Source of the DNA: an uncultured Oscillospiraceae bacterium
Lineage (GTDB): Bacteria > Bacillota > Clostridia > Oscillospirales > Ruminococcaceae
Assembly: GCA_964645785.1 (NCBI GenBank)
Contig: CAZYAV010000006.1
Span: 1,327 to 65,326 of the forward strand
Direction: 5' to 3'
DNA: 64,000 nt
Part shown: positions 1-64,000 of the stretch, piece by piece
Layout: each line of letters begins with the position of its first letter
Numbering within the stretch: the stretch's first letter is position 1
Translations under genes and position numbers: made by a program
Notes under the pieces: model-generated
Seen by the model: only the letters and a program-made list of their open reading frames with translations
Told to the model about the DNA's origin: nothing
Database searches by the model: none

Positions 1-1565
1 CGCACCGCCATATACCGGAAGCTCTTTTTGCTGTAAAACGCCTCGGTCGAGAGCATCGGCGTGTCCCAGTGCGCGCAGATCGCCGCGCCGTCGTCGTTAT
101 AGCTCATCGGGTCGTCGCTGTCGGTGTAAAACTCCATGATTTTCCCGTCGCTCGTCCCAAACCGCAGCTTTTCGTCCCGCACCCACATCACCCGCGCGTC
201 GATTCCCTCCAGCAGATACGCCTCATACTGGTGGGTCGAATAGGGCGCGCCCCGCTCGTAGGATTTCATCAGTGAGTCCAGCACATAGACCCGCCCGTCC
301 AGGGAAAGCAGGTAAAAGTCCCGGAAACAGACTGCTGCGCTGTCCTCCCGGTTCTCCGCCCGCTCCAGCGCGCTGTTGATGAAAAACGACCGATTCTGGC
401 TGTATCTCTCCCCGCTCGTGTCCGCGGGCGTAACGGCAAAGATGCCGCCGGGCGAAAAGAACAGCGGCTCGGTTTTCAGGTACGCAACCGTGTATCCGGA
501 CGCAATCCCCGCCCCCTGCAGGGTGTTGACAACCGGAAAGGCGGCCTTCCCGTCGACCATCCGCCCCTCCCGCAGGATGATGTTCCGCCCGTCCGGGTCA
601 CCCCGCTTGTGCACGGCGAGCCGGTCGGAGATGATCGAATAGCCGCCGATCTCGCTGCCGAATCCCAGCACGCTGTACCCCGTCAGCGGGAAATACCGCG
701 CGTTCCCCATCTCGCTGTACCAGTCATGGCACGGATACGCCGGATTGCCGCTCACAAACAGCCGGTCGGCCGCCCCCGCCACGCCGTACAACACCGACAG
801 CCTGCAGCTATTGATCCGCGCGGCGTAATCCGGCCGGGTCTTCTGCGCCGTAATGCGGATATTGTCCGCGCCGCTCACCGGGGAAACCGGCGGCGGGTTC
901 ACAAAAACCACCCGGCCAAGCCCCACGTCGGCGCTGTATTCCGTTCCCGCGCCCATCGTTCGCCAAACGCCGTCTGCCGTCATCTGCTCCACCATAGGCA
1001 CGCTGTCCAGCCCGTCGAAAGACAGCTGATAGAGGGTCGCGCTTCCGTCCGCCAGAAAACTCTCCCGCCAGCGCGTCCCAATCAGGTTGAGCGGCTCATA
1101 CACCGTCCCGCCGCCGCCCGGCTGCCGCCCGATTACATACTGCGGCACATACGCCTCCTCGGCCGCGGGCTTGGCGGTCTCGCCGTCAAACGCAATCAGC
1201 GCCTTGCCGTCGCAGATAAACAGGGTTCCCTCCAGCTGCCAGCCGGTCGAGCGCCCGTCCCGCATCCCGCCGTACACGCAGCTTCCGCCGGCGTACAGCC
1301 CGGTTCCGGCGTGGATAACCTCGGTCTGCACGCCGTTTTTGGCAAACAGATACACGCCGTTGATTCTCCCGGCGTAGGTCGCCAGTTTGTGGTAGCCCAT
1401 CCGCTTGCGCACCTTGCCCGGCACATCGCGGATCATATTGGGCGCGTCCGGGCTTCGGCTCATCGAGACATTGGTCGGCGAATTGCAAAGGTCAATACCC
1501 CGGAACTCCGAAACGCTCAACCGGCTTGCGGGCAGGGGCGCGTACCGCCCGCCGTCCCGCCTCAT
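1..1565 (-). CDS. prophage-type virion structural protein, N-terminal ~521 codons (gene runs off the left edge)
   Basis: Absent from the ORF track because it has no stop inside the window. Manual minus-strand translation from the ATG at 1565-1563 (ATGA overlap with the stop of the 1562..1945 gene) is open to position 1. It reads protein-like: MRRDGGRYAPLPASRLSVSEFRGIDLCNSPTNVS...YVPQYVIGRQPGGGGTVYEPLNLIGTRW...SGNPAYPCHDWYSEMGNARYFPLTGYSVLGFGSEIGGYSII. The + ORF 609..1646 is its Arg-rich shadow. It lies directly downstream of the capsid gene. Family not recognised. Confidence 0.6.
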   Translation of the reverse strand, partial: MRRDGGRYAPLPASRLSVSEFRGIDLCNSPTNVSMSRSPDAPNMIRDVPGKVRKRMGYHKLATYAGRINGVYLFAKNGVQTEVIHAGTGLYAGGSCVYGGMRDGRSTGWQLEGTLFICDGKALIAFDGETAKPAAEEAYVPQYVIGRQPGGGGTVYEPLNLIGTRWRESFLADGSATLYQLSFDGLDSVPMVEQMTADGVWRTMGAGTEYSADVGLGRVVFVNPPPVSPVSGADNIRITAQKTRPDYAARINSCRLSVLYGVAGAADRLFVSGNPAYPCHDWYSEMGNARYFPLTGYSVLGFGSEIGGYSIISDRLAVHKRGDPDGRNIILREGRMVDGKAAFPVVNTLQGAGIASGYTVAYLKTEPLFFSPGGIFAVTPADTSGERYSQNRSFFINSALERAENREDSAAVCFRDFYLLSLDGRVYVLDSLMKSYERGAPYSTHQYEAYLLEGIDARVMWVRDEKLRFGTSDGKIMEFYTDSDDPMSYNDDGAAICAHWDTPMLSTEAFYSKKSFRYMAV

Positions 1566-1945
1566 CGCTCCCCTCCGTACACGTCCGCCACCGCCCCGGG
1601 CACCCATCTGCCCGTCTCCTCCACCGCCACGGTATACTGGTTATAGTAATACGCGGCGCGCGCAAAATCGTCGTCGTCCATCACCAGCCGTGCGCACAGC
1701 CCAAATGGGAGCGCGGCGCGCGCAAGCTCCGGCTCGCAGGGCAGCTCCTCGTCGAGCGACGCGATCTCCCCCGCCTCCTCCCGCTCGGCCAGCCCCTTGC
1801 TTGCGCGCAGGGAATTGTCGCATCCGTGAGTCTCCGCCAGCAGCAGGTTGATGAGCGGAACCGCAAATTCCGCGTATTCCGGCGACTGTGCCCGCGTGGT
1901 TGTCAGCAGCGCGAGCGCGTTGTCCAGCAGCTTTGCCGCCGTCAT
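1562..1945 (-). CDS. small phage head-module protein (unknown function)
   Basis: Subset of ORF 1562..1990. The internal ATG at 1945 is preceded by AAGGAGG (rc of 1950-1960). Its stop overlaps the start of the next gene (ATGA). Sits between the capsid gene and the large structural gene. Confidence 0.55.
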   Translation of the reverse strand: MTAAKLLDNALALLTTTRAQSPEYAEFAVPLINLLLAETHGCDNSLRASKGLAEREEAGEIASLDEELPCEPELARAALPFGLCARLVMDDDDFARAAYYYNQYTVAVEETGRWVPGAVADVYGGER

Positions 1946-2029
1946 CCTCTTTCCTCCTTTATTTCGGGCAGGGGCGCGGTGCATCTGCACCGCACCCCTG
2001 CCTTCTTCCGTTTATCCTATTCGCTTCGC

Positions 2030-3088
2030 TCAAAGGGTCAGCTCGCTGACGGCCGAGGGATAAGCGGCCGGGTCATCCTTGAACGCGTAGGCGCGCACAA
2101 CCGTGCCCGCCGCGGTCAGGTCGCTCTGCGCGCCCGTCCTCGCGCTCGGCGAATAGCGCGGGTCGCTGCCGTCCGTCGTGTACTTGATTACCGCGCCCGC
2201 CGTGTCGCAGCTCAGCGCGCCCGCGGTCGAAATTGCCGGCTGCTTGCAGATCACCACGCCGCTCTGCGTCCCGTCCACATCGGCATAGATGCCGTCGCAC
2301 TTGACCCCGAACACAAAGCAGTCGTAATACTGCCGCCCCTCCAGCAGGCTGCCCGAAATGCCGGGCGGGTCGGCGTGCAGCTTGGTCTCGGAGAGCTTTA
2401 CCGGCGCCGCTGCCGCGCTCTTGTGCACAACCATGAAGTTGAGTCCCGCGGGCAGGCGTTTGCGCGGCACCTTCACCACCTCCATGTTGTCATAAAGCCC
2501 CACAATCCCGCGGCGCAGCGCGTCGCGCGCCGTGCTCTCCACCGCCTGGAACTCGTCCGAGTGCTTCAGCAGCCGGTAAACCGCCGCGCTCACAAACAGG
2601 GTGCGGTCGTTCTGCGGCGCCTCCGCGTCGTCCAGGTACTCCGTCCCCTCGCTGATTTTGCCGCAGATGTTCGATTTGGTCAGCGCGGCGCTCTCGGCCA
2701 CGATTTTCCCCGCGCCCTTGGCAAGCCGGTCAAGGATATAGGTGTCCATCATCGGGATGGCGCGCTCGGTTACCTGCAGGCTCAGCATCCGCACCGCGTT
2801 TTTCTGGAAGCCCTGGTCGTCGTAATTTCCCTTGTCGATGGTCATCGAAAACGCCTTGTCCTGCGTCAGGGTCAGCTCCTGCACGATGTCCTGCATCTCG
2901 CAGGGGGTGCCGTACCGGTTGGTGCCCTCGCGCTGATAATCCGTCATCGGCGCGGTAATCGGTGTCAACACCTTCACCGTCTTCGCGCCCGAAAAGTCAT
3001 AGTTGTTTGAAAGCCGCCCCGCAACCACGCTTTCCGAGGTAAAATAAGGCTCAATCTGTTTTGCGATCACTTCGTTGAAATTAACCAT
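2030..3088 (-). CDS. phage major capsid protein (P22-coat / N4 gp56-like) with C-terminal Fn3-associated/chitobiase-C-like extension
   Basis: 352-aa ORF. The N-terminal ~270 aa resemble Firmicutes prophage major capsid proteins (MVNFNEVIAKQIEPYFTSESVV...TLTQDKAFSMTIDKGNYDD...). The C-terminal ~75 aa carry the AVIKYTTDGSDPRYS...VVRAYAF signature typical of CHB_HEX_C/Fn3-associated domains. A scaffold-like gene lies upstream. Confidence 0.75.
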   Translation of the reverse strand: MVNFNEVIAKQIEPYFTSESVVAGRLSNNYDFSGAKTVKVLTPITAPMTDYQREGTNRYGTPCEMQDIVQELTLTQDKAFSMTIDKGNYDDQGFQKNAVRMLSLQVTERAIPMMDTYILDRLAKGAGKIVAESAALTKSNICGKISEGTEYLDDAEAPQNDRTLFVSAAVYRLLKHSDEFQAVESTARDALRRGIVGLYDNMEVVKVPRKRLPAGLNFMVVHKSAAAAPVKLSETKLHADPPGISGSLLEGRQYYDCFVFGVKCDGIYADVDGTQSGVVICKQPAISTAGALSCDTAGAVIKYTTDGSDPRYSPSARTGAQSDLTAAGTVVRAYAFKDDPAAYPSAVSELTL

Positions 3089-3170
3089 ACTCGTCCCTTT
3101 CTGTGTCCTTTTGTCTTGTGAATCGTTCTAAGAGATGGGCGGCGCGCCGCCGCGCCCCAAAAGCCGCCAG

Positions 3171-3273
3171 CCGCTTCGGCTCCGCGCGCAGCCCCCGCCC
3201 GATCTTCCCGCCCTCTGCCGCGTCCCGCCCGGAATTCCTGCCCGTCTCGCTCCCCGGCCGCCGGTTTCGCCGC
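3171..3273. repeat. direct repeat copy A (103 bp) in the scaffold-capsid spacer
   Basis: Letter-by-letter comparison with 3434..3535 gives 4 substitutions and a 1-nt indel. All six frames here are Arg/Pro/Gly-rich and do not look coding. Confidence 0.85.
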
Positions 3274-3433
3274 ACAGCCCCGGTTGAGTTCCCGGCATTT
3301 TGCCGCCCGCCGCCGCACGCCTTTTCCTCGCCGCGCCCGACCGCCCTCCGCAGCCCCGGCGCCTGCACCCCACGTTCTGCCCGGCAGGCTCGGCCTCCCC
3401 CTCTCAGGCGCGCCCGGCTGTCGTCCCGCCTGT

Positions 3434-3535
3434 CCGCTTCGGCTCCGCGCGCAGCCCTCGCCCAATCTTCCCGCCCTCTGCCGCGTCCCGCCCGGAATTC
3501 CCGCCCGTCTCGCACCCCGCCGCCGGTTTCGCCGC
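3434..3535. repeat. direct repeat copy B (102 bp) in the scaffold-capsid spacer
   Basis: Same orientation as 3171..3273, offset 263 bp. Confidence 0.85.
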
Positions 3536-3607
3536 CGACCGTCCGACCCGCACCCCGCCTTGCACCGGTCAGCACCGCGCCCCGTGCCGGTCAGCCCCGG
3601 CGCGCGC

Positions 3608-4024
3608 TCACTTGAACACCGCCTCAAACACCCGCATCAGCTCGTCCAGCTCCCCGTCGGCGGCGCCGTCCCCGCGCACGCTGCCGATTGCCTGCGCGCG
3701 GTTTCGCTCGTTTGCGCGGGCGGCCTCCAGCTCCTGCTTGAGCCGCGCGTTCTCGTACATCCGGTACGCCTCCACCAGCCCCTGCCCGCCGCGCATGGCC
3801 TGCGCGACCTCGTCCGGGATATCGGTCACCTCCGGATACTGCCGGATAAACGCCTGCAAATCGGGCAGGTCGCCGTTGACGGCGTCCAGCCGGCTGGCGC
3901 ACTTCTGCGCGAATTCCAGCAGCTCGTCCAGGTTCAGCGCCCGCTGTTCCCCGCCAAATTCAATCAAATAGGTCTTTTCCCCTCCTTCGCCTCTGCTCTT
4001 CTCTTCCGGTTCGGTTTTCGCCAT
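3608..4024 (-). CDS. phage scaffolding-like protein
   Basis: Subset of ORF 3608..4096. The ATG at 4024 is preceded by AAGGAG. The product is acidic, Glu/Ala/Leu-rich and predicted helical (MAKTEPEEKSRGEGGEKTYLIEFGGEQRALNLDELLEFAQK...ARLKQELEAARANERNRAQ). It lies immediately upstream of the capsid gene. Confidence 0.55.
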   Translation of the reverse strand: MAKTEPEEKSRGEGGEKTYLIEFGGEQRALNLDELLEFAQKCASRLDAVNGDLPDLQAFIRQYPEVTDIPDEVAQAMRGGQGLVEAYRMYENARLKQELEAARANERNRAQAIGSVRGDGAADGELDELMRVFEAVFK

Positions 4025-4191
4025 TTTGTTCTCCTTTCTCCGCTCGGCTTTTTCCTGCTGCAAAACGGCGCGGCCCGCATTTCCCTTCGCCCGCACCCTT
4101 TCACAATTGCATTATCGCGCGCCCGGTTCGTATCTTTCGTACAAATCCAAAAAAGATCGCCGCGCGCTCTCCCGCTCACTTTGCCCCCGGT

Positions 4192-4220
4192 TTGAAATAG
4201 CCGCGCTTTTTTGCTATACT
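4192..4220 (+). promoter_or_regulatory. sigma-A type promoter for the acyltransferase/pepF unit
   Basis: TTGAAA (4192-4197), 17-nt spacer, TATACT (4215-4220), about 65 nt upstream of the ATG at 4285. Confidence 0.5.
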
Positions 4221-4284
4221 GCAAGTGCGGCAATTCATCAAGAATTTATTTCTAACAATTACGGTTAATTAAAGAGGAATCCGA

Positions 4285-5229
4285 ATGCTAAACTACTATA
4301 AACGCGGCTTTGGCGACCGGCGCGACGGTTGGCGGGTTCGCAATGTCGACGGCATCACCACCCTGATTCCGCACATTCTGCGCACCCGCATTGATTCGCA
4401 GTGCTTTTTCAAGGAAACGGTGGACGCCGAAAAGCTGGACGCCTTTGTGCGCCGTCACCGCGCCGAGATCCCGGGTCTGACAGTCATGCACGTCATCATC
4501 GCGGCGCTTGTCCGCACCATCTCCCAGCGCCCGTATATCAACCGGTTTGTCGTTCACAACAAGCTGTACGCCCACAACGACATCCGCATCTCAATGATGA
4601 TCAAGCGGGAGCTGTCCGACAAGGGGGAGGAAACCCCCATCAGCCCGGTTTTCAGCCCGGCCGACGATCTCGCGCAGGTCAGCCACATTATCAAGTCGGA
4701 AATCGACGCCAACCTGGCCGCCAATGCGCAGAACGACGCCGACGCCATCGCCCGGCTGCTCGCGCACATGCCCGCCTGGCTGCTGCGCTCGGTCGTCCGG
4801 GTGCTGCGCGGGCTGGACAATGTCGGCCTGCTGCCAAGGTCGCTGCAGGCCATCAGCCCGTGGCACGCCAGCGCGTTTCTCACCAATGTCGGCTCGCTGG
4901 GCATCGGCGCGGTCTACCACCACCTCTATGAGTTCGGCACCTGCTCCTTTTTTGTCGCCATGGGCAAAAAGAACCGCAGCCGGTCAATCGACGAGGACGG
5001 CGAGGTCACCAGCCTGAAAACCCTCGATCTGCGGGTTGTCGTCGACGAGCGGGTGTGCGACGGCTACTACTACGCGTCCACCATGCGCTATGTGCGCCGT
5101 CTGCTCGGCAACCCGGAGGTTCTGCTCTCCCCGCCCGAAAGGATTGTCCCGGACGACGGTGTCGGCAAGCCCCTGCTCTTTGATCCGAACGATCTGATTC
5201 CCAACCAAACCGAGGAGGTCTGCGGCTAA
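4285..5229 (+). CDS. standalone 2-oxoacid dehydrogenase E2-type acyltransferase catalytic-domain protein (no lipoyl domain)
   Basis: 314-aa ORF with RBS AAAGAGGAA. The C-terminal motif LRVVVDERVCDGYYYAS aligns with the E2/CAT DHRxxDG active-site motif but has Glu where the catalytic His is expected. Confidence 0.75.
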   Translation: MLNYYKRGFGDRRDGWRVRNVDGITTLIPHILRTRIDSQCFFKETVDAEKLDAFVRRHRAEIPGLTVMHVIIAALVRTISQRPYINRFVVHNKLYAHNDIRISMMIKRELSDKGEETPISPVFSPADDLAQVSHIIKSEIDANLAANAQNDADAIARLLAHMPAWLLRSVVRVLRGLDNVGLLPRSLQAISPWHASAFLTNVGSLGIGAVYHHLYEFGTCSFFVAMGKKNRSRSIDEDGEVTSLKTLDLRVVVDERVCDGYYYASTMRYVRRLLGNPEVLLSPPERIVPDDGVGKPLLFDPNDLIPNQTEEVCG

Positions 5230-6920
5230 TGGAAAAATTCAGCAATCTCGCCTATGAGCGCCCCAATTTTTCGGAGCTGAAAAAGGTCATGAAGGAAAAG
5301 ATCCGCCTGCTTGCCGGGGCGCAGAGCCTTGCGGAGGCCAAGGCGGCGCTCGTCGAAATCGAGCAGGTGATTTGTGCGCTGGAAACGCAGTACACCATCG
5401 CCTATGTCCGCAGCACGGGCGACACGGCCGACCCCTTTTACGCGGCGGAAATCGAGTTTTTTGACAAAAACCTCCCCACCCTGATGGGGTATCAGAAAAA
5501 ATACACCGAGACCCTGCTCGGCTCGGTCTTCCGCCCGCAGCTGGAGGAGGCTTTCGGCAAGCAGATGTTCAGCGTCGCCGAGGCAGACGAGCTTCTGCAA
5601 AGCAAAAAGATCGTGCTCGACCTTGTCAGCGAAAACACCCTAAAAACCAAGTACAACAAGGTCGCCGCCTCCTGCAAGACTCAGTTTATGGGGGAGGAAT
5701 GCAACTTCTACGGCCTGCTGCGCCATATGGAAAGCCCCGACCGTGACGAGCGGCGGCAGGCGTTTGAGGCGTGGGCGGCGCTGTATGAAAACGCCGCGCC
5801 CGAGCTTGACAGGATTTTCGATCAGCTCGTAACCGTCCGGGTGCGCATGGCCAAAAAGCTCGGGTTGGAAAACTACACCCGCTACGGCTACCTGTCCATG
5901 CACCGGCTGGATTACACGCCCGAGGATGTCGCCTCCTTCCGCCAGCAGGTCGTCGAGGTAATCGTCCCCCTGTGCCAAACCCTGCGCGAAAACCAGCGCC
6001 AGCGCCTTGGTGTCGACAAGCTGCGCTATTACGACGAGGCGCTCGCCTTCCCGCAGGGCAATCCCACCCCCAATGCGTCTACCGCGAACATGCTCGCCTA
6101 CGCGCAGGAGATGTACCACGCCCTCAGCCCGGAAACCGGCGAGTTCTTCGATTTCATGCTCGAGCATAAACTGTTCGACCTGGAGACCCGCCCGAACAAG
6201 CATCTCGGCGGCTACTGCACCGGCCTGCCGGACTACAAGGCGCCCTTCGTCTTCTCCAACTTCAACGGCACCTCCGCCGACGTCGACGTCCTCACCCACG
6301 AATGCGGGCACGCGTTCCAGTACTACTTGTCCTCCCGCTGCCTGCCGCTGCAAACCATCTGCACCAGCACAAGCGAGATCAACGAGATTCACTCGATGTC
6401 CATGGAGTTCTTCACCTATCCCTGGATGAACCGCTTTTTCGGCGCGGATTCGGCCAGATACCGCTACGCGCACATGTGCGACGCGCTTACCACCATCCCC
6501 TATCTTGTCTGCGTGGACGAATTCCAGCACCTGATCTATGCCGACCCCGGGATGACCGCCGCCGGCCGCCGCGCCGTCTGGCGGGAGCTCGAGCGCAAAT
6601 ACATGCCCTGGCGGGATTACGACGGCAACGCCTTCCTGGAGGGCGGCGGCTTCTGGATGCAAAAGCAGCACATCTTCCTCTATCCGTTTTATTACATCGA
6701 CTACGCCCTCGCGCAGGTCTGCACCTTTGAACTGTGCGGCCGCATGAAAACCGATTACAAGGCCGCCTGGCAGGACTATCTGCGGCTTTGCCGCGCCGGC
6801 GGCAGCAAGGGATACCGCGAACTGCTCTCGCTCGCCAACCTGACCTGCCCGTTCGACGAGGGTGCGGTTCTCAAGGCCATCACCCCCATCGTCAAAGAAA
6901 TCGCCTCGTTTGAAGTCTAA
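5229..6920 (+). CDS. pepF: M3B oligoendopeptidase F
   Basis: 563 aa with the zinc motif HECGHAFQ. Length and overall sequence are typical of the PepF family. The start overlaps the upstream stop (TAATG). Confidence 0.9.
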   Translation: MEKFSNLAYERPNFSELKKVMKEKIRLLAGAQSLAEAKAALVEIEQVICALETQYTIAYVRSTGDTADPFYAAEIEFFDKNLPTLMGYQKKYTETLLGSVFRPQLEEAFGKQMFSVAEADELLQSKKIVLDLVSENTLKTKYNKVAASCKTQFMGEECNFYGLLRHMESPDRDERRQAFEAWAALYENAAPELDRIFDQLVTVRVRMAKKLGLENYTRYGYLSMHRLDYTPEDVASFRQQVVEVIVPLCQTLRENQRQRLGVDKLRYYDEALAFPQGNPTPNASTANMLAYAQEMYHALSPETGEFFDFMLEHKLFDLETRPNKHLGGYCTGLPDYKAPFVFSNFNGTSADVDVLTHECGHAFQYYLSSRCLPLQTICTSTSEINEIHSMSMEFFTYPWMNRFFGADSARYRYAHMCDALTTIPYLVCVDEFQHLIYADPGMTAAGRRAVWRELERKYMPWRDYDGNAFLEGGGFWMQKQHIFLYPFYYIDYALAQVCTFELCGRMKTDYKAAWQDYLRLCRAGGSKGYRELLSLANLTCPFDEGAVLKAITPIVKEIASFEV

Positions 6921-6955
6921 GGCGCCGTATTCCAAACAGCGCCGAACACGTACCA

Positions 6956-6987
6956 AAAAGCCGCTGAAAGGATCAGCGGCTTTTTTG
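6956..6987 (+). terminator. intrinsic terminator after pepF
   Basis: Stem GCCGCTGA / TCAGCGGC followed by TTTTTT. Confidence 0.7.
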
Positions 6988-7212
6988 CCGGCAGAGCTCC
7001 CCGCTCTCCCCCGGCCTCACCGTGCGTCCTCCGTATAGCTCTCTCCTTGCCCTCGTACCCGCCCCGCAGTATTCTCTCCCCTGCAGGCGCAGCCTCCTTC
7101 AAAAAATCGCGGCAATTATTTTGGCGCAGGTCGGAACCGTCGAATATTCCGTTCGTTTTCGCCCTTTTCTCCGCTTTTTATGGAAAACTGACAAATTTCT
7201 TTCCGGTTCGGA

Positions 7213-7241
7213 TTGCACAAATTTCGATTTTATACTATAGT
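7213..7241 (+). promoter_or_regulatory. candidate promoter for the hemerythrin-receiver gene
   Basis: TTGCAC, 17-nt spacer, TATAGT, about 200 nt upstream of the ATG at 7448. Confidence 0.35.
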
Positions 7242-7447
7242 ATAGATAAGGAAAAAGAACTGTCCGGCGCCGTCCTGTTTATGTGCGGAGCGTCCGACGC
7301 TTCAAAGGCGCATACCGGCCGCAAACAAACCCGTTCAACCGTGCCTGCCCGCCCGTTTCGCCGCGGTGTTGGCAGGGCGGTGCTGTTTTGTTGCGGTCGC
7401 GTGACAGTTCAGCTACGGCAGAGCTGCAGCAAAGGAGGATTTTCTAT

Positions 7448-8803
7448 ATGGAACCTAAATTCGCCTGGCTGGAAGAATTCAATATTGGCGTCCCATCCAT
7501 CGACAAAGAGCATCAGCTGCTGTTCAAGATCATCAACAAAATGTTTGCCCTCAAGGAAGAGGACAAAAACAATCAGTGGATCTGTCAGGAGGGGATTAAA
7601 TACTTTAAAACCCATGCTGTCAAGCATTTTGAGGATGAAGAAGCCTATATGGTTTCGGTCGGGTATGCAGGTCTTGCGGCGCATCAACTTGTGCATAAAG
7701 GGTTCCGCGAATATACGCTCCCGGCGCTCGAACACGAGCTGGAAGCAACCGCGTATTCCCCCGAATCGATCGACCATTTCCTCGGCGTCTGCGCCGGTTG
7801 GCTCATCGGCCACACCCTCACCGAGGATCTCGCCATCACCGGGCATTCGGTGCGCAAATGGGAAAAGCTGCTCCCCGGCGAAGAGCAGACCGTGCTTAAA
7901 AAAGTACTGCTGGAGCAGGTCTTTGAAATGTTCCATCTTGAATCGCACCTGATCAGCGACTCCTACAGCGGCGAGCAGTTTGGAAGCGGCGTCTATTACC
8001 GCCTTGTTTTCGGCTGTGACGGCCGGCAGGAAAAGCTGGAAGTGTACATGGTGCTGGAAGATCGCCTTCTCATCAACACGGTCGGCAAAATCGTCGGTAT
8101 CCAAACCAACAAGCTCGACAGTGTCCTCATCCACGCCGCCAGATACACAACCCGCCAGTTTGTCTCCCGTGTTATTGAACATTTCCCCGCTATCCAAAGC
8201 TACGAGTTGAAAGAGGAAAATCTGCTCTCCTACGAGCAGTTCCGGGAATCTTTCAAGCGCGAGACTTTCCAGTCCAGCCTGCTCTTTGACACCGGGGACG
8301 GGTATTTCGCTTTCTGCGCCATTGCGCCGCACCTGCTCGATACCGGCATCGGCACCCCGATTGAGGCCGGCAACGCCACGTCCGAAATCAAAAACTATCT
8401 CGCCAACCGTGAAGAAAACCCGGCCAATCAAAAGCGCAAAATTCTCATTGTCGATGATTCTGCTACCATCCGGCAGGGGATGCAGACCCTGCTGAGCGAC
8501 GCATACGATATCTCGCTTGCGGATTCGGCAGCCGCCGCCATCCGCACCGCCTCCATCAACCGCCCGGATCTCATCCTGCTCGACTATGAGATGCCGGTCT
8601 GCGACGGCCGGCAGACCCTCGAGATGCTCCGCTCGGTGCCCGAGCTCTCCGCCATCCCCGTCATCTTCCTCACCGGCCGCCGGGATCCCGAAACGATGAT
8701 CCAGGTGATGCCGCTCAAGCCGGAGGGCTATCTGCTCAAGGGCGCCGATTCCGCAAAGCTCAAGCAGGAAATTGACGCTTTCTTTGAAAAAGCCAAGGGC
8801 TGA
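7448..8803 (+). CDS. hemerythrin-like domain / CheX-CheC-like middle domain / response-regulator receiver fusion protein
   Basis: Subset of ORF 7283..8803. The ATG at 7448 is preceded by AAAGGAGGA. N-terminus: the bacteriohemerythrin ligand pattern is intact (IDKEHQ, HAVKHFEDEE, HQLVH, WLIGHTLTED). C-terminus: canonical receiver (KILIVDDS...DLILLDYEMPVCDG...IFLTG...YLLKG). The middle ~170 aa resemble CheX-type phosphatase domains, a weaker call. Confidence 0.8.
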   Translation: MEPKFAWLEEFNIGVPSIDKEHQLLFKIINKMFALKEEDKNNQWICQEGIKYFKTHAVKHFEDEEAYMVSVGYAGLAAHQLVHKGFREYTLPALEHELEATAYSPESIDHFLGVCAGWLIGHTLTEDLAITGHSVRKWEKLLPGEEQTVLKKVLLEQVFEMFHLESHLISDSYSGEQFGSGVYYRLVFGCDGRQEKLEVYMVLEDRLLINTVGKIVGIQTNKLDSVLIHAARYTTRQFVSRVIEHFPAIQSYELKEENLLSYEQFRESFKRETFQSSLLFDTGDGYFAFCAIAPHLLDTGIGTPIEAGNATSEIKNYLANREENPANQKRKILIVDDSATIRQGMQTLLSDAYDISLADSAAAAIRTASINRPDLILLDYEMPVCDGRQTLEMLRSVPELSAIPVIFLTGRRDPETMIQVMPLKPEGYLLKGADSAKLKQEIDAFFEKAKG

Positions 8804-8831
8804 TCCGCCCCCGCGCAACAGGACACAAACA

Positions 8832-8868
8832 GGGCAGGGAAAACCGCAGCGGTTTTCCCTGCCCTTTC
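8832..8868 (+). terminator. intrinsic terminator
   Basis: 16-bp stem GGGCAGGGAAAACCGC / GCGGTTTTCCCTGCCC followed by TTTC. Confidence 0.7.
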
Positions 8869-8998
8869 GCGCGCCCACTCCCCGTCAGAAAAACCGGCGA
8901 GGTGTCTTGCGGCTCATGCGGCACATAGTCTATCTCACCGCCTGCCGAAACGCTTCGCCGGCGGCCGCCCCGGCGAAGCGTCCTTTCCGTTCTCCGTC

Positions 8999-9027
8999 TT
9001 GACATCCCGCCGCGCGCATTATATAAT
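8999..9027 (+). promoter_or_regulatory. consensus sigma-A promoter
   Basis: Perfect TTGACA (8999-9004), 17-nt spacer, perfect TATAAT (9022-9027). The nearest downstream + strand gene starts at 9384. Confidence 0.6.
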
Positions 9028-9052
9028 CCATTTATATAAATTATTTATATAA
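9019..9052 (+). promoter_or_regulatory. operator-like array: three copies of the palindromic octamer TTATATAA at 13-bp phasing
   Basis: Copies start at 9019, 9032 and 9045. The first overlaps the -10 hexamer. Confidence 0.4.
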
Positions 9053-9272
9053 CACGGCGAATCCGCTCTTTCCATGTTCCTAAGCCGCAGACGAACGGCC
9101 GGCGTCGTCCAACGCGCATTGGCACGCATCCACCGCTTTAATGAAAATCGAGCGCGTGCGGGTTTTCGGGCAGGTTGTTTCGCTGTCGTGGGCGTGTATG
9201 GCTTAGTTCCCGCCAATTGATCCCCGCATGAATTTTATGCGCAAAAATTAGCTTCCCTTTGTATCTCTTTCA

Positions 9273-9323
9273 GGAACCGTGCGCGCGCTGCCGGCGGATG
9301 CCGGGGGGATTGGCGCGCACTTC
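9273..9323 (+). repeat. 51-nt structured intergenic element, copy 1
   Basis: 51/51 identical to the reverse complement of 25478..25528. Nested hairpin: outer stem GTGCGCGC/GCGCGCAC, inner stem CCGGC-GGAT-GCCGG. Flanks are also similar for about 20 nt on each side. Confidence 0.85.
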
Positions 9324-9383
9324 GGGCTCATTCACGAATTTTGTCGACAAAAATTCAGGCAAAAAACTGGCCGGGAGGTATCC

Positions 9384-9956
9384 ATGCCAAAGCAGCGCAT
9401 CACAAAAGAGATGGTGGTCGACGCCGCGTTCGAGCTCGCGCGTCAGGGCGGGCTCGAGCAGGTGATGGTCAAGGCTATCGCGGAAAAAATCGGCTGCTCG
9501 GTTCAGCCCATCTACAGCTACTGCAAGAACATGGCCGGGCTGAAGCAGGCCGTGTCCGACCGCGCCGTCCGGTTCGTCCGCGCCTATATCGGCGACCGGC
9601 TCGACCCCGCCGACCCGTTTCGCAGCACCGGGCGCGCCTATATCCAGCTTGCCCGGCAGGAGCCGCACCTGTTCCGCCTCTTCGCCTTTCACCGCCGGGA
9701 GGGTGTCCGCACAATGAGCGACCTGTACAAAACCGACGCCGGCGCGCAGATACCGGATTTTCTGTCCCGCGCCCTCTCCCTCTCCCCGGCGCAGGCAAGG
9801 CAGCTGCACATGCACATGCTTGTCTACACTGTCGGCCTCGGCACCGTTCTCAGCGTCAGCTCGCCCGGTATTCCCTGCGACGAAATTCTCGCCCGGCAGG
9901 AGCAGGCCTATCAAATCTTTTTCGCCCACGCAAAGGAGCATTCCCATGACGAATAA
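9384..9956 (+). CDS. TetR/AcrR family transcriptional regulator
   Basis: Subset of ORF 9279..9956. The ATG at 9384 is preceded by GGGAGG. N-terminal HTH: ITKEMVVDAAFELARQGGLEQVMVKAIAEKIGCSVQPIYSYC. Confidence 0.85.
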   Translation: MPKQRITKEMVVDAAFELARQGGLEQVMVKAIAEKIGCSVQPIYSYCKNMAGLKQAVSDRAVRFVRAYIGDRLDPADPFRSTGRAYIQLARQEPHLFRLFAFHRREGVRTMSDLYKTDAGAQIPDFLSRALSLSPAQARQLHMHMLVYTVGLGTVLSVSSPGIPCDEILARQEQAYQIFFAHAKEHSHDE

Positions 9957-10512
9957 AACCGTTGTCTGCTACAAAAGCACAACCGGCTTCACCGAGCGTT
10001 ACGCAAAGCTGATTGCGGATTCCCTGGATTGCAGGCTTCTGCCGCTTTCCGCTCTGTGCCGGGAGCCCGCCGCCTTCGACCTCCTGATCTTTGGCGGCCG
10101 GTGCTGCGCCGGCAGGATTGACGGCCTGAAAAAGGCCAAGGCACTCGCCGCACGGGCGGGCGCCGGGCTCGTTGTGTTCGCAACCGGCGCAATGCCCGAA
10201 CAGGCCGTGCAGGAAATTGACAGGCTCTGGTCAACCAATCTCACCCCGGACGAGCAGCGCAGCGTTCCACATTTTTACCTGCCGGGCGGCCTGTGCTATG
10301 AAAAGCTGCCGCCCCATGAGCGCCTGATGATGCAGGCGTTCGCCGCCATGATGAAGCGCAGGGCGGGCGGCAAATCCGCCTCCCCAGCGGACACGGCTTT
10401 GGCGCAGATGCTCGGCGCCTCCTACGACCTCTTCTGCCCCCAGGCCGTCGAGCCCCTTCTCGCGGCTCTCGGCGCCGAATCCTCCCGCGGGGGAAGCGCC
10501 CGCCGCCCGTGA
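9946..10512 (+). CDS. flavodoxin-like domain protein
   Basis: Subset of ORF 9820..10512. The ATG at 9946 overlaps the TetR gene end. The N-terminus MTNKTVVCYKSTTGFTERYAKLIA is typical of the flavodoxin/HemG-like fold. Confidence 0.7.
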   Translation: MTNKTVVCYKSTTGFTERYAKLIADSLDCRLLPLSALCREPAAFDLLIFGGRCCAGRIDGLKKAKALAARAGAGLVVFATGAMPEQAVQEIDRLWSTNLTPDEQRSVPHFYLPGGLCYEKLPPHERLMMQAFAAMMKRRAGGKSASPADTALAQMLGASYDLFCPQAVEPLLAALGAESSRGGSARRP

Positions 10513-10679
10513 ACCCGCTCCGTCTCCGTTTTCTGCGCGCGCCCGGCGCGGAGCCTGCCAAACGCGTACCAAAAACGGGGACATCCCTGCGCCCCGTCTT
10601 TCCTGCCCGCTTATCCGGCCTGCTGCTGTGCGTTCCGAGCCTATGCTGTACACCAGCCGTTTGCAGGGTTATATAGAAA

Positions 10680-10718
10680 AAGCCGGCATCCCGGGAGATC
10701 CCCGGAATACCGGCTTTT
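10680..10718. terminator. bidirectional hairpin terminator downstream of the tRNA pair
   Basis: AAAAAGCCGG...CCGGCTTTTT hairpin flanked by A-run and T-run. Confidence 0.6.
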
Positions 10719-10794
10719 TGGCTGGGCCGGCTGGATTTGAACCAGCGGGATGACGGAGTCAAAGTCCGTTGCCTTACCCCTTGGCTACGGCCCA
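10719..10794 (-). tRNA. tRNA-Gln (UUG)
   Basis: 76 nt. 7-bp acceptor stem TGGGCCG/CGGCCCA, anticodon stem ACGGA/TCCGT with loop CTTTGAC, T-arm GGTTCAAATCC, encoded CCA. Confidence 0.9.
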
Positions 10795-10869
10795 ATCTCA
10801 AAATAAAAGCAATCGCCCGACCGTCATGAGCCAAACAACAGGCTCCTGCCGGCTCGGGCGACGCAAAAG

Positions 10870-10945
10870 TGGGGTGGATGACGGGACTCGAACCCACAAC
10901 AACCAGAACCACAATCTGGCGCTCTACCATTGAACTACATCCACC
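10870..10945 (-). tRNA. tRNA-His (GUG)
   Basis: 76 nt. Extra 5' G(-1) opposite C73, anticodon stem CCAGA/TCTGG with loop TTGTGGT, T-arm GGTTCGAGTCC, encoded CCA. Confidence 0.9.
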
Positions 10946-10966
10946 ATAAAAAAGAGAGCTTATATT

Positions 10967-10995
10967 ATAATAGCCGACTTACCCCCGGTTGTCAA
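10967..10995 (-). promoter_or_regulatory. promoter of the tRNA-His/tRNA-Gln unit
   Basis: On the minus strand: TTGACA (10995-10990), 17-nt spacer, TATTAT (10972-10967), about 20 nt upstream of tRNA-His. Confidence 0.6.
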
Positions 10996-11193
10996 GTGCT
11001 TTTTCCCGAATAACAGGAACGATCCGCGGGGATTCCGCTGCCGTCTGCAAAAAGGAACCGAACGGCGGCGAACAGAGCCAGCCCACTGCGGCAAAGCCGC
11101 CAAAGGCCGGAGCCGAAAGGCAGGCGTTCCCCTGTTCGCCCCGGCTGCAATCACCTGAAGCCGCCCTGTCCCCCGCCGCTTCCTGGGCGGGGC

Positions 11194-11991
11194 TCATTTC
11201 CAGCGCGGCGCAATCTCGTCAATCGACTCAATCCGCTTCAGTCCCAGCGCGCGGATTGTCTTAAGCGCACACGCCCAGTCCTCGTCCCGCTCAAGCGCCT
11301 GCGGGCGGTGCGCGTCATACCCGATGATGCACGCGCACCCGCAATCCGCCGCAATTTTCCAGAACGCGTCGTGCGGATAGCACTCCGCCTTGCCCCTGTC
11401 CTGCCCGATTTGGTAGCCGCCGATGTTGAATTCAAGCGGAATGCGCAGCCGCGCCGCTTTCTCGCAGATTTTGCGGCTGATTCGCTCGCAGTCCCCGTCA
11501 AACGACGGATACGCGCGCATAAACAGATCCGGGTGCGCGAGATAGAGGAACCGCTCATATTCCATCCCGCGCAGCACCGTCTCCAGATAATAGTCAAGGT
11601 GCTCCCTGTCCTTGACCGAATGCCCAAAATACTCCGCGTCGAGCGCGCTCGTCGGGAAATGGCATCCGAAAATCAAATACAGCTCCTTTTCCCGCGCCGT
11701 GTCGGTCAGCCAGGGCATGAATTCCGCATAATACTCGCACTCCAGCCCAAGCCGGATATCAATTTTGCCCTTAAACCTGTCCTTAAGGCTTAAAATCCGG
11801 TAAACATACCCCTCAAACTGGCTGATGTCCATGCGCACCTGCGGCTTATATTCCCCCCTGTACGGCCACGGCGTGTGATCCGAAAATCCCAGCGTGTCCA
11901 TATCCGCCGCAATCGCGCTCAGCACATAGGCCTCGTCCGTCCCGGTCGCGTGGCCGCATCGGTATGTGTGCGTGTGGAAATTGTTTTTCAT
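11194..11991 (-). CDS. PHP-family histidinol-phosphatase
   Basis: Subset of ORF 11194..12120. The ATG at 11991 is preceded by GGGGGAGAAG. The N-terminus MKNNFHTHTYRCGHATG...GFSDHTP is the PHP HisJ/HisK signature. Confidence 0.8.
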   Translation of the reverse strand: MKNNFHTHTYRCGHATGTDEAYVLSAIAADMDTLGFSDHTPWPYRGEYKPQVRMDISQFEGYVYRILSLKDRFKGKIDIRLGLECEYYAEFMPWLTDTAREKELYLIFGCHFPTSALDAEYFGHSVKDREHLDYYLETVLRGMEYERFLYLAHPDLFMRAYPSFDGDCERISRKICEKAARLRIPLEFNIGGYQIGQDRGKAECYPHDAFWKIAADCGCACIIGYDAHRPQALERDEDWACALKTIRALGLKRIESIDEIAPRWK

Positions 11992-12789
11992 CTTCTCCCC
12001 CGCCTTTCCCTTCTCCTGACGTATCCCGCAAATCGAACCCGCAGCCGCAAAAGCACTGCCGGCCGCCGCGTTTTCAGCCGCCCCCACAGGCAAACGGTGC
12101 ATAAAGGGCGCGCCCTGCATCCGTCGGGGCAGCCGTTTCGGGTGCGACCGTTTTGCTCTCCCGCTGTGCCGGGCAGCAGGCCGCCTTTAAACGGCAATCC
12201 GGCTTTCCCGCCATCCCCGAACCGGATTGGCGCGCAAAGCCCTGCGGGTCACATCGAGCTTCGCTCGCCGTCCGGTTCGCCGCCGCGCCCGGCAGCTTGT
12301 CCGCAGGTGCCGGCTCGCGTAATGCCCAGCCGGGCGCCCTCATCCCGGCTCGGCCTTCGGCGCCAGCTCACCCAGCCCGTCCGGCCGGGTCTGTGCGCCG
12401 CCGCCTTCCCCTGCCCGGGCACTTCTCCTTTACAGCCGCCACATAAGTATATTTTTATTATAGTGTTTTTCCCCGCGCAGCGCAACGGAAAATCTGCCGC
12501 CCCTTTTTCGGGGCATCGGCGGTGTGGCCTCCCGGCCGAGGGAGCCCACCGCCAAAGGCCGCCAGCCCAAGCGCCGTTTTCCACACAGGCTCCACGCCCC
12601 ATGAATCGGCCGCTCTGCACCTGTTGCCCGTGCTCTCCTGTATCAGCGATGCCCCGCGTGCTGTTTTCGCCGTTTCTGCCGCATCCGGCGCATTCCGCTC
12701 CATCCGCAGCTTTAAAAGGGAGCCCGCCGGCTTGCAGCACACAAGCCCGCGCACAGAGCACAAGATTGGCCGTTCCGCGCCTGTTTTTC

Positions 12790-12864
12790 CCGGTCTCCGG
12801 ATTCCCGCAGCTCGTCCGGAACCCTCCTGCCCGCCCCGACGCCCTGGTCGCCCCTTCAAGCTCC
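12790..12864. repeat. imperfect direct repeat, copy 1, inside a 1.2-kb G+C-rich non-coding spacer
   Basis: CCGGTCTCCGGATTCCCGCAGCTCGTCCGGAACCCTCCTGCCCGCC... recurs at 12942..13017 with scattered mismatches. Confidence 0.7.
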
Positions 12865-12941
12865 GTCCCCGCGAGCCCCATGGCCACGCTGCGCCCGCTC
12901 GCCCCTGCAAACTCTACCGCGCCGCGCCCCACCCCATTGTC

Positions 12942-13017
12942 CCGGTCTCCGAATCCCCATGGCTCGTCCGGAACCCTCCTGCCTGCCCGGCGCCCTCCGC
13001 TCGCCCCTGCAAGCTCC
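12942..13017. repeat. imperfect direct repeat, copy 2
   Basis: See 12790..12864. A second shorter pair (AATCGGCCGCTCTGCACCTGTTGC at about 12603 and AATCGCTCTGCACCCGTTGC at about 13078) occurs in the same spacer. Confidence 0.7.
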
Positions 13018-13220
13018 ACATTCGCACCGTGCCTGTTCTCCTGCCCATTCCCCTGTGTCTGCGCCGACCCGCACCCTCAATCGCTCTGCACCCGTTGCTC
13101 CACGCTTTCCTGTCCTCCGCACCGCCCTGCCCGCCGCTTCTGCCGCTCTCCTACCCGGCGCTCCTCAGCGCGGCGATTGCCTGTCTCGCCCAAATCCGGG
13201 CGCAGCGTTCCGCCCCGCAC

Positions 13221-13268
13221 AAAAAAGCCGCGCAGCCACCCCGGTTTTGGGCGGCCGCGCGGCTTTTT
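13221..13268. terminator. bidirectional intrinsic terminator after the aminopeptidase gene
   Basis: AAAAAAGCCGCGC...GCGCGGCTTTTT. Confidence 0.7.
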
Positions 13269-13278
13269 CCCGTCTCGC

Positions 13279-14394
13279 TTATTTCAAATTTTCCGGGTTC
13301 AGGCATTTCAGCTCATCCAGAACAAACAGCCCGTCCTTGCGGATCAGCACATCGTCAAAATAGATCTCGCCGCCGCCAAATTCCGGCGTCTGCTGGCAGA
13401 TCAGATCCCAGTGCACCGCGCTGTGGTTGCCGTTTTCGGACGCGTCGTAGCAGTTACCCGGCGTGAGGTGGAAGCTGCCCGCCATCTTTTCGTCGAACAG
13501 GATATCGCCGAACGGCCGCACGCAGTAGGGATTGACGCCGAACGCAAACTCGCCGATATAGCTCGCCCCCTCGTCAATCTGGAACACCTTCATCATCCGC
13601 TCGGTGTCGTTGGACGAGCCGTCCACAATCTTGCCGTCCTTAAAGGTCAGCTTGACGTCGGTGTACATAAACCCGTCGTTGGGGGACGGGCAGTTGTAGC
13701 TGATAACCCCGTTGACCGAGTCGCGCACCGGCGCCGTGAAAATTTCGCCGTCCGGGATATTCATATTGCCCGACATGCCGACCGACGGGATCCCCTTGAT
13801 GGAAAAGGTGATGTCCGTGCCCGGGCCGGTGATGTGCACCTTGTCCGTTTTGTCCATCAGCGCGATGAGCGACTTCATCGCCTCGCCCATCCTGTCGTAG
13901 TCGACCAGGCAGGCGTTGAGATAAAAGTCCTCGAATTCCTCCGTGCTCATGCCCGCCAGCTGCGCCATCGCGTGGTTGGGATACCGCAGCACCGACCATT
14001 TTGTGTGGTTGCAGCGCCGGTCAAGGTGAATCGGCCCCCAGTAATTGCGCCGGTAAACCGAAAGCTGCGCGTCGCTCAGCCGGTTCCACTGGTTGATATT
14101 CTCCGACGCGCGCACGTCGATGTACGCGTCCATATCCTTCATCCGGGTCAGCTCATAGGACGCGATCTCCGCGCAGTGCTCGTCGTCCGCGCCGCCGAAC
14201 AGCGCCGCCTCCACCTCATAATCAAAAATGTGCGCAAACGGCTTGCCGCCCGCGTTGTACGCCTCCTGCACAAGCATCTTCAAAAAGGCGGTCTCCGATC
14301 CGTGCATCTCAATCAGAATCTTTTCGCCGGGCTTCAGATACACCGCGTGGTTGATGAGAAATTTCGCAAATTTGCGGAGTCTTGGATCCTCCAT
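13279..14394 (-). CDS. M29 family aminopeptidase (AmpS/PepS type)
   Basis: 371 aa. MEDPRLRKFAKFLINHAVYLKPGEKILIE... and the overall sequence are typical of thermophilic metalloprotease family M29. Confidence 0.85.
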   Translation of the reverse strand: MEDPRLRKFAKFLINHAVYLKPGEKILIEMHGSETAFLKMLVQEAYNAGGKPFAHIFDYEVEAALFGGADDEHCAEIASYELTRMKDMDAYIDVRASENINQWNRLSDAQLSVYRRNYWGPIHLDRRCNHTKWSVLRYPNHAMAQLAGMSTEEFEDFYLNACLVDYDRMGEAMKSLIALMDKTDKVHITGPGTDITFSIKGIPSVGMSGNMNIPDGEIFTAPVRDSVNGVISYNCPSPNDGFMYTDVKLTFKDGKIVDGSSNDTERMMKVFQIDEGASYIGEFAFGVNPYCVRPFGDILFDEKMAGSFHLTPGNCYDASENGNHSAVHWDLICQQTPEFGGGEIYFDDVLIRKDGLFVLDELKCLNPENLK

Positions 14395-14468
14395 GCCTGG
14401 TCATTCCCCTTTCTTTTCCAAAAAGGAGGATGGGAAGCCCACCCTCCTTTTTTTGTGTTCGGTCTGTC

Positions 14469-15872
14469 TTATTTTTTGTAAAGCACGTCGATGTCGTTGC
14501 TCGAATCCTTGTTTTTCGTGAACGCGGAAACCAGCACGATCATCAGCACCGAGGCCGGAACCGCAATCAGCGCGCTCTCGATGCCGAGCGGCTTGGCCAG
14601 GATGATATTCCACAGAATCGTCACCACCGCGCCGGTCAGGATGCCCGCGATACCGCCCGCTCTTGTGACCTTTTTCGAGAACAGCGCAAACAGGAACGCC
14701 GGCGTGATCGCCGCGCCGTACATGCCGTAAGCGGTGAGCTGCAGCGTAATGATGGACGGGAAGAAGAGAGAGCACGCAACCGCCAGCAGCCCCAGCACAA
14801 CAACCGTTACCCGCAGGAAGCTCATCTTCTGCTTGTCGGTGGCGTCCTTTTTGATAAACTTGCCCCACACATCGTAGGTCAGGTTGGTCGAGGTCGAAAG
14901 CAGGAAGCTGTCCGCCGTGGTGATAATAAAGGACACACAGGCCGCCAGCACAAGCGCGCCCATCAGGAACGGCAGGAAGCCGATTGCCAGCTCAAAGATG
15001 ACGTTGGAAGCAATCTCCAGGTTGGGCAGCAGCACGATACCGATGGTGGACAGGATGATAATCAGCGCGCAGACAACAACCTCCGCGATAAACATGCCGA
15101 TATTGGATTTCTTCGCCTCGTCCGAGTCCTTCGCGGACGCAAACCGTTGCATCATGTTCTGGTCGCCCAGCATCAGCGAGATGGTCGGCACCATGTACCC
15201 CGCAATCTGGTACCAGGTCAGGCCGCCGAAGCCCTTCTTGACCTCGGGCAGCGCCGCAACCATGCTGCCCCAGCCGCCGGCCGCCGAAACCAGAAGCGGA
15301 ATCGCCAGCAAAAAGCCGCCGACCATAACCAGCGCGCCGATCGCGTCGGAATACGCAACCGTCACCATGCCGCCCGTGACGGTCAGCAGGATGATAAACA
15401 CCGTCGCAATAAGGGTCGCGACATTGACGTCCATGCCGGTCGTCAGCGCAACGATATTGCCGGCCGCCTTAACCTGGGTCGCTACAATGCCGACATAGGC
15501 CAGCATAATGCAGATTGCGGAAAGCACCCGCGCCGTGACGCCATAGCGCGCCTCAAAAATCTCCGGCAGGGTCAGCTTCTCGGTCTTGCGCATTTTCCCC
15601 GCGATAAAATACAGCAGGATAATGCCGATCGGCGCGCCCAAAAAGTGCAGGACGCCGACCCACGGGCCGTAATTGTAAATCACGCTCGCGCTGCCGGTGA
15701 TGCCGCCGCCGCCGCACCAGGTCGCCAGCAGGGTGCCGACCAGAATAATCATGGGCAGCCGCCTGCCCGCAACCACAAAGTCCTCCGTATTTTTGACCTT
15801 CCTTCTGCTGATGAAAAAGCCGTACACAATCAGCAGCAGCAGGTAGCCGCCGATGACCAGCATATAACCCAT
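14469..15872 (-). CDS. sodium:solute symporter (SSS) family transporter
   Basis: 467 aa, about 13 hydrophobic segments, SSS-type N-terminus (FFISRRKVKNTEDFVVAGRRLP). Substrate not inferable. Confidence 0.85.
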   Translation of the reverse strand: MGYMLVIGGYLLLLIVYGFFISRRKVKNTEDFVVAGRRLPMIILVGTLLATWCGGGGITGSASVIYNYGPWVGVLHFLGAPIGIILLYFIAGKMRKTEKLTLPEIFEARYGVTARVLSAICIMLAYVGIVATQVKAAGNIVALTTGMDVNVATLIATVFIILLTVTGGMVTVAYSDAIGALVMVGGFLLAIPLLVSAAGGWGSMVAALPEVKKGFGGLTWYQIAGYMVPTISLMLGDQNMMQRFASAKDSDEAKKSNIGMFIAEVVVCALIIILSTIGIVLLPNLEIASNVIFELAIGFLPFLMGALVLAACVSFIITTADSFLLSTSTNLTYDVWGKFIKKDATDKQKMSFLRVTVVVLGLLAVACSLFFPSIITLQLTAYGMYGAAITPAFLFALFSKKVTRAGGIAGILTGAVVTILWNIILAKPLGIESALIAVPASVLMIVLVSAFTKNKDSSNDIDVLYKK

Positions 15873-15909
15873 AAATTTATCCTCCTCAAGAATAAAAACT
15901 ATGATGCAT

Positions 15910-15938
15910 AGTTTATCAGATTAAAGCGTTGCTGTCAA
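15910..15938 (-). promoter_or_regulatory. promoter of the SSS transporter gene
   Basis: Minus strand: TTGACA (15938-15933), 17-nt spacer, TAAACT (15915-15910). Confidence 0.5.
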
Positions 15939-16843
15939 TCTTCCTTCCCCGTTCCGGCGCCGCGCCGTACCCGCCGCGGCGCTTCCACGCACCAGGTTGC
16001 CTCTTTACTTCCGCCCAAAAATGGTCTACACTAACGAACGGAACGTTCGTGTTCAATTTATGTATGCGCAAATTATGGTCGGTGAAAAAAGCGCTTTTCG
16101 GATCCCGCAGGCAGTTTGCGGACGGTTCCGTCCGGGACTTCCCCTGCGGGATTTCGGCCGGGTGACCCGCGCAGCCGTGCGCCTCTCCCTCTGCTGTACG
16201 AACGCGGCGGATGGGCGCCGGAACGGGCAAAAGTATTCGAATAATAATGAATCCAAATACACACCGGCAAACAGAAGCTCCTGCCATGAACCCCCTTGAA
16301 CCGGTGCATTTGATTTTATCAGCCAATCATAAATGCCGCCGCATCCGCCCGGCCGCCTGTCCGGGCAGCTCTGCCTGTCCGAAAACCGGGCGCGCCGGCC
16401 TCCCGGCAGGTCACGCCCGGTTTGTAAAAGGCAGTCGAACTCCGCCAAAAAGCAGCTGATTTTTAAAAAGAAATGCTGTCCAACAGCGCTTTCCCTGTTT
16501 CGTCTATGACACTTGCTTCGTGCTTGTATTTGGCGATGCCTATCCCGCAGTAGAACATGGCGACTTCCCCTCATTCTTTACTTCCAGGCAGAGTTCCCTC
16601 ACGCTTCTTTGCGGGACACAACCTCGTCAGATATGCAGCGCATCTTCGCTATCCGGCTCATTCGTGTCCGCCCGCAAAGACTTCAGGCGCAGTTCTTTAC
16701 ATGGAAGCCTTTGCTTCAAGGAGGCGATCTGCGCCCTCTGCCTGCCGGCCTTATTATCTCATCTGGCCGATGAAACAACAAGTGGGTTTTATGTGATCCC
16801 CCACACTTAAACCGTAATTCTATTATACGAGGAGGCAACCGTC

Positions 16844-17554
16844 TTGCAGACGAAATCGCCCGTGCGTGCGGCGCTCGCCGCCGCATTTCCGCACACCATC
16901 CCGATCATGGCCGGCTTCCTGTTCATGGGCACCGCCTACGGGGTGTATATGAACCTGTCCGGCTTTCCGCCCCTCTACCCGGTTCTGATGAGCGTCCTCG
17001 TCTTTTCCGGCACCGCGCAGTTTGTCGCCGTCAGCCTGCTGCTCGCCCCCTTCGACCCGGCCGGGGCGTTCGTGCTGATGCTGATGACCGGCGCGCGGCA
17101 CCTGTTTTACGGGCTCGCCATGCTCGACAAGTACAAGGGCACGGGCTGGAAAAAGCCCTATCTGATTTTCGCCATGTGCGACGAGACCTTCACCGTCAAC
17201 TGCACGGTCGACCCGCCCGCCGGAATCGACCGCGGCTGGTTCATGTTCTTCGTCTCCCTGCTCGATCAGCTTTACTGGGTCGCCGGCACGGCGGCCGGCG
17301 CGCTGTTCGGCAGCCTTGTGCAGTTCAGCGCCGAGGGGCTGGATTTCGTGATGACCGCGCTCATTCTCGTGCTGTTCATCGAGCAGCTGCGCAAGGAAAA
17401 AAGCTGTCTCAGCGCCGGGGTCGGGGTGGCTGCCTCGGTTCTCTGCCTCGCCCTGTTCGGGGCGGACGGCTTTCTCGTCCCCGCCATGGCGGGGATTCTC
17501 CTGCTGCTGACCCTGCTGCGCGGCACACTCGAAAAACAGGAGGCGGCCTCATGA
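16844..17554 (+). CDS. azlC: AzlC family branched-chain amino acid exporter subunit
   Basis: 236 aa. TTG start 8 nt after GAGGAGG. Multi-TM protein followed by an overlapping azlD-like gene. Confidence 0.85.
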
Positions 17555-17877
17555 CCACGGCTCAGCTGTTCATCACCATCGGGATGCTGATCCTCGCCAC
17601 CTCCCTGACCCGGTTCCTCCCCTTCCTGCTCTTCCCGCCCGGCCGCCCCACCCCGCCGTATGTCCGCTATCTCGGCAGATCGCTGCCCGCCGCGGCCGTC
17701 GGGATGCTTGTGGTCTACTGCCTTCGGGGTGTCAACTTTCTCGGCCCGTCCCACGGCCTGCCCGAGCTGATCGCCTCGGCCTGCGTCGTCGGGCTGCACC
17801 TGTGGAAGCGGAACACGCTGCTGTCCATTGCGGCGGGCACCGCCGTGTACATGCTGCTCGTCCAGCTGGTTTTCTGA
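17551..17877 (+). CDS. azlD: AzlD family branched-chain amino acid exporter subunit
   Basis: 108-aa hydrophobic protein. ATGA overlap with the azlC stop. Subset of ORF 17176..17877. Confidence 0.8.
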
Positions 17878-17882
17878 CCCGC

Positions 17883-18119
17883 TCACCGGCTCTCCACAAA
17901 CCAGCGCGGGTTCTCATAAAAAAGATACCGCTCTTTTCCGCTTATGCGCACTGTGAACCGCAGCCCAAGGCCGCCCGCTTTGGTGCTTGCCCGGCGCCGG
18001 ACGTCCAGCACCCGGTCGATTGAAAACACCCGGTCATCCGCCCAGATGATGTGGGTCGGCACAATGTTGCCGTCCGTATCGGTCTCCGCCCGCACGCGGA
18101 CATAGGTTTTGTAATCCAT
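17883..18119 (-). CDS. small conserved-looking protein co-transcribed with dinB (unknown function)
   Basis: 78 aa, RBS AAAGGA, 60 nt downstream of the dinB stop on the same strand. Confidence 0.5.
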   Translation of the reverse strand: MDYKTYVRVRAETDTDGNIVPTHIIWADDRVFSIDRVLDVRRRASTKAGGLGLRFTVRISGKERYLFYENPRWFVESR

Positions 18120-18179
18120 CTCGTATCCTTTCTGCGGTCTCCGCCCGCTCGCCCCCTGCCCCGCGGGGGGCTTTTTGCT

Positions 18180-19421
18180 TTATCGGAAATAGCTCTCCGG
18201 GTGGATCAGGTGATCCCCCTTGGGGTTTACGGCCGACAGCTGCCGGTCGGTCAGCATCAGACCCCGCTGCACGATTTTCGCCCCAAACCGGTCGCGCAGC
18301 CCGTCCACGGCGCGCTCCAGCTCCTCCTGCCTCTGCACCCGCTGCATCTCCGGGAAAATCGAAAGCTGCGTGACCCTGTCCTCCTCCAGCGCGCATGCCC
18401 GCACCCCGAGCGACCGCACCGGGTGCTCCCGGAGATTGTGCCGGGAAAGCAACGCAAACGCGGCGCGGAAAATGGTCTGCGCGTCCCCGGTCGGGTAGGG
18501 CAGGGGCGCCTGCCGCTCATAGGTATACAGCGCCGCGTCCCGCACCTGCAATTGAACCGTGTTGCAGCGGCGTCCCTGTTCCCGCATACGGGACGCGACG
18601 CTCTCGCAAAGCAGATGCAGCGTAATTTTCGCGTCCTGCTCCGTGACGATGTCGCGCGGCGCGGTTGTGCTGTTTCCGATGGATTTGACCGGCGGGTCGG
18701 TCTGATACTGCCGCACGGGCGCGTAGTCCTGCCCGTTCGCCCACCGCCACAGCATCACGCCGTTTTTCCCCAACAGCCCGCGCAGCGCCTCCGGATCCGT
18801 GTCTGCCAGCTGCCCAAGCGTATGCACCCCAAAACGCGCCAGCTTCCGGGTCGTGGCCTGTCCGATATAAATCATCTCGTTCGCCGCCAGCGGCCACACG
18901 ATTTCCCGGTAATTTTCCCGCGAGATCACCGTCGTTGCGTCCGGCTTTTTATAATCCGAACCGAGCTTCGCGAACACCTTATTGAAGGACACCCCGACCG
19001 ACGCGGTAATTCCCAGCTCCTCCCGGATGCGCCCGCGAATCTCGTCCGCAATTCGCTTTCCGTCCTCGAACCGCTCGACCCTGCCGCTCAGATCCACCCA
19101 GCACTCGTCCGGGCCAAAGCTTTCCACCCGGTCGGAGTAATCGGTATAAATTTCGCGCGCAAGCCTCGAATGCTTCTGATACAGCGCATGGTGCGGCTTG
19201 ACGATAATCAGTTCGGGGCATTTTTCTCTTGCCTGCCAGATTGCCTCGCCGGTTTTGATGTTGTACTGCTTTGCCACCCCGTTTTTGGCCAGAATGATGC
19301 CGTGGCGCAGCTCCGGGTCGCCCGCAACCGCAACCGGGAACGGCCGCAGCTCCGGGTGATAAAAGCACTCGACCGCGGCATAAAATCCGTTCAGGTCGCA
19401 GTGCAGAATCGTCCTGTCCAT
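18180..19421 (-). CDS. dinB: DNA polymerase IV (Y-family)
   Basis: 413 aa. N-terminus MDRTILHCDLNGFYAAVE...; length and motifs typical of DinB. Confidence 0.9.
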   Translation of the reverse strand: MDRTILHCDLNGFYAAVECFYHPELRPFPVAVAGDPELRHGIILAKNGVAKQYNIKTGEAIWQAREKCPELIIVKPHHALYQKHSRLAREIYTDYSDRVESFGPDECWVDLSGRVERFEDGKRIADEIRGRIREELGITASVGVSFNKVFAKLGSDYKKPDATTVISRENYREIVWPLAANEMIYIGQATTRKLARFGVHTLGQLADTDPEALRGLLGKNGVMLWRWANGQDYAPVRQYQTDPPVKSIGNSTTAPRDIVTEQDAKITLHLLCESVASRMREQGRRCNTVQLQVRDAALYTYERQAPLPYPTGDAQTIFRAAFALLSRHNLREHPVRSLGVRACALEEDRVTQLSIFPEMQRVQRQEELERAVDGLRDRFGAKIVQRGLMLTDRQLSAVNPKGDHLIHPESYFR

Positions 19422-19605
19422 TTGGCTCCCCTCTTCCGCGTCCGGGTCGGGCTCGGGATTTTAGAACGTTTGTTCTTTTCTCTATTGTACACGCCCGCTT
19501 TTCAAATGTCCATATGGAATATCTGGAAAATCCTCCTGTTTGTTCGCCGGACGGCGCTCGTCCCGCCGCCGCCCGAAATTTCGCAAAAGCTTCCCGCCCG
19601 GGGTG

Positions 19606-19635
19606 TTGACAAACGGCCGCCGCCTTTGCTATAAT
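19606..19635 (+). promoter_or_regulatory. promoter of tRNA-Leu(GAG)
   Basis: TTGACA, 18-nt spacer, TATAAT, about 25 nt upstream of the tRNA. Confidence 0.6.
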
Positions 19636-19659
19636 ATATCACGCAAACAGGCTATCCAT

Positions 19660-19744
19660 GCGAGTGTGCTGGAATCGGCAGACAGGCACGTTTGAGGGGC
19701 GTGTGTCTTATGGCGTACGAGTTCAAGTCTCGTCACTCGCACCA
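19660..19744 (+). tRNA. tRNA-Leu (GAG), class II with long variable arm
   Basis: 85 nt. Acceptor GCGAGTG/CACTCGC, anticodon stem CACGT/GCGTG with loop TTGAGGG, T-arm GAGTTCAAGTCTC, encoded CCA. Confidence 0.9.
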
Positions 19745-19745
19745 T

Positions 19746-19781
19746 GTCGGAGCAAAGTATGCTTTGCTCCGACATTTTTTT
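19746..19781 (+). terminator. intrinsic terminator (GGAGCAAAG...CTTTGCTCC family hairpin)
   Basis: GTCGGAGCAAAGTATGCTTTGCTCCGAC followed by ATTTTTTT. Confidence 0.75.
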
Positions 19782-19840
19782 GCAAAAATGCCATCCACTC
19801 CGCTCCCTTGCTCCTCCTCTCCGCAAAAAGTCACGCTCGG

Positions 19841-19870
19841 CTCCGGCTGCTCGCTGCCAGCTTTTTGCGG
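19841..19870 (+). repeat. partial copy of the dispersed intergenic repeat family
   Basis: CTCCGGCTGCTCGCTGCCAGCTTTTTGCGG matches the 5' part of 20811..20919 and 45637..45746. The whole 19746-19870 stretch is a shortened version of 20624-20840. Confidence 0.7.
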
Positions 19871-20042
19871 CGCCAAGCGGGCGGGTTTTTCCGTAGGGGG
19901 AACGCTTTCCCTTCCCGGTGGAGGTTTGCGCCGCATTTGCTCTGTGTTTCCCACATCTGTATTGTCAACTTGAATCAAAACAAATTGACCGGCCATCAGA
20001 TAGTTGGTCTGTCAATTTTTTATATTGGGCAGGGGTGATTTT

Positions 20043-20585
20043 GTGAAAGGGTTCCAACGAAGCAATCCGCTCTTCTCTCTTTGCGGATTAAACTGCGGGC
20101 TGTGCCCCATGCGGTTGGGCAATTACTGCGGCGGCTGCGGGAACGGGAACCAATCCTGCAAAATCGCACGGTGCAGCCTGGAGCACGGGGGAATCGAATA
20201 CTGCTATGCGTGCGGGCAATACCCGTGTGAAACGTATCAGCACATAGATGATTACGACTCGTTCATCACGCACAGGCGCCGAAAGGCGGATTTTGAACGG
20301 GCGCAAAGCATCGGAATCGAGCAGTATACTGCTGAGCAACGCGAAAAAATGCGGATCCTTTCCTACCTGCTTTCTCACTTTAACGACGGGCGCAGAAAAA
20401 ACTTCTTTTGCGTAGCGGTCAATTTACTAGAGCTTTCAGAGCTAAGAGCGGCGGAAAAGCAGATACGCGCCCATGACGAATTGCCCTCCCTGCCGCTGAA
20501 GGAACAGTGTTTGTATGTGGTCGAAATACTCCAAGGCCTTGCCGCCAAAAGAAATATAGAACTGAAGCTCATGAAGAAAAAATAA
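20043..20585 (+). CDS. DUF3795-like Cys-rich protein
   Basis: ORF 20004..20585; the GTG at 20043 has the better RBS. Cys pattern LCGLNCGLCPMRLGNYCGGCGNGNQSCKIARCSLEHGGIEYCYACGQYPCE. G+C is visibly lower than in the neighbours (not computed). Confidence 0.7.
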   Translation: MKGFQRSNPLFSLCGLNCGLCPMRLGNYCGGCGNGNQSCKIARCSLEHGGIEYCYACGQYPCETYQHIDDYDSFITHRRRKADFERAQSIGIEQYTAEQREKMRILSYLLSHFNDGRRKNFFCVAVNLLELSELRAAEKQIRAHDELPSLPLKEQCLYVVEILQGLAAKRNIELKLMKKK

Positions 20586-20623
20586 TATACTCCGCGCTGT
20601 CCATCCTGTTTCTCTATTCCGCG

Positions 20624-20656
20624 CCGGAGCAAAGCCCGCTTTGCTCCGGCATTTTT
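20624..20656 (+). terminator. intrinsic terminator (same hairpin family)
   Basis: CCGGAGCAAAGCCCGCTTTGCTCCGG followed by CATTTTT. Confidence 0.7.
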
Positions 20657-20810
20657 GCAAAATACCATCTCCCGTCGTCCGTCTCGAACTTTGTATCGTT
20701 CGCGACGGCTTTTCTTTGAAACGCCATCGGCTCCCTTGTGTCGCCACGCCTTCTCTGCACAGAAAAGTCACACTGCGCCTGCGCCGCCCGCTTGTAAACG
20801 CGCGCCTGAC

Positions 20811-20919
20811 GCTCCGGCTCGCTGCCAGCTTTTTGCGGTTAAAGGCTCGCAGCTTTTGCCCTATGATTGTTTTTCCAGTTCTTTCGTTCCAGTGCAAAGC
20901 CCGCTTTGCTCCGGCTTTT
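20811..20919 (+). repeat. dispersed intergenic repeat, full copy 1 (~109 nt, ends in a terminator-type hairpin)
   Basis: Aligned by eye to 45637..45746: about 9 substitutions and 1 indel. Confidence 0.85.
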
Positions 20920-21043
20920 TATGCAAAGTCGCCTCCCCTGCCTGCCTCCCAACAATCCCCTCTGCGTCGTTTTGTCTCTCGGCAGCGCGCCCAAAGCCCT
21001 TCCCTTTTGCACGGAACCGCTTCTCCCCCCCTACCCTACGCAA

Positions 21044-21067
21044 TAAAAAGGCGGGGTGAAACCCCGC
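21044..21067 (-). terminator. intrinsic terminator (minus strand)
   Basis: Minus-strand reading: GCGGGGTTTCACCCCGC followed by CTTTTTATT. Confidence 0.5.
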
Positions 21068-21306
21068 AAAACGCCTCTCCCTTTTCCGTATAGGCTCCTT
21101 TGCCGGTTTCCCTGTCCCGGCGATACGGGAATGCTGTGACAGCAAGCAGGGGCAACGGCGTTCTCCGGGCGGCTAAAAGTGCAACGCAAAACCGAATAAG
21201 CATAAAGAAAGCAGCGGAGGCCAAGGCAAAAACTTTGTCCTCCGCTATTCGTTTTGATATCAGGACCCCACCATCACAGCAAAGCCGCCAAAGAGAGATT
21301 CGTTTA

Positions 21307-21561
21307 CTACCCAAGCCGCCGCCAAAGCAGACGCTGCGGCTCAGCAAAATGCGCCGCTGCGTCTTCCCGCAAAAGTTGGCGGCGCGTCGCGGTATGCGCG
21401 CCCGTCTTTGCGCGCTTCAATCGCCGCATGGAAGTGAACGCACCGGCAAGCCCGACACTCCACCCCAAAACGCGCCAAAAGAAAACAGGCAGGATGCAGC
21501 GCAGCATGGCATCCGCCCGGCCAGGCCGCAAGCCCCGCAGCCACCCGACGTTTGCGCGCAT
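21307..21561 (-). CDS. possible small membrane protein (84 aa)
   Basis: Subset of ORF 21307..21585. The ATG at 21561 lies 5 nt after a perfect AGGAGG. One hydrophobic segment (MLRCILPVFFWRVLGWSVGLAGAF). The rest is Arg-rich, so it may be spurious. Confidence 0.25.
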   Translation of the reverse strand: MRANVGWLRGLRPGRADAMLRCILPVFFWRVLGWSVGLAGAFTSMRRLKRAKTGAHTATRRQLLREDAAAHFAEPQRLLWRRLG

Positions 21562-21812
21562 TACATCCTCCTGTAAAAAAAGCAAACGAAGAAAGAAGAA
21601 TTAGAAGAATTAAAAGTATTCCGTTGAAACCGATAACCATCCGCTTCGCTGCGGCAACGGCCGTGTGGGGGCAGCTGCACGCCACAAGGCGCGTATACGG
21701 GCGGCCTGCGTCAAGGCCGGGCACACGCCCTCAAAATTCAAATCTCCCGGTCTGCGGCCGCCTGCCTGCGCAGTGCGGGAAAGCGGGGCGGCCGCCTGCG
21801 TCAGGCCGCCGG

Positions 21813-23540
21813 TCAAATGCCGCTTTGCTGTGCAGCCGCCTCCCGGCGAGCGTTCGTCTGCGAGCCCTCCTTTTCCCGCTGCTTCATCAGCGCCGCGTAG
21901 CGCAGCATCTGTTTGCGGGAGGTAACGCCCAGCTTATTGTAAATGTTTTTGTTGTGGAATTTCAGCGTGTTTTCGGTGATTCCAAGCGCGGCGATAATCT
22001 CTTTCGCGCTTTTCCCGTCCAGATACAGCGCAAAGATTTTCGCCTCCGCCGGGGTGAGCCTGTGAATCCCCTCCGAAAAAAAGCGGAACTCATCCGGATC
22101 CACTTCCTGTGTGCGGGCATAGGCCAGGCGGGAAATCTCCCGCTGTGCCGATTGATATTCGCGGCTTACCTGCCGCAGCTCGTTTTGCAGGTGATCCAGC
22201 CTGCCGCTCGCCTCCTGCTTTTCCCGGTGCAGCGCGGTCAAAGCCGCCTCGTGTTCCTGATCCTGCTGCGCGAGAAACGCAAACAAATCCCCGATCTCCA
22301 AAACGCGGGAACCCACCTGCTCTGCCCCGCCGCCGTCCTTGATCCGCTCTAAATCCTTTACGATCGGGGTAATGTATCTCTTGCTGCCCCAGAATGCCGC
22401 GGCGAAAATGAACGCCGCCACAATAAGCAGAACCGCCGCGGTCTTATGCTGCGCGGCCTTTACGGGCGCGCGGTAATCCCCGGCGGGGATCATCACCGCG
22501 ACAACATGCTCCGTCCTCCCCAGCGCCACGAGCTGCATTTTGCCGATATACTCGGCCTCCCCGTCCTCGCCGTAAAAGGTGGCCACTTCCCCCTTTTCGT
22601 CCACCGTAAAGGGGATGTGCGCGGAAGAAAAATAGCCGGATTGGTTCCCGGAAGCCTGCCCGGTAAGCCCTGCTTTCTCGCGATCCAAAAGGGCGCAGAC
22701 GAGGTTGAGCTGCTCTGCCTGCGGCGTCTGGTTCAAAAGCTTAAAGTACAGGCTGCTGATTTCAAAGCCGCACACGCCGATGACCTGCCCCCCAAGGTCA
22801 AGCACCGGCACGCAGAGCAGGCGCACCGTTTCCCAGCTGTCGGGCAGCGGGTAGACCCGCGTGAGGAGATAGGCCTCGGCGGGGTTCCCGCCTTCCTCCC
22901 GCATCATCGCCTCCGCCTCCGGGAAAAGCCCCTCCTGCGTCTCCAGCTGCCAGGTGCTGTAGAGGTTGATGCCGTTTGCCCGCGCAACCGAGGCAAAGCC
23001 CCGGAACAGGCAGACATCATTCTGAACCGTATTTTCGGCGTAGAGGTTGGCGAACTTCAAATAGATTCCCTGATAGCTTTTTTGGGGCAGGGCATCGTTG
23101 ACCGTGGTGTTCAAAAAGCAGAACGCCCCGCTGCAGGGCACGCGCAGCATGCTGCTGTAGACGGCGTCAAACAGCCTGTTTTGAACGGCCGTTAAGGCAT
23201 CCGGGTCGTTGCGCAGCCCGACAAAGGAGATTCCGACATCGGAAAGCTCCTCCCGGAGCGCTGCCGTCAGCTGCCGGGACAGTTCCGCCGCGTAAGCCGC
23301 CTGATTGTCGCACTGCCGCTTAATCGAATCGGCGGCGCTTTCCAGCTGGCGCGCCAAAGCCCGCTGCGTCTCGGCGCTGACGGGGTCGATGAGGCCGGAG
23401 AGCAACAGCAGCATCACGAGAAAAAGCGCAAGGAAAAGCATGATGGCCGACAGGTAACCGACCAGACGGCGGCGCATGGAAACACCCTGCGCCGCCGCTG
23501 TTTTCAGTGCGGCGGGTATCTCTTGCAGGCGCAGCCTCAT
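21813..23540 (-). CDS. membrane-bound LuxR-family transcriptional regulator with extracytoplasmic sensor region
   Basis: Subset of ORF 21813..23609. The ATG at 23540 lies 5 nt after GAAGGAGGAG. Two TM segments bracket a ~340-aa domain, followed by a coiled coil. C-terminal LuxR/GerE HTH: LTPAEAKIFALYLDGKSAKEIIAALGITENTLKFHNKNIYNKLGV. Confidence 0.8.
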   Translation of the reverse strand: MRLRLQEIPAALKTAAAQGVSMRRRLVGYLSAIMLFLALFLVMLLLLSGLIDPVSAETQRALARQLESAADSIKRQCDNQAAYAAELSRQLTAALREELSDVGISFVGLRNDPDALTAVQNRLFDAVYSSMLRVPCSGAFCFLNTTVNDALPQKSYQGIYLKFANLYAENTVQNDVCLFRGFASVARANGINLYSTWQLETQEGLFPEAEAMMREEGGNPAEAYLLTRVYPLPDSWETVRLLCVPVLDLGGQVIGVCGFEISSLYFKLLNQTPQAEQLNLVCALLDREKAGLTGQASGNQSGYFSSAHIPFTVDEKGEVATFYGEDGEAEYIGKMQLVALGRTEHVVAVMIPAGDYRAPVKAAQHKTAAVLLIVAAFIFAAAFWGSKRYITPIVKDLERIKDGGGAEQVGSRVLEIGDLFAFLAQQDQEHEAALTALHREKQEASGRLDHLQNELRQVSREYQSAQREISRLAYARTQEVDPDEFRFFSEGIHRLTPAEAKIFALYLDGKSAKEIIAALGITENTLKFHNKNIYNKLGVTSRKQMLRYAALMKQREKEGSQTNARREAAAQQSGI

Positions 23541-23562
23541 CACGCTCCTCCTTCTTTGCCTC

Positions 23563-24918
23563 TTACCCCGCTGCTGTGGCATCCCGAATCTGCGCAAGCG
23601 AGGCTGCAAGCAGCTCTTCCATCACGGCCTGTGGTTCTTCCCCGTTCTCCACCCGGCGGACATAGTCCATGTGCGCGCCGGCCAGAACGTCCTTGACAAT
23701 CTCCTCAAAGTGTTCCTGCGTCCCGCCTGCCCCGTCATACAGCGGCAGCGTGCAGAACGTATAGACGCCGTACATTCGCTCCACCGTGTCGTACAGCAGC
23801 CGGTATTTCGGGTTTTCCACCCGGCTCCTCTCCGAGGGCAGGGCGTCAAAAGCCTCCTTGGTGACCGGGAGATATCCAGAAGCCAGCACAAAATCGAGGT
23901 TGTGCTGCCGTTCGGTGATCCATCCCGCAAAGACGGCGGCCGCCTCGTTTTTGCGCTCGTCCCCGCTTTTTACCGCAAACAGGCCGGCGCCCCGCTGCAG
24001 CACCACCGGGGCGGCGCCGGCAAAGGTGGGATAGGGATATACCGCCGTTTCAATCGCCTCGGTTGTGTTGTCGGTGTAGGTCACATAGTCCCGCAGATAC
24101 AGAATCCCCGCCGTGGAGCCGATGTTGCTGATGACCTCGGCGGTTTTCCAGCGGTCGGAGGCATAGCCGCCCCCTGTGCAAAGCCCCCCGTGAATGGCGG
24201 CCTGCGCCATCGGCAGATAGACCTGCTCAAATTCCCCGCTTTGGCAGTCCGGTCTGCCGTTTTGGATAAACTGCCCGCCCAGACCCGCGATGTTGACCAA
24301 AAAGTAGTGGTAAAAATCGTTGATCTGGAACATATCCAGCCCGCCCGACCAATCGTAATACCGGCTGCAAAGCGCAAAGAGCGATTCAAAATGAAGCAGC
24401 TCCTCCTCCGACGCCCCCGTATCCGCCGCAAAGCGGTCGAAGAGTGTCCGGTTCAAAAATAGCAGCTCGGTGGATTTGGCGATGGGCAGCGCAAGCAGCC
24501 GCCCGCCGACGGTTCCCTCGCTCAAAAACGCGTCCACATAGGCGACGCGCTCCGCCTCGCAGAGGTAGTCGTTCCAATCCAGCAGCCGGTCAAGACCGAT
24601 TTCCTCCGCCACGCGCGGATAGGCGGTAAACAGATCCGGCATGGGCGCCGCGCCCGGTTCCCCATGGGCGGAGGCCGCCAGCGCCTCGTCGATTTCGGAG
24701 GAGTTGGTGACCGAGACGACCGAGACGAAAACCCCGGCCTCCTTTCCCCTTGTCGCGTTGAATTCGTCAATCAGCTCGTTGAGCGGCGACTCGGTCTGGC
24801 TGCCGTAAACGTGCCAGATTGTCAGCGTAACCGGCTCGTCGGCCTCTCCCTGGGCGCAGCCCGCCATACTGCCTGCCAGCAGAAAAGCGGCAAGAATTAC
24901 ACACAAAGCCTTTTTCAT
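23563..24918 (-). CDS. ABC-type extracellular solute-binding lipoprotein (sugar-binding family 1-like), no cognate permease adjacent
   Basis: Subset of ORF 23563..24948, start MKKALCVILAAFLLAGSMAGCAQ (lipobox). TLTIWHVYGSQ... is typical of SBP_bac_1. Confidence 0.8.
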   Translation of the reverse strand: MKKALCVILAAFLLAGSMAGCAQGEADEPVTLTIWHVYGSQTESPLNELIDEFNATRGKEAGVFVSVVSVTNSSEIDEALAASAHGEPGAAPMPDLFTAYPRVAEEIGLDRLLDWNDYLCEAERVAYVDAFLSEGTVGGRLLALPIAKSTELLFLNRTLFDRFAADTGASEEELLHFESLFALCSRYYDWSGGLDMFQINDFYHYFLVNIAGLGGQFIQNGRPDCQSGEFEQVYLPMAQAAIHGGLCTGGGYASDRWKTAEVISNIGSTAGILYLRDYVTYTDNTTEAIETAVYPYPTFAGAAPVVLQRGAGLFAVKSGDERKNEAAAVFAGWITERQHNLDFVLASGYLPVTKEAFDALPSERSRVENPKYRLLYDTVERMYGVYTFCTLPLYDGAGGTQEHFEEIVKDVLAGAHMDYVRRVENGEEPQAVMEELLAASLAQIRDATAAG

Positions 24919-24963
24919 TTGGGGTTCCTCCCTGCATCGAACGGCCAAACGGAGCGGCCGGTT

Positions 24964-25347
24964 TTATAGTGCGTCCACCATAGCGGACAGGTAGCTTGCG
25001 GAAACCGAGCTGTAGAGAAACCCGTCCACCAGCCCGTCCTTTTTGGCTTGCCGCACCTCGTCCGCCAGCTTTTTTTCGGCATTCTCGTCCACCACCAGCA
25101 CGGTTTTGCAGCCGGGAACCTCCCGCTTCAGCCCATCCAGAAGCTTCAGCCGCGCCGCCAGGCCAAAGGCCGGATAGCCGGTGACCTCCATCACCAGCAC
25201 ATTGGCAAGGACGGTTCTGCACAGCGTCAGGGTCTCGGCCGGCTCATCGCTCAAAACCGGCTCGAGGTCGGGGTCAAAGCGGCACAGCGATTCCGCGATG
25301 GCGTCGGCAAACAGGGCGTTTTGCATATCAATCACGATCCTGCGCAT
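24964..25347 (-). CDS. receiver-like (pseudo-receiver) single-domain protein
   Basis: Subset of ORF 24964..25650. The ATG at 25347 is preceded by GGGAGG. CheY-like beta/alpha periodicity, but the acidic pocket reads IVIDMQ. The expected phospho-acceptor position reads VLVMEVTG (Glu, not Asp). Confidence 0.5.
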   Translation of the reverse strand: MRRIVIDMQNALFADAIAESLCRFDPDLEPVLSDEPAETLTLCRTVLANVLVMEVTGYPAFGLAARLKLLDGLKREVPGCKTVLVVDENAEKKLADEVRQAKKDGLVDGFLYSSVSASYLSAMVDAL

Positions 25348-25477
25348 GAGGCATCCTCCCTTAAGGTTACGCGTTTGCTTTCCGTTGTAGCCAGTATAGC
25401 GGAAAACGCCGTTTTGCGCCCTGTCCGCAGGGACAGGGCGCGGGAATTTTGCTATAAGAAAATTCGTCAACGGGGCA

Positions 25478-25528
25478 GAAGTGCGCGCCAATCCCCCCGG
25501 CATCCGCCGGCAGCGCGCGCACGGTTCC
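25478..25528 (-). repeat. 51-nt structured intergenic element, copy 2 (inverted relative to copy 1)
   Basis: The reverse complement is 51/51 identical to 9273..9323. It lies about 130 nt upstream of the receiver-like gene, in the same orientation relative to its downstream gene as copy 1. Confidence 0.85.
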
Positions 25529-25877
25529 CGGAAGAGATGGAAGCGAGATTCTGCCGCAAAATCAAGCGCGATTCGCTTGTCCCGGGCATTGCGCACAGCC
25601 CGCCATCCAAAACGGCTGCCCCGCCCTATCGGCGCGCACACCGGCAGCATTTATGAATTTTTATGCAAAGCTCTATGCGCGGAGAAGGCGCGCAGGCCGG
25701 CGGATTGGAGGCTGTGCAGAGCGCTTTTGCGCGCAGAGGCTGCTCCGCCCATGCATTCGCAATCGGCCGTTCCTGGCTCCTTTGCCGAACTTTTTCAGTA
25801 AAATCCCCGGCCTCCTTTGCCTTGACGATGCAAGGGGCGGAAGGCCAGGGATTTTCTTTTATAAGCTCCTGTCCTTT

Positions 25878-26531
25878 TTATTCCGGCGCGTCGGGCTCCA
25901 TGTCCTCGGGCAGGCTCGGGATGATGAACTGCCTGCCCGTCACCGCGATGGCCAGCCGCGTCTTGTTGGCGTAGCCGGTTTTTTGCAGGATGTTGGAGAC
26001 ATGGTACTTCACGGTTCGCTCCGAAAGGCCGAGCGCCCCGCCGATCTCGCTGTATTCCAGCCCGTCGCACACCAGGCGCAGCACCTGAATCTCCTTGGCC
26101 GTCAGCTCGGTGCTGTCGGCCAGCCCCAGCTGAACCGCGGGCGTCTTTTGCGGGAACAGGTGCTCCCCCGCCATCGTGCGGTCCATCACCTCCAGCAGCT
26201 CCTCCGGGCTGAGATCCTTGTACCAGAAGCTGTCCGCCTTTGCCGCTTTGGCGCGCTCCAAAAAGCCGACCTCCACCATCGAGGTCACAATGATAATCTT
26301 GATGTCCGGGAACGCCGCCTTAATCTCGGCGGCGGCCTCGATGCCGTCCTTGCCGCCCGCCGTGCACACGTCCATCAAAATCAGATCGGGACGCCGCTGC
26401 CGGCAAAAGGCAAGGGCGATGTCCGCGCCGCTCACGCTGCCGGCAAGCGCGTAGGTTCCGCTGCCCGCAATCATCTGCTCCATATACTTGCGGGGCATAC
26501 GCTGGTCTTCCACAATCAGCACCTGTGTCAT
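25878..26531 (-). CDS. NarL/FixJ (LuxR-type) response regulator
   Basis: Subset of ORF 25878..27380, ATG at 26531. MTQVLIVEDQ...DLILMDVCT...IIIVTS... receiver plus LTAKEIQVLRLVCDGLEYSEIGGALGLSERTVKYHVSNI HTH. Confidence 0.9.
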   Translation of the reverse strand: MTQVLIVEDQRMPRKYMEQMIAGSGTYALAGSVSGADIALAFCRQRRPDLILMDVCTAGGKDGIEAAAEIKAAFPDIKIIIVTSMVEVGFLERAKAAKADSFWYKDLSPEELLEVMDRTMAGEHLFPQKTPAVQLGLADSTELTAKEIQVLRLVCDGLEYSEIGGALGLSERTVKYHVSNILQKTGYANKTRLAIAVTGRQFIIPSLPEDMEPDAPE

Positions 26532-26659
26532 GGCGCGTTCTCCTTTTCTGTGTAAGTGCGGCGCCGAACCGCCTTGCTCGGCGATGGCAGCCAATATACG
26601 GCGCACGCTAACGATAAGCGGGCGCTGCCCACCCCCCGCCGAAACCCGTTCGCCGGTTT

Positions 26660-27949
26660 TCAAAGCGGGCTGGACGGTACGGGTACGGTGACGGTCAGCA
26701 CAACGTGGGGCAGCGACTGGATTTCCATCCGCCCGCCCAAATTTGCCGCCTGGCGGCGCAGGTTGAGCAGCCCGCCCCGGGGGACGATTTCGCCCTGCGG
26801 GGGCGCGCCGTTGCAGCCGGCGCGCAGCGTGGCTCTGCCGTCCTCCTCGGTGACGGCGGCGCAAAGCTCGGTCGCGCCCGCATGGCGCACCCCGTTGGAA
26901 AGGCATTCCCGCAAGGCCAGCACAAACAGGCCGGCAGCCTCCGCCTGCTGCGGCAGCGCGCCGGTCAGCCGCACCCTGACCCCGATAGTGGCGGCGTCGC
27001 GCAGAAACGCCGCCAGCTCGCCGTGGGTTTCCGGGGCCTCGTTGTCGCTTTTCAGCGCGCTGACAGCCTTTTGAAACAGGCGCAGGTTTTCTTCGGCATC
27101 CCGGGGCGGCGCATCCTGCCGCAAAAGCTGCCGGATAGCGACGATGCCCGCGCCGATCTGGTCGTGCAGCCTTGTTTTGGCCGCAAGGATCTCGGTCTCC
27201 TTTGTCAGCGTCTGCACATTGTCCGAAAGAGCCTTTAAATCGCGGGCAAGGGCTTCCAGCTTTTTTGTCTGCTCCCTGAGCTCGAGGCCTTTTTCGTACA
27301 GCGCCGTCACGTCCGAAAACACTACCTGCAGGTAAACCGTCCCGTCGGAGACCGTCACCGGGGTCTCGGCATAGCGCCACGCCTTTTTGTCCGGGAAGAG
27401 ATAGGTGCGCTCCCCGCCGGCGGGCTGTACGGCGCGGTCAGCCTCGTCACAGGCCGCAAGCGCCCGCCGCAGCTCGTCCAAATGCTGCAAATCGCGCTGC
27501 GCCAGCATCCGGTACAGCCGGTGCAGCTGCAAATTGCACAGCACCGGCAGCCCTTCCCGGGTAAAAAAGCCGATTCCGCTGGGCAGCGTGTCCATCGCCT
27601 GCTTGATTGAATGCAGGCCGAGGGCGCCGTCCTTTCCGGTCAGGCAAAGGGCGATTTTGCAAAGGAAAACGGCGCCCGCCGCCCCCACGGCAGCCCACAG
27701 CGCCCACACGGGCGGCGCAAAGCGGGATGCCCCCGAAGCGCCGGAGGTCGCCTGCTTATAAGAGACCGTCAGCAGGTTCAGCAGCAGAAACAGCGCCAGC
27801 AGCGCCCCCGCGGCAAGCCGCCGGCTCAGGCGGCTCCCACTTTTCCCGGCGCTGAGCAGCAGATAGAATATCCCGGCAAGCAGCGTGAAAAACAGGCAGA
27901 TCAGCAGCGCCGATTGTCCGGAAAAGGAGAGCATCCAAAACGGCTTCAT
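26660..27949 (-). CDS. sensor histidine kinase, HisKA_3 (NarL-partner) type
   Basis: Subset of ORF 26660..27991. The ATG at 27949 forms an ATGA overlap with the upstream gene. N-terminal TM segments, H-box KTRLHDQIGAG, N-box ECLSNGVRHAGAT. Confidence 0.85.
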   Translation of the reverse strand: MKPFWMLSFSGQSALLICLFFTLLAGIFYLLLSAGKSGSRLSRRLAAGALLALFLLLNLLTVSYKQATSGASGASRFAPPVWALWAAVGAAGAVFLCKIALCLTGKDGALGLHSIKQAMDTLPSGIGFFTREGLPVLCNLQLHRLYRMLAQRDLQHLDELRRALAACDEADRAVQPAGGERTYLFPDKKAWRYAETPVTVSDGTVYLQVVFSDVTALYEKGLELREQTKKLEALARDLKALSDNVQTLTKETEILAAKTRLHDQIGAGIVAIRQLLRQDAPPRDAEENLRLFQKAVSALKSDNEAPETHGELAAFLRDAATIGVRVRLTGALPQQAEAAGLFVLALRECLSNGVRHAGATELCAAVTEEDGRATLRAGCNGAPPQGEIVPRGGLLNLRRQAANLGGRMEIQSLPHVVLTVTVPVPSSPL

Positions 27950-29580
27950 TCCCGCCTCACCGCCCTCCTTGCGCGCAGGGTAAAGCGCCACACGCCGTCC
28001 GCCATGCCGCTGCTCTCACAGGGGTGCCGCAGCACCGGAAGCGGGGCGTCGCACTCCATCTCGATGTGCAGCAGCACGGCGTCGGCGAGGACGCGCGCTT
28101 TCAGCCAGACAAAGCGCAGCCCCTCCAGCGCGGCCTCCGCCGCCTCCTCAAAAAAGTCATAGGCCAGGGTCGCGTCCCCGGTGAGGACGCGGACGCCGCC
28201 GGGAATCTCCGCCGCGCAGGATACCCCCATCAGCCGCAGGTTGGAAAGGGATTCCTCAAAACACAGGGACAGCTCCGCCGTGTCGATTGTCTCGGCCGTC
28301 TCCCCGATAAAGATCAGATTGCCCCGGCGCTTGATGTACGCGCCAATCACGGCCATCTGCGCCAGCAGCCGGCGCTGCCCGGCCGCGCCGCCCGCCTCGC
28401 GATACCGCGAAAGCAGCGCGCCCAGCTGCTCGATCTGCGGGGCGGTCGTCCCCTGCAGCAGGTCGTACAGCCGGTTCTTTTCCCGAAAGCCGAGAATCTC
28501 CCGCCTGACGCGGTAATTCTCCTGCTCCAGGTGATTTTTCTCCGCAAGCGCCTTCCGGTTTTCCTCCAGCCTGTCGAGCAGGGCGGCGAGGTCGGCGACG
28601 TCCTCCCGCCAATACACAAAGCCCCCGTCGATGGGGTGGCTTTTCAGCAGCGTGTTTTTGTCCAGATTGACCGTGCGCGTCTGCGAAGCGCGCATGGCGT
28701 CCGGCGAAAGCGCGCAGAAGCCGGCGGAGGAGCACCAGACATGCCCGGTTTGATCCGTGATCTGCGCGCCGGGGATTCCGGCAAGGAACAGCTCGTCGTA
28801 CCCGCTGTTGGTCGGGACAAGCCCGCACTGGATGCAGCTTTCCAGGATACCGGCAAACAGCAGGCACTGCACGGCCGTGATATCTCCGCCAATTACCTGC
28901 ATCCACTCGGCTCCGCTTATATAAATGACGCCGTACACGATGGAGACGAGCAAAAGCAGCGCCGGCAGATACCACTTTTTCTGCGCCACCCGGCATTGCA
29001 GCAGCATACAGCCAAAGGCGAAGAGCGCGCAGGCAATCTCCCACCCCATGACAAAATAATAGCCGGTGCCGTAGCCGTAGTCGTGATCGCTCCAGGCCGC
29101 CCCGGCGGGAAAGGTAAAGACAAGCCGGTGCGCGTCGTTTGTCAGTACCAGCAAAATCAACAGCAGGGTCGGCAGATACAGCAGCGCCGCCCGCCCGGGC
29201 AGGCGGTAGTGCTCCGGCTTGCCCAGCGACAGGGAGACAAACACCGAGAGCAGCGGAATCATCAGCATGGGGAAATAGTACCAGTACCACAGATGGCGGC
29301 TGACATTTACGGAGAAGACAAAGAAATATTTCAGGCTGCGCACCGCAAACCAGAACACCATCAGCGCCGCAATGCCGGCAAAGTACCGGCGCACCTGCGG
29401 CTGCAAAATGCGGCGGCTGAGCGAAAAGCCCCAGCCCATATACAGCCCGATGTAGAGCATGGTGCGCAGCAGCCCCACCGGAACAGAGCAGATGTCCAGC
29501 TTCGCCAACACGCGGCAGAGCATGGCGCAGGCGACCAGCGCCGCCACCAGAACCCCAACCCTTCGGCTGCGTTTTGCCAC
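27946..29580 (-). CDS. 7TM-receptor-like membrane protein with degenerate histidine-kinase-like C-terminus (H-box His replaced by Tyr)
   Basis: 544 aa, GTG start. About 7 N-terminal TM segments. The C-terminal part parallels the neighbouring kinase (coiled coil, then KNRLYDLLQGT where the partner has KTRLHDQIGAG; ESLSNLRLMG versus ECLSNGVRHAG). No G1/G2 ATP-lid motifs recognised. Confidence 0.75.
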   Translation of the reverse strand: MAKRSRRVGVLVAALVACAMLCRVLAKLDICSVPVGLLRTMLYIGLYMGWGFSLSRRILQPQVRRYFAGIAALMVFWFAVRSLKYFFVFSVNVSRHLWYWYYFPMLMIPLLSVFVSLSLGKPEHYRLPGRAALLYLPTLLLILLVLTNDAHRLVFTFPAGAAWSDHDYGYGTGYYFVMGWEIACALFAFGCMLLQCRVAQKKWYLPALLLLVSIVYGVIYISGAEWMQVIGGDITAVQCLLFAGILESCIQCGLVPTNSGYDELFLAGIPGAQITDQTGHVWCSSAGFCALSPDAMRASQTRTVNLDKNTLLKSHPIDGGFVYWREDVADLAALLDRLEENRKALAEKNHLEQENYRVRREILGFREKNRLYDLLQGTTAPQIEQLGALLSRYREAGGAAGQRRLLAQMAVIGAYIKRRGNLIFIGETAETIDTAELSLCFEESLSNLRLMGVSCAAEIPGGVRVLTGDATLAYDFFEEAAEAALEGLRFVWLKARVLADAVLLHIEMECDAPLPVLRHPCESSGMADGVWRFTLRARRAVRRE

Positions 29581-29925
29581 CCGCAGGACGCCCCCTTTTC
29601 GACAAATCCGTTCAAAAATTTCCGGCGCGGCCTGCGCGTTTGAACAGGCTCCGCGCGCGCCGGGCCGCTTATCCGCCCCAAAAGCCCAAAATGCAAAAAT
29701 ATTTCCGCACCCCTACCCTTTTGCGGGTTTGGGGTGGGGACAAAAGCCGAATAATCGCGTACATTGGCAGTACAGGCGGGGTCAGGGGCGGCGCCGCGCC
29801 CCGCTGTCCGGTACGGCATATTGGCACCAGTATAGCACAATTGCCCTGCAAAATCGAGGGGCGAACCGACGCCCCGGCAGCAGGCGACGCGCGCAAGGCA
29901 CGCGCAGAGAAAGGAGCAAGCACAT

Positions 29926-31260
29926 ATGGGATTGATTAAAGCGGCATTGGGTTCGGCAGGCGGCGTAATGGCCGAGCAGTGGAAGGAGTTCTTTTACTGC
30001 GAGGCGATGCCCGCGGACATTCTGGCCATCAAGGGGCAAAAGCGCACCTCCGGGCGCTCCAGCAACACCCGGGGCAGCGACAACATCATCACCAGCGGCT
30101 CGGTCATCGCCGTGGCCGACGGCCAGTGCATGATGATTGTGGAGCAGGGCAAGGTGGTGGAGCTGTGCGCCGAGCCGGGCGAGTTCACCTACGACGCCTC
30201 CACCGAGCCGAGCATCTTCAGCGGCAGCCTGGGCGACGGCATCAAGCAGATGTTCGGGCAGATCGGCAAGCGGTTCACCTTTGGCGGCGAACCGCCCAAG
30301 GATCAGCGGGTCTACTACTTCAACACCAAGGAGATTATCGGCAACAAGTACGGCACCGCTTCCCCGGTTCCGTTCCGGGTCATTGACCAGCGCGCGGGCA
30401 TTGATTTGGATATCTCCATCCGCTGTTTTGGCGAATACAGCTACAGGCTGGTGAACCCGCTGGCCTTTTATACCAACGTGTGCGGAAACATGACCGAATC
30501 CTACAACCGCGCGGAGATTGACAGCCAGCTAAAAAGCGAGCTGCTCACCGCGCTGCAGCCCGCTTTTGCGCGCATCAGCGAGATGGGCGTGCGCTATTCT
30601 GCCCTGCCCGGCCACACCGAGGAGCTGTCTCAGGCGCTCAAAGAGATTCTCTCCAGCAAGTGGCGGGACAACCGCGGCATCGAGATCGGTACCGTGGGGG
30701 TCAGCTCGGTAAAGGCCAACGAGGAAGACGAGCAGATGATCAAGGAGATGCAGCGCGAGGCAACCTATACCGACCCGACCCGCGCCGCCGGGGCGATTAC
30801 CCGCGCGCAGGCCGAGGCCATGAAGGCGGCGGCCTCCAACACCTCCACCGGGCCCGCAATGGCCTTTATGGGCATGGGCATGGCCGGCCAGATGGGCGGC
30901 ATGAACGCCCAGAACCTGTACGCGATGGGGCAGCAGCAACAGCAGATGCAGCCGCAGGCCGCCCCCGCCCCGGCACCCGCGGCACCCGCCGGGTGGACAT
31001 GTGCGTGCGGGCAGGGCGGCAACACGGGCAATTTCTGCCAGAGCTGCGGCAAGCCCAAGCCCGCGGACGCCGCCGGGTGGGTCTGCTCCTGCGGCGCGGT
31101 GAACAAGGGCAAATTCTGCGCCCAGTGCGGCAAGCCGAAGCCCGCCGGGGTGCCCCAGTACAAGTGCGATAAATGCGGCTGGGAGCCGGAAGACCCCGCC
31201 CATCCGCCCAAGTTCTGCCCCGAGTGCGGCGACTCCTTTGACGACGGAGATTTGCAGTGA
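29926..31260 (+). CDS. SPFH/band-7 domain protein with C-terminal triple zinc ribbon (COG4260; B. subtilis YdjI-like)
   Basis: 444 aa, RBS AAAGGAG. N-terminus MGLIKAALGSAGGVMAEQWKEFFYCEAM... is typical of the COG4260/YdjI family. Gln-rich linker, then three CxxC...CxxC units (CACG..CQSCG, CSCG..CAQCG, CDKCG..CPECG). Confidence 0.8.
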   Translation: MGLIKAALGSAGGVMAEQWKEFFYCEAMPADILAIKGQKRTSGRSSNTRGSDNIITSGSVIAVADGQCMMIVEQGKVVELCAEPGEFTYDASTEPSIFSGSLGDGIKQMFGQIGKRFTFGGEPPKDQRVYYFNTKEIIGNKYGTASPVPFRVIDQRAGIDLDISIRCFGEYSYRLVNPLAFYTNVCGNMTESYNRAEIDSQLKSELLTALQPAFARISEMGVRYSALPGHTEELSQALKEILSSKWRDNRGIEIGTVGVSSVKANEEDEQMIKEMQREATYTDPTRAAGAITRAQAEAMKAAASNTSTGPAMAFMGMGMAGQMGGMNAQNLYAMGQQQQQMQPQAAPAPAPAAPAGWTCACGQGGNTGNFCQSCGKPKPADAAGWVCSCGAVNKGKFCAQCGKPKPAGVPQYKCDKCGWEPEDPAHPPKFCPECGDSFDDGDLQ

Positions 31261-31844
31261 AGCGCTGGGTGCGGCGCATCCTTATTTTGGTGCTGATTTT
31301 GCTGGTGCTGCTGGCTGTCGGGGCGCTGCTTTTCAGAATCTACGTCAAAAACCGTATTATGGATAATGGAATGGAGTGGGGCGAACGGATGAACGGCGAA
31401 CCGGACTACCCTTTGACCGGGGCTCACACCTATGTGGATAACGGCGAGCTGTTCCCGGTTCTGCTGGGAACCTGGCAGAGCGACGACGGACGCTGGAGCG
31501 TGACCCTCACTCCCGTGCAGGACGACGGCTTTGATCTGCACATGGTTCTGACATGCGGCGGAGAAATGGCGATGGCGTGCGATCTCGACTATGTCTATTT
31601 CCTACCCCGCGGCTTGTACGACCCAACGGAGTTGCGGCCGAAAACATGGGAGCTCGGGCTCACCGACGGCAGCGGAAACAGTTTGGGCACCTTCATGGGG
31701 CTTTATTATGAGGAGGACTATGAGGAGAACGAGGGCGACAGGATCCTGACTCTGACGGTTTTACTCGAAAATGGCACATGGGAAACTGCCACGCTTATCA
31801 AACAAACTACCATACAGACGGAAAATTGTGAGGTGCAAACATGA
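31257..31844 (+). CDS. N-terminally membrane-anchored protein, unknown function
   Basis: 195 aa. GTG start overlaps the upstream stop. TM segment ILILVLILLVLLAVGALLF. The extracytoplasmic domain is paralogous to residues ~45-165 of the 37299..38738 product (HTYVDNGELFPVLLGTWQSDDGRW / HTYADNPALFAVLEGRWASADGYW; LDYVYFLP / LDFVYLLP). Confidence 0.7.
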   Translation: MKRWVRRILILVLILLVLLAVGALLFRIYVKNRIMDNGMEWGERMNGEPDYPLTGAHTYVDNGELFPVLLGTWQSDDGRWSVTLTPVQDDGFDLHMVLTCGGEMAMACDLDYVYFLPRGLYDPTELRPKTWELGLTDGSGNSLGTFMGLYYEEDYEENEGDRILTLTVLLENGTWETATLIKQTTIQTENCEVQT

Positions 31845-32254
31845 AAGGGCAGGGCTTTTTGAAAGTTACATCCATTCTTATGATTATCGGCGGCGTGATC
31901 TCCATCATCGTGAGCGTGATTGCCGTGGCCGGTGTGGGGGCGCTGGTGGCGCTGGGAGCCGGCGCTGTTTCGGGCATGGGGCTGCTGTATTGCAGCACCG
32001 GGCTTTTGGTGGTTGCGTCGGTCATCGAGCTGATTGCGGGCATCAAGGGGGTCGGTGCGTGCAGTGCACCAATCAAGGCGGCCGCCTGCGTCAAGTGGGG
32101 CGTTATCGTCGCCGCACTCAGCGTCATTTCCATGATTGTCGGCCTCATCGGCGGCAGTGATTTCAGCATCGTCAACCTTCTGCTGAACCTGATTCTGCCT
32201 GCGCTCTATGTGTACGGCGCAATTCAGATGAAAAACGGCGCGATGCCGCAGTAA
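31841..32254 (+). CDS. small integral membrane protein (about 4 TM)
   Basis: 137 aa, ATGA overlap with the upstream gene, Gly/Ala/Val/Ile-rich hydrophobic segments. Confidence 0.7.
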   Translation: MKGQGFLKVTSILMIIGGVISIIVSVIAVAGVGALVALGAGAVSGMGLLYCSTGLLVVASVIELIAGIKGVGACSAPIKAAACVKWGVIVAALSVISMIVGLIGGSDFSIVNLLLNLILPALYVYGAIQMKNGAMPQ

Positions 32255-32403
32255 GCGCGCGAGAGGGAGAACCGGGAAATGCGTGCGCGAAAAACGCTCC
32301 CGCCGCTGCAGCGGCGGCGGATCCTGCAAACACCGGGTGCGCGCCGCATTCCCCGGCGAATTCCGCGCATCCACAGTAACATTCACATAACCTGAGGGGG
32401 GAA

Positions 32404-32751
32404 ATGGCAACGATGAAAAAACTTACTAAGCTTCTGGTTCTGGCGATCGCTCTAATCCTGATTCTGTCCCTGACCGCCTGCGGCAGTAAAGACGCGCTCG
32501 CGGGCACCTGGAGCGCCGATCTCGGCGACGACGGCACGATCACCTGGACATTCGATGGCAGGGGCAAATGCACGATGGAGAACTTCTTCACAAAGCAGCA
32601 GGGGAGCTATACCATTGAGGGCGACCAGCTGACGGTGTTGCTCGAGCTCTGGGACGAGCCGAGCGTCTACACCTTCAACGTGGACGGGGACAGCTTCACC
32701 CTGGAGGAAAATTCGGGTCTCGGGATTTCGGGGACGTTTGCCAAGCAGTGA
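32404..32751 (+). CDS. small lipoprotein with lipocalin-like beta-rich domain
   Basis: 115 aa, lipobox LSLTACG (alternative start 32413). The GTWSAD...ITWTFDGRGK...YTIEGDQLTV...FTLEE pattern suggests a small beta-barrel domain. Confidence 0.7.
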   Translation: MATMKKLTKLLVLAIALILILSLTACGSKDALAGTWSADLGDDGTITWTFDGRGKCTMENFFTKQQGSYTIEGDQLTVLLELWDEPSVYTFNVDGDSFTLEENSGLGISGTFAKQ

Positions 32752-32821
32752 CGCGGCGCGGCCGCGTCGACAAGCACACACCGGCGTCCCGCGCGGGGCG
32801 TTGATCTGAGGAGGTTGTGAA

Positions 32822-34213
32822 ATGAAAAAATTTTTGTCCGTTTTGTTGACGGTTGTACTGGTTCTGTCCCTTGCCGCTTGCGGCAAGGGAACGGGGGACG
32901 CGGGCTTTTATGTCCTGACCTCCCTAAGCGGGGATGGCATGACCCTCGACAAGGACACCCTCGAGCTGCTCGGCCTGTACGGCACGATGTATCTCGAGCT
33001 GCGGGAGGACGGAACCGGCGTTTTGAGCATGGGCGACGGCGACGATTTGGCGCTCACCTGGAAGAAGGGCGTCATCACCGCCGACGGCGAGAGCTCGAAG
33101 TACACCCTCAAGGGAGACGAGCTGACCATCGAGATCGACGGAGCTGCCATGGTTTTCACCCGCGAGGACAAGAGTGCGTTCTCCTCTACCTCGGGCGGCT
33201 CCAGCAATTTGGGAGGTCTCGGAAACCTCGGCAGCGACGACACCCTGCTCGACTTCTGGAATGGCGAGTGGTACGGCTGGTGGGCGATGCTCGGCGCAGA
33301 CGGCGAGTATGAGGAGCTGAGCGGCCAGTGGTGGGATACCTGCGGTGTCATCGACATCGGCGACGACTATACCGGCACTGTCGAGCTTTGGGATGAGGAC
33401 GGCGACCCCTACAACCTCCTCTGCTCGGTGGACGTCAGCCTGAGCGGCTCGGGCACCAGCCAATACGGCACGGTGATGTCCGAGGACGGATGGTTCGGCG
33501 ACTGCCTCGTCGGGCACGCCGACTGGATTGTCGACCCCGGCCTTGCGGATTACGACAACATGATCTGGATCGACGGCTCCTATGAGGACGACTATGGCAG
33601 CTTTACCATCTCGATCTATTTGAAGCCGTGGGGCGAGCGCTGGGACGACGTGGAGGCGGCGCAGCCCCAGGATGTGCCCTATTATTACTACGACTGGTAC
33701 CTGCCCCTCATCGAGGCGGGCGAGCCCATGCCCGATGTGATCGGCGACATGTCCTCCGTCACGACCCCCTCCGGCGGCTTCAGCGGCGGCCTCGACGACG
33801 ACGGCCCGGGCGCCGTGAGCGGCATGATCCCCATTGGGGACAGCGGCGTGCTCGGCGTGATTTTGCCGGACGGCTTCTCCTACAACGACGGCTGGTACTG
33901 CTACTCCGATTCGGATTTCGAGACGGCCATCTGGCTGGCGGATGCCAAGGTCTATAAGGATCAGGCCGAGCTCGAGCTCTACATGACGGATAAAGCCGTA
34001 ACCGAAACGGCAACCCTCGGCGGCCGCACCGTCTATATCACCGAGGATCCCGACAGCTTCTACGGCGCCGAGACCGTCTATTACGTAGTTCTCGACGGCC
34101 TCGGGGACTGCTATGCGTGCAGCATCAAGGTAAGCTCCAACGTGGGGGATATGGCCGCCACCCAGACCCCGGCCATCCGGGATATGATTGCGAGCATCGC
34201 CGAGATGGGCTGA
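32822..34213 (+). CDS. lipoprotein, unknown function (463 aa, acidic, Trp/Tyr/Asp/Gly-rich)
   Basis: RBS GAGGAGG, lipobox LSLAACG. The N-terminal module GFYVLTSLSGDGMTLDKDTLELLGLYGTMYLELREDGTG is shared with the N-terminus of the 40349..41221 product. Confidence 0.75.
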   Translation: MKKFLSVLLTVVLVLSLAACGKGTGDAGFYVLTSLSGDGMTLDKDTLELLGLYGTMYLELREDGTGVLSMGDGDDLALTWKKGVITADGESSKYTLKGDELTIEIDGAAMVFTREDKSAFSSTSGGSSNLGGLGNLGSDDTLLDFWNGEWYGWWAMLGADGEYEELSGQWWDTCGVIDIGDDYTGTVELWDEDGDPYNLLCSVDVSLSGSGTSQYGTVMSEDGWFGDCLVGHADWIVDPGLADYDNMIWIDGSYEDDYGSFTISIYLKPWGERWDDVEAAQPQDVPYYYYDWYLPLIEAGEPMPDVIGDMSSVTTPSGGFSGGLDDDGPGAVSGMIPIGDSGVLGVILPDGFSYNDGWYCYSDSDFETAIWLADAKVYKDQAELELYMTDKAVTETATLGGRTVYITEDPDSFYGAETVYYVVLDGLGDCYACSIKVSSNVGDMAATQTPAIRDMIASIAEMG

Positions 34214-34343
34214 TTGCCCCGCATCAAGGCGGCTCCCCCCTCGCGGGGAAAAGAGAATTTGATCTTGCACGAACAGGGGAGGCCCGTCCGGCAGCGGGCG
34301 GGTCTCTCTTTTAGAAACCTGAAACCGAGAAAGAGGTGATTTC

Positions 34344-35486
34344 ATGGCAGTGCAGGCAACCAACTACCAGTGCCCCGCCTGCACCGGCCCGCTGCACTTT
34401 GTGGGAGCCTCCGGCAAGCTGGAATGCGACTACTGCGGCCAGAGCTTTGAGGTGGCGGAGATCGAGGCGCTGTATGCCGGGAAGGACAGCGCGGCGGCCG
34501 CGGCACAGCAGGCCGCGCAGCAAAAAGCGGAAGCTGCCGCCGAGGATGGGTTCGACACCTCCGCGCTTCAGCAGGACTGGGGCGCGGACGGCGCGGGCAT
34601 GAAAGCCTACAACTGCCCCTCCTGCGGCGCGCAGCTGCTCTGCGACGCGACCACCGCCGCCACCAGCTGCCCTTACTGCGGCAACAACACCATCCTGCCC
34701 GGGCAGTTCGGCGGCACGCTGAAGCCGGAGCTTATCATCCCGTTCAAGCTGGACAAAACGGCCGCCGTCGCGGCGCTGAAAAAGCACTACAGCAAAAAGC
34801 TCTTCCTGCCCAGGGCCTTTTCGGCCGCCAACCATCTGGAGGAGGTCAAGGGGCTCTATGTCCCCTTCTGGCTGTTTGACGCCGGGGCGCAGGCCGATTG
34901 CCGGTTTCATGCCACCCGCTCTCACGCCCGCCGCGAGGGGGATTACCGCGTGGTCGTCACCAATCACTTTGACGTGCGGCGCTGCGGGTCGATGGAGTTT
35001 CAGCGCGTGCCGGTGGACGGCTCCAAAAAAATGCCGGACGACTACATGGATTCCATCGAGCCGTTCGACTACAACGAACTGAAACCTTTTTCCACCGCTT
35101 ATCTGCCGGGGTACCTTGCAGACAGATACGACGTCTCGGCAGAGGAGAGTGTGCCGCGGGTCGAAGGGCGCTGCCGCGGCTCGGCCGCCGAGCAGATGCG
35201 CCGGGACGTGATCGGCTATGAAACGGTGACCCTCGCGAGCAGCTCGGTTCAACTGCAGCGGGGCAAGGTGCACTACGCCCTGCTGCCGGTGTGGACACTG
35301 CTTACCAAATGGAAGGACAGGGACTATCTCTTTATGATGAACGGGCAAACCGGCAGGATGGTGGGCGACCTGCCCGTATCCAAGGCGAAGTTCTGGGGCA
35401 TTGCTGCCGCCCTGTCCGCGGTGTTGAGCGGTCTGCTCATCTGGGGCGGCGTGGGGCTTGCCATTGCGCAGGCGCTGTTTGGCTGA
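34344..35486 (+). CDS. double zinc-ribbon protein with C-terminal TM anchor (B. subtilis YdjG-like architecture)
   Basis: 380 aa. YQCPACTGPL...CDYCG and YNCPSCGAQL...CPYCG ribbons. C-terminal hydrophobic segment FWGIAAALSAVLSGLLIWGGVGLAIA. Confidence 0.7.
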   Translation: MAVQATNYQCPACTGPLHFVGASGKLECDYCGQSFEVAEIEALYAGKDSAAAAAQQAAQQKAEAAAEDGFDTSALQQDWGADGAGMKAYNCPSCGAQLLCDATTAATSCPYCGNNTILPGQFGGTLKPELIIPFKLDKTAAVAALKKHYSKKLFLPRAFSAANHLEEVKGLYVPFWLFDAGAQADCRFHATRSHARREGDYRVVVTNHFDVRRCGSMEFQRVPVDGSKKMPDDYMDSIEPFDYNELKPFSTAYLPGYLADRYDVSAEESVPRVEGRCRGSAAEQMRRDVIGYETVTLASSSVQLQRGKVHYALLPVWTLLTKWKDRDYLFMMNGQTGRMVGDLPVSKAKFWGIAAALSAVLSGLLIWGGVGLAIAQALFG

Positions 35487-35501
35487 GAGGGGGGATGCGG
35501 A

Positions 35502-36320
35502 ATGAAAAAGCGAATCGGCCTCTTTTTAACCGTATTGGCTCTGGCGCTCTGCCTCTTCCCCGCCCTGCCCGTGCGGGCGGCCGGCTTTGAGGAGGCGCAG
35601 CTCGGCTTTGTCACCGATGCCGCCGGGCTTCTCTCCGGCGACGCGTATAGCCGGCTGGAGCAGCAGGCGCAGGACATCTCCACCCGGTATTCGTGCGGCG
35701 TGTATATCATCACGGTGGACGATTTTACCGATTACACCAATGAAAGCACGCCGTATGAGGCCGCAAAGGCCTTCTACCGGGACTACTCTTTGGGCTGCGG
35801 CCTCGACAGAAGCGGCGTTCTGCTGCTGCTCTCGATGGCGGAGCGGGACTATGCCCTCATCGCCTACGGCTACGGCAACACCGCCTTTACCGACTACGGC
35901 AAGGATAAGCTCTCGGACGAGTTTCTCGACGACTTCGGGGACGACGACTGGTACGGCGGCTTTCAGGATTATCTGACAAAATGCGATTCCATGCTCGAGG
36001 CCGCCCGGGACGGTCACCCGCTGGATGTGGGCAGCAACCCGATGATCGCCTTTGCGGGGATTGCCATCTCGCTGCTGCTGGGCTGCGGAGGGGCGTTCGC
36101 CTTCTGCTGGTGGCTGAAGGAGCGGCAGATGAAATCGGTGGCCGCAAAGACGGAGGCGGACACCTATCTCTCGGCCGGGAGTGTGGAAATCACCAACCGG
36201 GAGGATCGCTTTACCCACACCACCGAGGTCAGGACAGAGATTGAAAAAGCCTCCGGCGGCGGGTCGGGCGGCACCACCATCGACAGCGACGGTTTCTCGG
36301 GAAAGAGCGGAAAATTTTAA
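35502..36320 (+). CDS. TPM-domain protein with signal peptide and C-terminal TM plus Gly-rich tail (YdjH-like architecture)
   Basis: 272 aa. GFVTDAAGLLS...YIITVDDF...GVLLLLSMAERDYALIAYG is the TPM_phosphatase signature. Ends in TM IAFAGIAISLLLGCGGAFAF and GGGSGG. Confidence 0.8.
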   Translation: MKKRIGLFLTVLALALCLFPALPVRAAGFEEAQLGFVTDAAGLLSGDAYSRLEQQAQDISTRYSCGVYIITVDDFTDYTNESTPYEAAKAFYRDYSLGCGLDRSGVLLLLSMAERDYALIAYGYGNTAFTDYGKDKLSDEFLDDFGDDDWYGGFQDYLTKCDSMLEAARDGHPLDVGSNPMIAFAGIAISLLLGCGGAFAFCWWLKERQMKSVAAKTEADTYLSAGSVEITNREDRFTHTTEVRTEIEKASGGGSGGTTIDSDGFSGKSGKF

Positions 36321-36344
36321 AAAACGATTCAGGAGGATTGGAAG

Positions 36345-37061
36345 ATGAAACGAACAACAAAAATTGCGGTCAGCCTTTTGCTTGCCCTTTGCATGGCGCT
36401 GGCCGGCTGCGGCAAAAAGAACCCGGGCGCGGGCAACGCCGGCTCGGGCTCGGGCAACACCACCCAGACTTCCGGTACAACCGTGCAGGAGCCTGCCATG
36501 CCGGAGCCGGAAGCCGTGCTCGACCCCGCCGAAATCAAATGGAACTATATGCCCGACGGCAGCGACTATATCTACTGGTACCCGGACGGCGACTTTACGT
36601 CGGACTACTATATTATATTTGAAGACTATTTCCTGAGCATCGACGACGGCGGGGAGCGGAGCACCTACAGCACCGCGATAGAAAACCGTCATCTCTACAT
36701 CAGCGACGCGGACGGCCCCGAGGTGGACTTTGTCTTTCTCGACAACCTGACCTGCTATGACCTGGTCAACGGGCAGTGGTATATGAGCGCCGACTATAAC
36801 GAGGCCTTCCCCTCCCTCACCGCAGCCACCTTCTATACAGAGGATGACGACACGTGGAATATCACCTTTTATGAGGACGGCACCTTCCACCGCGAGTTTA
36901 ACGGTCACATTCAAGAGGGTCAGTGGTGGTTCGAGGATGCCTACAGGGTTCGCTACGAAAGTGACGGCGATGAAATGAGCCTTTATCTCTATTATGCCGA
37001 CGACAGCTGGGAGGTCGTGGCCATAGAGCTTGTCGGCGATATGTATTACCCGGCGGCCTAA
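36345..37061 (+). CDS. lipoprotein, unknown function (238 aa)
   Basis: RBS AGGAGG, lipobox ALAGCG, acidic Tyr/Asp/Trp-rich mature part. Confidence 0.7.
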   Translation: MKRTTKIAVSLLLALCMALAGCGKKNPGAGNAGSGSGNTTQTSGTTVQEPAMPEPEAVLDPAEIKWNYMPDGSDYIYWYPDGDFTSDYYIIFEDYFLSIDDGGERSTYSTAIENRHLYISDADGPEVDFVFLDNLTCYDLVNGQWYMSADYNEAFPSLTAATFYTEDDDTWNITFYEDGTFHREFNGHIQEGQWWFEDAYRVRYESDGDEMSLYLYYADDSWEVVAIELVGDMYYPAA

Positions 37062-37298
37062 AGCGGGTCGGTTCGGCGCGCCGTCCGACTGCCTGTCTCA
37101 CCCGCAGACGGCGCGGCCTTGAGGGTTCGAACCGGCTCTTCCGCCAAAGCCACGCCGCATCAGGCAAGCTGCCTAAGCAGGCGCAGGCTCTGCGCCGGAC
37201 GGAGCAAAGGGCGGGCAGGGCGTTGCCTTACCGGGCATTTTTGCAAAGCACAGCATATGGCGGGCGCAGCTTTCAGGCGGTTTTAAAGGAGGAGAATC

Positions 37299-38738
37299 AT
37301 GAAAAAACGGACATCAGGGCTGTTTTTCGCCGTGTGCCTGGCTGTGTGCCCTGTCTTTTTGCTGGCCGCCTGCGGCTCGTCCCGGGCGGACGGGGGCACG
37401 GGCGGGGACGACATGACGGACGGTATGCTGGACGGCGACCACACCTATGCGGATAATCCGGCGCTGTTTGCGGTGCTGGAGGGTCGCTGGGCGAGCGCCG
37501 ACGGCTACTGGCTGCTGACCATTTCGGGGGATCCCTTTGACGTGCGCATGACCCTGTCGATGGGCGGGGAGCAGGTTGGGGAATGCAGTCTGGATTTTGT
37601 CTATCTGCTCCCGGACTCCAGCCCCAACAGGGAAACCGATCTGAATCCGGAGGCGGCACAGCTCACAAGCCACGACGGAAGCATTCTGGGCGAAGTGGTC
37701 GGCCTATACCACAGGGTGGGCGAGGACGACGGCGCCCTGCACCTGACCCTTACGCTGGCCGGCGACCCGGCATCCGTCACCCTCTTTAAAGAGGCGGACG
37801 CCCGCGTGTCTGCTGCCGGCAGGCAGGCGGCGCTGGAAGCGCTGCGCGCAGAGTTGGCGTATTACCCCGACGCGGCGCTGGCCATGGCCTATTTGGGCGA
37901 GCCGGGGACGCGCGACCCCGCCGCGCTTGCCGCGTATCTTGAGGAGCACTTCCCGCACATTCTCGAGGTCGCCCCCTTTCTGCTCGACATCCCCGAAGAA
38001 AACATCATCGGCGACCCCGGCGAGGATGAGGATTCGGCGCTTTACTGCGTCATCCCGCGGGACGAGGCCACCTCGCTGTCGGTCAACCTTGTCGCGTGGG
38101 ACGCCGATGACGCCTGGGAGAACGCCTGGTCGTCCGTGACCGACATCCTCTACCGCAGCGAATATGCCGAGCCGCTGTTTGTGTTCGTGGGCGCAGACCC
38201 GCATGTCGGTATGCCGGATATCCAGCTTATCGCTGTGGCCGGTAACGGCGCACAGGTGGAGTATTATCCGAACATTTACCCGGAAACCCACGCCCTCAAC
38301 TGCCCCGTCGACGAGGGGTATACTCCCCTTGTCTGCGACCTTGCAATTCTGGCCGGCGCGGGCTGCGGCGATGACGGCTGGTATCCCCCCACCGATCAGG
38401 GGCTGCTGGATACCACCTGGTGGGTGAGCGGCACCGGCTGGTACATGACCCTGCGCGGCGGCGACGCCGATCTCCCGTATTACACCGGCTATGCGGAGAT
38501 TTATACGCACCCCCGGGGCATCACGGAGTATTCCGGCGTCTGGGAGATGGACGGCGGGTGCCTGTATCTCCAGCTCACGGACGGGCTCGGCAACGTCACA
38601 GAGGGGCGGTTCCCGGTGCTTGTCTCCCCTTCCGGGGAACAGCTTGCGATGCAGGCAGATCCACAAAGCGGCGCCCTGCCCGATTTTTTAGGGATGGCGG
38701 GTGCGGATGCCATGAATTTGACCCTTATCTATGAGTAA
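37299..38738 (+). CDS. lipoprotein, unknown function (479 aa)
   Basis: RBS AAAGGAGGAG, lipobox LLAACG. The N-terminal domain is paralogous to the 31257..31844 product. Confidence 0.75.
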   Translation: MKKRTSGLFFAVCLAVCPVFLLAACGSSRADGGTGGDDMTDGMLDGDHTYADNPALFAVLEGRWASADGYWLLTISGDPFDVRMTLSMGGEQVGECSLDFVYLLPDSSPNRETDLNPEAAQLTSHDGSILGEVVGLYHRVGEDDGALHLTLTLAGDPASVTLFKEADARVSAAGRQAALEALRAELAYYPDAALAMAYLGEPGTRDPAALAAYLEEHFPHILEVAPFLLDIPEENIIGDPGEDEDSALYCVIPRDEATSLSVNLVAWDADDAWENAWSSVTDILYRSEYAEPLFVFVGADPHVGMPDIQLIAVAGNGAQVEYYPNIYPETHALNCPVDEGYTPLVCDLAILAGAGCGDDGWYPPTDQGLLDTTWWVSGTGWYMTLRGGDADLPYYTGYAEIYTHPRGITEYSGVWEMDGGCLYLQLTDGLGNVTEGRFPVLVSPSGEQLAMQADPQSGALPDFLGMAGADAMNLTLIYE

Positions 38739-38822
38739 AGCAAAGCCCGGCGGGGTCGTTTTTCCAACAGCTCCACCCACCGGGCAATGGGCAGCTTTGC
38801 ATAAAGAAGGGAGGCCTTTTCC

Positions 38823-40289
38823 ATGGGCAACTATAAAAAGCTGGTATTGCTGCATTCCAACGATATGCACGGCGATTTTCTCACCGAGCAGATTGACGAA
38901 AAGCTGGTGGGCGGCGTCAGTATGCTCTCAGGCTATGTGGATAAGGTGCGCCGGGAAGAGCCCAACACCCTATACTGCATCGCGGGGGACATGTTCCGCG
39001 GCTCGGTTATCGACTCGGAGTATCAGGGACTGAGCACCATCGAAATCATGAACGCCCTGTCCCCCGACGTGGTGACCCTCGGCAACCACGAGACCGACTA
39101 CGGCATCGCCCACCTGCTGTTTTTGGAAAAATGCGCGAAATTCCCCATCATCAACGCCAACCTGTTCATCCGCACCAACGGCGCCCGGCTGTTTCAGCCC
39201 CATATCATCCTCAAGGTGGACGGGATGAAGATCCTGTTCATCGGGGTGCTGACCGAGGAGGTGCTCGCCCAGACCAGCACGGACAAGCTGATCGGCTCCT
39301 TTGTGGGCATCAATGAGGCGGCCGAGGAGGTGGGGCGCATCTGCAACGCCTACAACGCCATCGACATCGACTTTACCGTGCTGCTGACCCATATCGGCTT
39401 TGAGGAGGACAAAAAGCTGGCCGCGCAGCTCGACCCGGCGTGGGGGGTGGATGTCATCATCGGCGGGCATTCCCACACCTTCCTTGACGAGCCGGCCAGG
39501 GTCAACGATATTCTGATTGTGCAGGCAGGCACCGGCACCGACCAGATCGGCCGCTTTGACATCACGGTGGACACCGACAACAACTGTGTAGACAGCTTCC
39601 GCTGGCAAACCATTCCCATCGACGACACCCACTGCCCCCGCGACCCGGTGATGAACAAGCTGATTGGCGAGTACAAGCAGCGCACCGACACAAAGTACAG
39701 CCGCTTGATCACCCGCTTCCGCCGGGAGCTGACCCACCCCGCCCGCACCCAGGAGACCGAGCTGGGCGACCTGTTTGCCGATATTCTGCGCGACAGTCTG
39801 GGGCTGGACATCATGCTGCTGGGCTCCGGCTCGATACGCAACACCCGCCTGGGGCCGCTGGTGCAGTTCGCTGACCTGGTGGAGTGCTTCCCCTACGACG
39901 ACTCGGTCACCATGCTCACCGTCACCGGGGAGCAGCTGCGGCGGATGCTGAAGTATATGCTGCGGGACGAGGTCTGGCAGGGAGCGCACTGCGAGTTCTA
40001 CCAGCTCTCCAGAGGGCTGCGGGCGGTCTACAGCCGCAAGACCCACGAGTTTTCCGAGTTTTCCTTTGAGGGCGAGCCGGTGCGCGACGAAAGGCTTTAC
40101 ACGGTGGGCTTACAGGCCTTTCACTACAACAACATGGAAAAGAATCTGGCGCTCAGCCCCAAGGAGGCGGCGGAGAACAAAAAGCCCCGCGTGGTGACAA
40201 CCTCCTGCCGCGAGGTGCTGGACGAGTATCTGTCCGACCATCAGCATCTGGATCAGACCGTCGAGGGGCGGCTTATCCTGCTCGACTGA
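38823..40289 (+). CDS. bifunctional metallophosphatase / 5'-nucleotidase family protein, no recognisable signal peptide
   Basis: 488 aa. Metallophosphoesterase motifs HSNDMHGD, GDMFRG, GNHETD, plus a C-terminal 5'-nucleotidase-like half. Confidence 0.85.
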   Translation: MGNYKKLVLLHSNDMHGDFLTEQIDEKLVGGVSMLSGYVDKVRREEPNTLYCIAGDMFRGSVIDSEYQGLSTIEIMNALSPDVVTLGNHETDYGIAHLLFLEKCAKFPIINANLFIRTNGARLFQPHIILKVDGMKILFIGVLTEEVLAQTSTDKLIGSFVGINEAAEEVGRICNAYNAIDIDFTVLLTHIGFEEDKKLAAQLDPAWGVDVIIGGHSHTFLDEPARVNDILIVQAGTGTDQIGRFDITVDTDNNCVDSFRWQTIPIDDTHCPRDPVMNKLIGEYKQRTDTKYSRLITRFRRELTHPARTQETELGDLFADILRDSLGLDIMLLGSGSIRNTRLGPLVQFADLVECFPYDDSVTMLTVTGEQLRRMLKYMLRDEVWQGAHCEFYQLSRGLRAVYSRKTHEFSEFSFEGEPVRDERLYTVGLQAFHYNNMEKNLALSPKEAAENKKPRVVTTSCREVLDEYLSDHQHLDQTVEGRLILLD

Positions 40290-40348
40290 CCGCCGCCATG
40301 CTTCCCCGCGCCCGGGTGCCGCTGTGTGCGTTTATCGGAGGTACCGCA

Positions 40349-41221
40349 ATGAAACACAAGGCCTTTATGCTGGTTCCTGTGCTGGGCATGGCGCTTGCGC
40401 TCAGCCTGTCCATGGTGGGATGCGGCAGGCAAAAAAGCCATGCGGGCTTCTATCTCCTGCGCGCCTTAACCCTCGAAGGCGAATCCTATGACGAGGCGAT
40501 GCTGCGGGATTGCGGGCTGTACGGGGCATCGTATCTGATGCTCGAGGAAGACGGCGCCGGCAGATTTCATGGCAGTCCGCCCCGCAGGGAGCCCAGCCCG
40601 CCCCGACATGACGAAAAAGGAGGCTTTTCTTTGGACATTTTTGACCAGCTGAAAAATAAGGCTCAATCGGCAGCCCGCTCTGCCGTACAGCCCGCGCGCG
40701 CTGCCGCGGCCGGCTTTGGCAGCCAGCGGGAGACCTTCACCTTTGCCGCCCTGCCCGGGAGCGCGGCCGAGCTGCGGGTGCTGCCCGAGGCGGCGATGGA
40801 TACCCCCTTTCAGACGGCAGCGCTTGCCGTGTGCGCCCTGTGCGCCTTTTCCGCCGACCAGAGCGCCGGCGTTGAGATGCTCAACTTCCTGCGCGGCCCG
40901 CGGCCGATGAACGGGCAGGACATCTCCTTCGTCAGGGATCGTTTCCGGGGGAACCGCGCTTACATCATTTTCTCCCATTTTGCGGGCTCCATGCCGGAAA
41001 GCGGCTACACCCCCACTCTGCCCTACACTTTGGAGGTGTTCTCCGACGCCCGCTCCGGCGATCAGGAGAACATGGCGCGGCTCTTTGTCCGCTCCGGCGG
41101 CGCAGACAGCCCCCGCCCCGTCACCCTGCGCCTGGCCAAGGACGGCAAATGGTATCTGTGGGAATATTCCAGTCTCCTGCTGGACATCCGGCCGCCCGCG
41201 GCAAGCGACCCCTGGGCATAA
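40349..41221 (+). CDS. lipoprotein, tandem paralogue 1 (unknown C-terminal ~165-aa domain)
   Basis: Subset of ORF 40298..41221. ATG at 40349, lipobox SMVGCG. The C-terminal domain (...LNFLRGPRPMNGQDISFVRDRFRG...RLFVRSGGADSPRPVTLRLAKDGKWYLWEYSS) is shared with the next gene. Confidence 0.7.
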   Translation: MKHKAFMLVPVLGMALALSLSMVGCGRQKSHAGFYLLRALTLEGESYDEAMLRDCGLYGASYLMLEEDGAGRFHGSPPRREPSPPRHDEKGGFSLDIFDQLKNKAQSAARSAVQPARAAAAGFGSQRETFTFAALPGSAAELRVLPEAAMDTPFQTAALAVCALCAFSADQSAGVEMLNFLRGPRPMNGQDISFVRDRFRGNRAYIIFSHFAGSMPESGYTPTLPYTLEVFSDARSGDQENMARLFVRSGGADSPRPVTLRLAKDGKWYLWEYSSLLLDIRPPAASDPWA

Positions 41222-41359
41222 GCGGCCGCCGCCCGGTGGGGATTGCCCAAAGTGTCCCCGAGCCGCCAGGGAGGGCGGAACAGGAATGCAGCCCGGCGGT
41301 TCGCCTCCCTGCCGCGGCGGCTGTTTCGGCTCATCACAGGCCGAAAGGAGGGAAGAATT

Positions 41360-42175
41360 TTGAAAAAAAGCTATCTTGTGCTGCTTGTCCTCGCGCTTTT
41401 GGCTGCCCTGCTGTGCAGCTGCGCGCAGCAAAGCGGGAGCGCCGGGCAGACTGCGCAGCAGCAGAGCGCCGCGCCCGCCGATGAACCGCCGGCCTCCGCA
41501 GGCGACCCTGTACCGGATGCGCCGCCGGACGACCCGGAGGAAAGCGACCGCTTTGCGTCCTCCGCGCCGTCCGAAGAAGGCGGCGAGCCGGCGGAGAGTG
41601 CCGGCGAATTCTTTGCCGAAGGCCACCAGCCTGCCGGCAGCGTCAACGTCGAGGAGATGCTCACCATCGAAGAGGGCAGCAATGGCACGACCTACATCTT
41701 TTCCGCCCTGCCCCAAAACGTAGAGGAATTAAAGGCGCTGTGGGCGCACTGGGGCTCCGCCCCGGAGCATACGGCGGCGTTCAGCATCGCGGCGTTCTGC
41801 CGGTATCCCCAGTCCCGCGAGGACAGCCTTGCCATGATCGACCTGCTGCGCGGGCCCGACCCGATGAGCGAGGCCGACCGGCAGTTTATCGCCGACCGCT
41901 TCCGGGATAAGGACTATGTGCCGCGCTCCTACTTTGCGGGTGCTGTGCCGGACAACGACTATACCCCCGCCGAGCCATATACCCTGACGGTGACGGCGGA
42001 CGCGCACTCGTACGATACGGAAAATACTGCGCGCCTGTTTGTCCAATCCGGCGGCGCGGACAGCCCCCGCCCCATCACCCTGCGCCTTGCCAAGGACGGA
42101 AACTGGTATCTGTGGGAGTACTCCAGCATTCTGGTGGGCATTCGTCTGCCCGCGTCCGAGGATCCGTGGGTTTGA
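41360..42175 (+). CDS. lipoprotein, tandem paralogue 2
   Basis: Subset of ORF 41243..42175. The TTG at 41360 follows AAAGGAGGGAAG. Lipobox LLCSCA, Pro/Glu/Ala-rich linker. C-terminal domain ...IDLLRGPDPMSEADRQFIADRFRD...RLFVQSGGADSPRPITLRLAKDGNWYLWEYSS. Confidence 0.7.
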   Translation: MKKSYLVLLVLALLAALLCSCAQQSGSAGQTAQQQSAAPADEPPASAGDPVPDAPPDDPEESDRFASSAPSEEGGEPAESAGEFFAEGHQPAGSVNVEEMLTIEEGSNGTTYIFSALPQNVEELKALWAHWGSAPEHTAAFSIAAFCRYPQSREDSLAMIDLLRGPDPMSEADRQFIADRFRDKDYVPRSYFAGAVPDNDYTPAEPYTLTVTADAHSYDTENTARLFVQSGGADSPRPITLRLAKDGNWYLWEYSSILVGIRLPASEDPWV

Positions 42176-42204
42176 CAGGATAAATTGGAGAGGAGCTGAC
42201 AGCT

Positions 42205-43770
42205 TTGATGAAAAAATGCATAACCCTGCTGCTGTCCATGCTGCTGCTTGCCGGTCTCTTTGGCTGCGGGCGGCAGGTGCAGCCCGGGGATGACAGCGCG
42301 CCGTCCGCGCCGCAGGATACAAGCCGCCCCTTGCCCGGGCAGGCGGAAGAGGTCACTGTGCTGGAACAGGTGGAGAAGGGCACGCTTACCGACAGCGAGG
42401 GCTATGAGTATGAGTATTCCTACTGCCTGCCCAGCATCGACGCGGACACCCCCGGCGCGCGCGCCATCAACGAGGAAATCAATGAAATCTACGGCGTTGT
42501 AATGGAGGAAAGCCTTGCGTGGATCCGCCGCGGGGAACTGCCCTTATATAGCGAGATCACCTATGATGCATACCGCAGCGGCGGCATCCTGAGCCTTGTC
42601 CTCAAGGCCGCCTACGGCTATGACTCTTACGGCAATTACAGCGTCTACCACTACGATACGGCCAGCGGCACCCGGCTGCAAAACAAGGATATTATCGAGC
42701 GGCTGGGCTTTTCTGAAGAGGAAGTCCTCACCGCACTGCGCCGCGCGGCGGCACAGATGTATGACAGCCTCTACGCCGACTACTGGCACATTATCGAGGA
42801 TACGCAATCGGGCGGCTTTCAGCAGATGCGCAGCGAGACGCTCTCGCAGCGGCGCCTGAATCTGGATGTGCCCCTCTACATGGACGGCGAAGAGCTGTGC
42901 GCCGTCGTCCGCATCAGCAACGACATGAGCGGGGATTTGCACAGCACCCTCACATTAAATCTGACCCCCGCCAGCAAAACGGCGGTCGATAACAGGTTTG
43001 ATTTTGTGGACATCACCTGCCAGAACGGGGAGCTCTCTCTTTGCTTTCAAAAAACGCCATCGAGCGGGGAATTTTTAGAAAGCTCCGCCATCGAATGCGG
43101 AAAAGATTACCCGGTGCATGGGCTTTACAGCAGCTATACCAGGGTCTGCACCGCCCTTGCCGGTTCGGCCGAAACGCCATGGCTCTTTTTGCTCACGAGC
43201 GAGGGTCGGGTGGAATATGTTGACCTGAGCGCGGGGCTTGCAACCGGGTACTTCTGTGCTGGCGGGCCGCTGCTTGGACTCGACATCTGGCCGATCGTTG
43301 ATTTTACCGAAGAGCTGGACTACAGCGGCTTTCCCACGGTGTACGGCGTTGGCCAGGAGGGGCAAACGGTCGATCTGCTGGCGCTCATAGAGGCCGAGAG
43401 GCACATTCTGCCGGCCACATTCATGAGCGGCTGGGATACCCCATCCGCCGGGAATCCGGCCGGGCATGCCAATCTTCAGCTCTGGCAGGGTGGCAACGGC
43501 GACAACGCCCGGCTTGTCTATGATTTCCGGCAGCCGGTGGAAGAGCTGTACGGCGTTTTCCGGTATTTCGGCATGAACGAGCAGGGCATGGTATACGCCT
43601 ATCAGCTGTGGCCGGACGGCGAGAGCCGGAGCATACTTGGGGTGGCCGCCCTCGAGCGGCACGACACCCCGCGGGATTCCCTTTTGTGCGTGACCGAGCT
43701 GAGCGGGTCACCCCTTTTGGGCAATAAACCCGGCGATGTCACTGAATTGACGGCAGGTGCAGCTGGCTAA
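42205..43770 (+). CDS. lipoprotein, unknown function (521 aa); N-terminal part faintly DUF4163/DUF3298 (RsiV/PdaC)-like
   Basis: Lipobox LFGCG. The YEYEYSYCLPSIDADTPGARAINEEINEIY pattern resembles DUF4163-type modules, a low-confidence family call. Confidence 0.7.
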   Translation: MMKKCITLLLSMLLLAGLFGCGRQVQPGDDSAPSAPQDTSRPLPGQAEEVTVLEQVEKGTLTDSEGYEYEYSYCLPSIDADTPGARAINEEINEIYGVVMEESLAWIRRGELPLYSEITYDAYRSGGILSLVLKAAYGYDSYGNYSVYHYDTASGTRLQNKDIIERLGFSEEEVLTALRRAAAQMYDSLYADYWHIIEDTQSGGFQQMRSETLSQRRLNLDVPLYMDGEELCAVVRISNDMSGDLHSTLTLNLTPASKTAVDNRFDFVDITCQNGELSLCFQKTPSSGEFLESSAIECGKDYPVHGLYSSYTRVCTALAGSAETPWLFLLTSEGRVEYVDLSAGLATGYFCAGGPLLGLDIWPIVDFTEELDYSGFPTVYGVGQEGQTVDLLALIEAERHILPATFMSGWDTPSAGNPAGHANLQLWQGGNGDNARLVYDFRQPVEELYGVFRYFGMNEQGMVYAYQLWPDGESRSILGVAALERHDTPRDSLLCVTELSGSPLLGNKPGDVTELTAGAAG

Positions 43771-43815
43771 AGCTGCCGCCCGACCCATAAAACAACCACA
43801 AGGGAGGAAACAACA

Positions 43816-44850
43816 ATGGGACTGTTTGGAAATCTGTTTGAAAAGAAGCAATGCTCCATCTGCGGGGGCGACATCGGCCTGATGGGCAACCGCAAGCTGG
43901 AGGACGGTAACTGCTGCAAGGATTGCGCGGCAAAGCTCTCGCCGTGGTTCAGCGAACGGCGGCAGAGCACCGTGGCGGACATTAAGGCGCAGCTGGAATA
44001 CCGCGAGGCCAACCGGGAAAAGGTGGCGGCATTCCACGCCACCCGCACGCTGGGGGATGACACCAAGGTGATTTTGGACGAGGACGCGGGTCTCTTTATG
44101 GTCACCTCCGCCCGCAACTGGCAAAGCGCCAACCCCGATGTGCTGGCCTTTTCCGATGTGACGGGTTGCAATTTGGACATCGAGGAAGACCGAACCGAGA
44201 TCGAGTATAAGGACGCGGAGGGCAAGCGCCAAAGCTTCAACCCCAAGCGCTACGCCTATTCCTACGATTTTTATATCGTCATCCAGGTCAACAATCCGTA
44301 CTTCAACGAAATCCGCTTCAAGCTGAATGATTCCAGCGTGGACAACGACGAGGAGACCCTGCTGGACAGCCCCACGGCCATGCCGCGCTCCCGCTCCGGC
44401 GCAGCCCGTCCCGGCGCAGTCCGCCCTGATGCGGCGCGTCCTGGCGCGGCGCGTCCCGGTGCGGCTCGACCTGATGCGGCGCGCCCCGGTGCTGTTCGTC
44501 CCGGTGCAGCGCGTCCTGATGCGGCGCGTCCCGGTACAGCGCGTCCCGGCACGGCGCGCCCCGGCGCGGAACGGCCGATGCCCGGCCGCACCCCCATGGG
44601 CGGCGGGGTGCCGGGCGGCATTCCCGTCTCCAACGCCGACGAGGTGCGCGCCAGCCTGGAGTATCAGCAGTATGAGCAGATGGGACAGGAGATACGCGAC
44701 GCTCTGCTGCAGGTGCGGCAGGATGTGCGGGACAGCGCGGCGGCGGCAAACGCACCCAAAATGGCGGTGACCTGCCCCTTCTGCGGCGCCACCACAACGC
44801 CGGACGCTTCCGGCTGCTGCGAATTCTGCGGCGGAGCCATCGGCGGCTGA
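43816..44850 (+). CDS. DUF4428-like zinc-ribbon protein with internal AARPG/AARPD pentapeptide tract and C-terminal zinc ribbon
   Basis: 344 aa, RBS GGGAGG. N-terminus CSICGGDIGLMGNRKLEDGNCCKDCAAKLSPWF. C-terminus CPFCGATTTPDASGCCEFCGG. Confidence 0.75.
   Translation: MGLFGNLFEKKQCSICGGDIGLMGNRKLEDGNCCKDCAAKLSPWFSERRQSTVADIKAQLEYREANREKVAAFHATRTLGDDTKVILDEDAGLFMVTSARNWQSANPDVLAFSDVTGCNLDIEEDRTEIEYKDAEGKRQSFNPKRYAYSYDFYIVIQVNNPYFNEIRFKLNDSSVDNDEETLLDSPTAMPRSRSGAARPGAVRPDAARPGAARPGAARPDAARPGAVRPGAARPDAARPGTARPGTARPGAERPMPGRTPMGGGVPGGIPVSNADEVRASLEYQQYEQMGQEIRDALLQVRQDVRDSAAAANAPKMAVTCPFCGATTTPDASGCCEFCGGAIGG
44398..44577 (+). repeat. 12 tandem 15-bp units encoding (G/D)(A/T)(A/V/E)RP pentapeptides
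   Basis: GAARP GAVRP DAARP GAARP GAARP DAARP GAVRP GAARP DAARP GTARP GTARP GAERP, read directly from the ORF (residues 195-254). Confidence 0.9.
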
Positions 44851-44952
44851 GCGTCTGCGTCGCCGATACAGGGGTTCGTCGTTCCCCGGCAGCATCCCTG
44901 CCCGGGGAACGGCAAATTCCGTCCGTTATGCAAAGCAAGGGAGGAAAAGGCC

Positions 44953-45624
44953 TTGAAGGATCATCCTAGATCGGGAGCGTTGGGCGTATGGAGCCTTCTG
45001 GGGCTTGCGCTGCTCTATTTCATCGCGCGGCATTTCTTCCCGTCGCTTTCCACCCTGCTTCTCGTCCTTGCGGCGGTTGTGGCCTTTGGCATTGTCGCGC
45101 TGGTGGCGCTGGTCGTTGTCTTCGCCTTCCGCAAGCCCAAGCAGCGCGGTGAGCCGGCGGGCAGCGGCCAGTCAACAGTTCTTCAACAGGGTCGGGCTGA
45201 CCTTCTCACGCTGCGCGGGCTTCTCCTGCGCGTAAAAGACGGGCAGGTGCGCGCTCTGGGCGAAACTGTCTGCCGCGAAATCGAGCAGATTCTCCGCGTC
45301 CTGAAGGAGCGTCCGGAGGATATTCCTCTGGTGCGGCAGCTGTTTCCGTTCTATCTGCCCGCCCTCATCGACATTCTGCGGCAGTTGATTCGCCTGGAAC
45401 AGAGCGGCGTATCGGATTCGGAGCTCACCGAAAAGGTCATCACCTGCCTGCGCGATATGCAGGCCGTGCTGGAAAAGCTGCACGCCGGTCTTTTGAGCAA
45501 CGGCAAGCTGGAGCTTGCCGCGGAGATGGAGGCTTTGGCGCAGTTCTGCCGCCGGGAGGGTCTGCTTGCAGACTCCGCGCATCCGGCAGAAGGCGGCGGG
45601 TCGGATATCACCCCGTCCCCATAG
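44953..45624 (+). CDS. XpaC-like (5-bromo-4-chloroindolyl phosphate hydrolysis protein family) membrane protein
   Basis: 223 aa. TTG start 8 nt after GGGAGG. Two N-terminal TM segments, then a helical domain (LRVLKERPEDIPLVRQLFPFYLPALIDILRQL...) as in the XpaC family. Confidence 0.6.
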   Translation: MKDHPRSGALGVWSLLGLALLYFIARHFFPSLSTLLLVLAAVVAFGIVALVALVVVFAFRKPKQRGEPAGSGQSTVLQQGRADLLTLRGLLLRVKDGQVRALGETVCREIEQILRVLKERPEDIPLVRQLFPFYLPALIDILRQLIRLEQSGVSDSELTEKVITCLRDMQAVLEKLHAGLLSNGKLELAAEMEALAQFCRREGLLADSAHPAEGGGSDITPSP

Positions 45625-45636
45625 CCGGGCAGGAGG

Positions 45637-45746
45637 CTCTGGCTCGCTGCCAGCTTTTTGCGGTTAAAGGCTCGCAGCTTTTTGCTCTATGATTGTTTTC
45701 CCGGTTCTTCCGTTCCGGAGCAAAGCCCGCTTTGCTCCGGATTTTT
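45637..45746 (+). repeat. dispersed intergenic repeat, full copy 2 (also the terminator of the 16-gene cluster)
   Basis: See 20811..20919. Ends in CCGGAGCAAAGCCCGCTTTGCTCCGG followed by ATTTTT. Confidence 0.85.
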
Positions 45747-45769
45747 GCCTGAAATTTATATATTGAACC

Positions 45770-46043
45770 ACAATGTGTTTCAATAATCATGCAATTTCCC
45801 AATTTTACAGGGATAAACTTCGGATCCCTAGCAATCTTTTCAAAGGCCTTGTCCACAACCTTCATAATAGCAAGGGAGCTGCTGTGGGGCATCCCTTTCG
45901 CTCTCGACCCTTCCCTCCTCTATACAGTTGATAAAATGCTTCAGCTCGTATTCATAGCCCGTCGTCCCCGCGGGGAAGTCGTGCAGGAAGTCGACCGGCG
46001 CCGGAACCGAATCACAAGGGGCAGCATAACAGACCGCCGTCAT
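45770..46043 (-). pseudogene. remnant of the C-terminus of a Gfo/Idh/MocA-type oxidoreductase (frameshifted)
   Basis: ORF 45840..46043 ends ...GTTGYEYELKHFINCIEEGRVESERDAP. The expected continuation ...SLAIMKVVDKAFEKIARDPKFIPVK is in another frame (ORF 45608..45892). No N-terminal Rossmann part is present. Confidence 0.45.
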
Positions 46044-46311
46044 AAACCTGCATCGCGCTTAAACTTCCGATTGCCGCATTCGCCTGTTTATCCCCTGCCG
46101 CATCCGCGCGTCCCGGCCGCGCCTTCGTTTTGCTTTGTCGTCCCCGTCCGCCCTATCCGGCGCAGCTCTGTCCTTTCGCCGTGCCGGATGTCTGGAAGGT
46201 TTTCGCAGGGCAGCCGCTAACGGGTTCTCCCCCGGGTATCTTCTCCCCCTTACGGGAGAAGGTCACGCTTTTGCTCTTCGATCATTGCGATTTTGATTGT
46301 CCCCGGCCGGA

Positions 46312-46905
46312 TTACTTTCGCCTTGTGGTATTTCTCAGCAGCAGCTTCGGGTAGAGCTTCAAGTCCATCTCCGCCTCCTTCCCGTTGATGAGCTGCTCGC
46401 AGGCCTGGAAACAGGCATATTCGTTATCCGAATACACCCCATGAACCAGGTCGACGCCGGTCACCTTTCTGTCCAGCATGACCATCGGTATTCCGTATTT
46501 CTTCGGCAAAAGGTGCTCTGCCCTGCCGTTCAGGCCGGTCGGAATCAGGATGATTCCATCCACCTTCTTGACGACTAGATTCCGGATGCACTCCAGATCT
46601 TTCTCCAGCGAAAAATCCGTCATCATGATAATAAGAAAATAGTCTTCCTGTTTCGCTCTCTTTTCAACGGCGAGCGCAATCTCGGCAAAAAAGGGGTTCA
46701 GGATATCGGGTATCGCAAGGGCAATACTCTTCCTGGCATGGGCATTTCCGCCGGCGGCATTGCTGTAGTGCATGGAATCAATGACGTCCTGAACCTTTTT
46801 GCGGGTCGCTTCCCCCACCCCTACCAGCGAATGATTGAGCACACGGGATACCGTAGCCTTTGACACACCGGCAGTTTTTGCGATTTCCTCCACGGTAACG
46901 CGCAT
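46312..46905 (-). pseudogene. LacI-family regulator, C-terminally truncated (197 aa versus the usual ~330)
   Basis: The HTH MRVTVEEIAKTAGVSKATVSRVLN and first sugar-binding subdomain are intact. The sequence departs from the family pattern after ...ACEQLING and stops. Confidence 0.55.
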
Positions 46906-46955
46906 CGCTGACTCCTTGCTTGTTTTCTCTCTCGGCTACATTCACATTCTAATTG

Positions 46956-46970
46956 AGAAACATTGTTTCT
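46956..46970. promoter_or_regulatory. 15-bp palindrome AGAAACA-T-TGTTTCT upstream of the LacI gene (operator candidate)
   Basis: Perfect inverted repeat read from the sequence. Confidence 0.35.
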
Positions 46971-47094
46971 TGAATATGCTTTTTCGCTAAATCCATCCTC
47001 TTTTTTGTATGATCTACCAATAAACAACGCCCTATTATTTCTATATTCTGTGCAGGAATTTACAAGCAGCAAAATATTTGTGAAACAACCTTGC

Positions 47095-47108
47095 GTAACA
47101 TTTGTTAC
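47095..47108. promoter_or_regulatory. 14-bp palindrome GTAACATTTGTTAC (operator candidate)
   Basis: Perfect inverted repeat with the same AACA/TGTT core as 46956..46970. Confidence 0.35.
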
Positions 47109-47787
47109 GCTCTCCGATGCCATTCAAATGATTCGATGGATTTCCCGGAGCTCTGCGTTCGAGCACAGGCTGCGCCATGGCATCCGCGGATTTTAAAGAA
47201 ATGGAATCCCCTGGTTGCTTGATCCGGTATTTTATTGTCAGCATCGGCGCCTGTGACAGCGCACAAAAGGCACCGTGAAAAACGCAATTCTGTGGTGAAG
47301 CCGGAGAAAAAAGGGCAAGCTCCCAGGCGGGACAGGAAAAAGCCCGGAAAGGGAGTCGACGAGCGAAAGAAAAGCAATAATAGCCAAAGCAGACGCAGAA
47401 AAGCTTGAGAGCAGAAGCTCTGCCTCTTTTGTGCGGTTGCCGATGGCTGTGATTTTTACCATGGTGTTCTTCCCCTTTTTGAATTTGTTTATTTAAAAGC
47501 AGAGAGAGGGAACGATGTTCCATTCACCGTTTTCAGGCAAAGAAAAAGGCCGGGATTCGTTTTTCTCATCCCGGCCTCGCGGTTGTTCTTAATATCCTGT
47601 TTTAGTTTAGCTGCTGGGAATCGCCTATTTTTGATAAATATCGAATACTTCAGGACACAGGTCTCATCCGCCTGTCAAAAAGCCCGGTTTGTGCCTGCGG
47701 AGTGTGAAGCCTTTTTCACGACTTCAAAGCGCCGAAAAGCCCCTGAAGCAGGAGTTTTTCGGCGATGAGGGTTGAACGCTCGTAACT

Positions 47788-47806
47788 CGCAAAAAGTTGG
47801 CAGCGA
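47788..47806 (-). repeat. inverted partial copy of the dispersed repeat family
   Basis: CGCAAAAAGTTGGCAGCGA is close to the reverse complement of TCGCTGCCAGCTTTTTGCG in 20811..20919 and 45637..45746. Confidence 0.5.
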
Positions 47807-48260
47807 CGGCGAACCCGAGCGGGACGTTTTGCGATGAGGAGGGACAGCGGCGCGAGCGCACCGGCAGCTTTTTATTAAAAAAGCCGCCGCAAGCGATATG
47901 AAGCTTGCGGAGACGTGGAAGGACTTGACAAAAAAGATGCAACCCTAAAATTGTATTTAGCAGAATATTTATATTGTTATGAAGACATAGCAGAATCGCA
48001 AAGGAAATACTACCTCCGAACCAAACTTTTGCGGAAGCACAGAAGTATTCCTTATTTGACAAACACACTTTTCGATAAAATTGTTCGAAAAGTGAGACTC
48101 ATCCATCAAGCGTTAGATTTAATGCTTTTCATGGCGTGCTCACATATTTCCCCTATTTGAGATATATCACCTTTTATCTCATTAATCAGTTTTTATCAAA
48201 TAAGGCAACAATCATGCAATGACATTAGTGGTTAATGGGTATTCTACCCCTTATTTAAAT

Positions 48261-50618
48261 TTATGCAAACTCTTTTTTGACTGTCACGCCCGCCGCCGCG
48301 GCGTAGCCCGCGAGCACCGCCGCGAGCAGCAGATAAATCCAGACCTGCCCGCCCGTTTTGAGGAACTCGGGCGCGGAGAAGAGCGGATAGGCGCTGAGGT
48401 ACCTGAACTGCTCGTCGAGCAGCTCGCTCAGCACGAGCGGCACGCAGAACACCCCTGTGTTCAGCGCGAGCGCGGCGACGGTGTTCGGCGCCTTGCAGCT
48501 GACGGCGGACATGATCACCACCGCCGCGAAAGCGCCCGCGCACCGCGAGAGCACCGCGAAGAGCGCGAGCGTCCAGATGCCGAAAACCCGCCACGCCGTG
48601 CCGAACTGCATAAGGCTGCGCAACGGGTAGAAAAGCCCCGGCAGACCGTAGAAGCGCAACACGACGATAAGCCGCGCGAGCACCGAGCACACCGCGGCAA
48701 AGCAGGCGGCCGCCGCGCACAGCCTCATGCGGCACCGAAAGGTGTACCGCCGCCCGAGCGGCGTCGTCTTGACGAGCTTCAGCATCCCCGACTTTTTCTC
48801 TTTTGCGACGATGTCCGAGACGCACAGGGTCAGCGCGATCATGCACCAGAGCGTCTCGCGGGGGCTGTAGACGCCGCCCGTGTCGAACAGTCGCGCATAG
48901 CCCGTGTCATAGACAAGGCACGCGCCCTCTGTCCCGGCCGCATACGCGACGTTCCCGTAGAGCACCCGCACAAACACCGCGTAGTCCCGGACGAGGTCGT
49001 CGTACCGCGCCGCCATGAGGGAATACTCGTCGTCGGTGACTTCGCCCCGCGCGCGCTTTGCCTCGAGCTCGTGCAGGGGGATGAATTCCTCGCTCTTCGC
49101 CCTGAGCCAATCGTAGGCCTCCATGTCGTACCGCCCGCCGAGCTCGAGCATATAGGTGCGGTAGCGCAGCTCGTCCGACGAGAGATAGACCTCCTCGCTG
49201 AGCCCCGCGCAAACCTGTGAGACAAAAAACAACGCGAGCACGAGCGCCGCGCCGTTCTGCACAAGGAACTTGTAGCCCTCGGTGAACCGCACGCTCGTGC
49301 AGCGCACCCGTTCGAGCGGCAGGATGCCGCCGCCCGCCCTCGCCGCGTCCCTTGCCGCGAGCCTCGGGTACACCGCAACAAACAGCAGCGCCGTCGCGGC
49401 GGCGAACAGCGACACCGCGATAAACTCGACGGCAAACCGCGAGCAGGGCTTGTCCAGAATGTTGATGTTGAAATAGACACCCAGCAGCTCGTTGGTGTTG
49501 AGCGCGCTCAAGAGGTTGGCGTATTTAAAGGCCGCCCATCTCCCCGTCGCGGGGATCAGCGCCCGCACGGCAAAGCTCGCCCCGAGCAGGGCGAAGACGG
49601 TCAAAAACGAGCTCCACACCTGCCTGAAGCACAGGCACACCGTCAGCATGACGAGCGCGACGCAGGCAAGCACCCCGCTTTTTACCGCAAGAAACAGCAG
49701 CAGATACTCCCCGACGCTCACCCGCAGCACCGAGTGGGTCAGAAACGGGACCGACTGGATGCTGCGTGAGAGATCGCCGAGACCGAACGAGAGCCCGCAA
49801 ACCAGCAGGCTGCCGCCGTAAAAGACGGCGACCACGGCAAGCAGGCTCAAAAAGACAGCCGCGATCTTTGCGGCGGCCGTCCTTCTCTTTCCGCGCGGGG
49901 TGCTGCGCGTCAGGCGCAAAAGCCCCTTTTCGCGCTCCTCGGTGAGCACGGTCAGCGAGAGAAACATCGCCGCCGCGAGCAGCAGCCAGTCGGTGACGGA
50001 AAAATCCAGCGCGGTCTCAAGTCCCGCCTGCGGGAAGTAGTCGATTTCGACCCCGCGCAGCCGCCCGTATGCCTCGGCGGACGCCGCGATGTTAAGCCGG
50101 TCATAGCCCGCCGCGTCGTCCGCAAAAATCGAGATGCCCGACAGTCGCGCCGCCTTTTGCTCCATCTCGTCGATAAAGGCGGGGTGGGCGTATACCTCGT
50201 CCGCCTCTTTTTTGATTTTTAAAAAGAACCGCGCGTTTTCGGCGAGGCCGCCTGTATACCCCGGGTCCCGCCGCACGGCGTAATAGAGCCGAAGATACGG
50301 CTCGGTGAAGTATTCGGCATAGCGCGCCCGCGTCTCGGCGTCGTACATTCCCGTCTGCTCCTCGCGGGTGACAACCTCGTCGACGGTCGCTAAAATCCGC
50401 GCCGTTTCCGCCTCCTGCTCGATAAAAGCGGCCTTTTGTTCGGCGCTCAAGGGCCGCAGATTGTCCGCGAGCTCGCGGTAGGCCGCGACCGTGCCGCCGT
50501 CAAAGTCGTTCATCATCCACAGCAGAAAGAAATCCAGCGCGAGCAGCGCCGCGAGCGCGGCTAAAAACCGGCGCGAGCGCCAGATTTTTCTGAACTCGAA
50601 GAACACCAAACGAATCAT
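48261..50618 (-). CDS. fused/duplicated ABC-2-type permease (785 aa)
   Basis: Two similar halves, each an N-terminal TM, a ~170-190-aa soluble loop and a bundle of about 5 TM segments. Its start overlaps the stop of the ATPase gene. Confidence 0.75.
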   Translation of the reverse strand: MIRLVFFEFRKIWRSRRFLAALAALLALDFFLLWMMNDFDGGTVAAYRELADNLRPLSAEQKAAFIEQEAETARILATVDEVVTREEQTGMYDAETRARYAEYFTEPYLRLYYAVRRDPGYTGGLAENARFFLKIKKEADEVYAHPAFIDEMEQKAARLSGISIFADDAAGYDRLNIAASAEAYGRLRGVEIDYFPQAGLETALDFSVTDWLLLAAAMFLSLTVLTEEREKGLLRLTRSTPRGKRRTAAAKIAAVFLSLLAVVAVFYGGSLLVCGLSFGLGDLSRSIQSVPFLTHSVLRVSVGEYLLLFLAVKSGVLACVALVMLTVCLCFRQVWSSFLTVFALLGASFAVRALIPATGRWAAFKYANLLSALNTNELLGVYFNINILDKPCSRFAVEFIAVSLFAAATALLFVAVYPRLAARDAARAGGGILPLERVRCTSVRFTEGYKFLVQNGAALVLALFFVSQVCAGLSEEVYLSSDELRYRTYMLELGGRYDMEAYDWLRAKSEEFIPLHELEAKRARGEVTDDEYSLMAARYDDLVRDYAVFVRVLYGNVAYAAGTEGACLVYDTGYARLFDTGGVYSPRETLWCMIALTLCVSDIVAKEKKSGMLKLVKTTPLGRRYTFRCRMRLCAAAACFAAVCSVLARLIVVLRFYGLPGLFYPLRSLMQFGTAWRVFGIWTLALFAVLSRCAGAFAAVVIMSAVSCKAPNTVAALALNTGVFCVPLVLSELLDEQFRYLSAYPLFSAPEFLKTGGQVWIYLLLAAVLAGYAAAAGVTVKKEFA

Positions 50619-51364
50619 GCCGTCTCATCCTCGCCGAAGATGCTGAGATAGACCTCCTCGAGGCCGCCGCCCGGCGCGTGCTTCGCGACAAGGTTAGGCA
50701 CGCTGTCAAAGCCCGCGAGGCGGCCCTTTTTGAGCACGATGACCCCGTCCGCGACGCTCTCGACGTCGGACACGACGTGGGTCGCGACGATCACGATGCG
50801 CCCCTCGTCCGCCGTTTTCCTGAGCACTCCGCGCAGGTGCGCGCGCTCCTTGGGGTCGAGCCCCGCCGTCGGCTCGTCAAAGATCAGCAGCTTGGGGTCG
50901 CCGATGAGCGCCTGCGCCGCCAGCAGCCGCTGCTTCATGCCGCCCGAATACATCGAGATGCGCTTGCCGAGCTCGTCCTCCAGGTTGACGGCGCGCGCGA
51001 CCCGCACGACCTCGTCGTTCACCGCCCCCGCGGGCAGCTCCTTGAGGGCGCAGAAATACTCTAAAAACATCCGACCCGTGAAGCCGTCGTACATCCCCTG
51101 CTGCTGGGGCATATAGCCGAGCGCCCGGTAGAAATCGGCGCTGCCCGCCCTGTCGCCGTTCCACAGCACAAAGCCGCGGGAGGGCTCGAGCCCGCCCGTG
51201 ACGATGTTCATGGTGGTGCTTTTGCCCGAGCCGTTGGGCCCGAGCAGGGCGTAAAACCCCACGCCGAGCTCTAAGCTGAGACCCTCGAGCGCGCGGGTCT
51301 CCCGCTTGCCGTCGCAGTAGGTTTTGGAAAGGTCGACGAGCTCCAGCCTCGCGTTCTCCATCAT
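50615..51364 (-). CDS. ABC transporter ATP-binding protein
   Basis: Subset of ORF 50615..51406. The ATG at 51364 forms an ATGA overlap. Walker A GPNGSGKST, signature YSGGMKQR, Walker B LLIFDEP. Confidence 0.9.
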   Translation of the reverse strand: MMENARLELVDLSKTYCDGKRETRALEGLSLELGVGFYALLGPNGSGKSTTMNIVTGGLEPSRGFVLWNGDRAGSADFYRALGYMPQQQGMYDGFTGRMFLEYFCALKELPAGAVNDEVVRVARAVNLEDELGKRISMYSGGMKQRLLAAQALIGDPKLLIFDEPTAGLDPKERAHLRGVLRKTADEGRIVIVATHVVSDVESVADGVIVLKKGRLAGFDSVPNLVAKHAPGGGLEEVYLSIFGEDETA

Positions 51365-52638
51365 CGCGCGTCGGCAAAGGGCCGGTAGTTGGGCACCGAG
51401 TTCCAAAAGTCGTCCTTGGCGATAAGGGCAAGGTCAGAAACGGTTACCTTGTGCATGTATTCCGACCCGCCGGGAGCGTAAGCCACCTGCTCCTCAGAGT
51501 GCGTTTGATACTCCACCAGGAAGTCGTGTTCCGTTTCAAGAAAAATCCGAATATAGACATCGCCCAGTTGAACGGTTGGTCTTGTGAGCGTGAGCGTCCC
51601 GGTCTCGCCTGTTTCAAGGTCAACATACAGGCGCTTCACAACCTGAATCTGGACGGGGTCCTCCGACATCTCGCCGCCCTCCGCCGTCTCGTAGACATCC
51701 AGAATCACATGCCCGTCCCACGGCTCCTCGGCGATATAAGCGCCGTACGTTTCAAGATCGAGCACCTCGTTTGTCTCGCCGGTGGCAATGTCGAAGACCG
51801 AGACGCGCCCCGCCTCGTTTTCGCAGAGAACGATCTTTCCGTCACAGACTGCCTTTGTTTGGCTGTGCGCGTCCCACCGCAGAGGCAAGGCCGTTTCTGC
51901 GCCCGTCTCGTCGACAATGCTGAAGCCGTATTCGCTGTCTGTGTCCGTGCTCTTTTGCAGGATCATGCCGTCCTCGCAGACGCCGACCAGAAAGGTGTCG
52001 GTGCCGCTGTCGAGCCCGCGCACCTCGACCAGCTCGCCGTTTTTAAAATCGCTGCGAACCAGCGCGACAGACTCGATTTCCCCCGTGTCGCCGCGGTATT
52101 TCTGCGCGATAAAATACAGCTCGCCGCCGTAGGACGCGACGGCGCTGTACAGCTCGACGCTGTAGCCGCCGGTCAGCGTGATCTCTTTCCTGTCCGACGC
52201 GTCCGGGTTCATCCGCAGCAGCCGCGCGGGGTGCTCGCTGCTGTTTAAGCCGTAGATGAAAACATACAGCGCGTCGTCCGTCGCGATGGGGAAGACGCCG
52301 CCGCTCGTGTCGGCGATCCAGCCCGGGTTCTGCTCGTCGAAGGTCACGTCAAGCTGCGGGGAGAGATAGATCTCCTGCATCGTCCCGTAATCGTGATAGA
52401 CAAGGTGACCTGAGAAATCCTTTCCCGTGTTTTCAACATGATAGGCGCCCTGCCCATTGCCTGAATAAAGCGAAAACCCCCTGCTCGGGGTGACCAGCCG
52501 CCACGTCGGCTCGCCGCCCGGCTGCGCCGACCCGCCCGGAGACGAATTGCCGTCGTCGGGCGCTTTCGCGCGGCAGCTCGTAAACAGCACGGCGCAGACC
52601 AGCAGGAAAACACACAAGCCCCTGAACCTTTTAAACAT
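51361..52638 (-). CDS. lipoprotein with beta-propeller-like repeats, first gene of the ABC operon
   Basis: 425 aa, RBS AGGGAGG, lipobox LFTSC. The repetitive beta-strand-rich sequence suggests a DUF5050-type propeller; family not verified. Confidence 0.7.
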   Translation of the reverse strand: MFKRFRGLCVFLLVCAVLFTSCRAKAPDDGNSSPGGSAQPGGEPTWRLVTPSRGFSLYSGNGQGAYHVENTGKDFSGHLVYHDYGTMQEIYLSPQLDVTFDEQNPGWIADTSGGVFPIATDDALYVFIYGLNSSEHPARLLRMNPDASDRKEITLTGGYSVELYSAVASYGGELYFIAQKYRGDTGEIESVALVRSDFKNGELVEVRGLDSGTDTFLVGVCEDGMILQKSTDTDSEYGFSIVDETGAETALPLRWDAHSQTKAVCDGKIVLCENEAGRVSVFDIATGETNEVLDLETYGAYIAEEPWDGHVILDVYETAEGGEMSEDPVQIQVVKRLYVDLETGETGTLTLTRPTVQLGDVYIRIFLETEHDFLVEYQTHSEEQVAYAPGGSEYMHKVTVSDLALIAKDDFWNSVPNYRPFADAR

Positions 52639-52740
52639 TTTTTCGCACCTCCCTTTTGTTTTTAGGACGTATAGCCGAATGTCCTTTTAAAAGGGAATCC
52701 GGCCATGACAGCGCGTCTTTCACAGCGCGGGTTTACTTCA

Positions 52741-52773
52741 AAAAAGTCGGAGCAAAGCGGACTTTGCTCCGAC
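52741..52773 (-). terminator. intrinsic terminator of ssrA
   Basis: Minus-strand reading: GTCGGAGCAAAGTCCGCTTTGCTCCGAC followed by TTTTT. Confidence 0.75.
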
Positions 52774-52774
52774 A

Positions 52775-53121
52775 TGGTGGAGGCGAGGGGAATTGAACCC
52801 CTGTCCGAAAGTCTATTCACATGGGCATCTCCGGGCGCAGGCTGTCTACAACATTCCCTTGCGCGCAGGCCGGCAGACAGGCCGCGCGCTTGGTAGCTTC
52901 ATTATTACATGGCAGGGCTCAAAGCTTTGCCCCACGCACGTTCACCGCGTAATTTTATGCCGCAGAGACCTACGCGGTCTTGAGAATCTGCGACACGCGG
53001 CTTAAGCCGCGACAGCTAATTGATTGTTGTTAGCTATTTTTAAGTTGGAGAGTGATAAGCGGTTCCCCGCCGCTGCCCGCTTCCCCTGCTTCAAAACCCC
53101 CGTCGAAACCTTTACGCCCCC
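52775..53121 (-). ncRNA. ssrA: tmRNA (SsrA), tag (A)ANNNQLAVAA
   Basis: 5' GGGGGCGTAAAGGTTTCGACGGGGG and 3' GGACAGGGGTTCAATTCCCCTCGCCTCCACCA form a tRNA-Ala-like acceptor with G3:U70. The tag reading frame GCT AAC AAC AAT CAA TTA GCT GTC GCG GCT TAA lies at 53034..53002. smpB is immediately upstream. Confidence 0.95.
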
Positions 53122-53191
53122 ATTTCTGTTGTACGCGATATTGTACCAGCTCTGTGCCGCCGCGTCAAGCGCGGGCTGTCGAATTGCCCGC

Positions 53192-53653
53192 TCAGCGCGC
53201 CTTGATTGCGCGGTCGATGTCCCGGCGCGCCGAGCGTTCGGCGTCCGCGGCACGCTTGTCGTACAGCTTTTTGCCCCTGCAAAGCCCCAGCTGCACCTTG
53301 ACCAGCGAACCCTTGAAATAAATCGAAAGCGGAATGAGGGTCAGCCCCTCCTGCTTGATTTTGCCGAACAGGCGCATAATCTCCCGCTTGTGCATCAGCA
53401 GGCGGCGTTCGCGCAGCGGATCCTTGTTGAAAATGTTCCCCTTCTCATAGGGGCTGATGTGCATCCCCTGCACCAGCAGCTCCCCGTTCTGGATATCCAC
53501 CCAGCTCTCCTTGAGATTGACCGCGCCCTGGCGAATGGACTTCACCTCTGTGCCCGAAAGCTCGATGCCCGCCTCAAAGCTCTCCAGGACAAAATACTCG
53601 TGCCGCGCCTTGCGGTTTTCCGCAATTGTTTTAAAATTCCGTTTTTCGGGCAT
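53192..53653 (-). CDS. smpB: SsrA-binding protein
   Basis: 153 aa; ...[32 protein letters not shown]... is the canonical SmpB sequence. Confidence 0.95.
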
Positions 53654-53691
53654 CCCGTCCCCTCCTTCTTTCTGCGGTCATTTTTTTACGC

Positions 53692-54291
53692 TCACAGCTC
53701 GCTGCGTCCCTCAAGCGCGCGGTACAGGGTCACCTCGTCCGCGTATTCCAGATTGCCGCCAACCGGCATCCCGTAGGCCAGCCGGGTCACCTTGACCCCC
53801 AGCGGCTTAATCAGCCGGCTGATGTAGATTGCCGTCGATTCCCCCTCGACCGTCGGGTTGGTCGCCATAATGATCTCTTTTGTCCGGTCATCCGCCGCGC
53901 GGCGGACGAGATCCTTGATATAGAGCTGCTCGGGGCCTACCCCGTCCATCGGGGAAATCAGGCCGTGCAGCACGTGATAAAGCCCCTTGTACTCTCTCGT
54001 CTTTTCAATCGCGTTCACGTCCCGCGGGCTCTCCACCACACAGATGATGGAGGCGTCCCTGCCCGGGTCGCCGCACACCGAGCACAGCCCGGCGTCGGTC
54101 AGGTTATGGCAGGTGGGGCACTGGTGCACCTTTTCATGCGCGTCCAGAATGGCGCGCGCAAACGCCTCCGCCTCCGGCTTGTCCAGTGCGAGGATCCAGT
54201 AGGCGAGCCGCGCGGCCGTCTTGCGCCCGATGCCGGGCAGGGACGCAAATTTATCAATCAGCGTTTCAAGCGAGGGTATGCGGTTTGCCAT
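53692..54291 (-). CDS. recR: recombination protein RecR
   Basis: 199 aa. HhH LPGIGRKTAARLAYWIL, zinc finger CPTCHNLTDAGLCSVC, Toprim ICVVESPRDV. Confidence 0.95.
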   Translation of the reverse strand: MANRIPSLETLIDKFASLPGIGRKTAARLAYWILALDKPEAEAFARAILDAHEKVHQCPTCHNLTDAGLCSVCGDPGRDASIICVVESPRDVNAIEKTREYKGLYHVLHGLISPMDGVGPEQLYIKDLVRRAADDRTKEIIMATNPTVEGESTAIYISRLIKPLGVKVTRLAYGMPVGGNLEYADEVTLYRALEGRSEL

Positions 54292-54294
54292 CGC

Positions 54295-54636
54295 TTATCC
54301 CATCAGCCCCGGAATATTCAGCCCGCCCGTAATGGCGCCAAGCTCCTTTTCCGAGTCCTCCGACGCCGCCGTGATCGCCGCGTTGACCGCCGCCGCAACG
54401 AGGTCGCCGAGCATTTCGGCGTCGTCCGGGTCAATCACCTCGGGCTTAATCTCGACCTTGAGCACCGTGTGGTCGCCCTTGACCGTTGCCGCGACCATCG
54501 CGCCGCCCGCCGTGCCCGTATACTCCCGCTCGGCCAGCTCGGCCTGCATGTTGGCCATATCCTCCTGCATTTTCTGCACCTGCTTGAGCATATCGCCCCG
54601 GCTCTGGCCGTACCCCTGTGGAAGTCTCGCTTTCAT
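54295..54636 (-). CDS. ybaB: YbaB/EbfC nucleoid-associated protein
   Basis: 113 aa, ...MLKQVQKMQEDMANMQAELAEREY.... Conserved dnaX-ybaB-recR synteny. Confidence 0.9.
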   Translation of the reverse strand: MKARLPQGYGQSRGDMLKQVQKMQEDMANMQAELAEREYTGTAGGAMVAATVKGDHTVLKVEIKPEVIDPDDAEMLGDLVAAAVNAAITAASEDSEKELGAITGGLNIPGLMG

Positions 54637-54652
54637 TCTTTATGCTCCTTCA

Positions 54653-56242
54653 TCATTGTGTTTGCCGAACCTCAACCTCAACGCCGTTTTCCCGCGCGCG
54701 CGCAATCAGGCCGTCCAGCGGCGACGCCGCATCCGCCTGCTGCTTTGCGGCGGCGTATTTTTCCGGGTCGTAGGGACCAATCGGCAGCGAAATCCCCGCG
54801 ACCTCCTGAATTGCCCGCTTGATCTGTTCCTTGGAATCCGCATGTTCCCGGACATACTGCATAAACAGCGCCTGCGCCTCAATCAGCACATGGCTCGCCG
54901 TCAGGTAGGCGTTGGAATGCTGCAAAAAGCCGTAGAGCATCCCGTTTTTGTTTTTCAGGCTCTCCACCACCTGCGGCCACGCCTCAAACGGCTGTGCGCC
55001 GCCTGCGGGCTTCTGCCCCTCCGCCTCCCGCGGCGCGGGCTTGTCCCGGGTTTCCGGCCGGCCGGGTATCGCGGCGGCCGCGGCCTGCGCGGCCGCGGCC
55101 TGCGCGGGCGCGGGGTGTGCCGCGGGGGGCGGCGCCTGCCGCAGGGGGGTAGCCGCGTCGGTCTCCTGCGCGCCGCAGAGCTTAATCAGCATCAGCTCAA
55201 CCGGCAGCATCCGATCGCTCGCCGAGGCCAGTCTGTCCGCCGTCTCCCCCATAATCCGCAGCATCCACAGCAGCTTCTCGGGCGCAAACCGCCCGCTCTG
55301 CTGCCGGTAACGCTCGATTTCCTCGTCGGTGCAGTCGCGCAGCGCGGCGCGCCCCGCCAGCTGCACCATCAGCAGGTTGCGCATATGCCGGATAAGCTCG
55401 GTGCACAGCCGCGTCGGGTCGAGGGAATTTTCATACAGCTCCCCCAGCTTGACAAACGCGCCGCGCAGGTCGCCGCCCCCGATGCAGTCGGCCAGCTCAA
55501 ACAGGTAATCCCGGTTGGCAAGGCCGGTCAGCCGCGCGACCGTCTGCTCGTCGATCCGCCCGCCCAGCGACGCGCAGGTGTCCAGCAGGGACAACGCGTC
55601 CCGCATCGCCCCGTCGGCCAGCCGCGCAAGCAGCGCCGCCCCCTCGGGCGCAAGGTCGATATCCTCCAGCGCGGCGATGTGCAGCAGATGCGCGGTGATG
55701 TCGGATTGCGAAATGCGCTTTAAGTCAAACCGCTGGCAGCGGGAAAGGATGGTGGTCGGCACCTTGTGAATCTCGGTCGTCGCCAGAATAAAGAGGACAT
55801 GCGCGGGGGGCTCTTCCATAATCTTGAGCAGCGCGTTGAACGCCTCTTTGGTGAGCATATGCACCTCGTCGATGATGTAGACCCGCATCCGGCAGACGGC
55901 GGGCGCATACGCCGTCTCGTCCCGCAGCTCCCGGATGTTGTCCACTCCGCTGTTGGAGGCGGCGTCGATCTCGGTCACGTCCAGGATACTGCCGTCGTCG
56001 ATGCCGCGGCAGATGTCGCATTCGCAGCAGGGCTCCCCGTCCGCCGCATTGGGGCAGTTGACCGCCTTTGCCAGGATGCGCGCAAAGGAGGTTTTCCCGG
56101 TTCCCCGGATACCGGTGAAAATATAGCTGTGCCCCAGCTTGCCGCTGCGGATCTGGTTTTTGAGCGCGGCGGCGACGTCCTGCTGGCCAATCACGTCCGA
56201 CAGCCGCTTGGAGCGGTATTTGCGGTAAAGTGCGGTTTTCAA
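54653..56242 (-). CDS. dnaX: DNA polymerase III subunits gamma/tau
   Basis: ORF 54653..56266. The TTG at 56242 (LKTALYRKYRSKRLSDVIGQ) has the better RBS (AAGGGGG). Walker A GIRGTGKTS, zinc module CCECDIC. Confidence 0.9.
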   Translation of the reverse strand: MKTALYRKYRSKRLSDVIGQQDVAAALKNQIRSGKLGHSYIFTGIRGTGKTSFARILAKAVNCPNAADGEPCCECDICRGIDDGSILDVTEIDAASNSGVDNIRELRDETAYAPAVCRMRVYIIDEVHMLTKEAFNALLKIMEEPPAHVLFILATTEIHKVPTTILSRCQRFDLKRISQSDITAHLLHIAALEDIDLAPEGAALLARLADGAMRDALSLLDTCASLGGRIDEQTVARLTGLANRDYLFELADCIGGGDLRGAFVKLGELYENSLDPTRLCTELIRHMRNLLMVQLAGRAALRDCTDEEIERYRQQSGRFAPEKLLWMLRIMGETADRLASASDRMLPVELMLIKLCGAQETDAATPLRQAPPPAAHPAPAQAAAAQAAAAAIPGRPETRDKPAPREAEGQKPAGGAQPFEAWPQVVESLKNKNGMLYGFLQHSNAYLTASHVLIEAQALFMQYVREHADSKEQIKRAIQEVAGISLPIGPYDPEKYAAAKQQADAASPLDGLIARARENGVEVEVRQTQ

Positions 56243-56270
56243 TCCGGTTCGCCCCCTTTCCCTCACGGTC

Positions 56271-56433
56271 GAAAAACGACAGCACGGTTTTGAAGCATAA
56301 AGACGGGCAAAGTGGGCTGCGGCACATGAAGATTCCGCTTAATGCTGCTTGGTTCCCCACCTGACATGGTTCACGGAGCTTGCATCGCGCAGGCTTCACC
56401 CGTCTTTATACCGCAAAGCGGCGCTGTCATTCC
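56271..56433 (-). ncRNA. ffs: signal recognition particle RNA (ffs/scRNA); ends approximate
   Basis: The minus strand contains GTGAACCATGTCAGGTGGGGAACCAAGCAGCATTAAGCGGAATCTTCATGTGCCGCAG, closely matching the Bacillus scRNA domain IV (CATGAACCATGTCAGGTCCGGAAGGAAGCAGCATTAAG...CATGTGCCGCAG). It is enclosed by the ATAAAGACGGG/CCCGTCTTTAT helix. Promoter TTGCTT-17-TATACT (56468..56440), T-run at 56275..56271. Classic position just upstream of dnaX. Confidence 0.85.
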
Positions 56434-56601
56434 TCATATAGTATAGCCAAATCCGCGCCTAAAAGCAACTGTTTTTTCCTCCCGGCGCTTTGGCGGCGCC
56501 GCGCCGCCCGGCCGCGCGGAATTCTCGCCCGGCTTCAAAGCTCGTCTGCTCACCCGCTTTCTGCGGCGGCGCGCCGTTTTGGGCAGGCGTCGCCCTGCGG
56601 C

Positions 56602-57090
56602 TCAGCGCGGCGCGCGGTCAAACCGGCAGACCATGACAGCCTCCGGCCCCTTCTGCGCAACCGGCACAAAGCCCGCGCGCCGGTACAGCCGCACCGCGGG
56701 GTTGTCCGTTTGAACCGAGAGGGAGACCTGCCGGTAGCCTTTTTCGCGCAGGCGGCGCAGCAGCGCGCCGAGCAGCGCCGTGCCGATTCCGCGGCCGCGG
56801 TATTCCGGCAGCAGCGCGATGGCGAGCGACGGCGTGCCGTCATCGACATAGCCGTAATCCCGCATCCTGCGCGCCCACGCCGCGCCGACCGTGCGCCCGT
56901 CCAGTTGCGCCGCAAGGCCAAAGTCGTCCGCACGCGCGCCGAAATCCGCCACATACACCTGCAGCTCCGGCCGCTCGAGAATCGACCGGGGCGGCGCGGG
57001 CACGCCCGGCGGCACAAAGATCGCCTCGTACAAAAAGCGGTCGAGCAGCGCCCGCTCTCCGGCGGCAATCTCTCTGAACGTGCAGATCAT
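56602..57090 (-). CDS. GNAT family N-acetyltransferase
   Basis: Subset of ORF 56602..57591. The ATG at 57090 is preceded by GAGGGAGGGA. Acetyl-CoA motif LLPEYRGRGIGTALLGALL. Confidence 0.85.
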   Translation of the reverse strand: MICTFREIAAGERALLDRFLYEAIFVPPGVPAPPRSILERPELQVYVADFGARADDFGLAAQLDGRTVGAAWARRMRDYGYVDDGTPSLAIALLPEYRGRGIGTALLGALLRRLREKGYRQVSLSVQTDNPAVRLYRRAGFVPVAQKGPEAVMVCRFDRAPR

Positions 57091-57709
57091 CCGCGTCCCT
57101 CCCTCTGCTCCTCTCAACAAGCGTGCGGCCTCCCTGTTCGGAGCGAAATGTTCCAAAGCTCCCACCCCGCTGCGGCCGTTTCTCCCGGCGAGCCGCCGGG
57201 GGTCGCGCGCTCCCCGACACGGGCACAAAGCCTCGCCGCTGTCCCCCAGCTCATCCGGACAGACCCGCGCGGCCGCGGCGGCAAAAGGCGGCGCGCGGAA
57301 AGCGGGCGGCGCACCGCTCCTCGGAGCCCTTTCCGGCCGCTTTGCGGCGCTCCCCCCGCTTTTGCCCGCAAGCGGGATAAAGCGGATTGGCCGGGTCAAT
57401 CCATTGGGATTCCCCTTTTCTTCCCCTGACTGTCCTGACTGCGCGGGCAGCCGCAGGGGCAATTCCAATATCCCCCTCTGCCTTATTTGCACAGATGGAG
57501 CATTGCAGGCCATGCACCGGTCTGCACCCGGTTGGGATGCGCCGGCAGCCATGCCGCGCCGCCGGCAGCGCCCGAAAGGGTCAGGCAGCATCCCAAAACG
57601 AATGATTCATCCTTCCCCGCGCATCAAATCCCGGTTTGTCAATCCGCTGGGCGCTTGTACCCACGGCGTTTCCGGTGCAGGGGCGCTTTTCCGCCGCTCC
57701 CTTCCGGTA

Positions 57710-57748
57710 AGGCAAAAGGCGTGACCGCTTTCGACACGCTTTTTGCCT
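57710..57748. terminator. long hairpin (14-bp stem) downstream of pduL, terminator-like
   Basis: AGGCAAAAGGCGTG / CACGCTTTTTGCCT with an 11-nt loop and one G-U pair. The T-run is embedded in the stem. Confidence 0.4.
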
Positions 57749-57811
57749 GTTATGGTGCCTTTGCGCGGCGCCCTAAGCCGCGCGCCGCGCCCTTTTTATG
57801 CATGGCTACGC

Positions 57812-58387
57812 TTATTTGATAATCTCGGCGTAGACGTCCTTGCCGACACAGGCCGCGTTGCCCTCGTCGGTGTCGATGTGCATCGCGGGCGCGTATTTGT
57901 CGCTGACACGCACAACCACGTCCCCAAAGATGAGCGAGCGGCCGTCGGTGTCAATTTTGGTGCTGACCACCTGCTTGTCGCGCAGGCCGAATTTCTCGGC
58001 GGTCGCGGTGTCGAGGTGGATGTGGCGTTTGGCGGCGATGACCCCCTCGGCAAGCTCAATCTCGCCCGCCGGCCCAATCAGCTTGCAGGAGCCCGAACCG
58101 GCAAGGTCGCCCGACTCCCGAATCGGCGCGTTGACGCCGATGCTGCGCGCGTCGGTCAGCGAAACCTCCACCTGGGACGCGGGGCGAACCGGCCCGAGGA
58201 TGGAGACGCCCGCCAGCTCCTTTTTGGAGCCGACAATGGTCAGCCGCTCCTCACAGGCAAACTGCCCCGGCTGCGAGAGGTTCTTTTTGGGTGTGAGTTT
58301 ATAGTCCTTCTGCCCAAACAGGATGTCCAGATGCTCCTGCGTCAGGTGAATGTGTCTTGCGGAAATTTCAACAAGTACCTTATCCAT
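57812..58387 (-). CDS. pduL: phosphate propanoyltransferase (PduL-type phosphotransacylase)
   Basis: 191 aa. Duplicated ISARHIHL / AKRHIHL motifs typical of PduL. Confidence 0.9.
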   Translation of the reverse strand: MDKVLVEISARHIHLTQEHLDILFGQKDYKLTPKKNLSQPGQFACEERLTIVGSKKELAGVSILGPVRPASQVEVSLTDARSIGVNAPIRESGDLAGSGSCKLIGPAGEIELAEGVIAAKRHIHLDTATAEKFGLRDKQVVSTKIDTDGRSLIFGDVVVRVSDKYAPAMHIDTDEGNAACVGKDVYAEIIK

Positions 58388-58562
58388 TTTAAACTCCTTT
58401 TGTGATTTGATTGGTTTCTACCCATATTTTACCGCGAATACCCGGCCGTTTCAAGGGCTAAATCCCCCGCCCGGCCGCGGCCGCTTTGCCGTCCGCGCCG
58501 CCTGTCTCCCGCAAAGGATACGCCCCCGCCGGAACCGGCCGCAGCGGCGGGCAGCCCGCCGC

Positions 58563-59669
58563 TCACTTCACGGTGACAAGCTCGTAGGCCATCGAGCCGA
58601 CCCCGATTTTTTCCGCGTGCTCCAGGCAGCTGTACCAGTTGGTGGTCGGCGCGATTGCCTTGAAGTGATCCGCGCACTCGTCCGCGTGCTCGCCCAGCAG
58701 GCTGTCCTCATAGGGGGGCATCGTGTTGCAGGCGTCCGTGCACGCGTGGTCGAGCGCAACCGGGTCAAACGACGCAAACATGCCGACGTCGGGGATAATC
58801 GCCACGTCGTTGCTGGCGTGGCAGTCGCAGAACGGGGAAATGTCGATGGCAAGCGAGATGTGGAAATTCGGCCGGTTCTGCACCACCGCCTTGGCATATT
58901 CCGCCATGCGGCAGTTGAGCAGGTCGTTCGCGTTCGGGTTTGTCGGCGTAATCGCATGCTTGGGGCAGACGCCGATGCAGCGGCCGCAGCCGGCGCACTT
59001 TGCTTCGTTGATTTTGGCCTTGCGCTCGACAATCTCGATGGCGTTCTGCCCGCAGGCGCGCAGGCAGCTCTTGCAGCCGATGCAGTTGTCCCGGTCAACA
59101 ACCGGCTTGCCGCCGTAGTGCATCTCCATTTTTCCGGCGCGGGAGCCGCACCCCATGCCGAGATTCTTCAGCGCGCCGCCGATGCCGGTCGCCTCGTGCG
59201 CCTTGAAGTGGTTGAGCGAAATCACCACGTCCGCGTCCATGACCGCGCGGCCGATTTTCGCGGCCTTGACATATTCCCCGTCAACCGGAACCTCCACGTC
59301 GTCCGTGCCCTTGAGCCCGTCCGCGATGATGACATGGCAGCCCACCGAAAGCGGGTTGTACCCGTGCGCATACGCGCACTCAAGGTGGTCGAGCGCATTC
59401 GTCCGATAGCCGACATACAGGGTATTCGCGTCGGTCAAAAAGGGCTTACCGCCCCGCTCCTTGATCATCTCGACCAGCGCGCGGGCGTAGTTGTGGCGCA
59501 GATACGCGAGGTTGCCCTCCTCGCCAAAATGGATTTTCACCGCGACGTATTTGTTTTTGAGATCCAGCTCGTCAAAGCCAGCCCTGACAATCAGCCGCTT
59601 GAATTTGTCGAGCACGCTCTCGGTATCCCGGGTGCGCATATTGGTAAAATAAACCTTGCTTGCCTCCAT
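58563..59669 (-). CDS. DUF362 domain protein with 2x[4Fe-4S] ferredoxin insert
   Basis: 368 aa. CIGCKSCLRAC and CAGCGRCIGVCP clusters inside a DUF362-type scaffold. Confidence 0.85.
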   Translation of the reverse strand: MEASKVYFTNMRTRDTESVLDKFKRLIVRAGFDELDLKNKYVAVKIHFGEEGNLAYLRHNYARALVEMIKERGGKPFLTDANTLYVGYRTNALDHLECAYAHGYNPLSVGCHVIIADGLKGTDDVEVPVDGEYVKAAKIGRAVMDADVVISLNHFKAHEATGIGGALKNLGMGCGSRAGKMEMHYGGKPVVDRDNCIGCKSCLRACGQNAIEIVERKAKINEAKCAGCGRCIGVCPKHAITPTNPNANDLLNCRMAEYAKAVVQNRPNFHISLAIDISPFCDCHASNDVAIIPDVGMFASFDPVALDHACTDACNTMPPYEDSLLGEHADECADHFKAIAPTTNWYSCLEHAEKIGVGSMAYELVTVK

Positions 59670-59829
59670 GGCTGCATTCTCTCCAATCCTGATGTTGTTT
59701 GCCGTCTGTTTTTTTCAGTATAGCATGAATCCGCCCGCGCGTAAATGCCGCCCGCCGCATCGCCGCCAAACCCAAAAGAAGCCGGCAGGCGGGAACCCGC
59801 CTGCCGGCACGGCGCGCAGCTTGGGACAC

Positions 59830-60909
59830 TCAGGCAAGGCCGAGGCTCGCCAGCACCTCGCGCTCCTTCTCCCGCACACGTTCAAAGTCGATGTTCCCCT
59901 TGTACACTGCCTCGATCCTGTCGTGTACACCTTTCGCCTCCGCCAGCAGATCGCTCGCCTGCGCCAGCAGATCCAGCGCGGCGCGGCGGGAAAAGCTCAG
60001 GCGGTTTTTGCTTTCGGCCAGCTTCTCCCGGTCGTAAAACCGCTGCATCCCGACCTTTTTCGCGCCGTCAATCCGCACCGGCGCAAAATAACTGCTCAGG
60101 GTGAAGCAGAGCGACAGGGACGGAATCTCCAGCGCCTCAAGCCTGTCATACGGCGACATGGGGCTTCGGCTCTCCACCACGTCGCACCCCGCCGCAAGCG
60201 CCGCGTCGCGAAGTTTTGTCAGCAGCAGATGACCCGCCGCACCGTGCCGGTCGTCCAGCAGATAAACCGTCTCGCTGTTCGCCGAATTGTCCCGCGCATA
60301 ACTCACGATTCCCTTGGGGGTGACGGCGCTTGTCAGCCGCAGCGTCGCGGTTCCCTGCCCGCCGCCCGCCGCCGGCAGCAGCCTTTTGGCAAGCGAGCGC
60401 GCGTATTTTTCCAGCTTCGGCTCCAGCACCCACCGCGCCGCGCCGCGCTCCGCGTCCAGATACAGCGCGCCGGCCGCGCTGACAAACCGCGCCGCCCGCT
60501 CGTGCAGCGCCGCGTTCGCGGCAAACAGGTCGCGCAGCGTCTCAAAGCTGCCGGTCAGCGCCTGCCGGTCGATCGTGTCGTACAGCGAGACAACCTCCTG
60601 CTTTGCGGCCGGGATGGCGGGCTCCAGCACGTGCGGCGCGGTGCCGTCCACAATCGCGAAGCCGAGCGCGCGGCAGATTACCCCGTCAAGGGAATCCGGG
60701 TCGCTCGAGCAGTGGATAAACTCGACCGACAGCCCCTCCTTGATAATCCGCGCCGCAATGCGCCGCATCATGGTCGATTTGCCGCATCCCGGCCCGCTCT
60801 TGATGATGTACGTCCGGATTGGGGACGCGTTGTCGCACAGCTGCGAAAAAAAGTTTGCAAATCCGCAGGGCGCGGTCGCGCCCAAAAAATAGTCGTAGTA
60901 TTTTTGCAC
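59830..60909 (-). CDS. P-loop ATPase of unknown function
   Basis: 359 aa, Walker A SGPGCGKST near the N-terminus. No further family recognised. Confidence 0.7.
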   Translation of the reverse strand: MQKYYDYFLGATAPCGFANFFSQLCDNASPIRTYIIKSGPGCGKSTMMRRIAARIIKEGLSVEFIHCSSDPDSLDGVICRALGFAIVDGTAPHVLEPAIPAAKQEVVSLYDTIDRQALTGSFETLRDLFAANAALHERAARFVSAAGALYLDAERGAARWVLEPKLEKYARSLAKRLLPAAGGGQGTATLRLTSAVTPKGIVSYARDNSANSETVYLLDDRHGAAGHLLLTKLRDAALAAGCDVVESRSPMSPYDRLEALEIPSLSLCFTLSSYFAPVRIDGAKKVGMQRFYDREKLAESKNRLSFSRRAALDLLAQASDLLAEAKGVHDRIEAVYKGNIDFERVREKEREVLASLGLA

Positions 60910-61298
60910 TCAAAAACGCCTCCTTTCACGCCATGTTATGAAAAGAGGCGCCTGTTTGCTACAGTTTTGCGGCCAATCCCCGGCCATTCCGCCGAACGCG
61001 ACGAGGGCGACCGCCCGCGGATTACCCCGTCCCGCCGCCCCGCCGCAGGGCGCGGGTTTTGTCCGCAGGCTTTCCTGCGCCGCGCATTCCCCATTCCCGC
61101 CCCGCACGCGGTGCCGGGGAGTTTCGGCAGCGGCGCCCGGCGCAAGGGGCTGCTTGCCGCCGTCTGCATTTTGTCCGCGCTATATTCCCTCTCACGGCGC
61201 CGGCTGGGCGCTTTTGCAGCGTCGCTCGGGTCGAGCCGCCGCCTCGGGGCTTCAAAGCGGCCGGCGCGTCCTGCGGCGATGCAGCCCGTTTGGAGGAA

Positions 61299-61336
61299 GC
61301 AAAAGCGGCGGTTCCCGCAGGAGCCGCCGCCTGTTT
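61299..61336 (-). terminator. intrinsic terminator after ybjQ
   Basis: Stem GCGGCGG/CCGCCGC. T-runs on both strands. Confidence 0.6.
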
Positions 61337-61414
61337 TCGCAATCCTCCAATAAACCGCGCCGCCGCAGAGCCGCGGGCTCCCCAGCCCCGCCGCCCTGCC
61401 CGGCAGCCCGGCGC

Positions 61415-61735
61415 TCAGCGCAGCCGAACCGCCGTGCCGCTGACCGAGACCATCAGCATTCCGTTGTTCGAGCCGAGCACCTCGTAATCCACATCGACGC
61501 CGACAACCGCGTCCGCCCCGAGGGCGGCAGCCCGCTGCTCCATCTCGGCAAGGGCGTTGGTGCGCGCGTCAAGCAGCTCCTCTTCATAAGAGCCGGAGCG
61601 CCCGCCCAGCAGGTTCGTGATTCCGGCGGCAAAGTCCCGCACAAAATCGACCCCGTTCACAACCTCGCCAAAAACAATTCCCAGATACGCGGCAATCTCG
61701 CGCCCCTCCACCGAGGGGGTTGTGGTGATAATCAT
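61415..61735 (-). CDS. ybjQ: YbjQ/UPF0145 family protein
   Basis: 106 aa. [14 protein letters not shown]...[11 protein letters not shown]...[13 protein letters not shown] is the family signature. Confidence 0.9.
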
Positions 61736-61761
61736 CCGGACAATCTCCTTTCATTGCGCAT

Positions 61762-62571
61762 TCAGTATAACAGCGCGGAAAGCAGAAACAGGGTGTAAAT
61801 ATGCGCCGGATAAAACGCGTAAAAAAACGACTTGATCTCGCGCCCGCGCTTCCCGTTATAAAGCAGCATAACCGGCAGGGCAAAGAACATCAGCCAGCCG
61901 TATTGATTGTAGAGCAGGTACTGCGTCAGCCCCATCAGGATTCCCTGCGACGCGTAATAGGAAACCCGCGCCATCCCGCTGGCGGCACAGATGATAAAAT
62001 AGACAATGCACATCCCGCCATAGCCGAGCACAAGCTTCTTTTTGTTTTCCTTGCAGGCATACAGCACCAGGCCGAACGCCACCCAAAGCAGGCCGCCCTC
62101 CACCGTCAGCGGGTTGGGCAACAGCGCGTATACCAGCACGGTCAGTGGCGCAAACCCGGTCTGCCGCGCAAGCAGCGTAAGCAGCATCGCGATAAACTGC
62201 ACCAGAAGCAGCCGTTCAAACGTGTGGTTGTCCTTCTTCTCCCGCAGCTTTTTTTCATACGCGCCGATGAACAGGCAGACGACCAGGATGGTGGAAAAGA
62301 AATTGTTGGAAATCGGGCAGTACGCGTCCGGCACCAGCGCATTCAGCGCAAAATTCCCAAGCGACATGCCCGCCGAGCAGAAATACAGCCGCCGCAGATA
62401 CGCCTTGCGGTCATGGGTCAGCTTGAACCCCCACATGGCGCAGAACAAAAAGAGCGGCGCGCTCAGCCGACCGATCCACCGCAGCGCCATCGGCATCCCG
62501 GGGATAAACTCGCCGACATGGTCAATTACCATCAAAATAAGCGCAAACAGCTTCAGCGCGTTTGTGCTCAT
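61762..62571 (-). CDS. TraX family membrane protein
   Basis: 269 aa. LKLFALILMVIDHVG... is TraX-type; multi-TM. Confidence 0.8.
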   Translation of the reverse strand: MSTNALKLFALILMVIDHVGEFIPGMPMALRWIGRLSAPLFLFCAMWGFKLTHDRKAYLRRLYFCSAGMSLGNFALNALVPDAYCPISNNFFSTILVVCLFIGAYEKKLREKKDNHTFERLLLVQFIAMLLTLLARQTGFAPLTVLVYALLPNPLTVEGGLLWVAFGLVLYACKENKKKLVLGYGGMCIVYFIICAASGMARVSYYASQGILMGLTQYLLYNQYGWLMFFALPVMLLYNGKRGREIKSFFYAFYPAHIYTLFLLSALLY

Positions 62572-63158
62572 TCCCCGCTCCTTTCTGCGGCAAACTGCGC
62601 CGCGTATCCGGCAATTTTTTTGAAATCCTCCAGCGAATCCGGCTTATTGGCCGGATTGCGCAGCAGCGCGGCGGGGTGAAAGGTGCCCATCATCATCACC
62701 TCGTTTTTTTGAAAGACCACGCCGTGGTCGCGCGTGACCAGGAAGCCGCGGTCAATCATTTTCTGCGCCGCGACCCGGCCAAGGCAGACAATCAGCCGCG
62801 GCTCAATCAGCTTGAACTGCGCGCGCAGATAGTCGATGCAGGCGTCCTGCTCCTCCGGCTTGGGGTCGCGGTTCTGCGGAGGGCGGCATTTGACAATATT
62901 GGCGATATAGATATCCTCGCGCCGCATACCGACCGCCGTCAAAAAGCTGTCCAGCAGCTTGCCCGCCCGGCCGACAAACGGCTCCCCGGTCTCATCCTCG
63001 TTCGCGCCGGGGCCTTCCCCGACAAACAGGATATCCGCGTGCGGATTCCCCATACCGAACACAACATTTTTTCGCGTCTGGCTCAGCGCGCACCTGGTGC
63101 ACCCAAGACAGCTCTCGCGAAGCTCCTCCAAAGTCATTCCGTTCACCTCAAGCATCAT
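62568..63158 (-). CDS. udg: family 4 uracil-DNA glycosylase
   Basis: ORF 62568..63284; the start is uncertain (ATG at 63158 or 63137). CLGCTRCAL Fe-S motif and FVGEGPGANEDETGEPFVGRAG active-site motif. Confidence 0.85.
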   Translation of the reverse strand: MMLEVNGMTLEELRESCLGCTRCALSQTRKNVVFGMGNPHADILFVGEGPGANEDETGEPFVGRAGKLLDSFLTAVGMRREDIYIANIVKCRPPQNRDPKPEEQDACIDYLRAQFKLIEPRLIVCLGRVAAQKMIDRGFLVTRDHGVVFQKNEVMMMGTFHPAALLRNPANKPDSLEDFKKIAGYAAQFAAERSGE

Positions 63159-63468
63159 GCAGCATCTCGGCCGGCGCGCCATATCCGGCGCACACAGAAG
63201 CCGTCCGCTCCCCTGCCGCCGGGCACAGGGTAAGCAAAACGCCGGTCGAGAGGCAATAAATCGGCCGATTTTCCCAAAAAGCACAGGCGCCCACTTCGCG
63301 CAGCCGCGTGCGGCGCAGCCCTATGGGGGCAATGAACCGCTCCGTTCAAACCGCACCGGGGCTGCTCCCGCGGCGCGTGAATAGGATGCGGCAGTTTCGC
63401 CGGTTACCCACGACGTGCGGCAGGGCGCACGCCGGTTAAAATACGGGCATGGTAACCATGTCCTGGCT

Positions 63469-63497
63469 ATTATACCATAATCTTCTTCGTTCGACAA
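63469..63497 (-). promoter_or_regulatory. promoter with extended -10 (TGgTATAAT)
   Basis: Minus strand: TTGTCG (63497-63492), 17-nt spacer ending in TGG, TATAAT (63474-63469), about 300 nt upstream of the udg start. Confidence 0.5.
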
Positions 63498-63827
63498 TCG
63501 GGCGAGCCGCATATTTGCCCCGTATCCAAAAGCGCAGCCCGCGCGCCCCGCAGCCCGGCCTGCGTCCCGCAAATTCATCTGAAATCAGCCCTGTCAAAGC
63601 GCAAAAAGCGGTTCTTCTGTCCCGGCAGGCAGCCCCTGCGAACCGCTTTCGGCCAATCTCTCAGCCGTCCCGAAGCCCGGACGTCCGCGCGGGTCAGTGG
63701 GGTATCTCCGACCTCTTTCCGGATTCGGCTGCTCCCTCTCGGAGGGTTGGGTTTGGGAAAATGCCGACGGAAGTTTTCTGCATTTTCCGCTTCTTCCCCC
63801 AATATTTTGGAAAAAAGCAAAAAAGCG

Positions 63828-63856
63828 TTGACTTTCTTTTGCACATGTGCTATTAT
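63828..63856 (+). promoter_or_regulatory. promoter of tRNA-Leu(CAG)
   Basis: TTGACT, 17-nt spacer, TATTAT, about 55 nt upstream of the tRNA. Confidence 0.55.
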
Positions 63857-63911
63857 TTTTAAGCAACATAAAAACATCGTGGTAATCGCGCTTCGGTGCG
63901 TTTACATAGAT

Positions 63912-63998
63912 GCGGATGTGGCGGAATTGGCAGACGCGCTGGATTCAGGTTCCAGTGAAAGCAATTTCATATGGGTTCAAGTCCCTTCATCCGCACCA
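63912..63998 (+). tRNA. tRNA-Leu (CAG), class II
   Basis: 87 nt. Acceptor GCGGATG/CATCCGC, anticodon stem CTGGA/TCCAG with loop TTCAGGT, long variable arm, T-arm GGTTCAAGTCC, encoded CCA. Confidence 0.9.
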
Positions 63999-64000
63999 CG

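Follow-up and report, generated by a model that had tools for sequence, protein, structure and literature searches.

A split SamGHI-like gene triad associated with a two-component system and variable lipoprotein genes in an uncultured Oscillospiraceae bacterium

Results

The window considered here is a stretch of 64,000 nucleotides of DNA from an uncultured Oscillospiraceae bacterium. Its list of open reading frames (ORFs) includes a run of 15 co-directional plus-strand ORFs (o1 through o15) that spans positions 29926-45624, exhibits high GC3 and is surrounded by mostly minus-strand genes. The initial annotation had correctly recognized this co-directional run but had counted 16 genes, and an inspection of the gaps in the array revealed no plausible further gene. 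The array comprises the following features:

29926..31260, plus strand: o1, soluble SPFH protein, SamI/YdjI-like (Pfam Band_7_1, PF13421, E=5e-18)
31257..31844, plus strand: o2, signal-anchored 195-aa protein with one N-terminal transmembrane (TM) segment
31841..32254, plus strand: o3, small four-TM protein (four hydrophobic segments)
32404..32751, plus strand: o4, DUF5640 lipoprotein (PF18692, E=5e-22; lipobox LTAC)
32822..34213, plus strand: o5, lipoprotein with a Trp-rich family-less domain (lipobox LAAC)
34276..34309, plus strand: terminator-like hairpin in the o5-o6 gap (G+C-rich 15-bp stem, 4-nt loop, UUUU)
34344..35486, plus strand: o6, SamG/YdjG-like double Zn-ribbon protein, anchored by a C-terminal TM (CxxC pattern, one hydrophobic segment)
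35502..36320, plus strand: o7, SamH/YdjH-like TPM-domain membrane protein (PF04536, E=2e-21)
36345..37061, plus strand: o8, lipoprotein (lipobox LAGC)
37299..38738, plus strand: o9, lipoprotein whose N-domain resembles o2 and whose C-terminal region belongs to no family (lipobox LAAC)
38823..40289, plus strand: o10, cytoplasmic 5'-nucleotidase/metallophosphoesterase-family enzyme (Pfam Metallophos and 5_nucleotid_C)
40298..41221, plus strand: o11, DUF6935 protein (PF22043, E=2e-53)
41360..42175, plus strand: o12, lipoprotein form of DUF6935 (PF22043, E=2.5e-54; lipobox LCSC)
42205..43770, plus strand: o13, two-domain lipoprotein (invariant Cys21)
43816..44850, plus strand: o14, DUF4428 protein (PF14471, E=2.5e-15)
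44953..45624, plus strand: o15, XpaC-like two-TM protein (PF10112, Halogen_Hydrol/XpaC, E=2e-11)
45714..45746, plus strand: predicted intrinsic terminator after o15 (12-bp stem, hairpin 45714-45741, then TTTTT)

As had been proposed, 4-nt stop/start overlaps are present at 31257 and 31841, and a Shine-Dalgarno-like motif stands ahead of all 15 starts. The gaps had also been described as short, which is only partly true, five of them reaching at least 100 nt (149, 130, 237, 138 and 102 nt). The terminator that closes the array indeed combines a hairpin with a T-run and is repeat-borne, since the palindrome at 45714 occurs in five copies in the window, compared to zero expected, and so represents a repeated family. 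Weaker terminator-like hairpins reside at other points inside the array. Because of these internal hairpins and the long gaps, the evidence speaks against one obligatory transcript for the whole array.

Pfam matches and domain architectures uphold the SPFH, double Zn-ribbon and TPM assignments made previously for o1, o6 and o7. In the o1 protein, no TM segment was found; a Gln/Pro/Ala linker of low complexity is present, and the C-terminus bears three Zn ribbons, with CxxC motifs at 371, 398, 414 and 431 plus two CxC motifs. Besides its two N-terminal Zn ribbons, whose four CxxC pairs (at 10, 28, 91 and 109) are invariant in an alignment of homologues, o6 carries a conserved 230-aa domain; a sequence search for a solved structure of o6 returned no match. 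The bitopic o7 protein exhibits a signal peptide, an external TPM domain, a TM segment and a Gly/Ser-rich tail, with hydrophobic segments at 1-19 and 176-194.

More than 7900 homologues of o6 were identified, and genomes of 185,579 species yielded at least 600 matching stretches. We compared 85 non-redundant related loci, including a fully flanked subset of 32, likewise non-redundant, for which 8 kb or more of sequence extends to either side. SPFH, Zn-ribbon and TPM genes constitute a near-universal core of the 85 loci, mostly as a compact three-gene operon. In the fully flanked subset, the SPFH gene is beside the o6 homologue in 29 loci and the TPM gene follows it in 28, with DUF4428 (10 loci), a two-component system (8) and DUF6935 (7) the next most frequent, and de novo clustering of all ORFs reproduces this ranking of triad partners. 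Judged by sequence and synteny, proteins of the o1, o6 and o7 types are a core conserved in hundreds of species. The description of the locus as a split triad also stands, in that the three genes behave as a conserved unit across loci and inserted genes divide them in this lineage, where four genes part o1 from o6 and o7.

A sensor module, which is transcribed divergently from the array, lies beyond the coordinates of the initial annotation and was missed there:

24964..25347, minus strand: stand-alone degenerate receiver, or pseudo-receiver (hhalign 97.5%, E=5e-12 versus the receiver domain of the regulators; translation-checked coordinates)
25878..26531, minus strand: NarL/LuxR-type response regulator (Response_reg E=8e-17, GerE E=4e-15; translation-checked coordinates)
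26660..27991, minus strand: u2, histidine kinase of the DesK/LiaS/VraS class (HisKA_3 type) with three TM segments at its N-terminus
27946..29580, minus strand: u1, HisKA_7TM-type 7TM receptor (PF16927, E=5e-8; seven hydrophobic segments)
29581..29925, no strand: divergent intergenic region of 345 bp between the sensor operon and o1

We consider this module to be the most informative conserved partner of the triad. A profile built from 10 members of the u2 family matches DesK with E=9e-17 as well as VraS and DevS, and residues His276 and Asn366 are invariant, which by these sequence hallmarks makes u2 a true DesK/VraS-class kinase. The divergent C-terminal domain of u1 exhibits no recognizable kinase motifs and its profile matches no solved kinase. 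The u1 gene accompanies the triad in 12 of the 85 loci, in orientations that are co-directional, divergent or convergent. In the pseudo-receiver, a Glu replaces the phospho-accepting Asp, and members of its family adjoin SPFH or DUF6935 genes in 13 loci. We infer that the 345-bp region is a shared control region of the sensor operon and the array; a search for an operator motif common to the loci found none.

The previous call of a DUF4428-like Zn-ribbon/repeat protein is borne out by o14, in which a Zn ribbon at each end encloses a conserved beta-rich domain, followed by a PGAARP-type repeat linker and then a helix, with no TM segment. Identity between genera is 62-80%, and an AlphaFold2 model is poor (pLDDT 50). 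DUF4428 genes are present in 28 of the 85 loci, including those of Collinsella. When DUF4428 homologues served as the starting point, all three look-ups reached the same neighborhood, with the order HK7TM, HK, RR, receiver-like protein, Band_7_1, DUF4428, lipoproteins, Zn-ribbon, TPM and DUF6935.

DUF6935 is found in 19 of the 85 loci, and here it is represented both by o11 and by o12, whose start is TTG 41360 with a ribosome binding site. For o11, alternative starts exist at ATG 40349 and at the in-frame TTG 40631, which is preceded at a distance of 7 nt by the internal ribosome binding site AAAGGAGG. Orthologues of o11 begin with MSIFDQ and carry no signal peptide, and TTG 40631 corresponds to the start of these cytoplasmic proteins, making a cytoplasmic o11 product initiated there likely. 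The in-frame part upstream encodes a lipoprotein N-terminus with 47% identity over 47 aa to that of o5, and because TTG 40631 coincides with the cytoplasmic orthologue start, this part may be a fused relic.

At least eight lipobox proteins had been counted in the array, a number that falls to six firm cases (o4, o5, o8, o9, o12 and o13) plus the ambiguous o11. That the lipoproteins lack a characterized family proved accurate, with matches only to DUF5640, to DUF5067 (in relatives) or to nothing. The o5 protein has no Pfam match, and its family occurs in 18 loci; DUF5067 is present in 9 of 14 family members and absent from o5 of this locus, and the N-terminal domain is also found in Collinsella neighbors (hhalign 96%). 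The o9 family, none of whose 14 members matches Pfam, occupies 13 loci and is frequently downstream of TPM. Its N-terminal domain is paralogous to o2 (35% identity over 184 aa; hhalign 97%), which matches nothing in Pfam or NCBIfam and has homologues in only 2-3 loci. The o3 gene, likewise unmatched in Pfam, is present in 6 loci, as a rule directly 5' of the DUF4428 gene, and the o4 family is present in 5. For o8, a weak lipocalin hint (Lipocalin_4, E=0.035 only) was obtained, and its 7 loci are without exception from close relatives.

The o13 protein is composed of an alpha/beta N-domain and an all-beta C-domain (AlphaFold2 pLDDT 80, pTM 0.79), and a Foldseek search with this model gave only weak beta-propeller-like matches (TM below 0.2). 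Profile searches recovered 2189 relatives, one of them with a sub-threshold PdaC match, and the N-domain recurs at the C-terminus of a BlaR1/M56 protein; o13 synteny is confined to close relatives. Relative to the closest collinear locus (L008), the cytoplasmic parts o6, o10, o11 and o14 retain 73-89% identity and the lipoproteins o5, o8, o9 and o13 retain 45-53%. The proteins restricted to close relatives (o2, o4, o8, o9 and o13) diverge about twice as fast as the cytoplasmic parts.

The remaining two genes had been correctly assigned but are rare companions of the triad. A search for a signal peptide in o10 found none, as claimed, and the protein resembles UshA with E=5e-38, a match that falls far short of the curated cut-off. 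It is encoded in only 3 of the 85 loci (67-89% identity) and is probably an occasional neighbor rather than a core part. Similarly, o15 follows a 102-nt gap with a strong hairpin, is present in one of the 85 related loci and none of the 32 fully flanked ones, and is probably an unrelated neighbor.

In agreement with the initial annotation, no PspA/LiaH-type gene was detected in the window: phmmer with E. coli PspA as the single query (E<=10) found no PspA-like ORF. Likewise, pspA is present within 10 kb of the triad in none of 86 loci, and PspA may be encoded elsewhere in the genome.

Discussion

A single functional system of 16 genes had been envisaged at this locus, and this view is not supported by the comparison of related loci, given that most of the lipoproteins are found in close relatives only and that the 5'-nucleotidase and XpaC-like genes are so sparsely represented. 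DUF4428, DUF6935 and the o5-type lipoprotein do remain syntenic with the triad across genera and phyla, but o2, o4, o8, o9 and o13 do not. Together with the sensor module, the three syntenic families form a second tier found in about one quarter to one third of loci in Oscillospiraceae, other Clostridia and Collinsella; in the Collinsella loci no TPM gene was detectable. Because approximately two thirds of triad loci have neither DUF4428 nor the two-component system, these partners are not obligatory. Among the fully flanked loci, 7 have both, 3 have DUF4428 alone, 1 has the two-component system alone and 21 have neither (Fisher p=2.6e-4, in a test that ignores phylogeny and includes one ‘both’ locus, L089, fetched via DUF4428). 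The association persists across three gene orientations and two phyla.

We favor, with somewhat better than even confidence, the interpretation that the locus is an expanded, PspA-independent gut Clostridia counterpart of the B. subtilis SamGHI (YdjGHI) membrane-stress module, in the form of a sensor/scaffold module that is equipped with variable envelope cargo and probably coupled to a two-component system. In a 2026 preprint, SamGH is described as a sensor complex that is restrained by SamI, with PspA dispensable. If the B. subtilis analogy holds, o6 and o7 would assemble into a sensor complex in the membrane, the TPM domain being turned towards the wall, and this complex would recruit o1, which could oligomerize as a scaffold or brake. 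The same analogy would make o14 an additional sub-membrane adaptor, and the two-component system might either act through the shared 345-bp region to control the array or receive the array's signal. The o2, o3, o4, o8, o9 and o13 proteins are lineage-specific, fast-diverging envelope proteins, gathered at the SPFH/Zn-ribbon junction and downstream of TPM, that would serve as variable cargo or clients rather than fixed subunits. The o10 and o15 genes are most likely mere neighbors.

Alternatively, only the SPFH, Zn-ribbon and TPM proteins might cooperate, with the other genes co-located by vertical inheritance and local insertion tolerance and expressed from several separate transcripts with no shared function. 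Such an arrangement would fit the long gaps and internal hairpins, the rarity of o10 and o15, the variation by genus of the genes between and after the core, and the dominance of bare three-gene operons in unrelated contexts, such as those of F. prausnitzii, Agathobaculum and Treponema. However, rearrangements notwithstanding, the triad is repeatedly accompanied by DUF4428, DUF6935, the receiver-like protein and the two-component system, namely in Oscillospiraceae, Anaerotignum, Collinsella and one MAG each of Tissierellaceae and Spirochaetaceae. Because of this recurrence, and because every search started from DUF4428 led back to the triad, inheritance alone hardly explains the co-location, and we regard this explanation as unlikely.

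It is also conceivable, but rather improbable, that the two-component system and SamGHI-like proteins survey co-encoded surface proteins (lipoproteins here, SLH-domain proteins in relatives) as these are exported and anchored, or aid in that process, with the lipoproteins being clients or regulon members and not machine parts. Surface proteins with SLH, Big_2, beta-helix or adhesin-like features are encoded within or beside the cluster in relatives, the lipoproteins are variable and fast-evolving, the o13 N-domain recurs as the external portion of a BlaR1-type sensor, and SamI loss in B. subtilis blocks BslA secretion. Yet these arguments are purely contextual, neither signal peptidase, Lgt, sortase nor any other factor for export or anchoring is encoded in the array, and bare triads without such cargo exist. 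Finally, a role in anti-phage defense, with SPFH and Zn-ribbon proteins detecting the entry of phage and variable lipoproteins serving as decoys or receptors, might be suggested by the replacement of the N-terminal TM or PH domain with DUF4428 in homologues of the SNIPE membrane nuclease, by fast-diverging surface lipoproteins and by the naming of PspA systems after phage stress, but it is very improbable when none of 10 proteins matches PADLOC models, nuclease, protease, NTPase or other effector domains are absent, 2.9 million viral contigs yielded no relatives, and the widespread core is seemingly inherited vertically in housekeeping contexts.

Among known systems, E. coli PspABC/PspF resembles the SamGHI-like module in general logic only, with a membrane sensor pair and a peripheral regulatory/effector protein responding to envelope stress; no component is homologous, and PspA, PspB, PspC and PspF are all missing here. 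HflK/C-FtsH, QmcA-YbbJ/NfeD and FloA/FloT likewise pair an SPFH protein with dedicated membrane partners in presumed oligomeric sub-membrane assemblies. Unlike these proteins, o1 lacks an intrinsic membrane anchor and belongs to PF13421 rather than the PF01145 Band_7 family, and the array includes neither NfeD nor a protease partner. LiaFSR-LiaIH of Firmicutes is similar in that it encodes sub-membrane stress proteins next to a NarL-type regulator and a HisKA_3 kinase of the DesK/LiaS/VraS class, and in placing a ‘brake’ protein on a membrane sensor, a parallel made in the SamI preprint. LiaF/Toastrack, LiaI and LiaH (PspA) are absent here, whereas a 7TM receptor-like protein and a pseudo-receiver are added, and u2, with its three TM segments and its linker domain in the cytoplasm, differs from the minimal LiaS sensor.

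The closest counterpart is the B. subtilis pspA-ydjGHI (pspA-samGHI) operon, to which the proposed family link is drawn from Pfam families, architecture and gene order. Its gene order is Zn-ribbon, TPM, SPFH rather than the SPFH, Zn-ribbon, TPM order seen here, its SPFH gene is not displaced by four genes, and it includes pspA, which the operons and 10-kb surroundings of the 86 loci lack. The Bacillus operon is under sigma-W control instead of being linked to a two-component system, and DUF4428, DUF6935 and the three Zn ribbons of o1 are further differences from it. All three protein architectures, as published for YdjI, YdjG and YdjH, are nevertheless matched, including the two Zn ribbons, globular domain and TM segment of SamG and the TPM-domain membrane protein SamH, and the genes are likewise encoded together. 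Because this core has already been described in Bacillus subtilis, the earlier designation of the locus as a candidate novel system was an overstatement.

A common three-gene core in an expanded setting

Our preferred interpretation of the array at 29926-45624, which we consider fairly probable, is that it encodes a PspA-independent module resembling SamGHI (YdjGHI) of Bacillus subtilis. In this arrangement, proteins of the DUF4428 and DUF6935 families would be added, conserved cytoplasmic partners, and the whole would be tied functionally to an adjacent two-component system (TCS) of the DesK/LiaS class. The lineage-specific lipoproteins would be variable cargo or input modules rather than fixed subunits, and the 5'-nucleotidase (o10) and the XpaC-like protein (o15) are probably neighbors only. 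Homology and synteny are documented by the sequence comparisons that follow. Mechanistically, the triad proteins would form a complex, and the TCS would either control the array from the 345-bp divergent region (29581-29925) or receive its signal.

The window (G+C content about 61%) is chromosomal, because tmRNA, SRP RNA and tRNA genes are present, and its genes lie mainly on the minus strand, the exception being this block of plus-strand open reading frames (ORFs). We count 15 of these (o1-o15), one fewer than the 16 of the initial annotation, and the larger gaps hold no credible additional gene. The domains assigned by eye in that annotation were all upheld by Pfam, and NCBIfam searches with the array proteins matched the 5'-nucleotidase only.

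Pfam matches of array proteins
o1: Band_7_1 (PF13421), E=5e-18
o4: DUF5640
o7: TPM (PF04536), E=2e-21; hydrophobic segments N-terminal and after the domain
o10: Metallophos and 5_nucleotid_C
o11, o12: DUF6935
o14: DUF4428
o15: Halogen_Hydrol (XpaC), PF10112

Three of these proteins constitute the core triad. The SPFH protein o1, which lacks any transmembrane (TM) or other hydrophobic segment, has a linker rich in Gln, Pro and Ala and, at its C-terminus, three Zn ribbons with CxxC pairs. The Zn-ribbon protein o6 belongs to no family; its four CxxC pairs (at residues 10, 28, 91 and 109) are invariant among homologues, and it also has a conserved domain of 230 aa and a single hydrophobic segment at the C-terminus. 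In the TPM protein o7, a second TM segment is present in addition to the signal peptide.

The o6 family comprises more than 7900 clusters at E<1e-5. A pattern scan for o6 in one genome per species returned at least 600 matching stretches, from which the best 80 loci were kept; these span Oscillospiraceae, Faecalibacterium, Agathobaculum, Lachnospiraceae, Erysipelotrichaceae, Treponema and Collinsella, and Bacillus is absent from these best 80 of at least 600. All window proteins were compared with the related loci by tblastn and, independently, all locus ORFs were clustered de novo with a GC3 filter against antisense ORFs in high-GC DNA. The two approaches agree on the tiers into which the genes fall.

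Occurrence at the 32 non-redundant loci with at least 8 kb on either side
SPFH: 29
TPM: 28
DUF4428: 10
TCS: 8
DUF6935: 7
o5: 5
o9 and o13: 3 each
o8, o2 and 5'-nucleotidase: 2 each
XpaC: 0

Bare operons of SPFH, Zn-ribbon and TPM genes make up the majority of loci and occur in unrelated contexts (Faecalibacterium prausnitzii, Agathobaculum, Treponema). The window represents an expanded sub-type, with genes inserted between the SPFH and Zn-ribbon genes and after the TPM gene. In the closest collinear locus, that of Faecalibacterium sp. UBA7177 (L008), the gene order is identical. An alternative in which the array is a mosaic of independent units is one that we regard as unlikely. The initial annotation had proposed a single envelope system of all array genes. 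Synteny with the triad extends across genera for DUF4428, DUF6935 and o5, and is confined to close relatives for o2, o4, o8, o9 and o13. The observation is upheld for the most part and its interpretation in part: the array is a conserved envelope-associated system, and its membership differs from that proposed; the core is of a known kind, and what is new is its PspA-less, TCS-linked and expanded form.

At the loci of Collinsella and other Coriobacteriaceae (L077-L084), genes for DUF4428 and SPFH proteins occur with one for a Zn-ribbon protein of greater length (440 aa) and one for a lipoprotein whose N-domain is shared with o5 (hhalign 96%). A TPM gene could not be detected there, and TPM may either be dispensable in loci of this type or be replaced by another protein. 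At L032 (5-10821), the SPFH, Zn-ribbon and TPM genes are present in two inverted copies around the only other XpaC-like gene that we found near a triad. In L001-L003 (1-1280), a relaxase gene immediately precedes the sensor genes, and we also observed resolvase/recombinase genes just downstream of the cluster in L085/L086 (L085 17460-19022), and the cluster may neighbor mobile elements in some genomes.

An adjacent sensor module

Directly upstream of the array and divergent from it lie four genes, missed in the initial annotation, that encode a candidate sensor module.

Genes of the sensor module (divergent from the array)
27946-29580: HisKA_7TM protein, the 7TM receptor (u1)
26660-27991: kinase (u2); family profile matches DesK with E=9e-17, also VraS and DevS; phospho-His invariant
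25878-26531: response regulator, REC plus GerE (Response_reg plus GerE)
24964-25347: stand-alone receiver, 127 aa, with Glu at the phospho-acceptor position

The same four-gene set accompanies the triad in other Oscillospiraceae, where it is co-directional in eight loci (L001-L004, L019, L085, L088, L089) and divergent in two (L013, L017), and it is convergent in the Collinsella loci. DUF4428 and the TCS occur together at seven loci, DUF4428 alone at three, the TCS alone at one and neither at 21 (Fisher p=2.6e-4, in a test that ignores phylogeny and in which one of the seven loci with both, L089, was fetched via DUF4428). Three look-ups that started from DUF4428 homologues (66-80% identity) all recovered one gene order: HisKA_7TM protein, histidine kinase, response regulator, receiver-like protein, Band_7_1, DUF4428, lipoproteins, Zn-ribbon, TPM and DUF6935. 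When the regions preceding the SPFH and 7TM-receptor genes were searched for a common operator, G+C-rich k-mers were all that emerged.

A bolder extension of our preferred interpretation, which we offer tentatively and rate as less likely than not, is that the SamGHI-like sensor or scaffold of gut Clostridia and Coriobacteriia is one arm of a conserved signaling unit in which some ten genes take part (7TM receptor, DesK/LiaS-class kinase, NarL-type regulator, pseudo-receiver, SPFH, DUF4428, Zn-ribbon, TPM and DUF6935). The SPFH/Zn-ribbon/TPM complex would then gate or feed the TCS, and the hyper-variable lipoproteins would be exchangeable extracellular inputs that dock on the TPM domain or on the 7TM receptor. 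If true, such a unit would fill a gap in the account of SamGH in Bacillus, namely its route to transcriptional output.

Beyond the TCS genes, the minus strand at 21813-24948 encodes an SBP_bac_8 lipoprotein together with a regulator of LuxR/GerE type that spans the membrane (598 aa). This pair also adjoins the cluster in L005, L009 and L085/L086, and therefore may be a further conserved signaling pair.

Layout and borders of the array

A Shine-Dalgarno-like motif precedes every array start, and the overlapping stop/starts at 31257 and 31841 are both genuine, at 4 nt each. The gaps are short only in part, five of them reaching 100 nt or more. Searches against Rfam revealed no RNA elements within the array. 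A palindrome of the form CCGGAGCAAAG-N4-CTTTGCTCCGG is present in five copies in the window versus zero expected by chance, and the array-end terminator is therefore correctly described as repeat-borne.

Hairpins in the window
34276-34309: hairpin in the o5-o6 gap, 15-bp G+C-rich stem followed by UUUU
45714-45746: array-end terminator, strong hairpin and T-run
19747-19772, 20624-20649, 20889-20914, 45715-45740, 52747-52772: near-identical palindromic hairpins, the copy at 45715-45740 lying in the array-end terminator

These palindromic hairpins probably form a family of REP-like bidirectional terminators. One copy directly adjoins the tmRNA gene (52775-53121).

At the downstream border of the array (45800-48250), the G+C content falls to about 0.50, and the sole convincing gene-like item is an ORF of the LacI family on the minus strand (46312-46905), which is truncated at its C-terminus. 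The stretch looks decayed or recently acquired. Other ORFs of intermediate size in the window encode ordinary proteins (TetR, AzlC, RecR, PTAC, UDG).

Lipoproteins and other array proteins

A lipobox is firm in six array proteins (o4, o5, o8, o9, o12 and o13) and ambiguous in o11; o2 is signal-anchored, and o3 has four TM segments. Neither Pfam nor NCBIfam provides a family for o2, o5, o8, o9 or o13. Pfam searches at E<=10 with isolated sub-domains of o14, o6, u1, o13 and o5, and with o2, o8 and o3, gave nothing significant, and profiles of o6, o14, o13 and u1 found nothing meaningful among PDB sequences. Matches between lipoprotein families in hhalign are mostly to signal peptides, the only real shared domains being those of o2 with o9, o5 with the Collinsella lipoprotein, and o4 with cl20. 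The o5 family has a common Trp-rich domain that lacks a Pfam model, to which DUF5067 is added in 9 of 14 members, and the o9 family has no Pfam match whatever.

The lipoproteins also differ from the cytoplasmic proteins in their conservation. Identity to the L008 orthologues is 45-53% for the lipoproteins o5, o8, o9 and o13 versus 73-89% for the cytoplasmic o6, o10, o11 and o14; over the syntenic orthologues in both L008 and L001, the ranges are 36-53% for array lipoproteins and 63-89% for cytoplasmic proteins. This gap in sequence identity is consistent with diversifying pressure on the surface components.

The long ORF of o11 (40298-41221) opens with a lipoprotein N-terminus that is 47% identical to that of o5. 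Within it, AAAGGAGG precedes by 7 nt an in-frame TTG at 40631, which coincides with the start (MSIFDQ...) of orthologues without a signal peptide, and 12 of 16 DUF6935 proteins of related loci are cytoplasmic. The N-terminal fragment of a lipoprotein seems to have been fused in frame to a DUF6935 gene that keeps its own ribosome-binding site and TTG start, which suggests recombination or domain shuffling among the lipoprotein genes of the locus.

An AlphaFold2 model of o13 (six sequences) is confident (pLDDT 80, pTM 0.79) and has an alpha/beta N-domain and an all-beta C-domain; Foldseek comparison with the PDB gave weak beta-propeller-like matches with TM below 0.2. A profile search of 1.84 billion representatives yielded 2189 relatives, many via the N-domain alone, which occurs in up to five tandem copies in other proteins. 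In relative P0390, a BlaR1/peptidase M56 plus DUF4825 sensor protein, it forms the extracellular C-terminus (residues 714-899). These contexts suggest that the N-domain may be an extracellular binding domain, and a single sub-threshold PdaC match (PF13739) in another relative leads us to guess that it could be RsiV/PdaC-like.

The DUF4428 protein o14 is strongly conserved, including both Zn ribbons, which flank a variable Pro/Gly/Ala/Arg repeat linker, and its AlphaFold2 model is poor (pLDDT 50); the middle domain may be PH-like. Published mentions of DUF4428 are limited to homologues of the SNIPE nuclease, whose N-terminus carries it in place of a TM or PH domain, which hints at membrane targeting. 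As for o15, an XpaC-family gene adjoins a TelA-family gene in B. subtilis (yaaN-xpaC). No TelA-family gene was found beside o15 in the array or the flanking ORFs scanned, a set that covers the short ORFs just downstream in part.

In some relatives, the homologous clusters contain or directly adjoin genes for surface proteins that combine SLH domains with Big_2, Cleaved_Adhesin or Flg_new_2 domains; no such protein is encoded in the window array.

SLH-domain protein sites in relatives
L001 19422-21152
L004 20138-21134
L088 1729-7075
L089 6496-7968

Such SLH and adhesin-like genes within homologous clusters would favor an envelope-protein island whose module monitors export or anchoring, an explanation to which we give distinctly little weight. 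Membrane-associated anti-phage defense is highly improbable, since no effector domain is present and the searches were negative: PADLOC-DB 2.0 gave 0 matches for 10 proteins at E<=1e-3, and no o6 relatives were found in viral contigs. Because both of these results were negative, phage-borne and known-defense readings were rejected.

Comparison with SamGHI and LiaFSR systems

Work on SamGHI/YdjGHI has so far been confined to B. subtilis, where these proteins are treated as PspA accessories. There, YdjI is brought to membrane foci by YdjG and YdjH and connects PspA with the membrane; a 2026 preprint, which renames the three proteins SamGHI, reports SamGH to be a sensor complex that SamI restrains, with PspA dispensable, and a recent proposal regards them as an autonomous membrane-stress sensor. 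Among anaerobic bacteria of the gut (Faecalibacterium, Flavonifractor, Intestinimonas, Agathobaculum and Collinsella included), the triad is very common, and it was never beside pspA at the loci examined, which fits that proposal. A recurrent sub-type is physically linked to a LiaS/DesK-class TCS and to two uncharacterized families, DUF4428 and DUF6935. The locus offers testable candidates for the wiring of an SPFH-based membrane sensor to gene expression, and it places several domains of unknown function, these two included, in a functional context for the first time. It also draws attention to surface lipoproteins that evolve fast in abundant commensals of the human gut.

The likeness to SamGHI rests on published descriptions and domain architecture. 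The SPFH protein o1 fits YdjI/SamI (Band_7_1, no hydrophobic segment, C-terminal CxxC pairs), o6 fits YdjG/SamG (two Zn ribbons, a globular domain, one TM segment) and o7 fits the TPM-domain membrane protein YdjH/SamH. Joint encoding is likewise shared, the Zn-ribbon gene being adjoined by SPFH at 29 and by TPM at 28 of the 32 fully flanked loci, although in the window four genes part o1 from o6 and o7. The B. subtilis operon opens with pspA, whereas a phmmer search with E. coli PspA (E<=10) of six-frame ORFs from the window and 86 loci gave no match, in agreement with the initial annotation, which had found no PspA/LiaH-type gene in the window; PspA_IM30 is likewise missing from the precomputed Pfam annotation of neighbors. 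As in LiaFSR-type systems, a HisKA_3-class kinase (u2) is paired with a NarL-type regulator (Response_reg plus GerE). LiaFSR, however, includes LiaF (Toastrack/DUF4097) and has liaIH as its targets, whereas the flanking and array genes described here encode neither of these domains and no PspA/LiaH protein.
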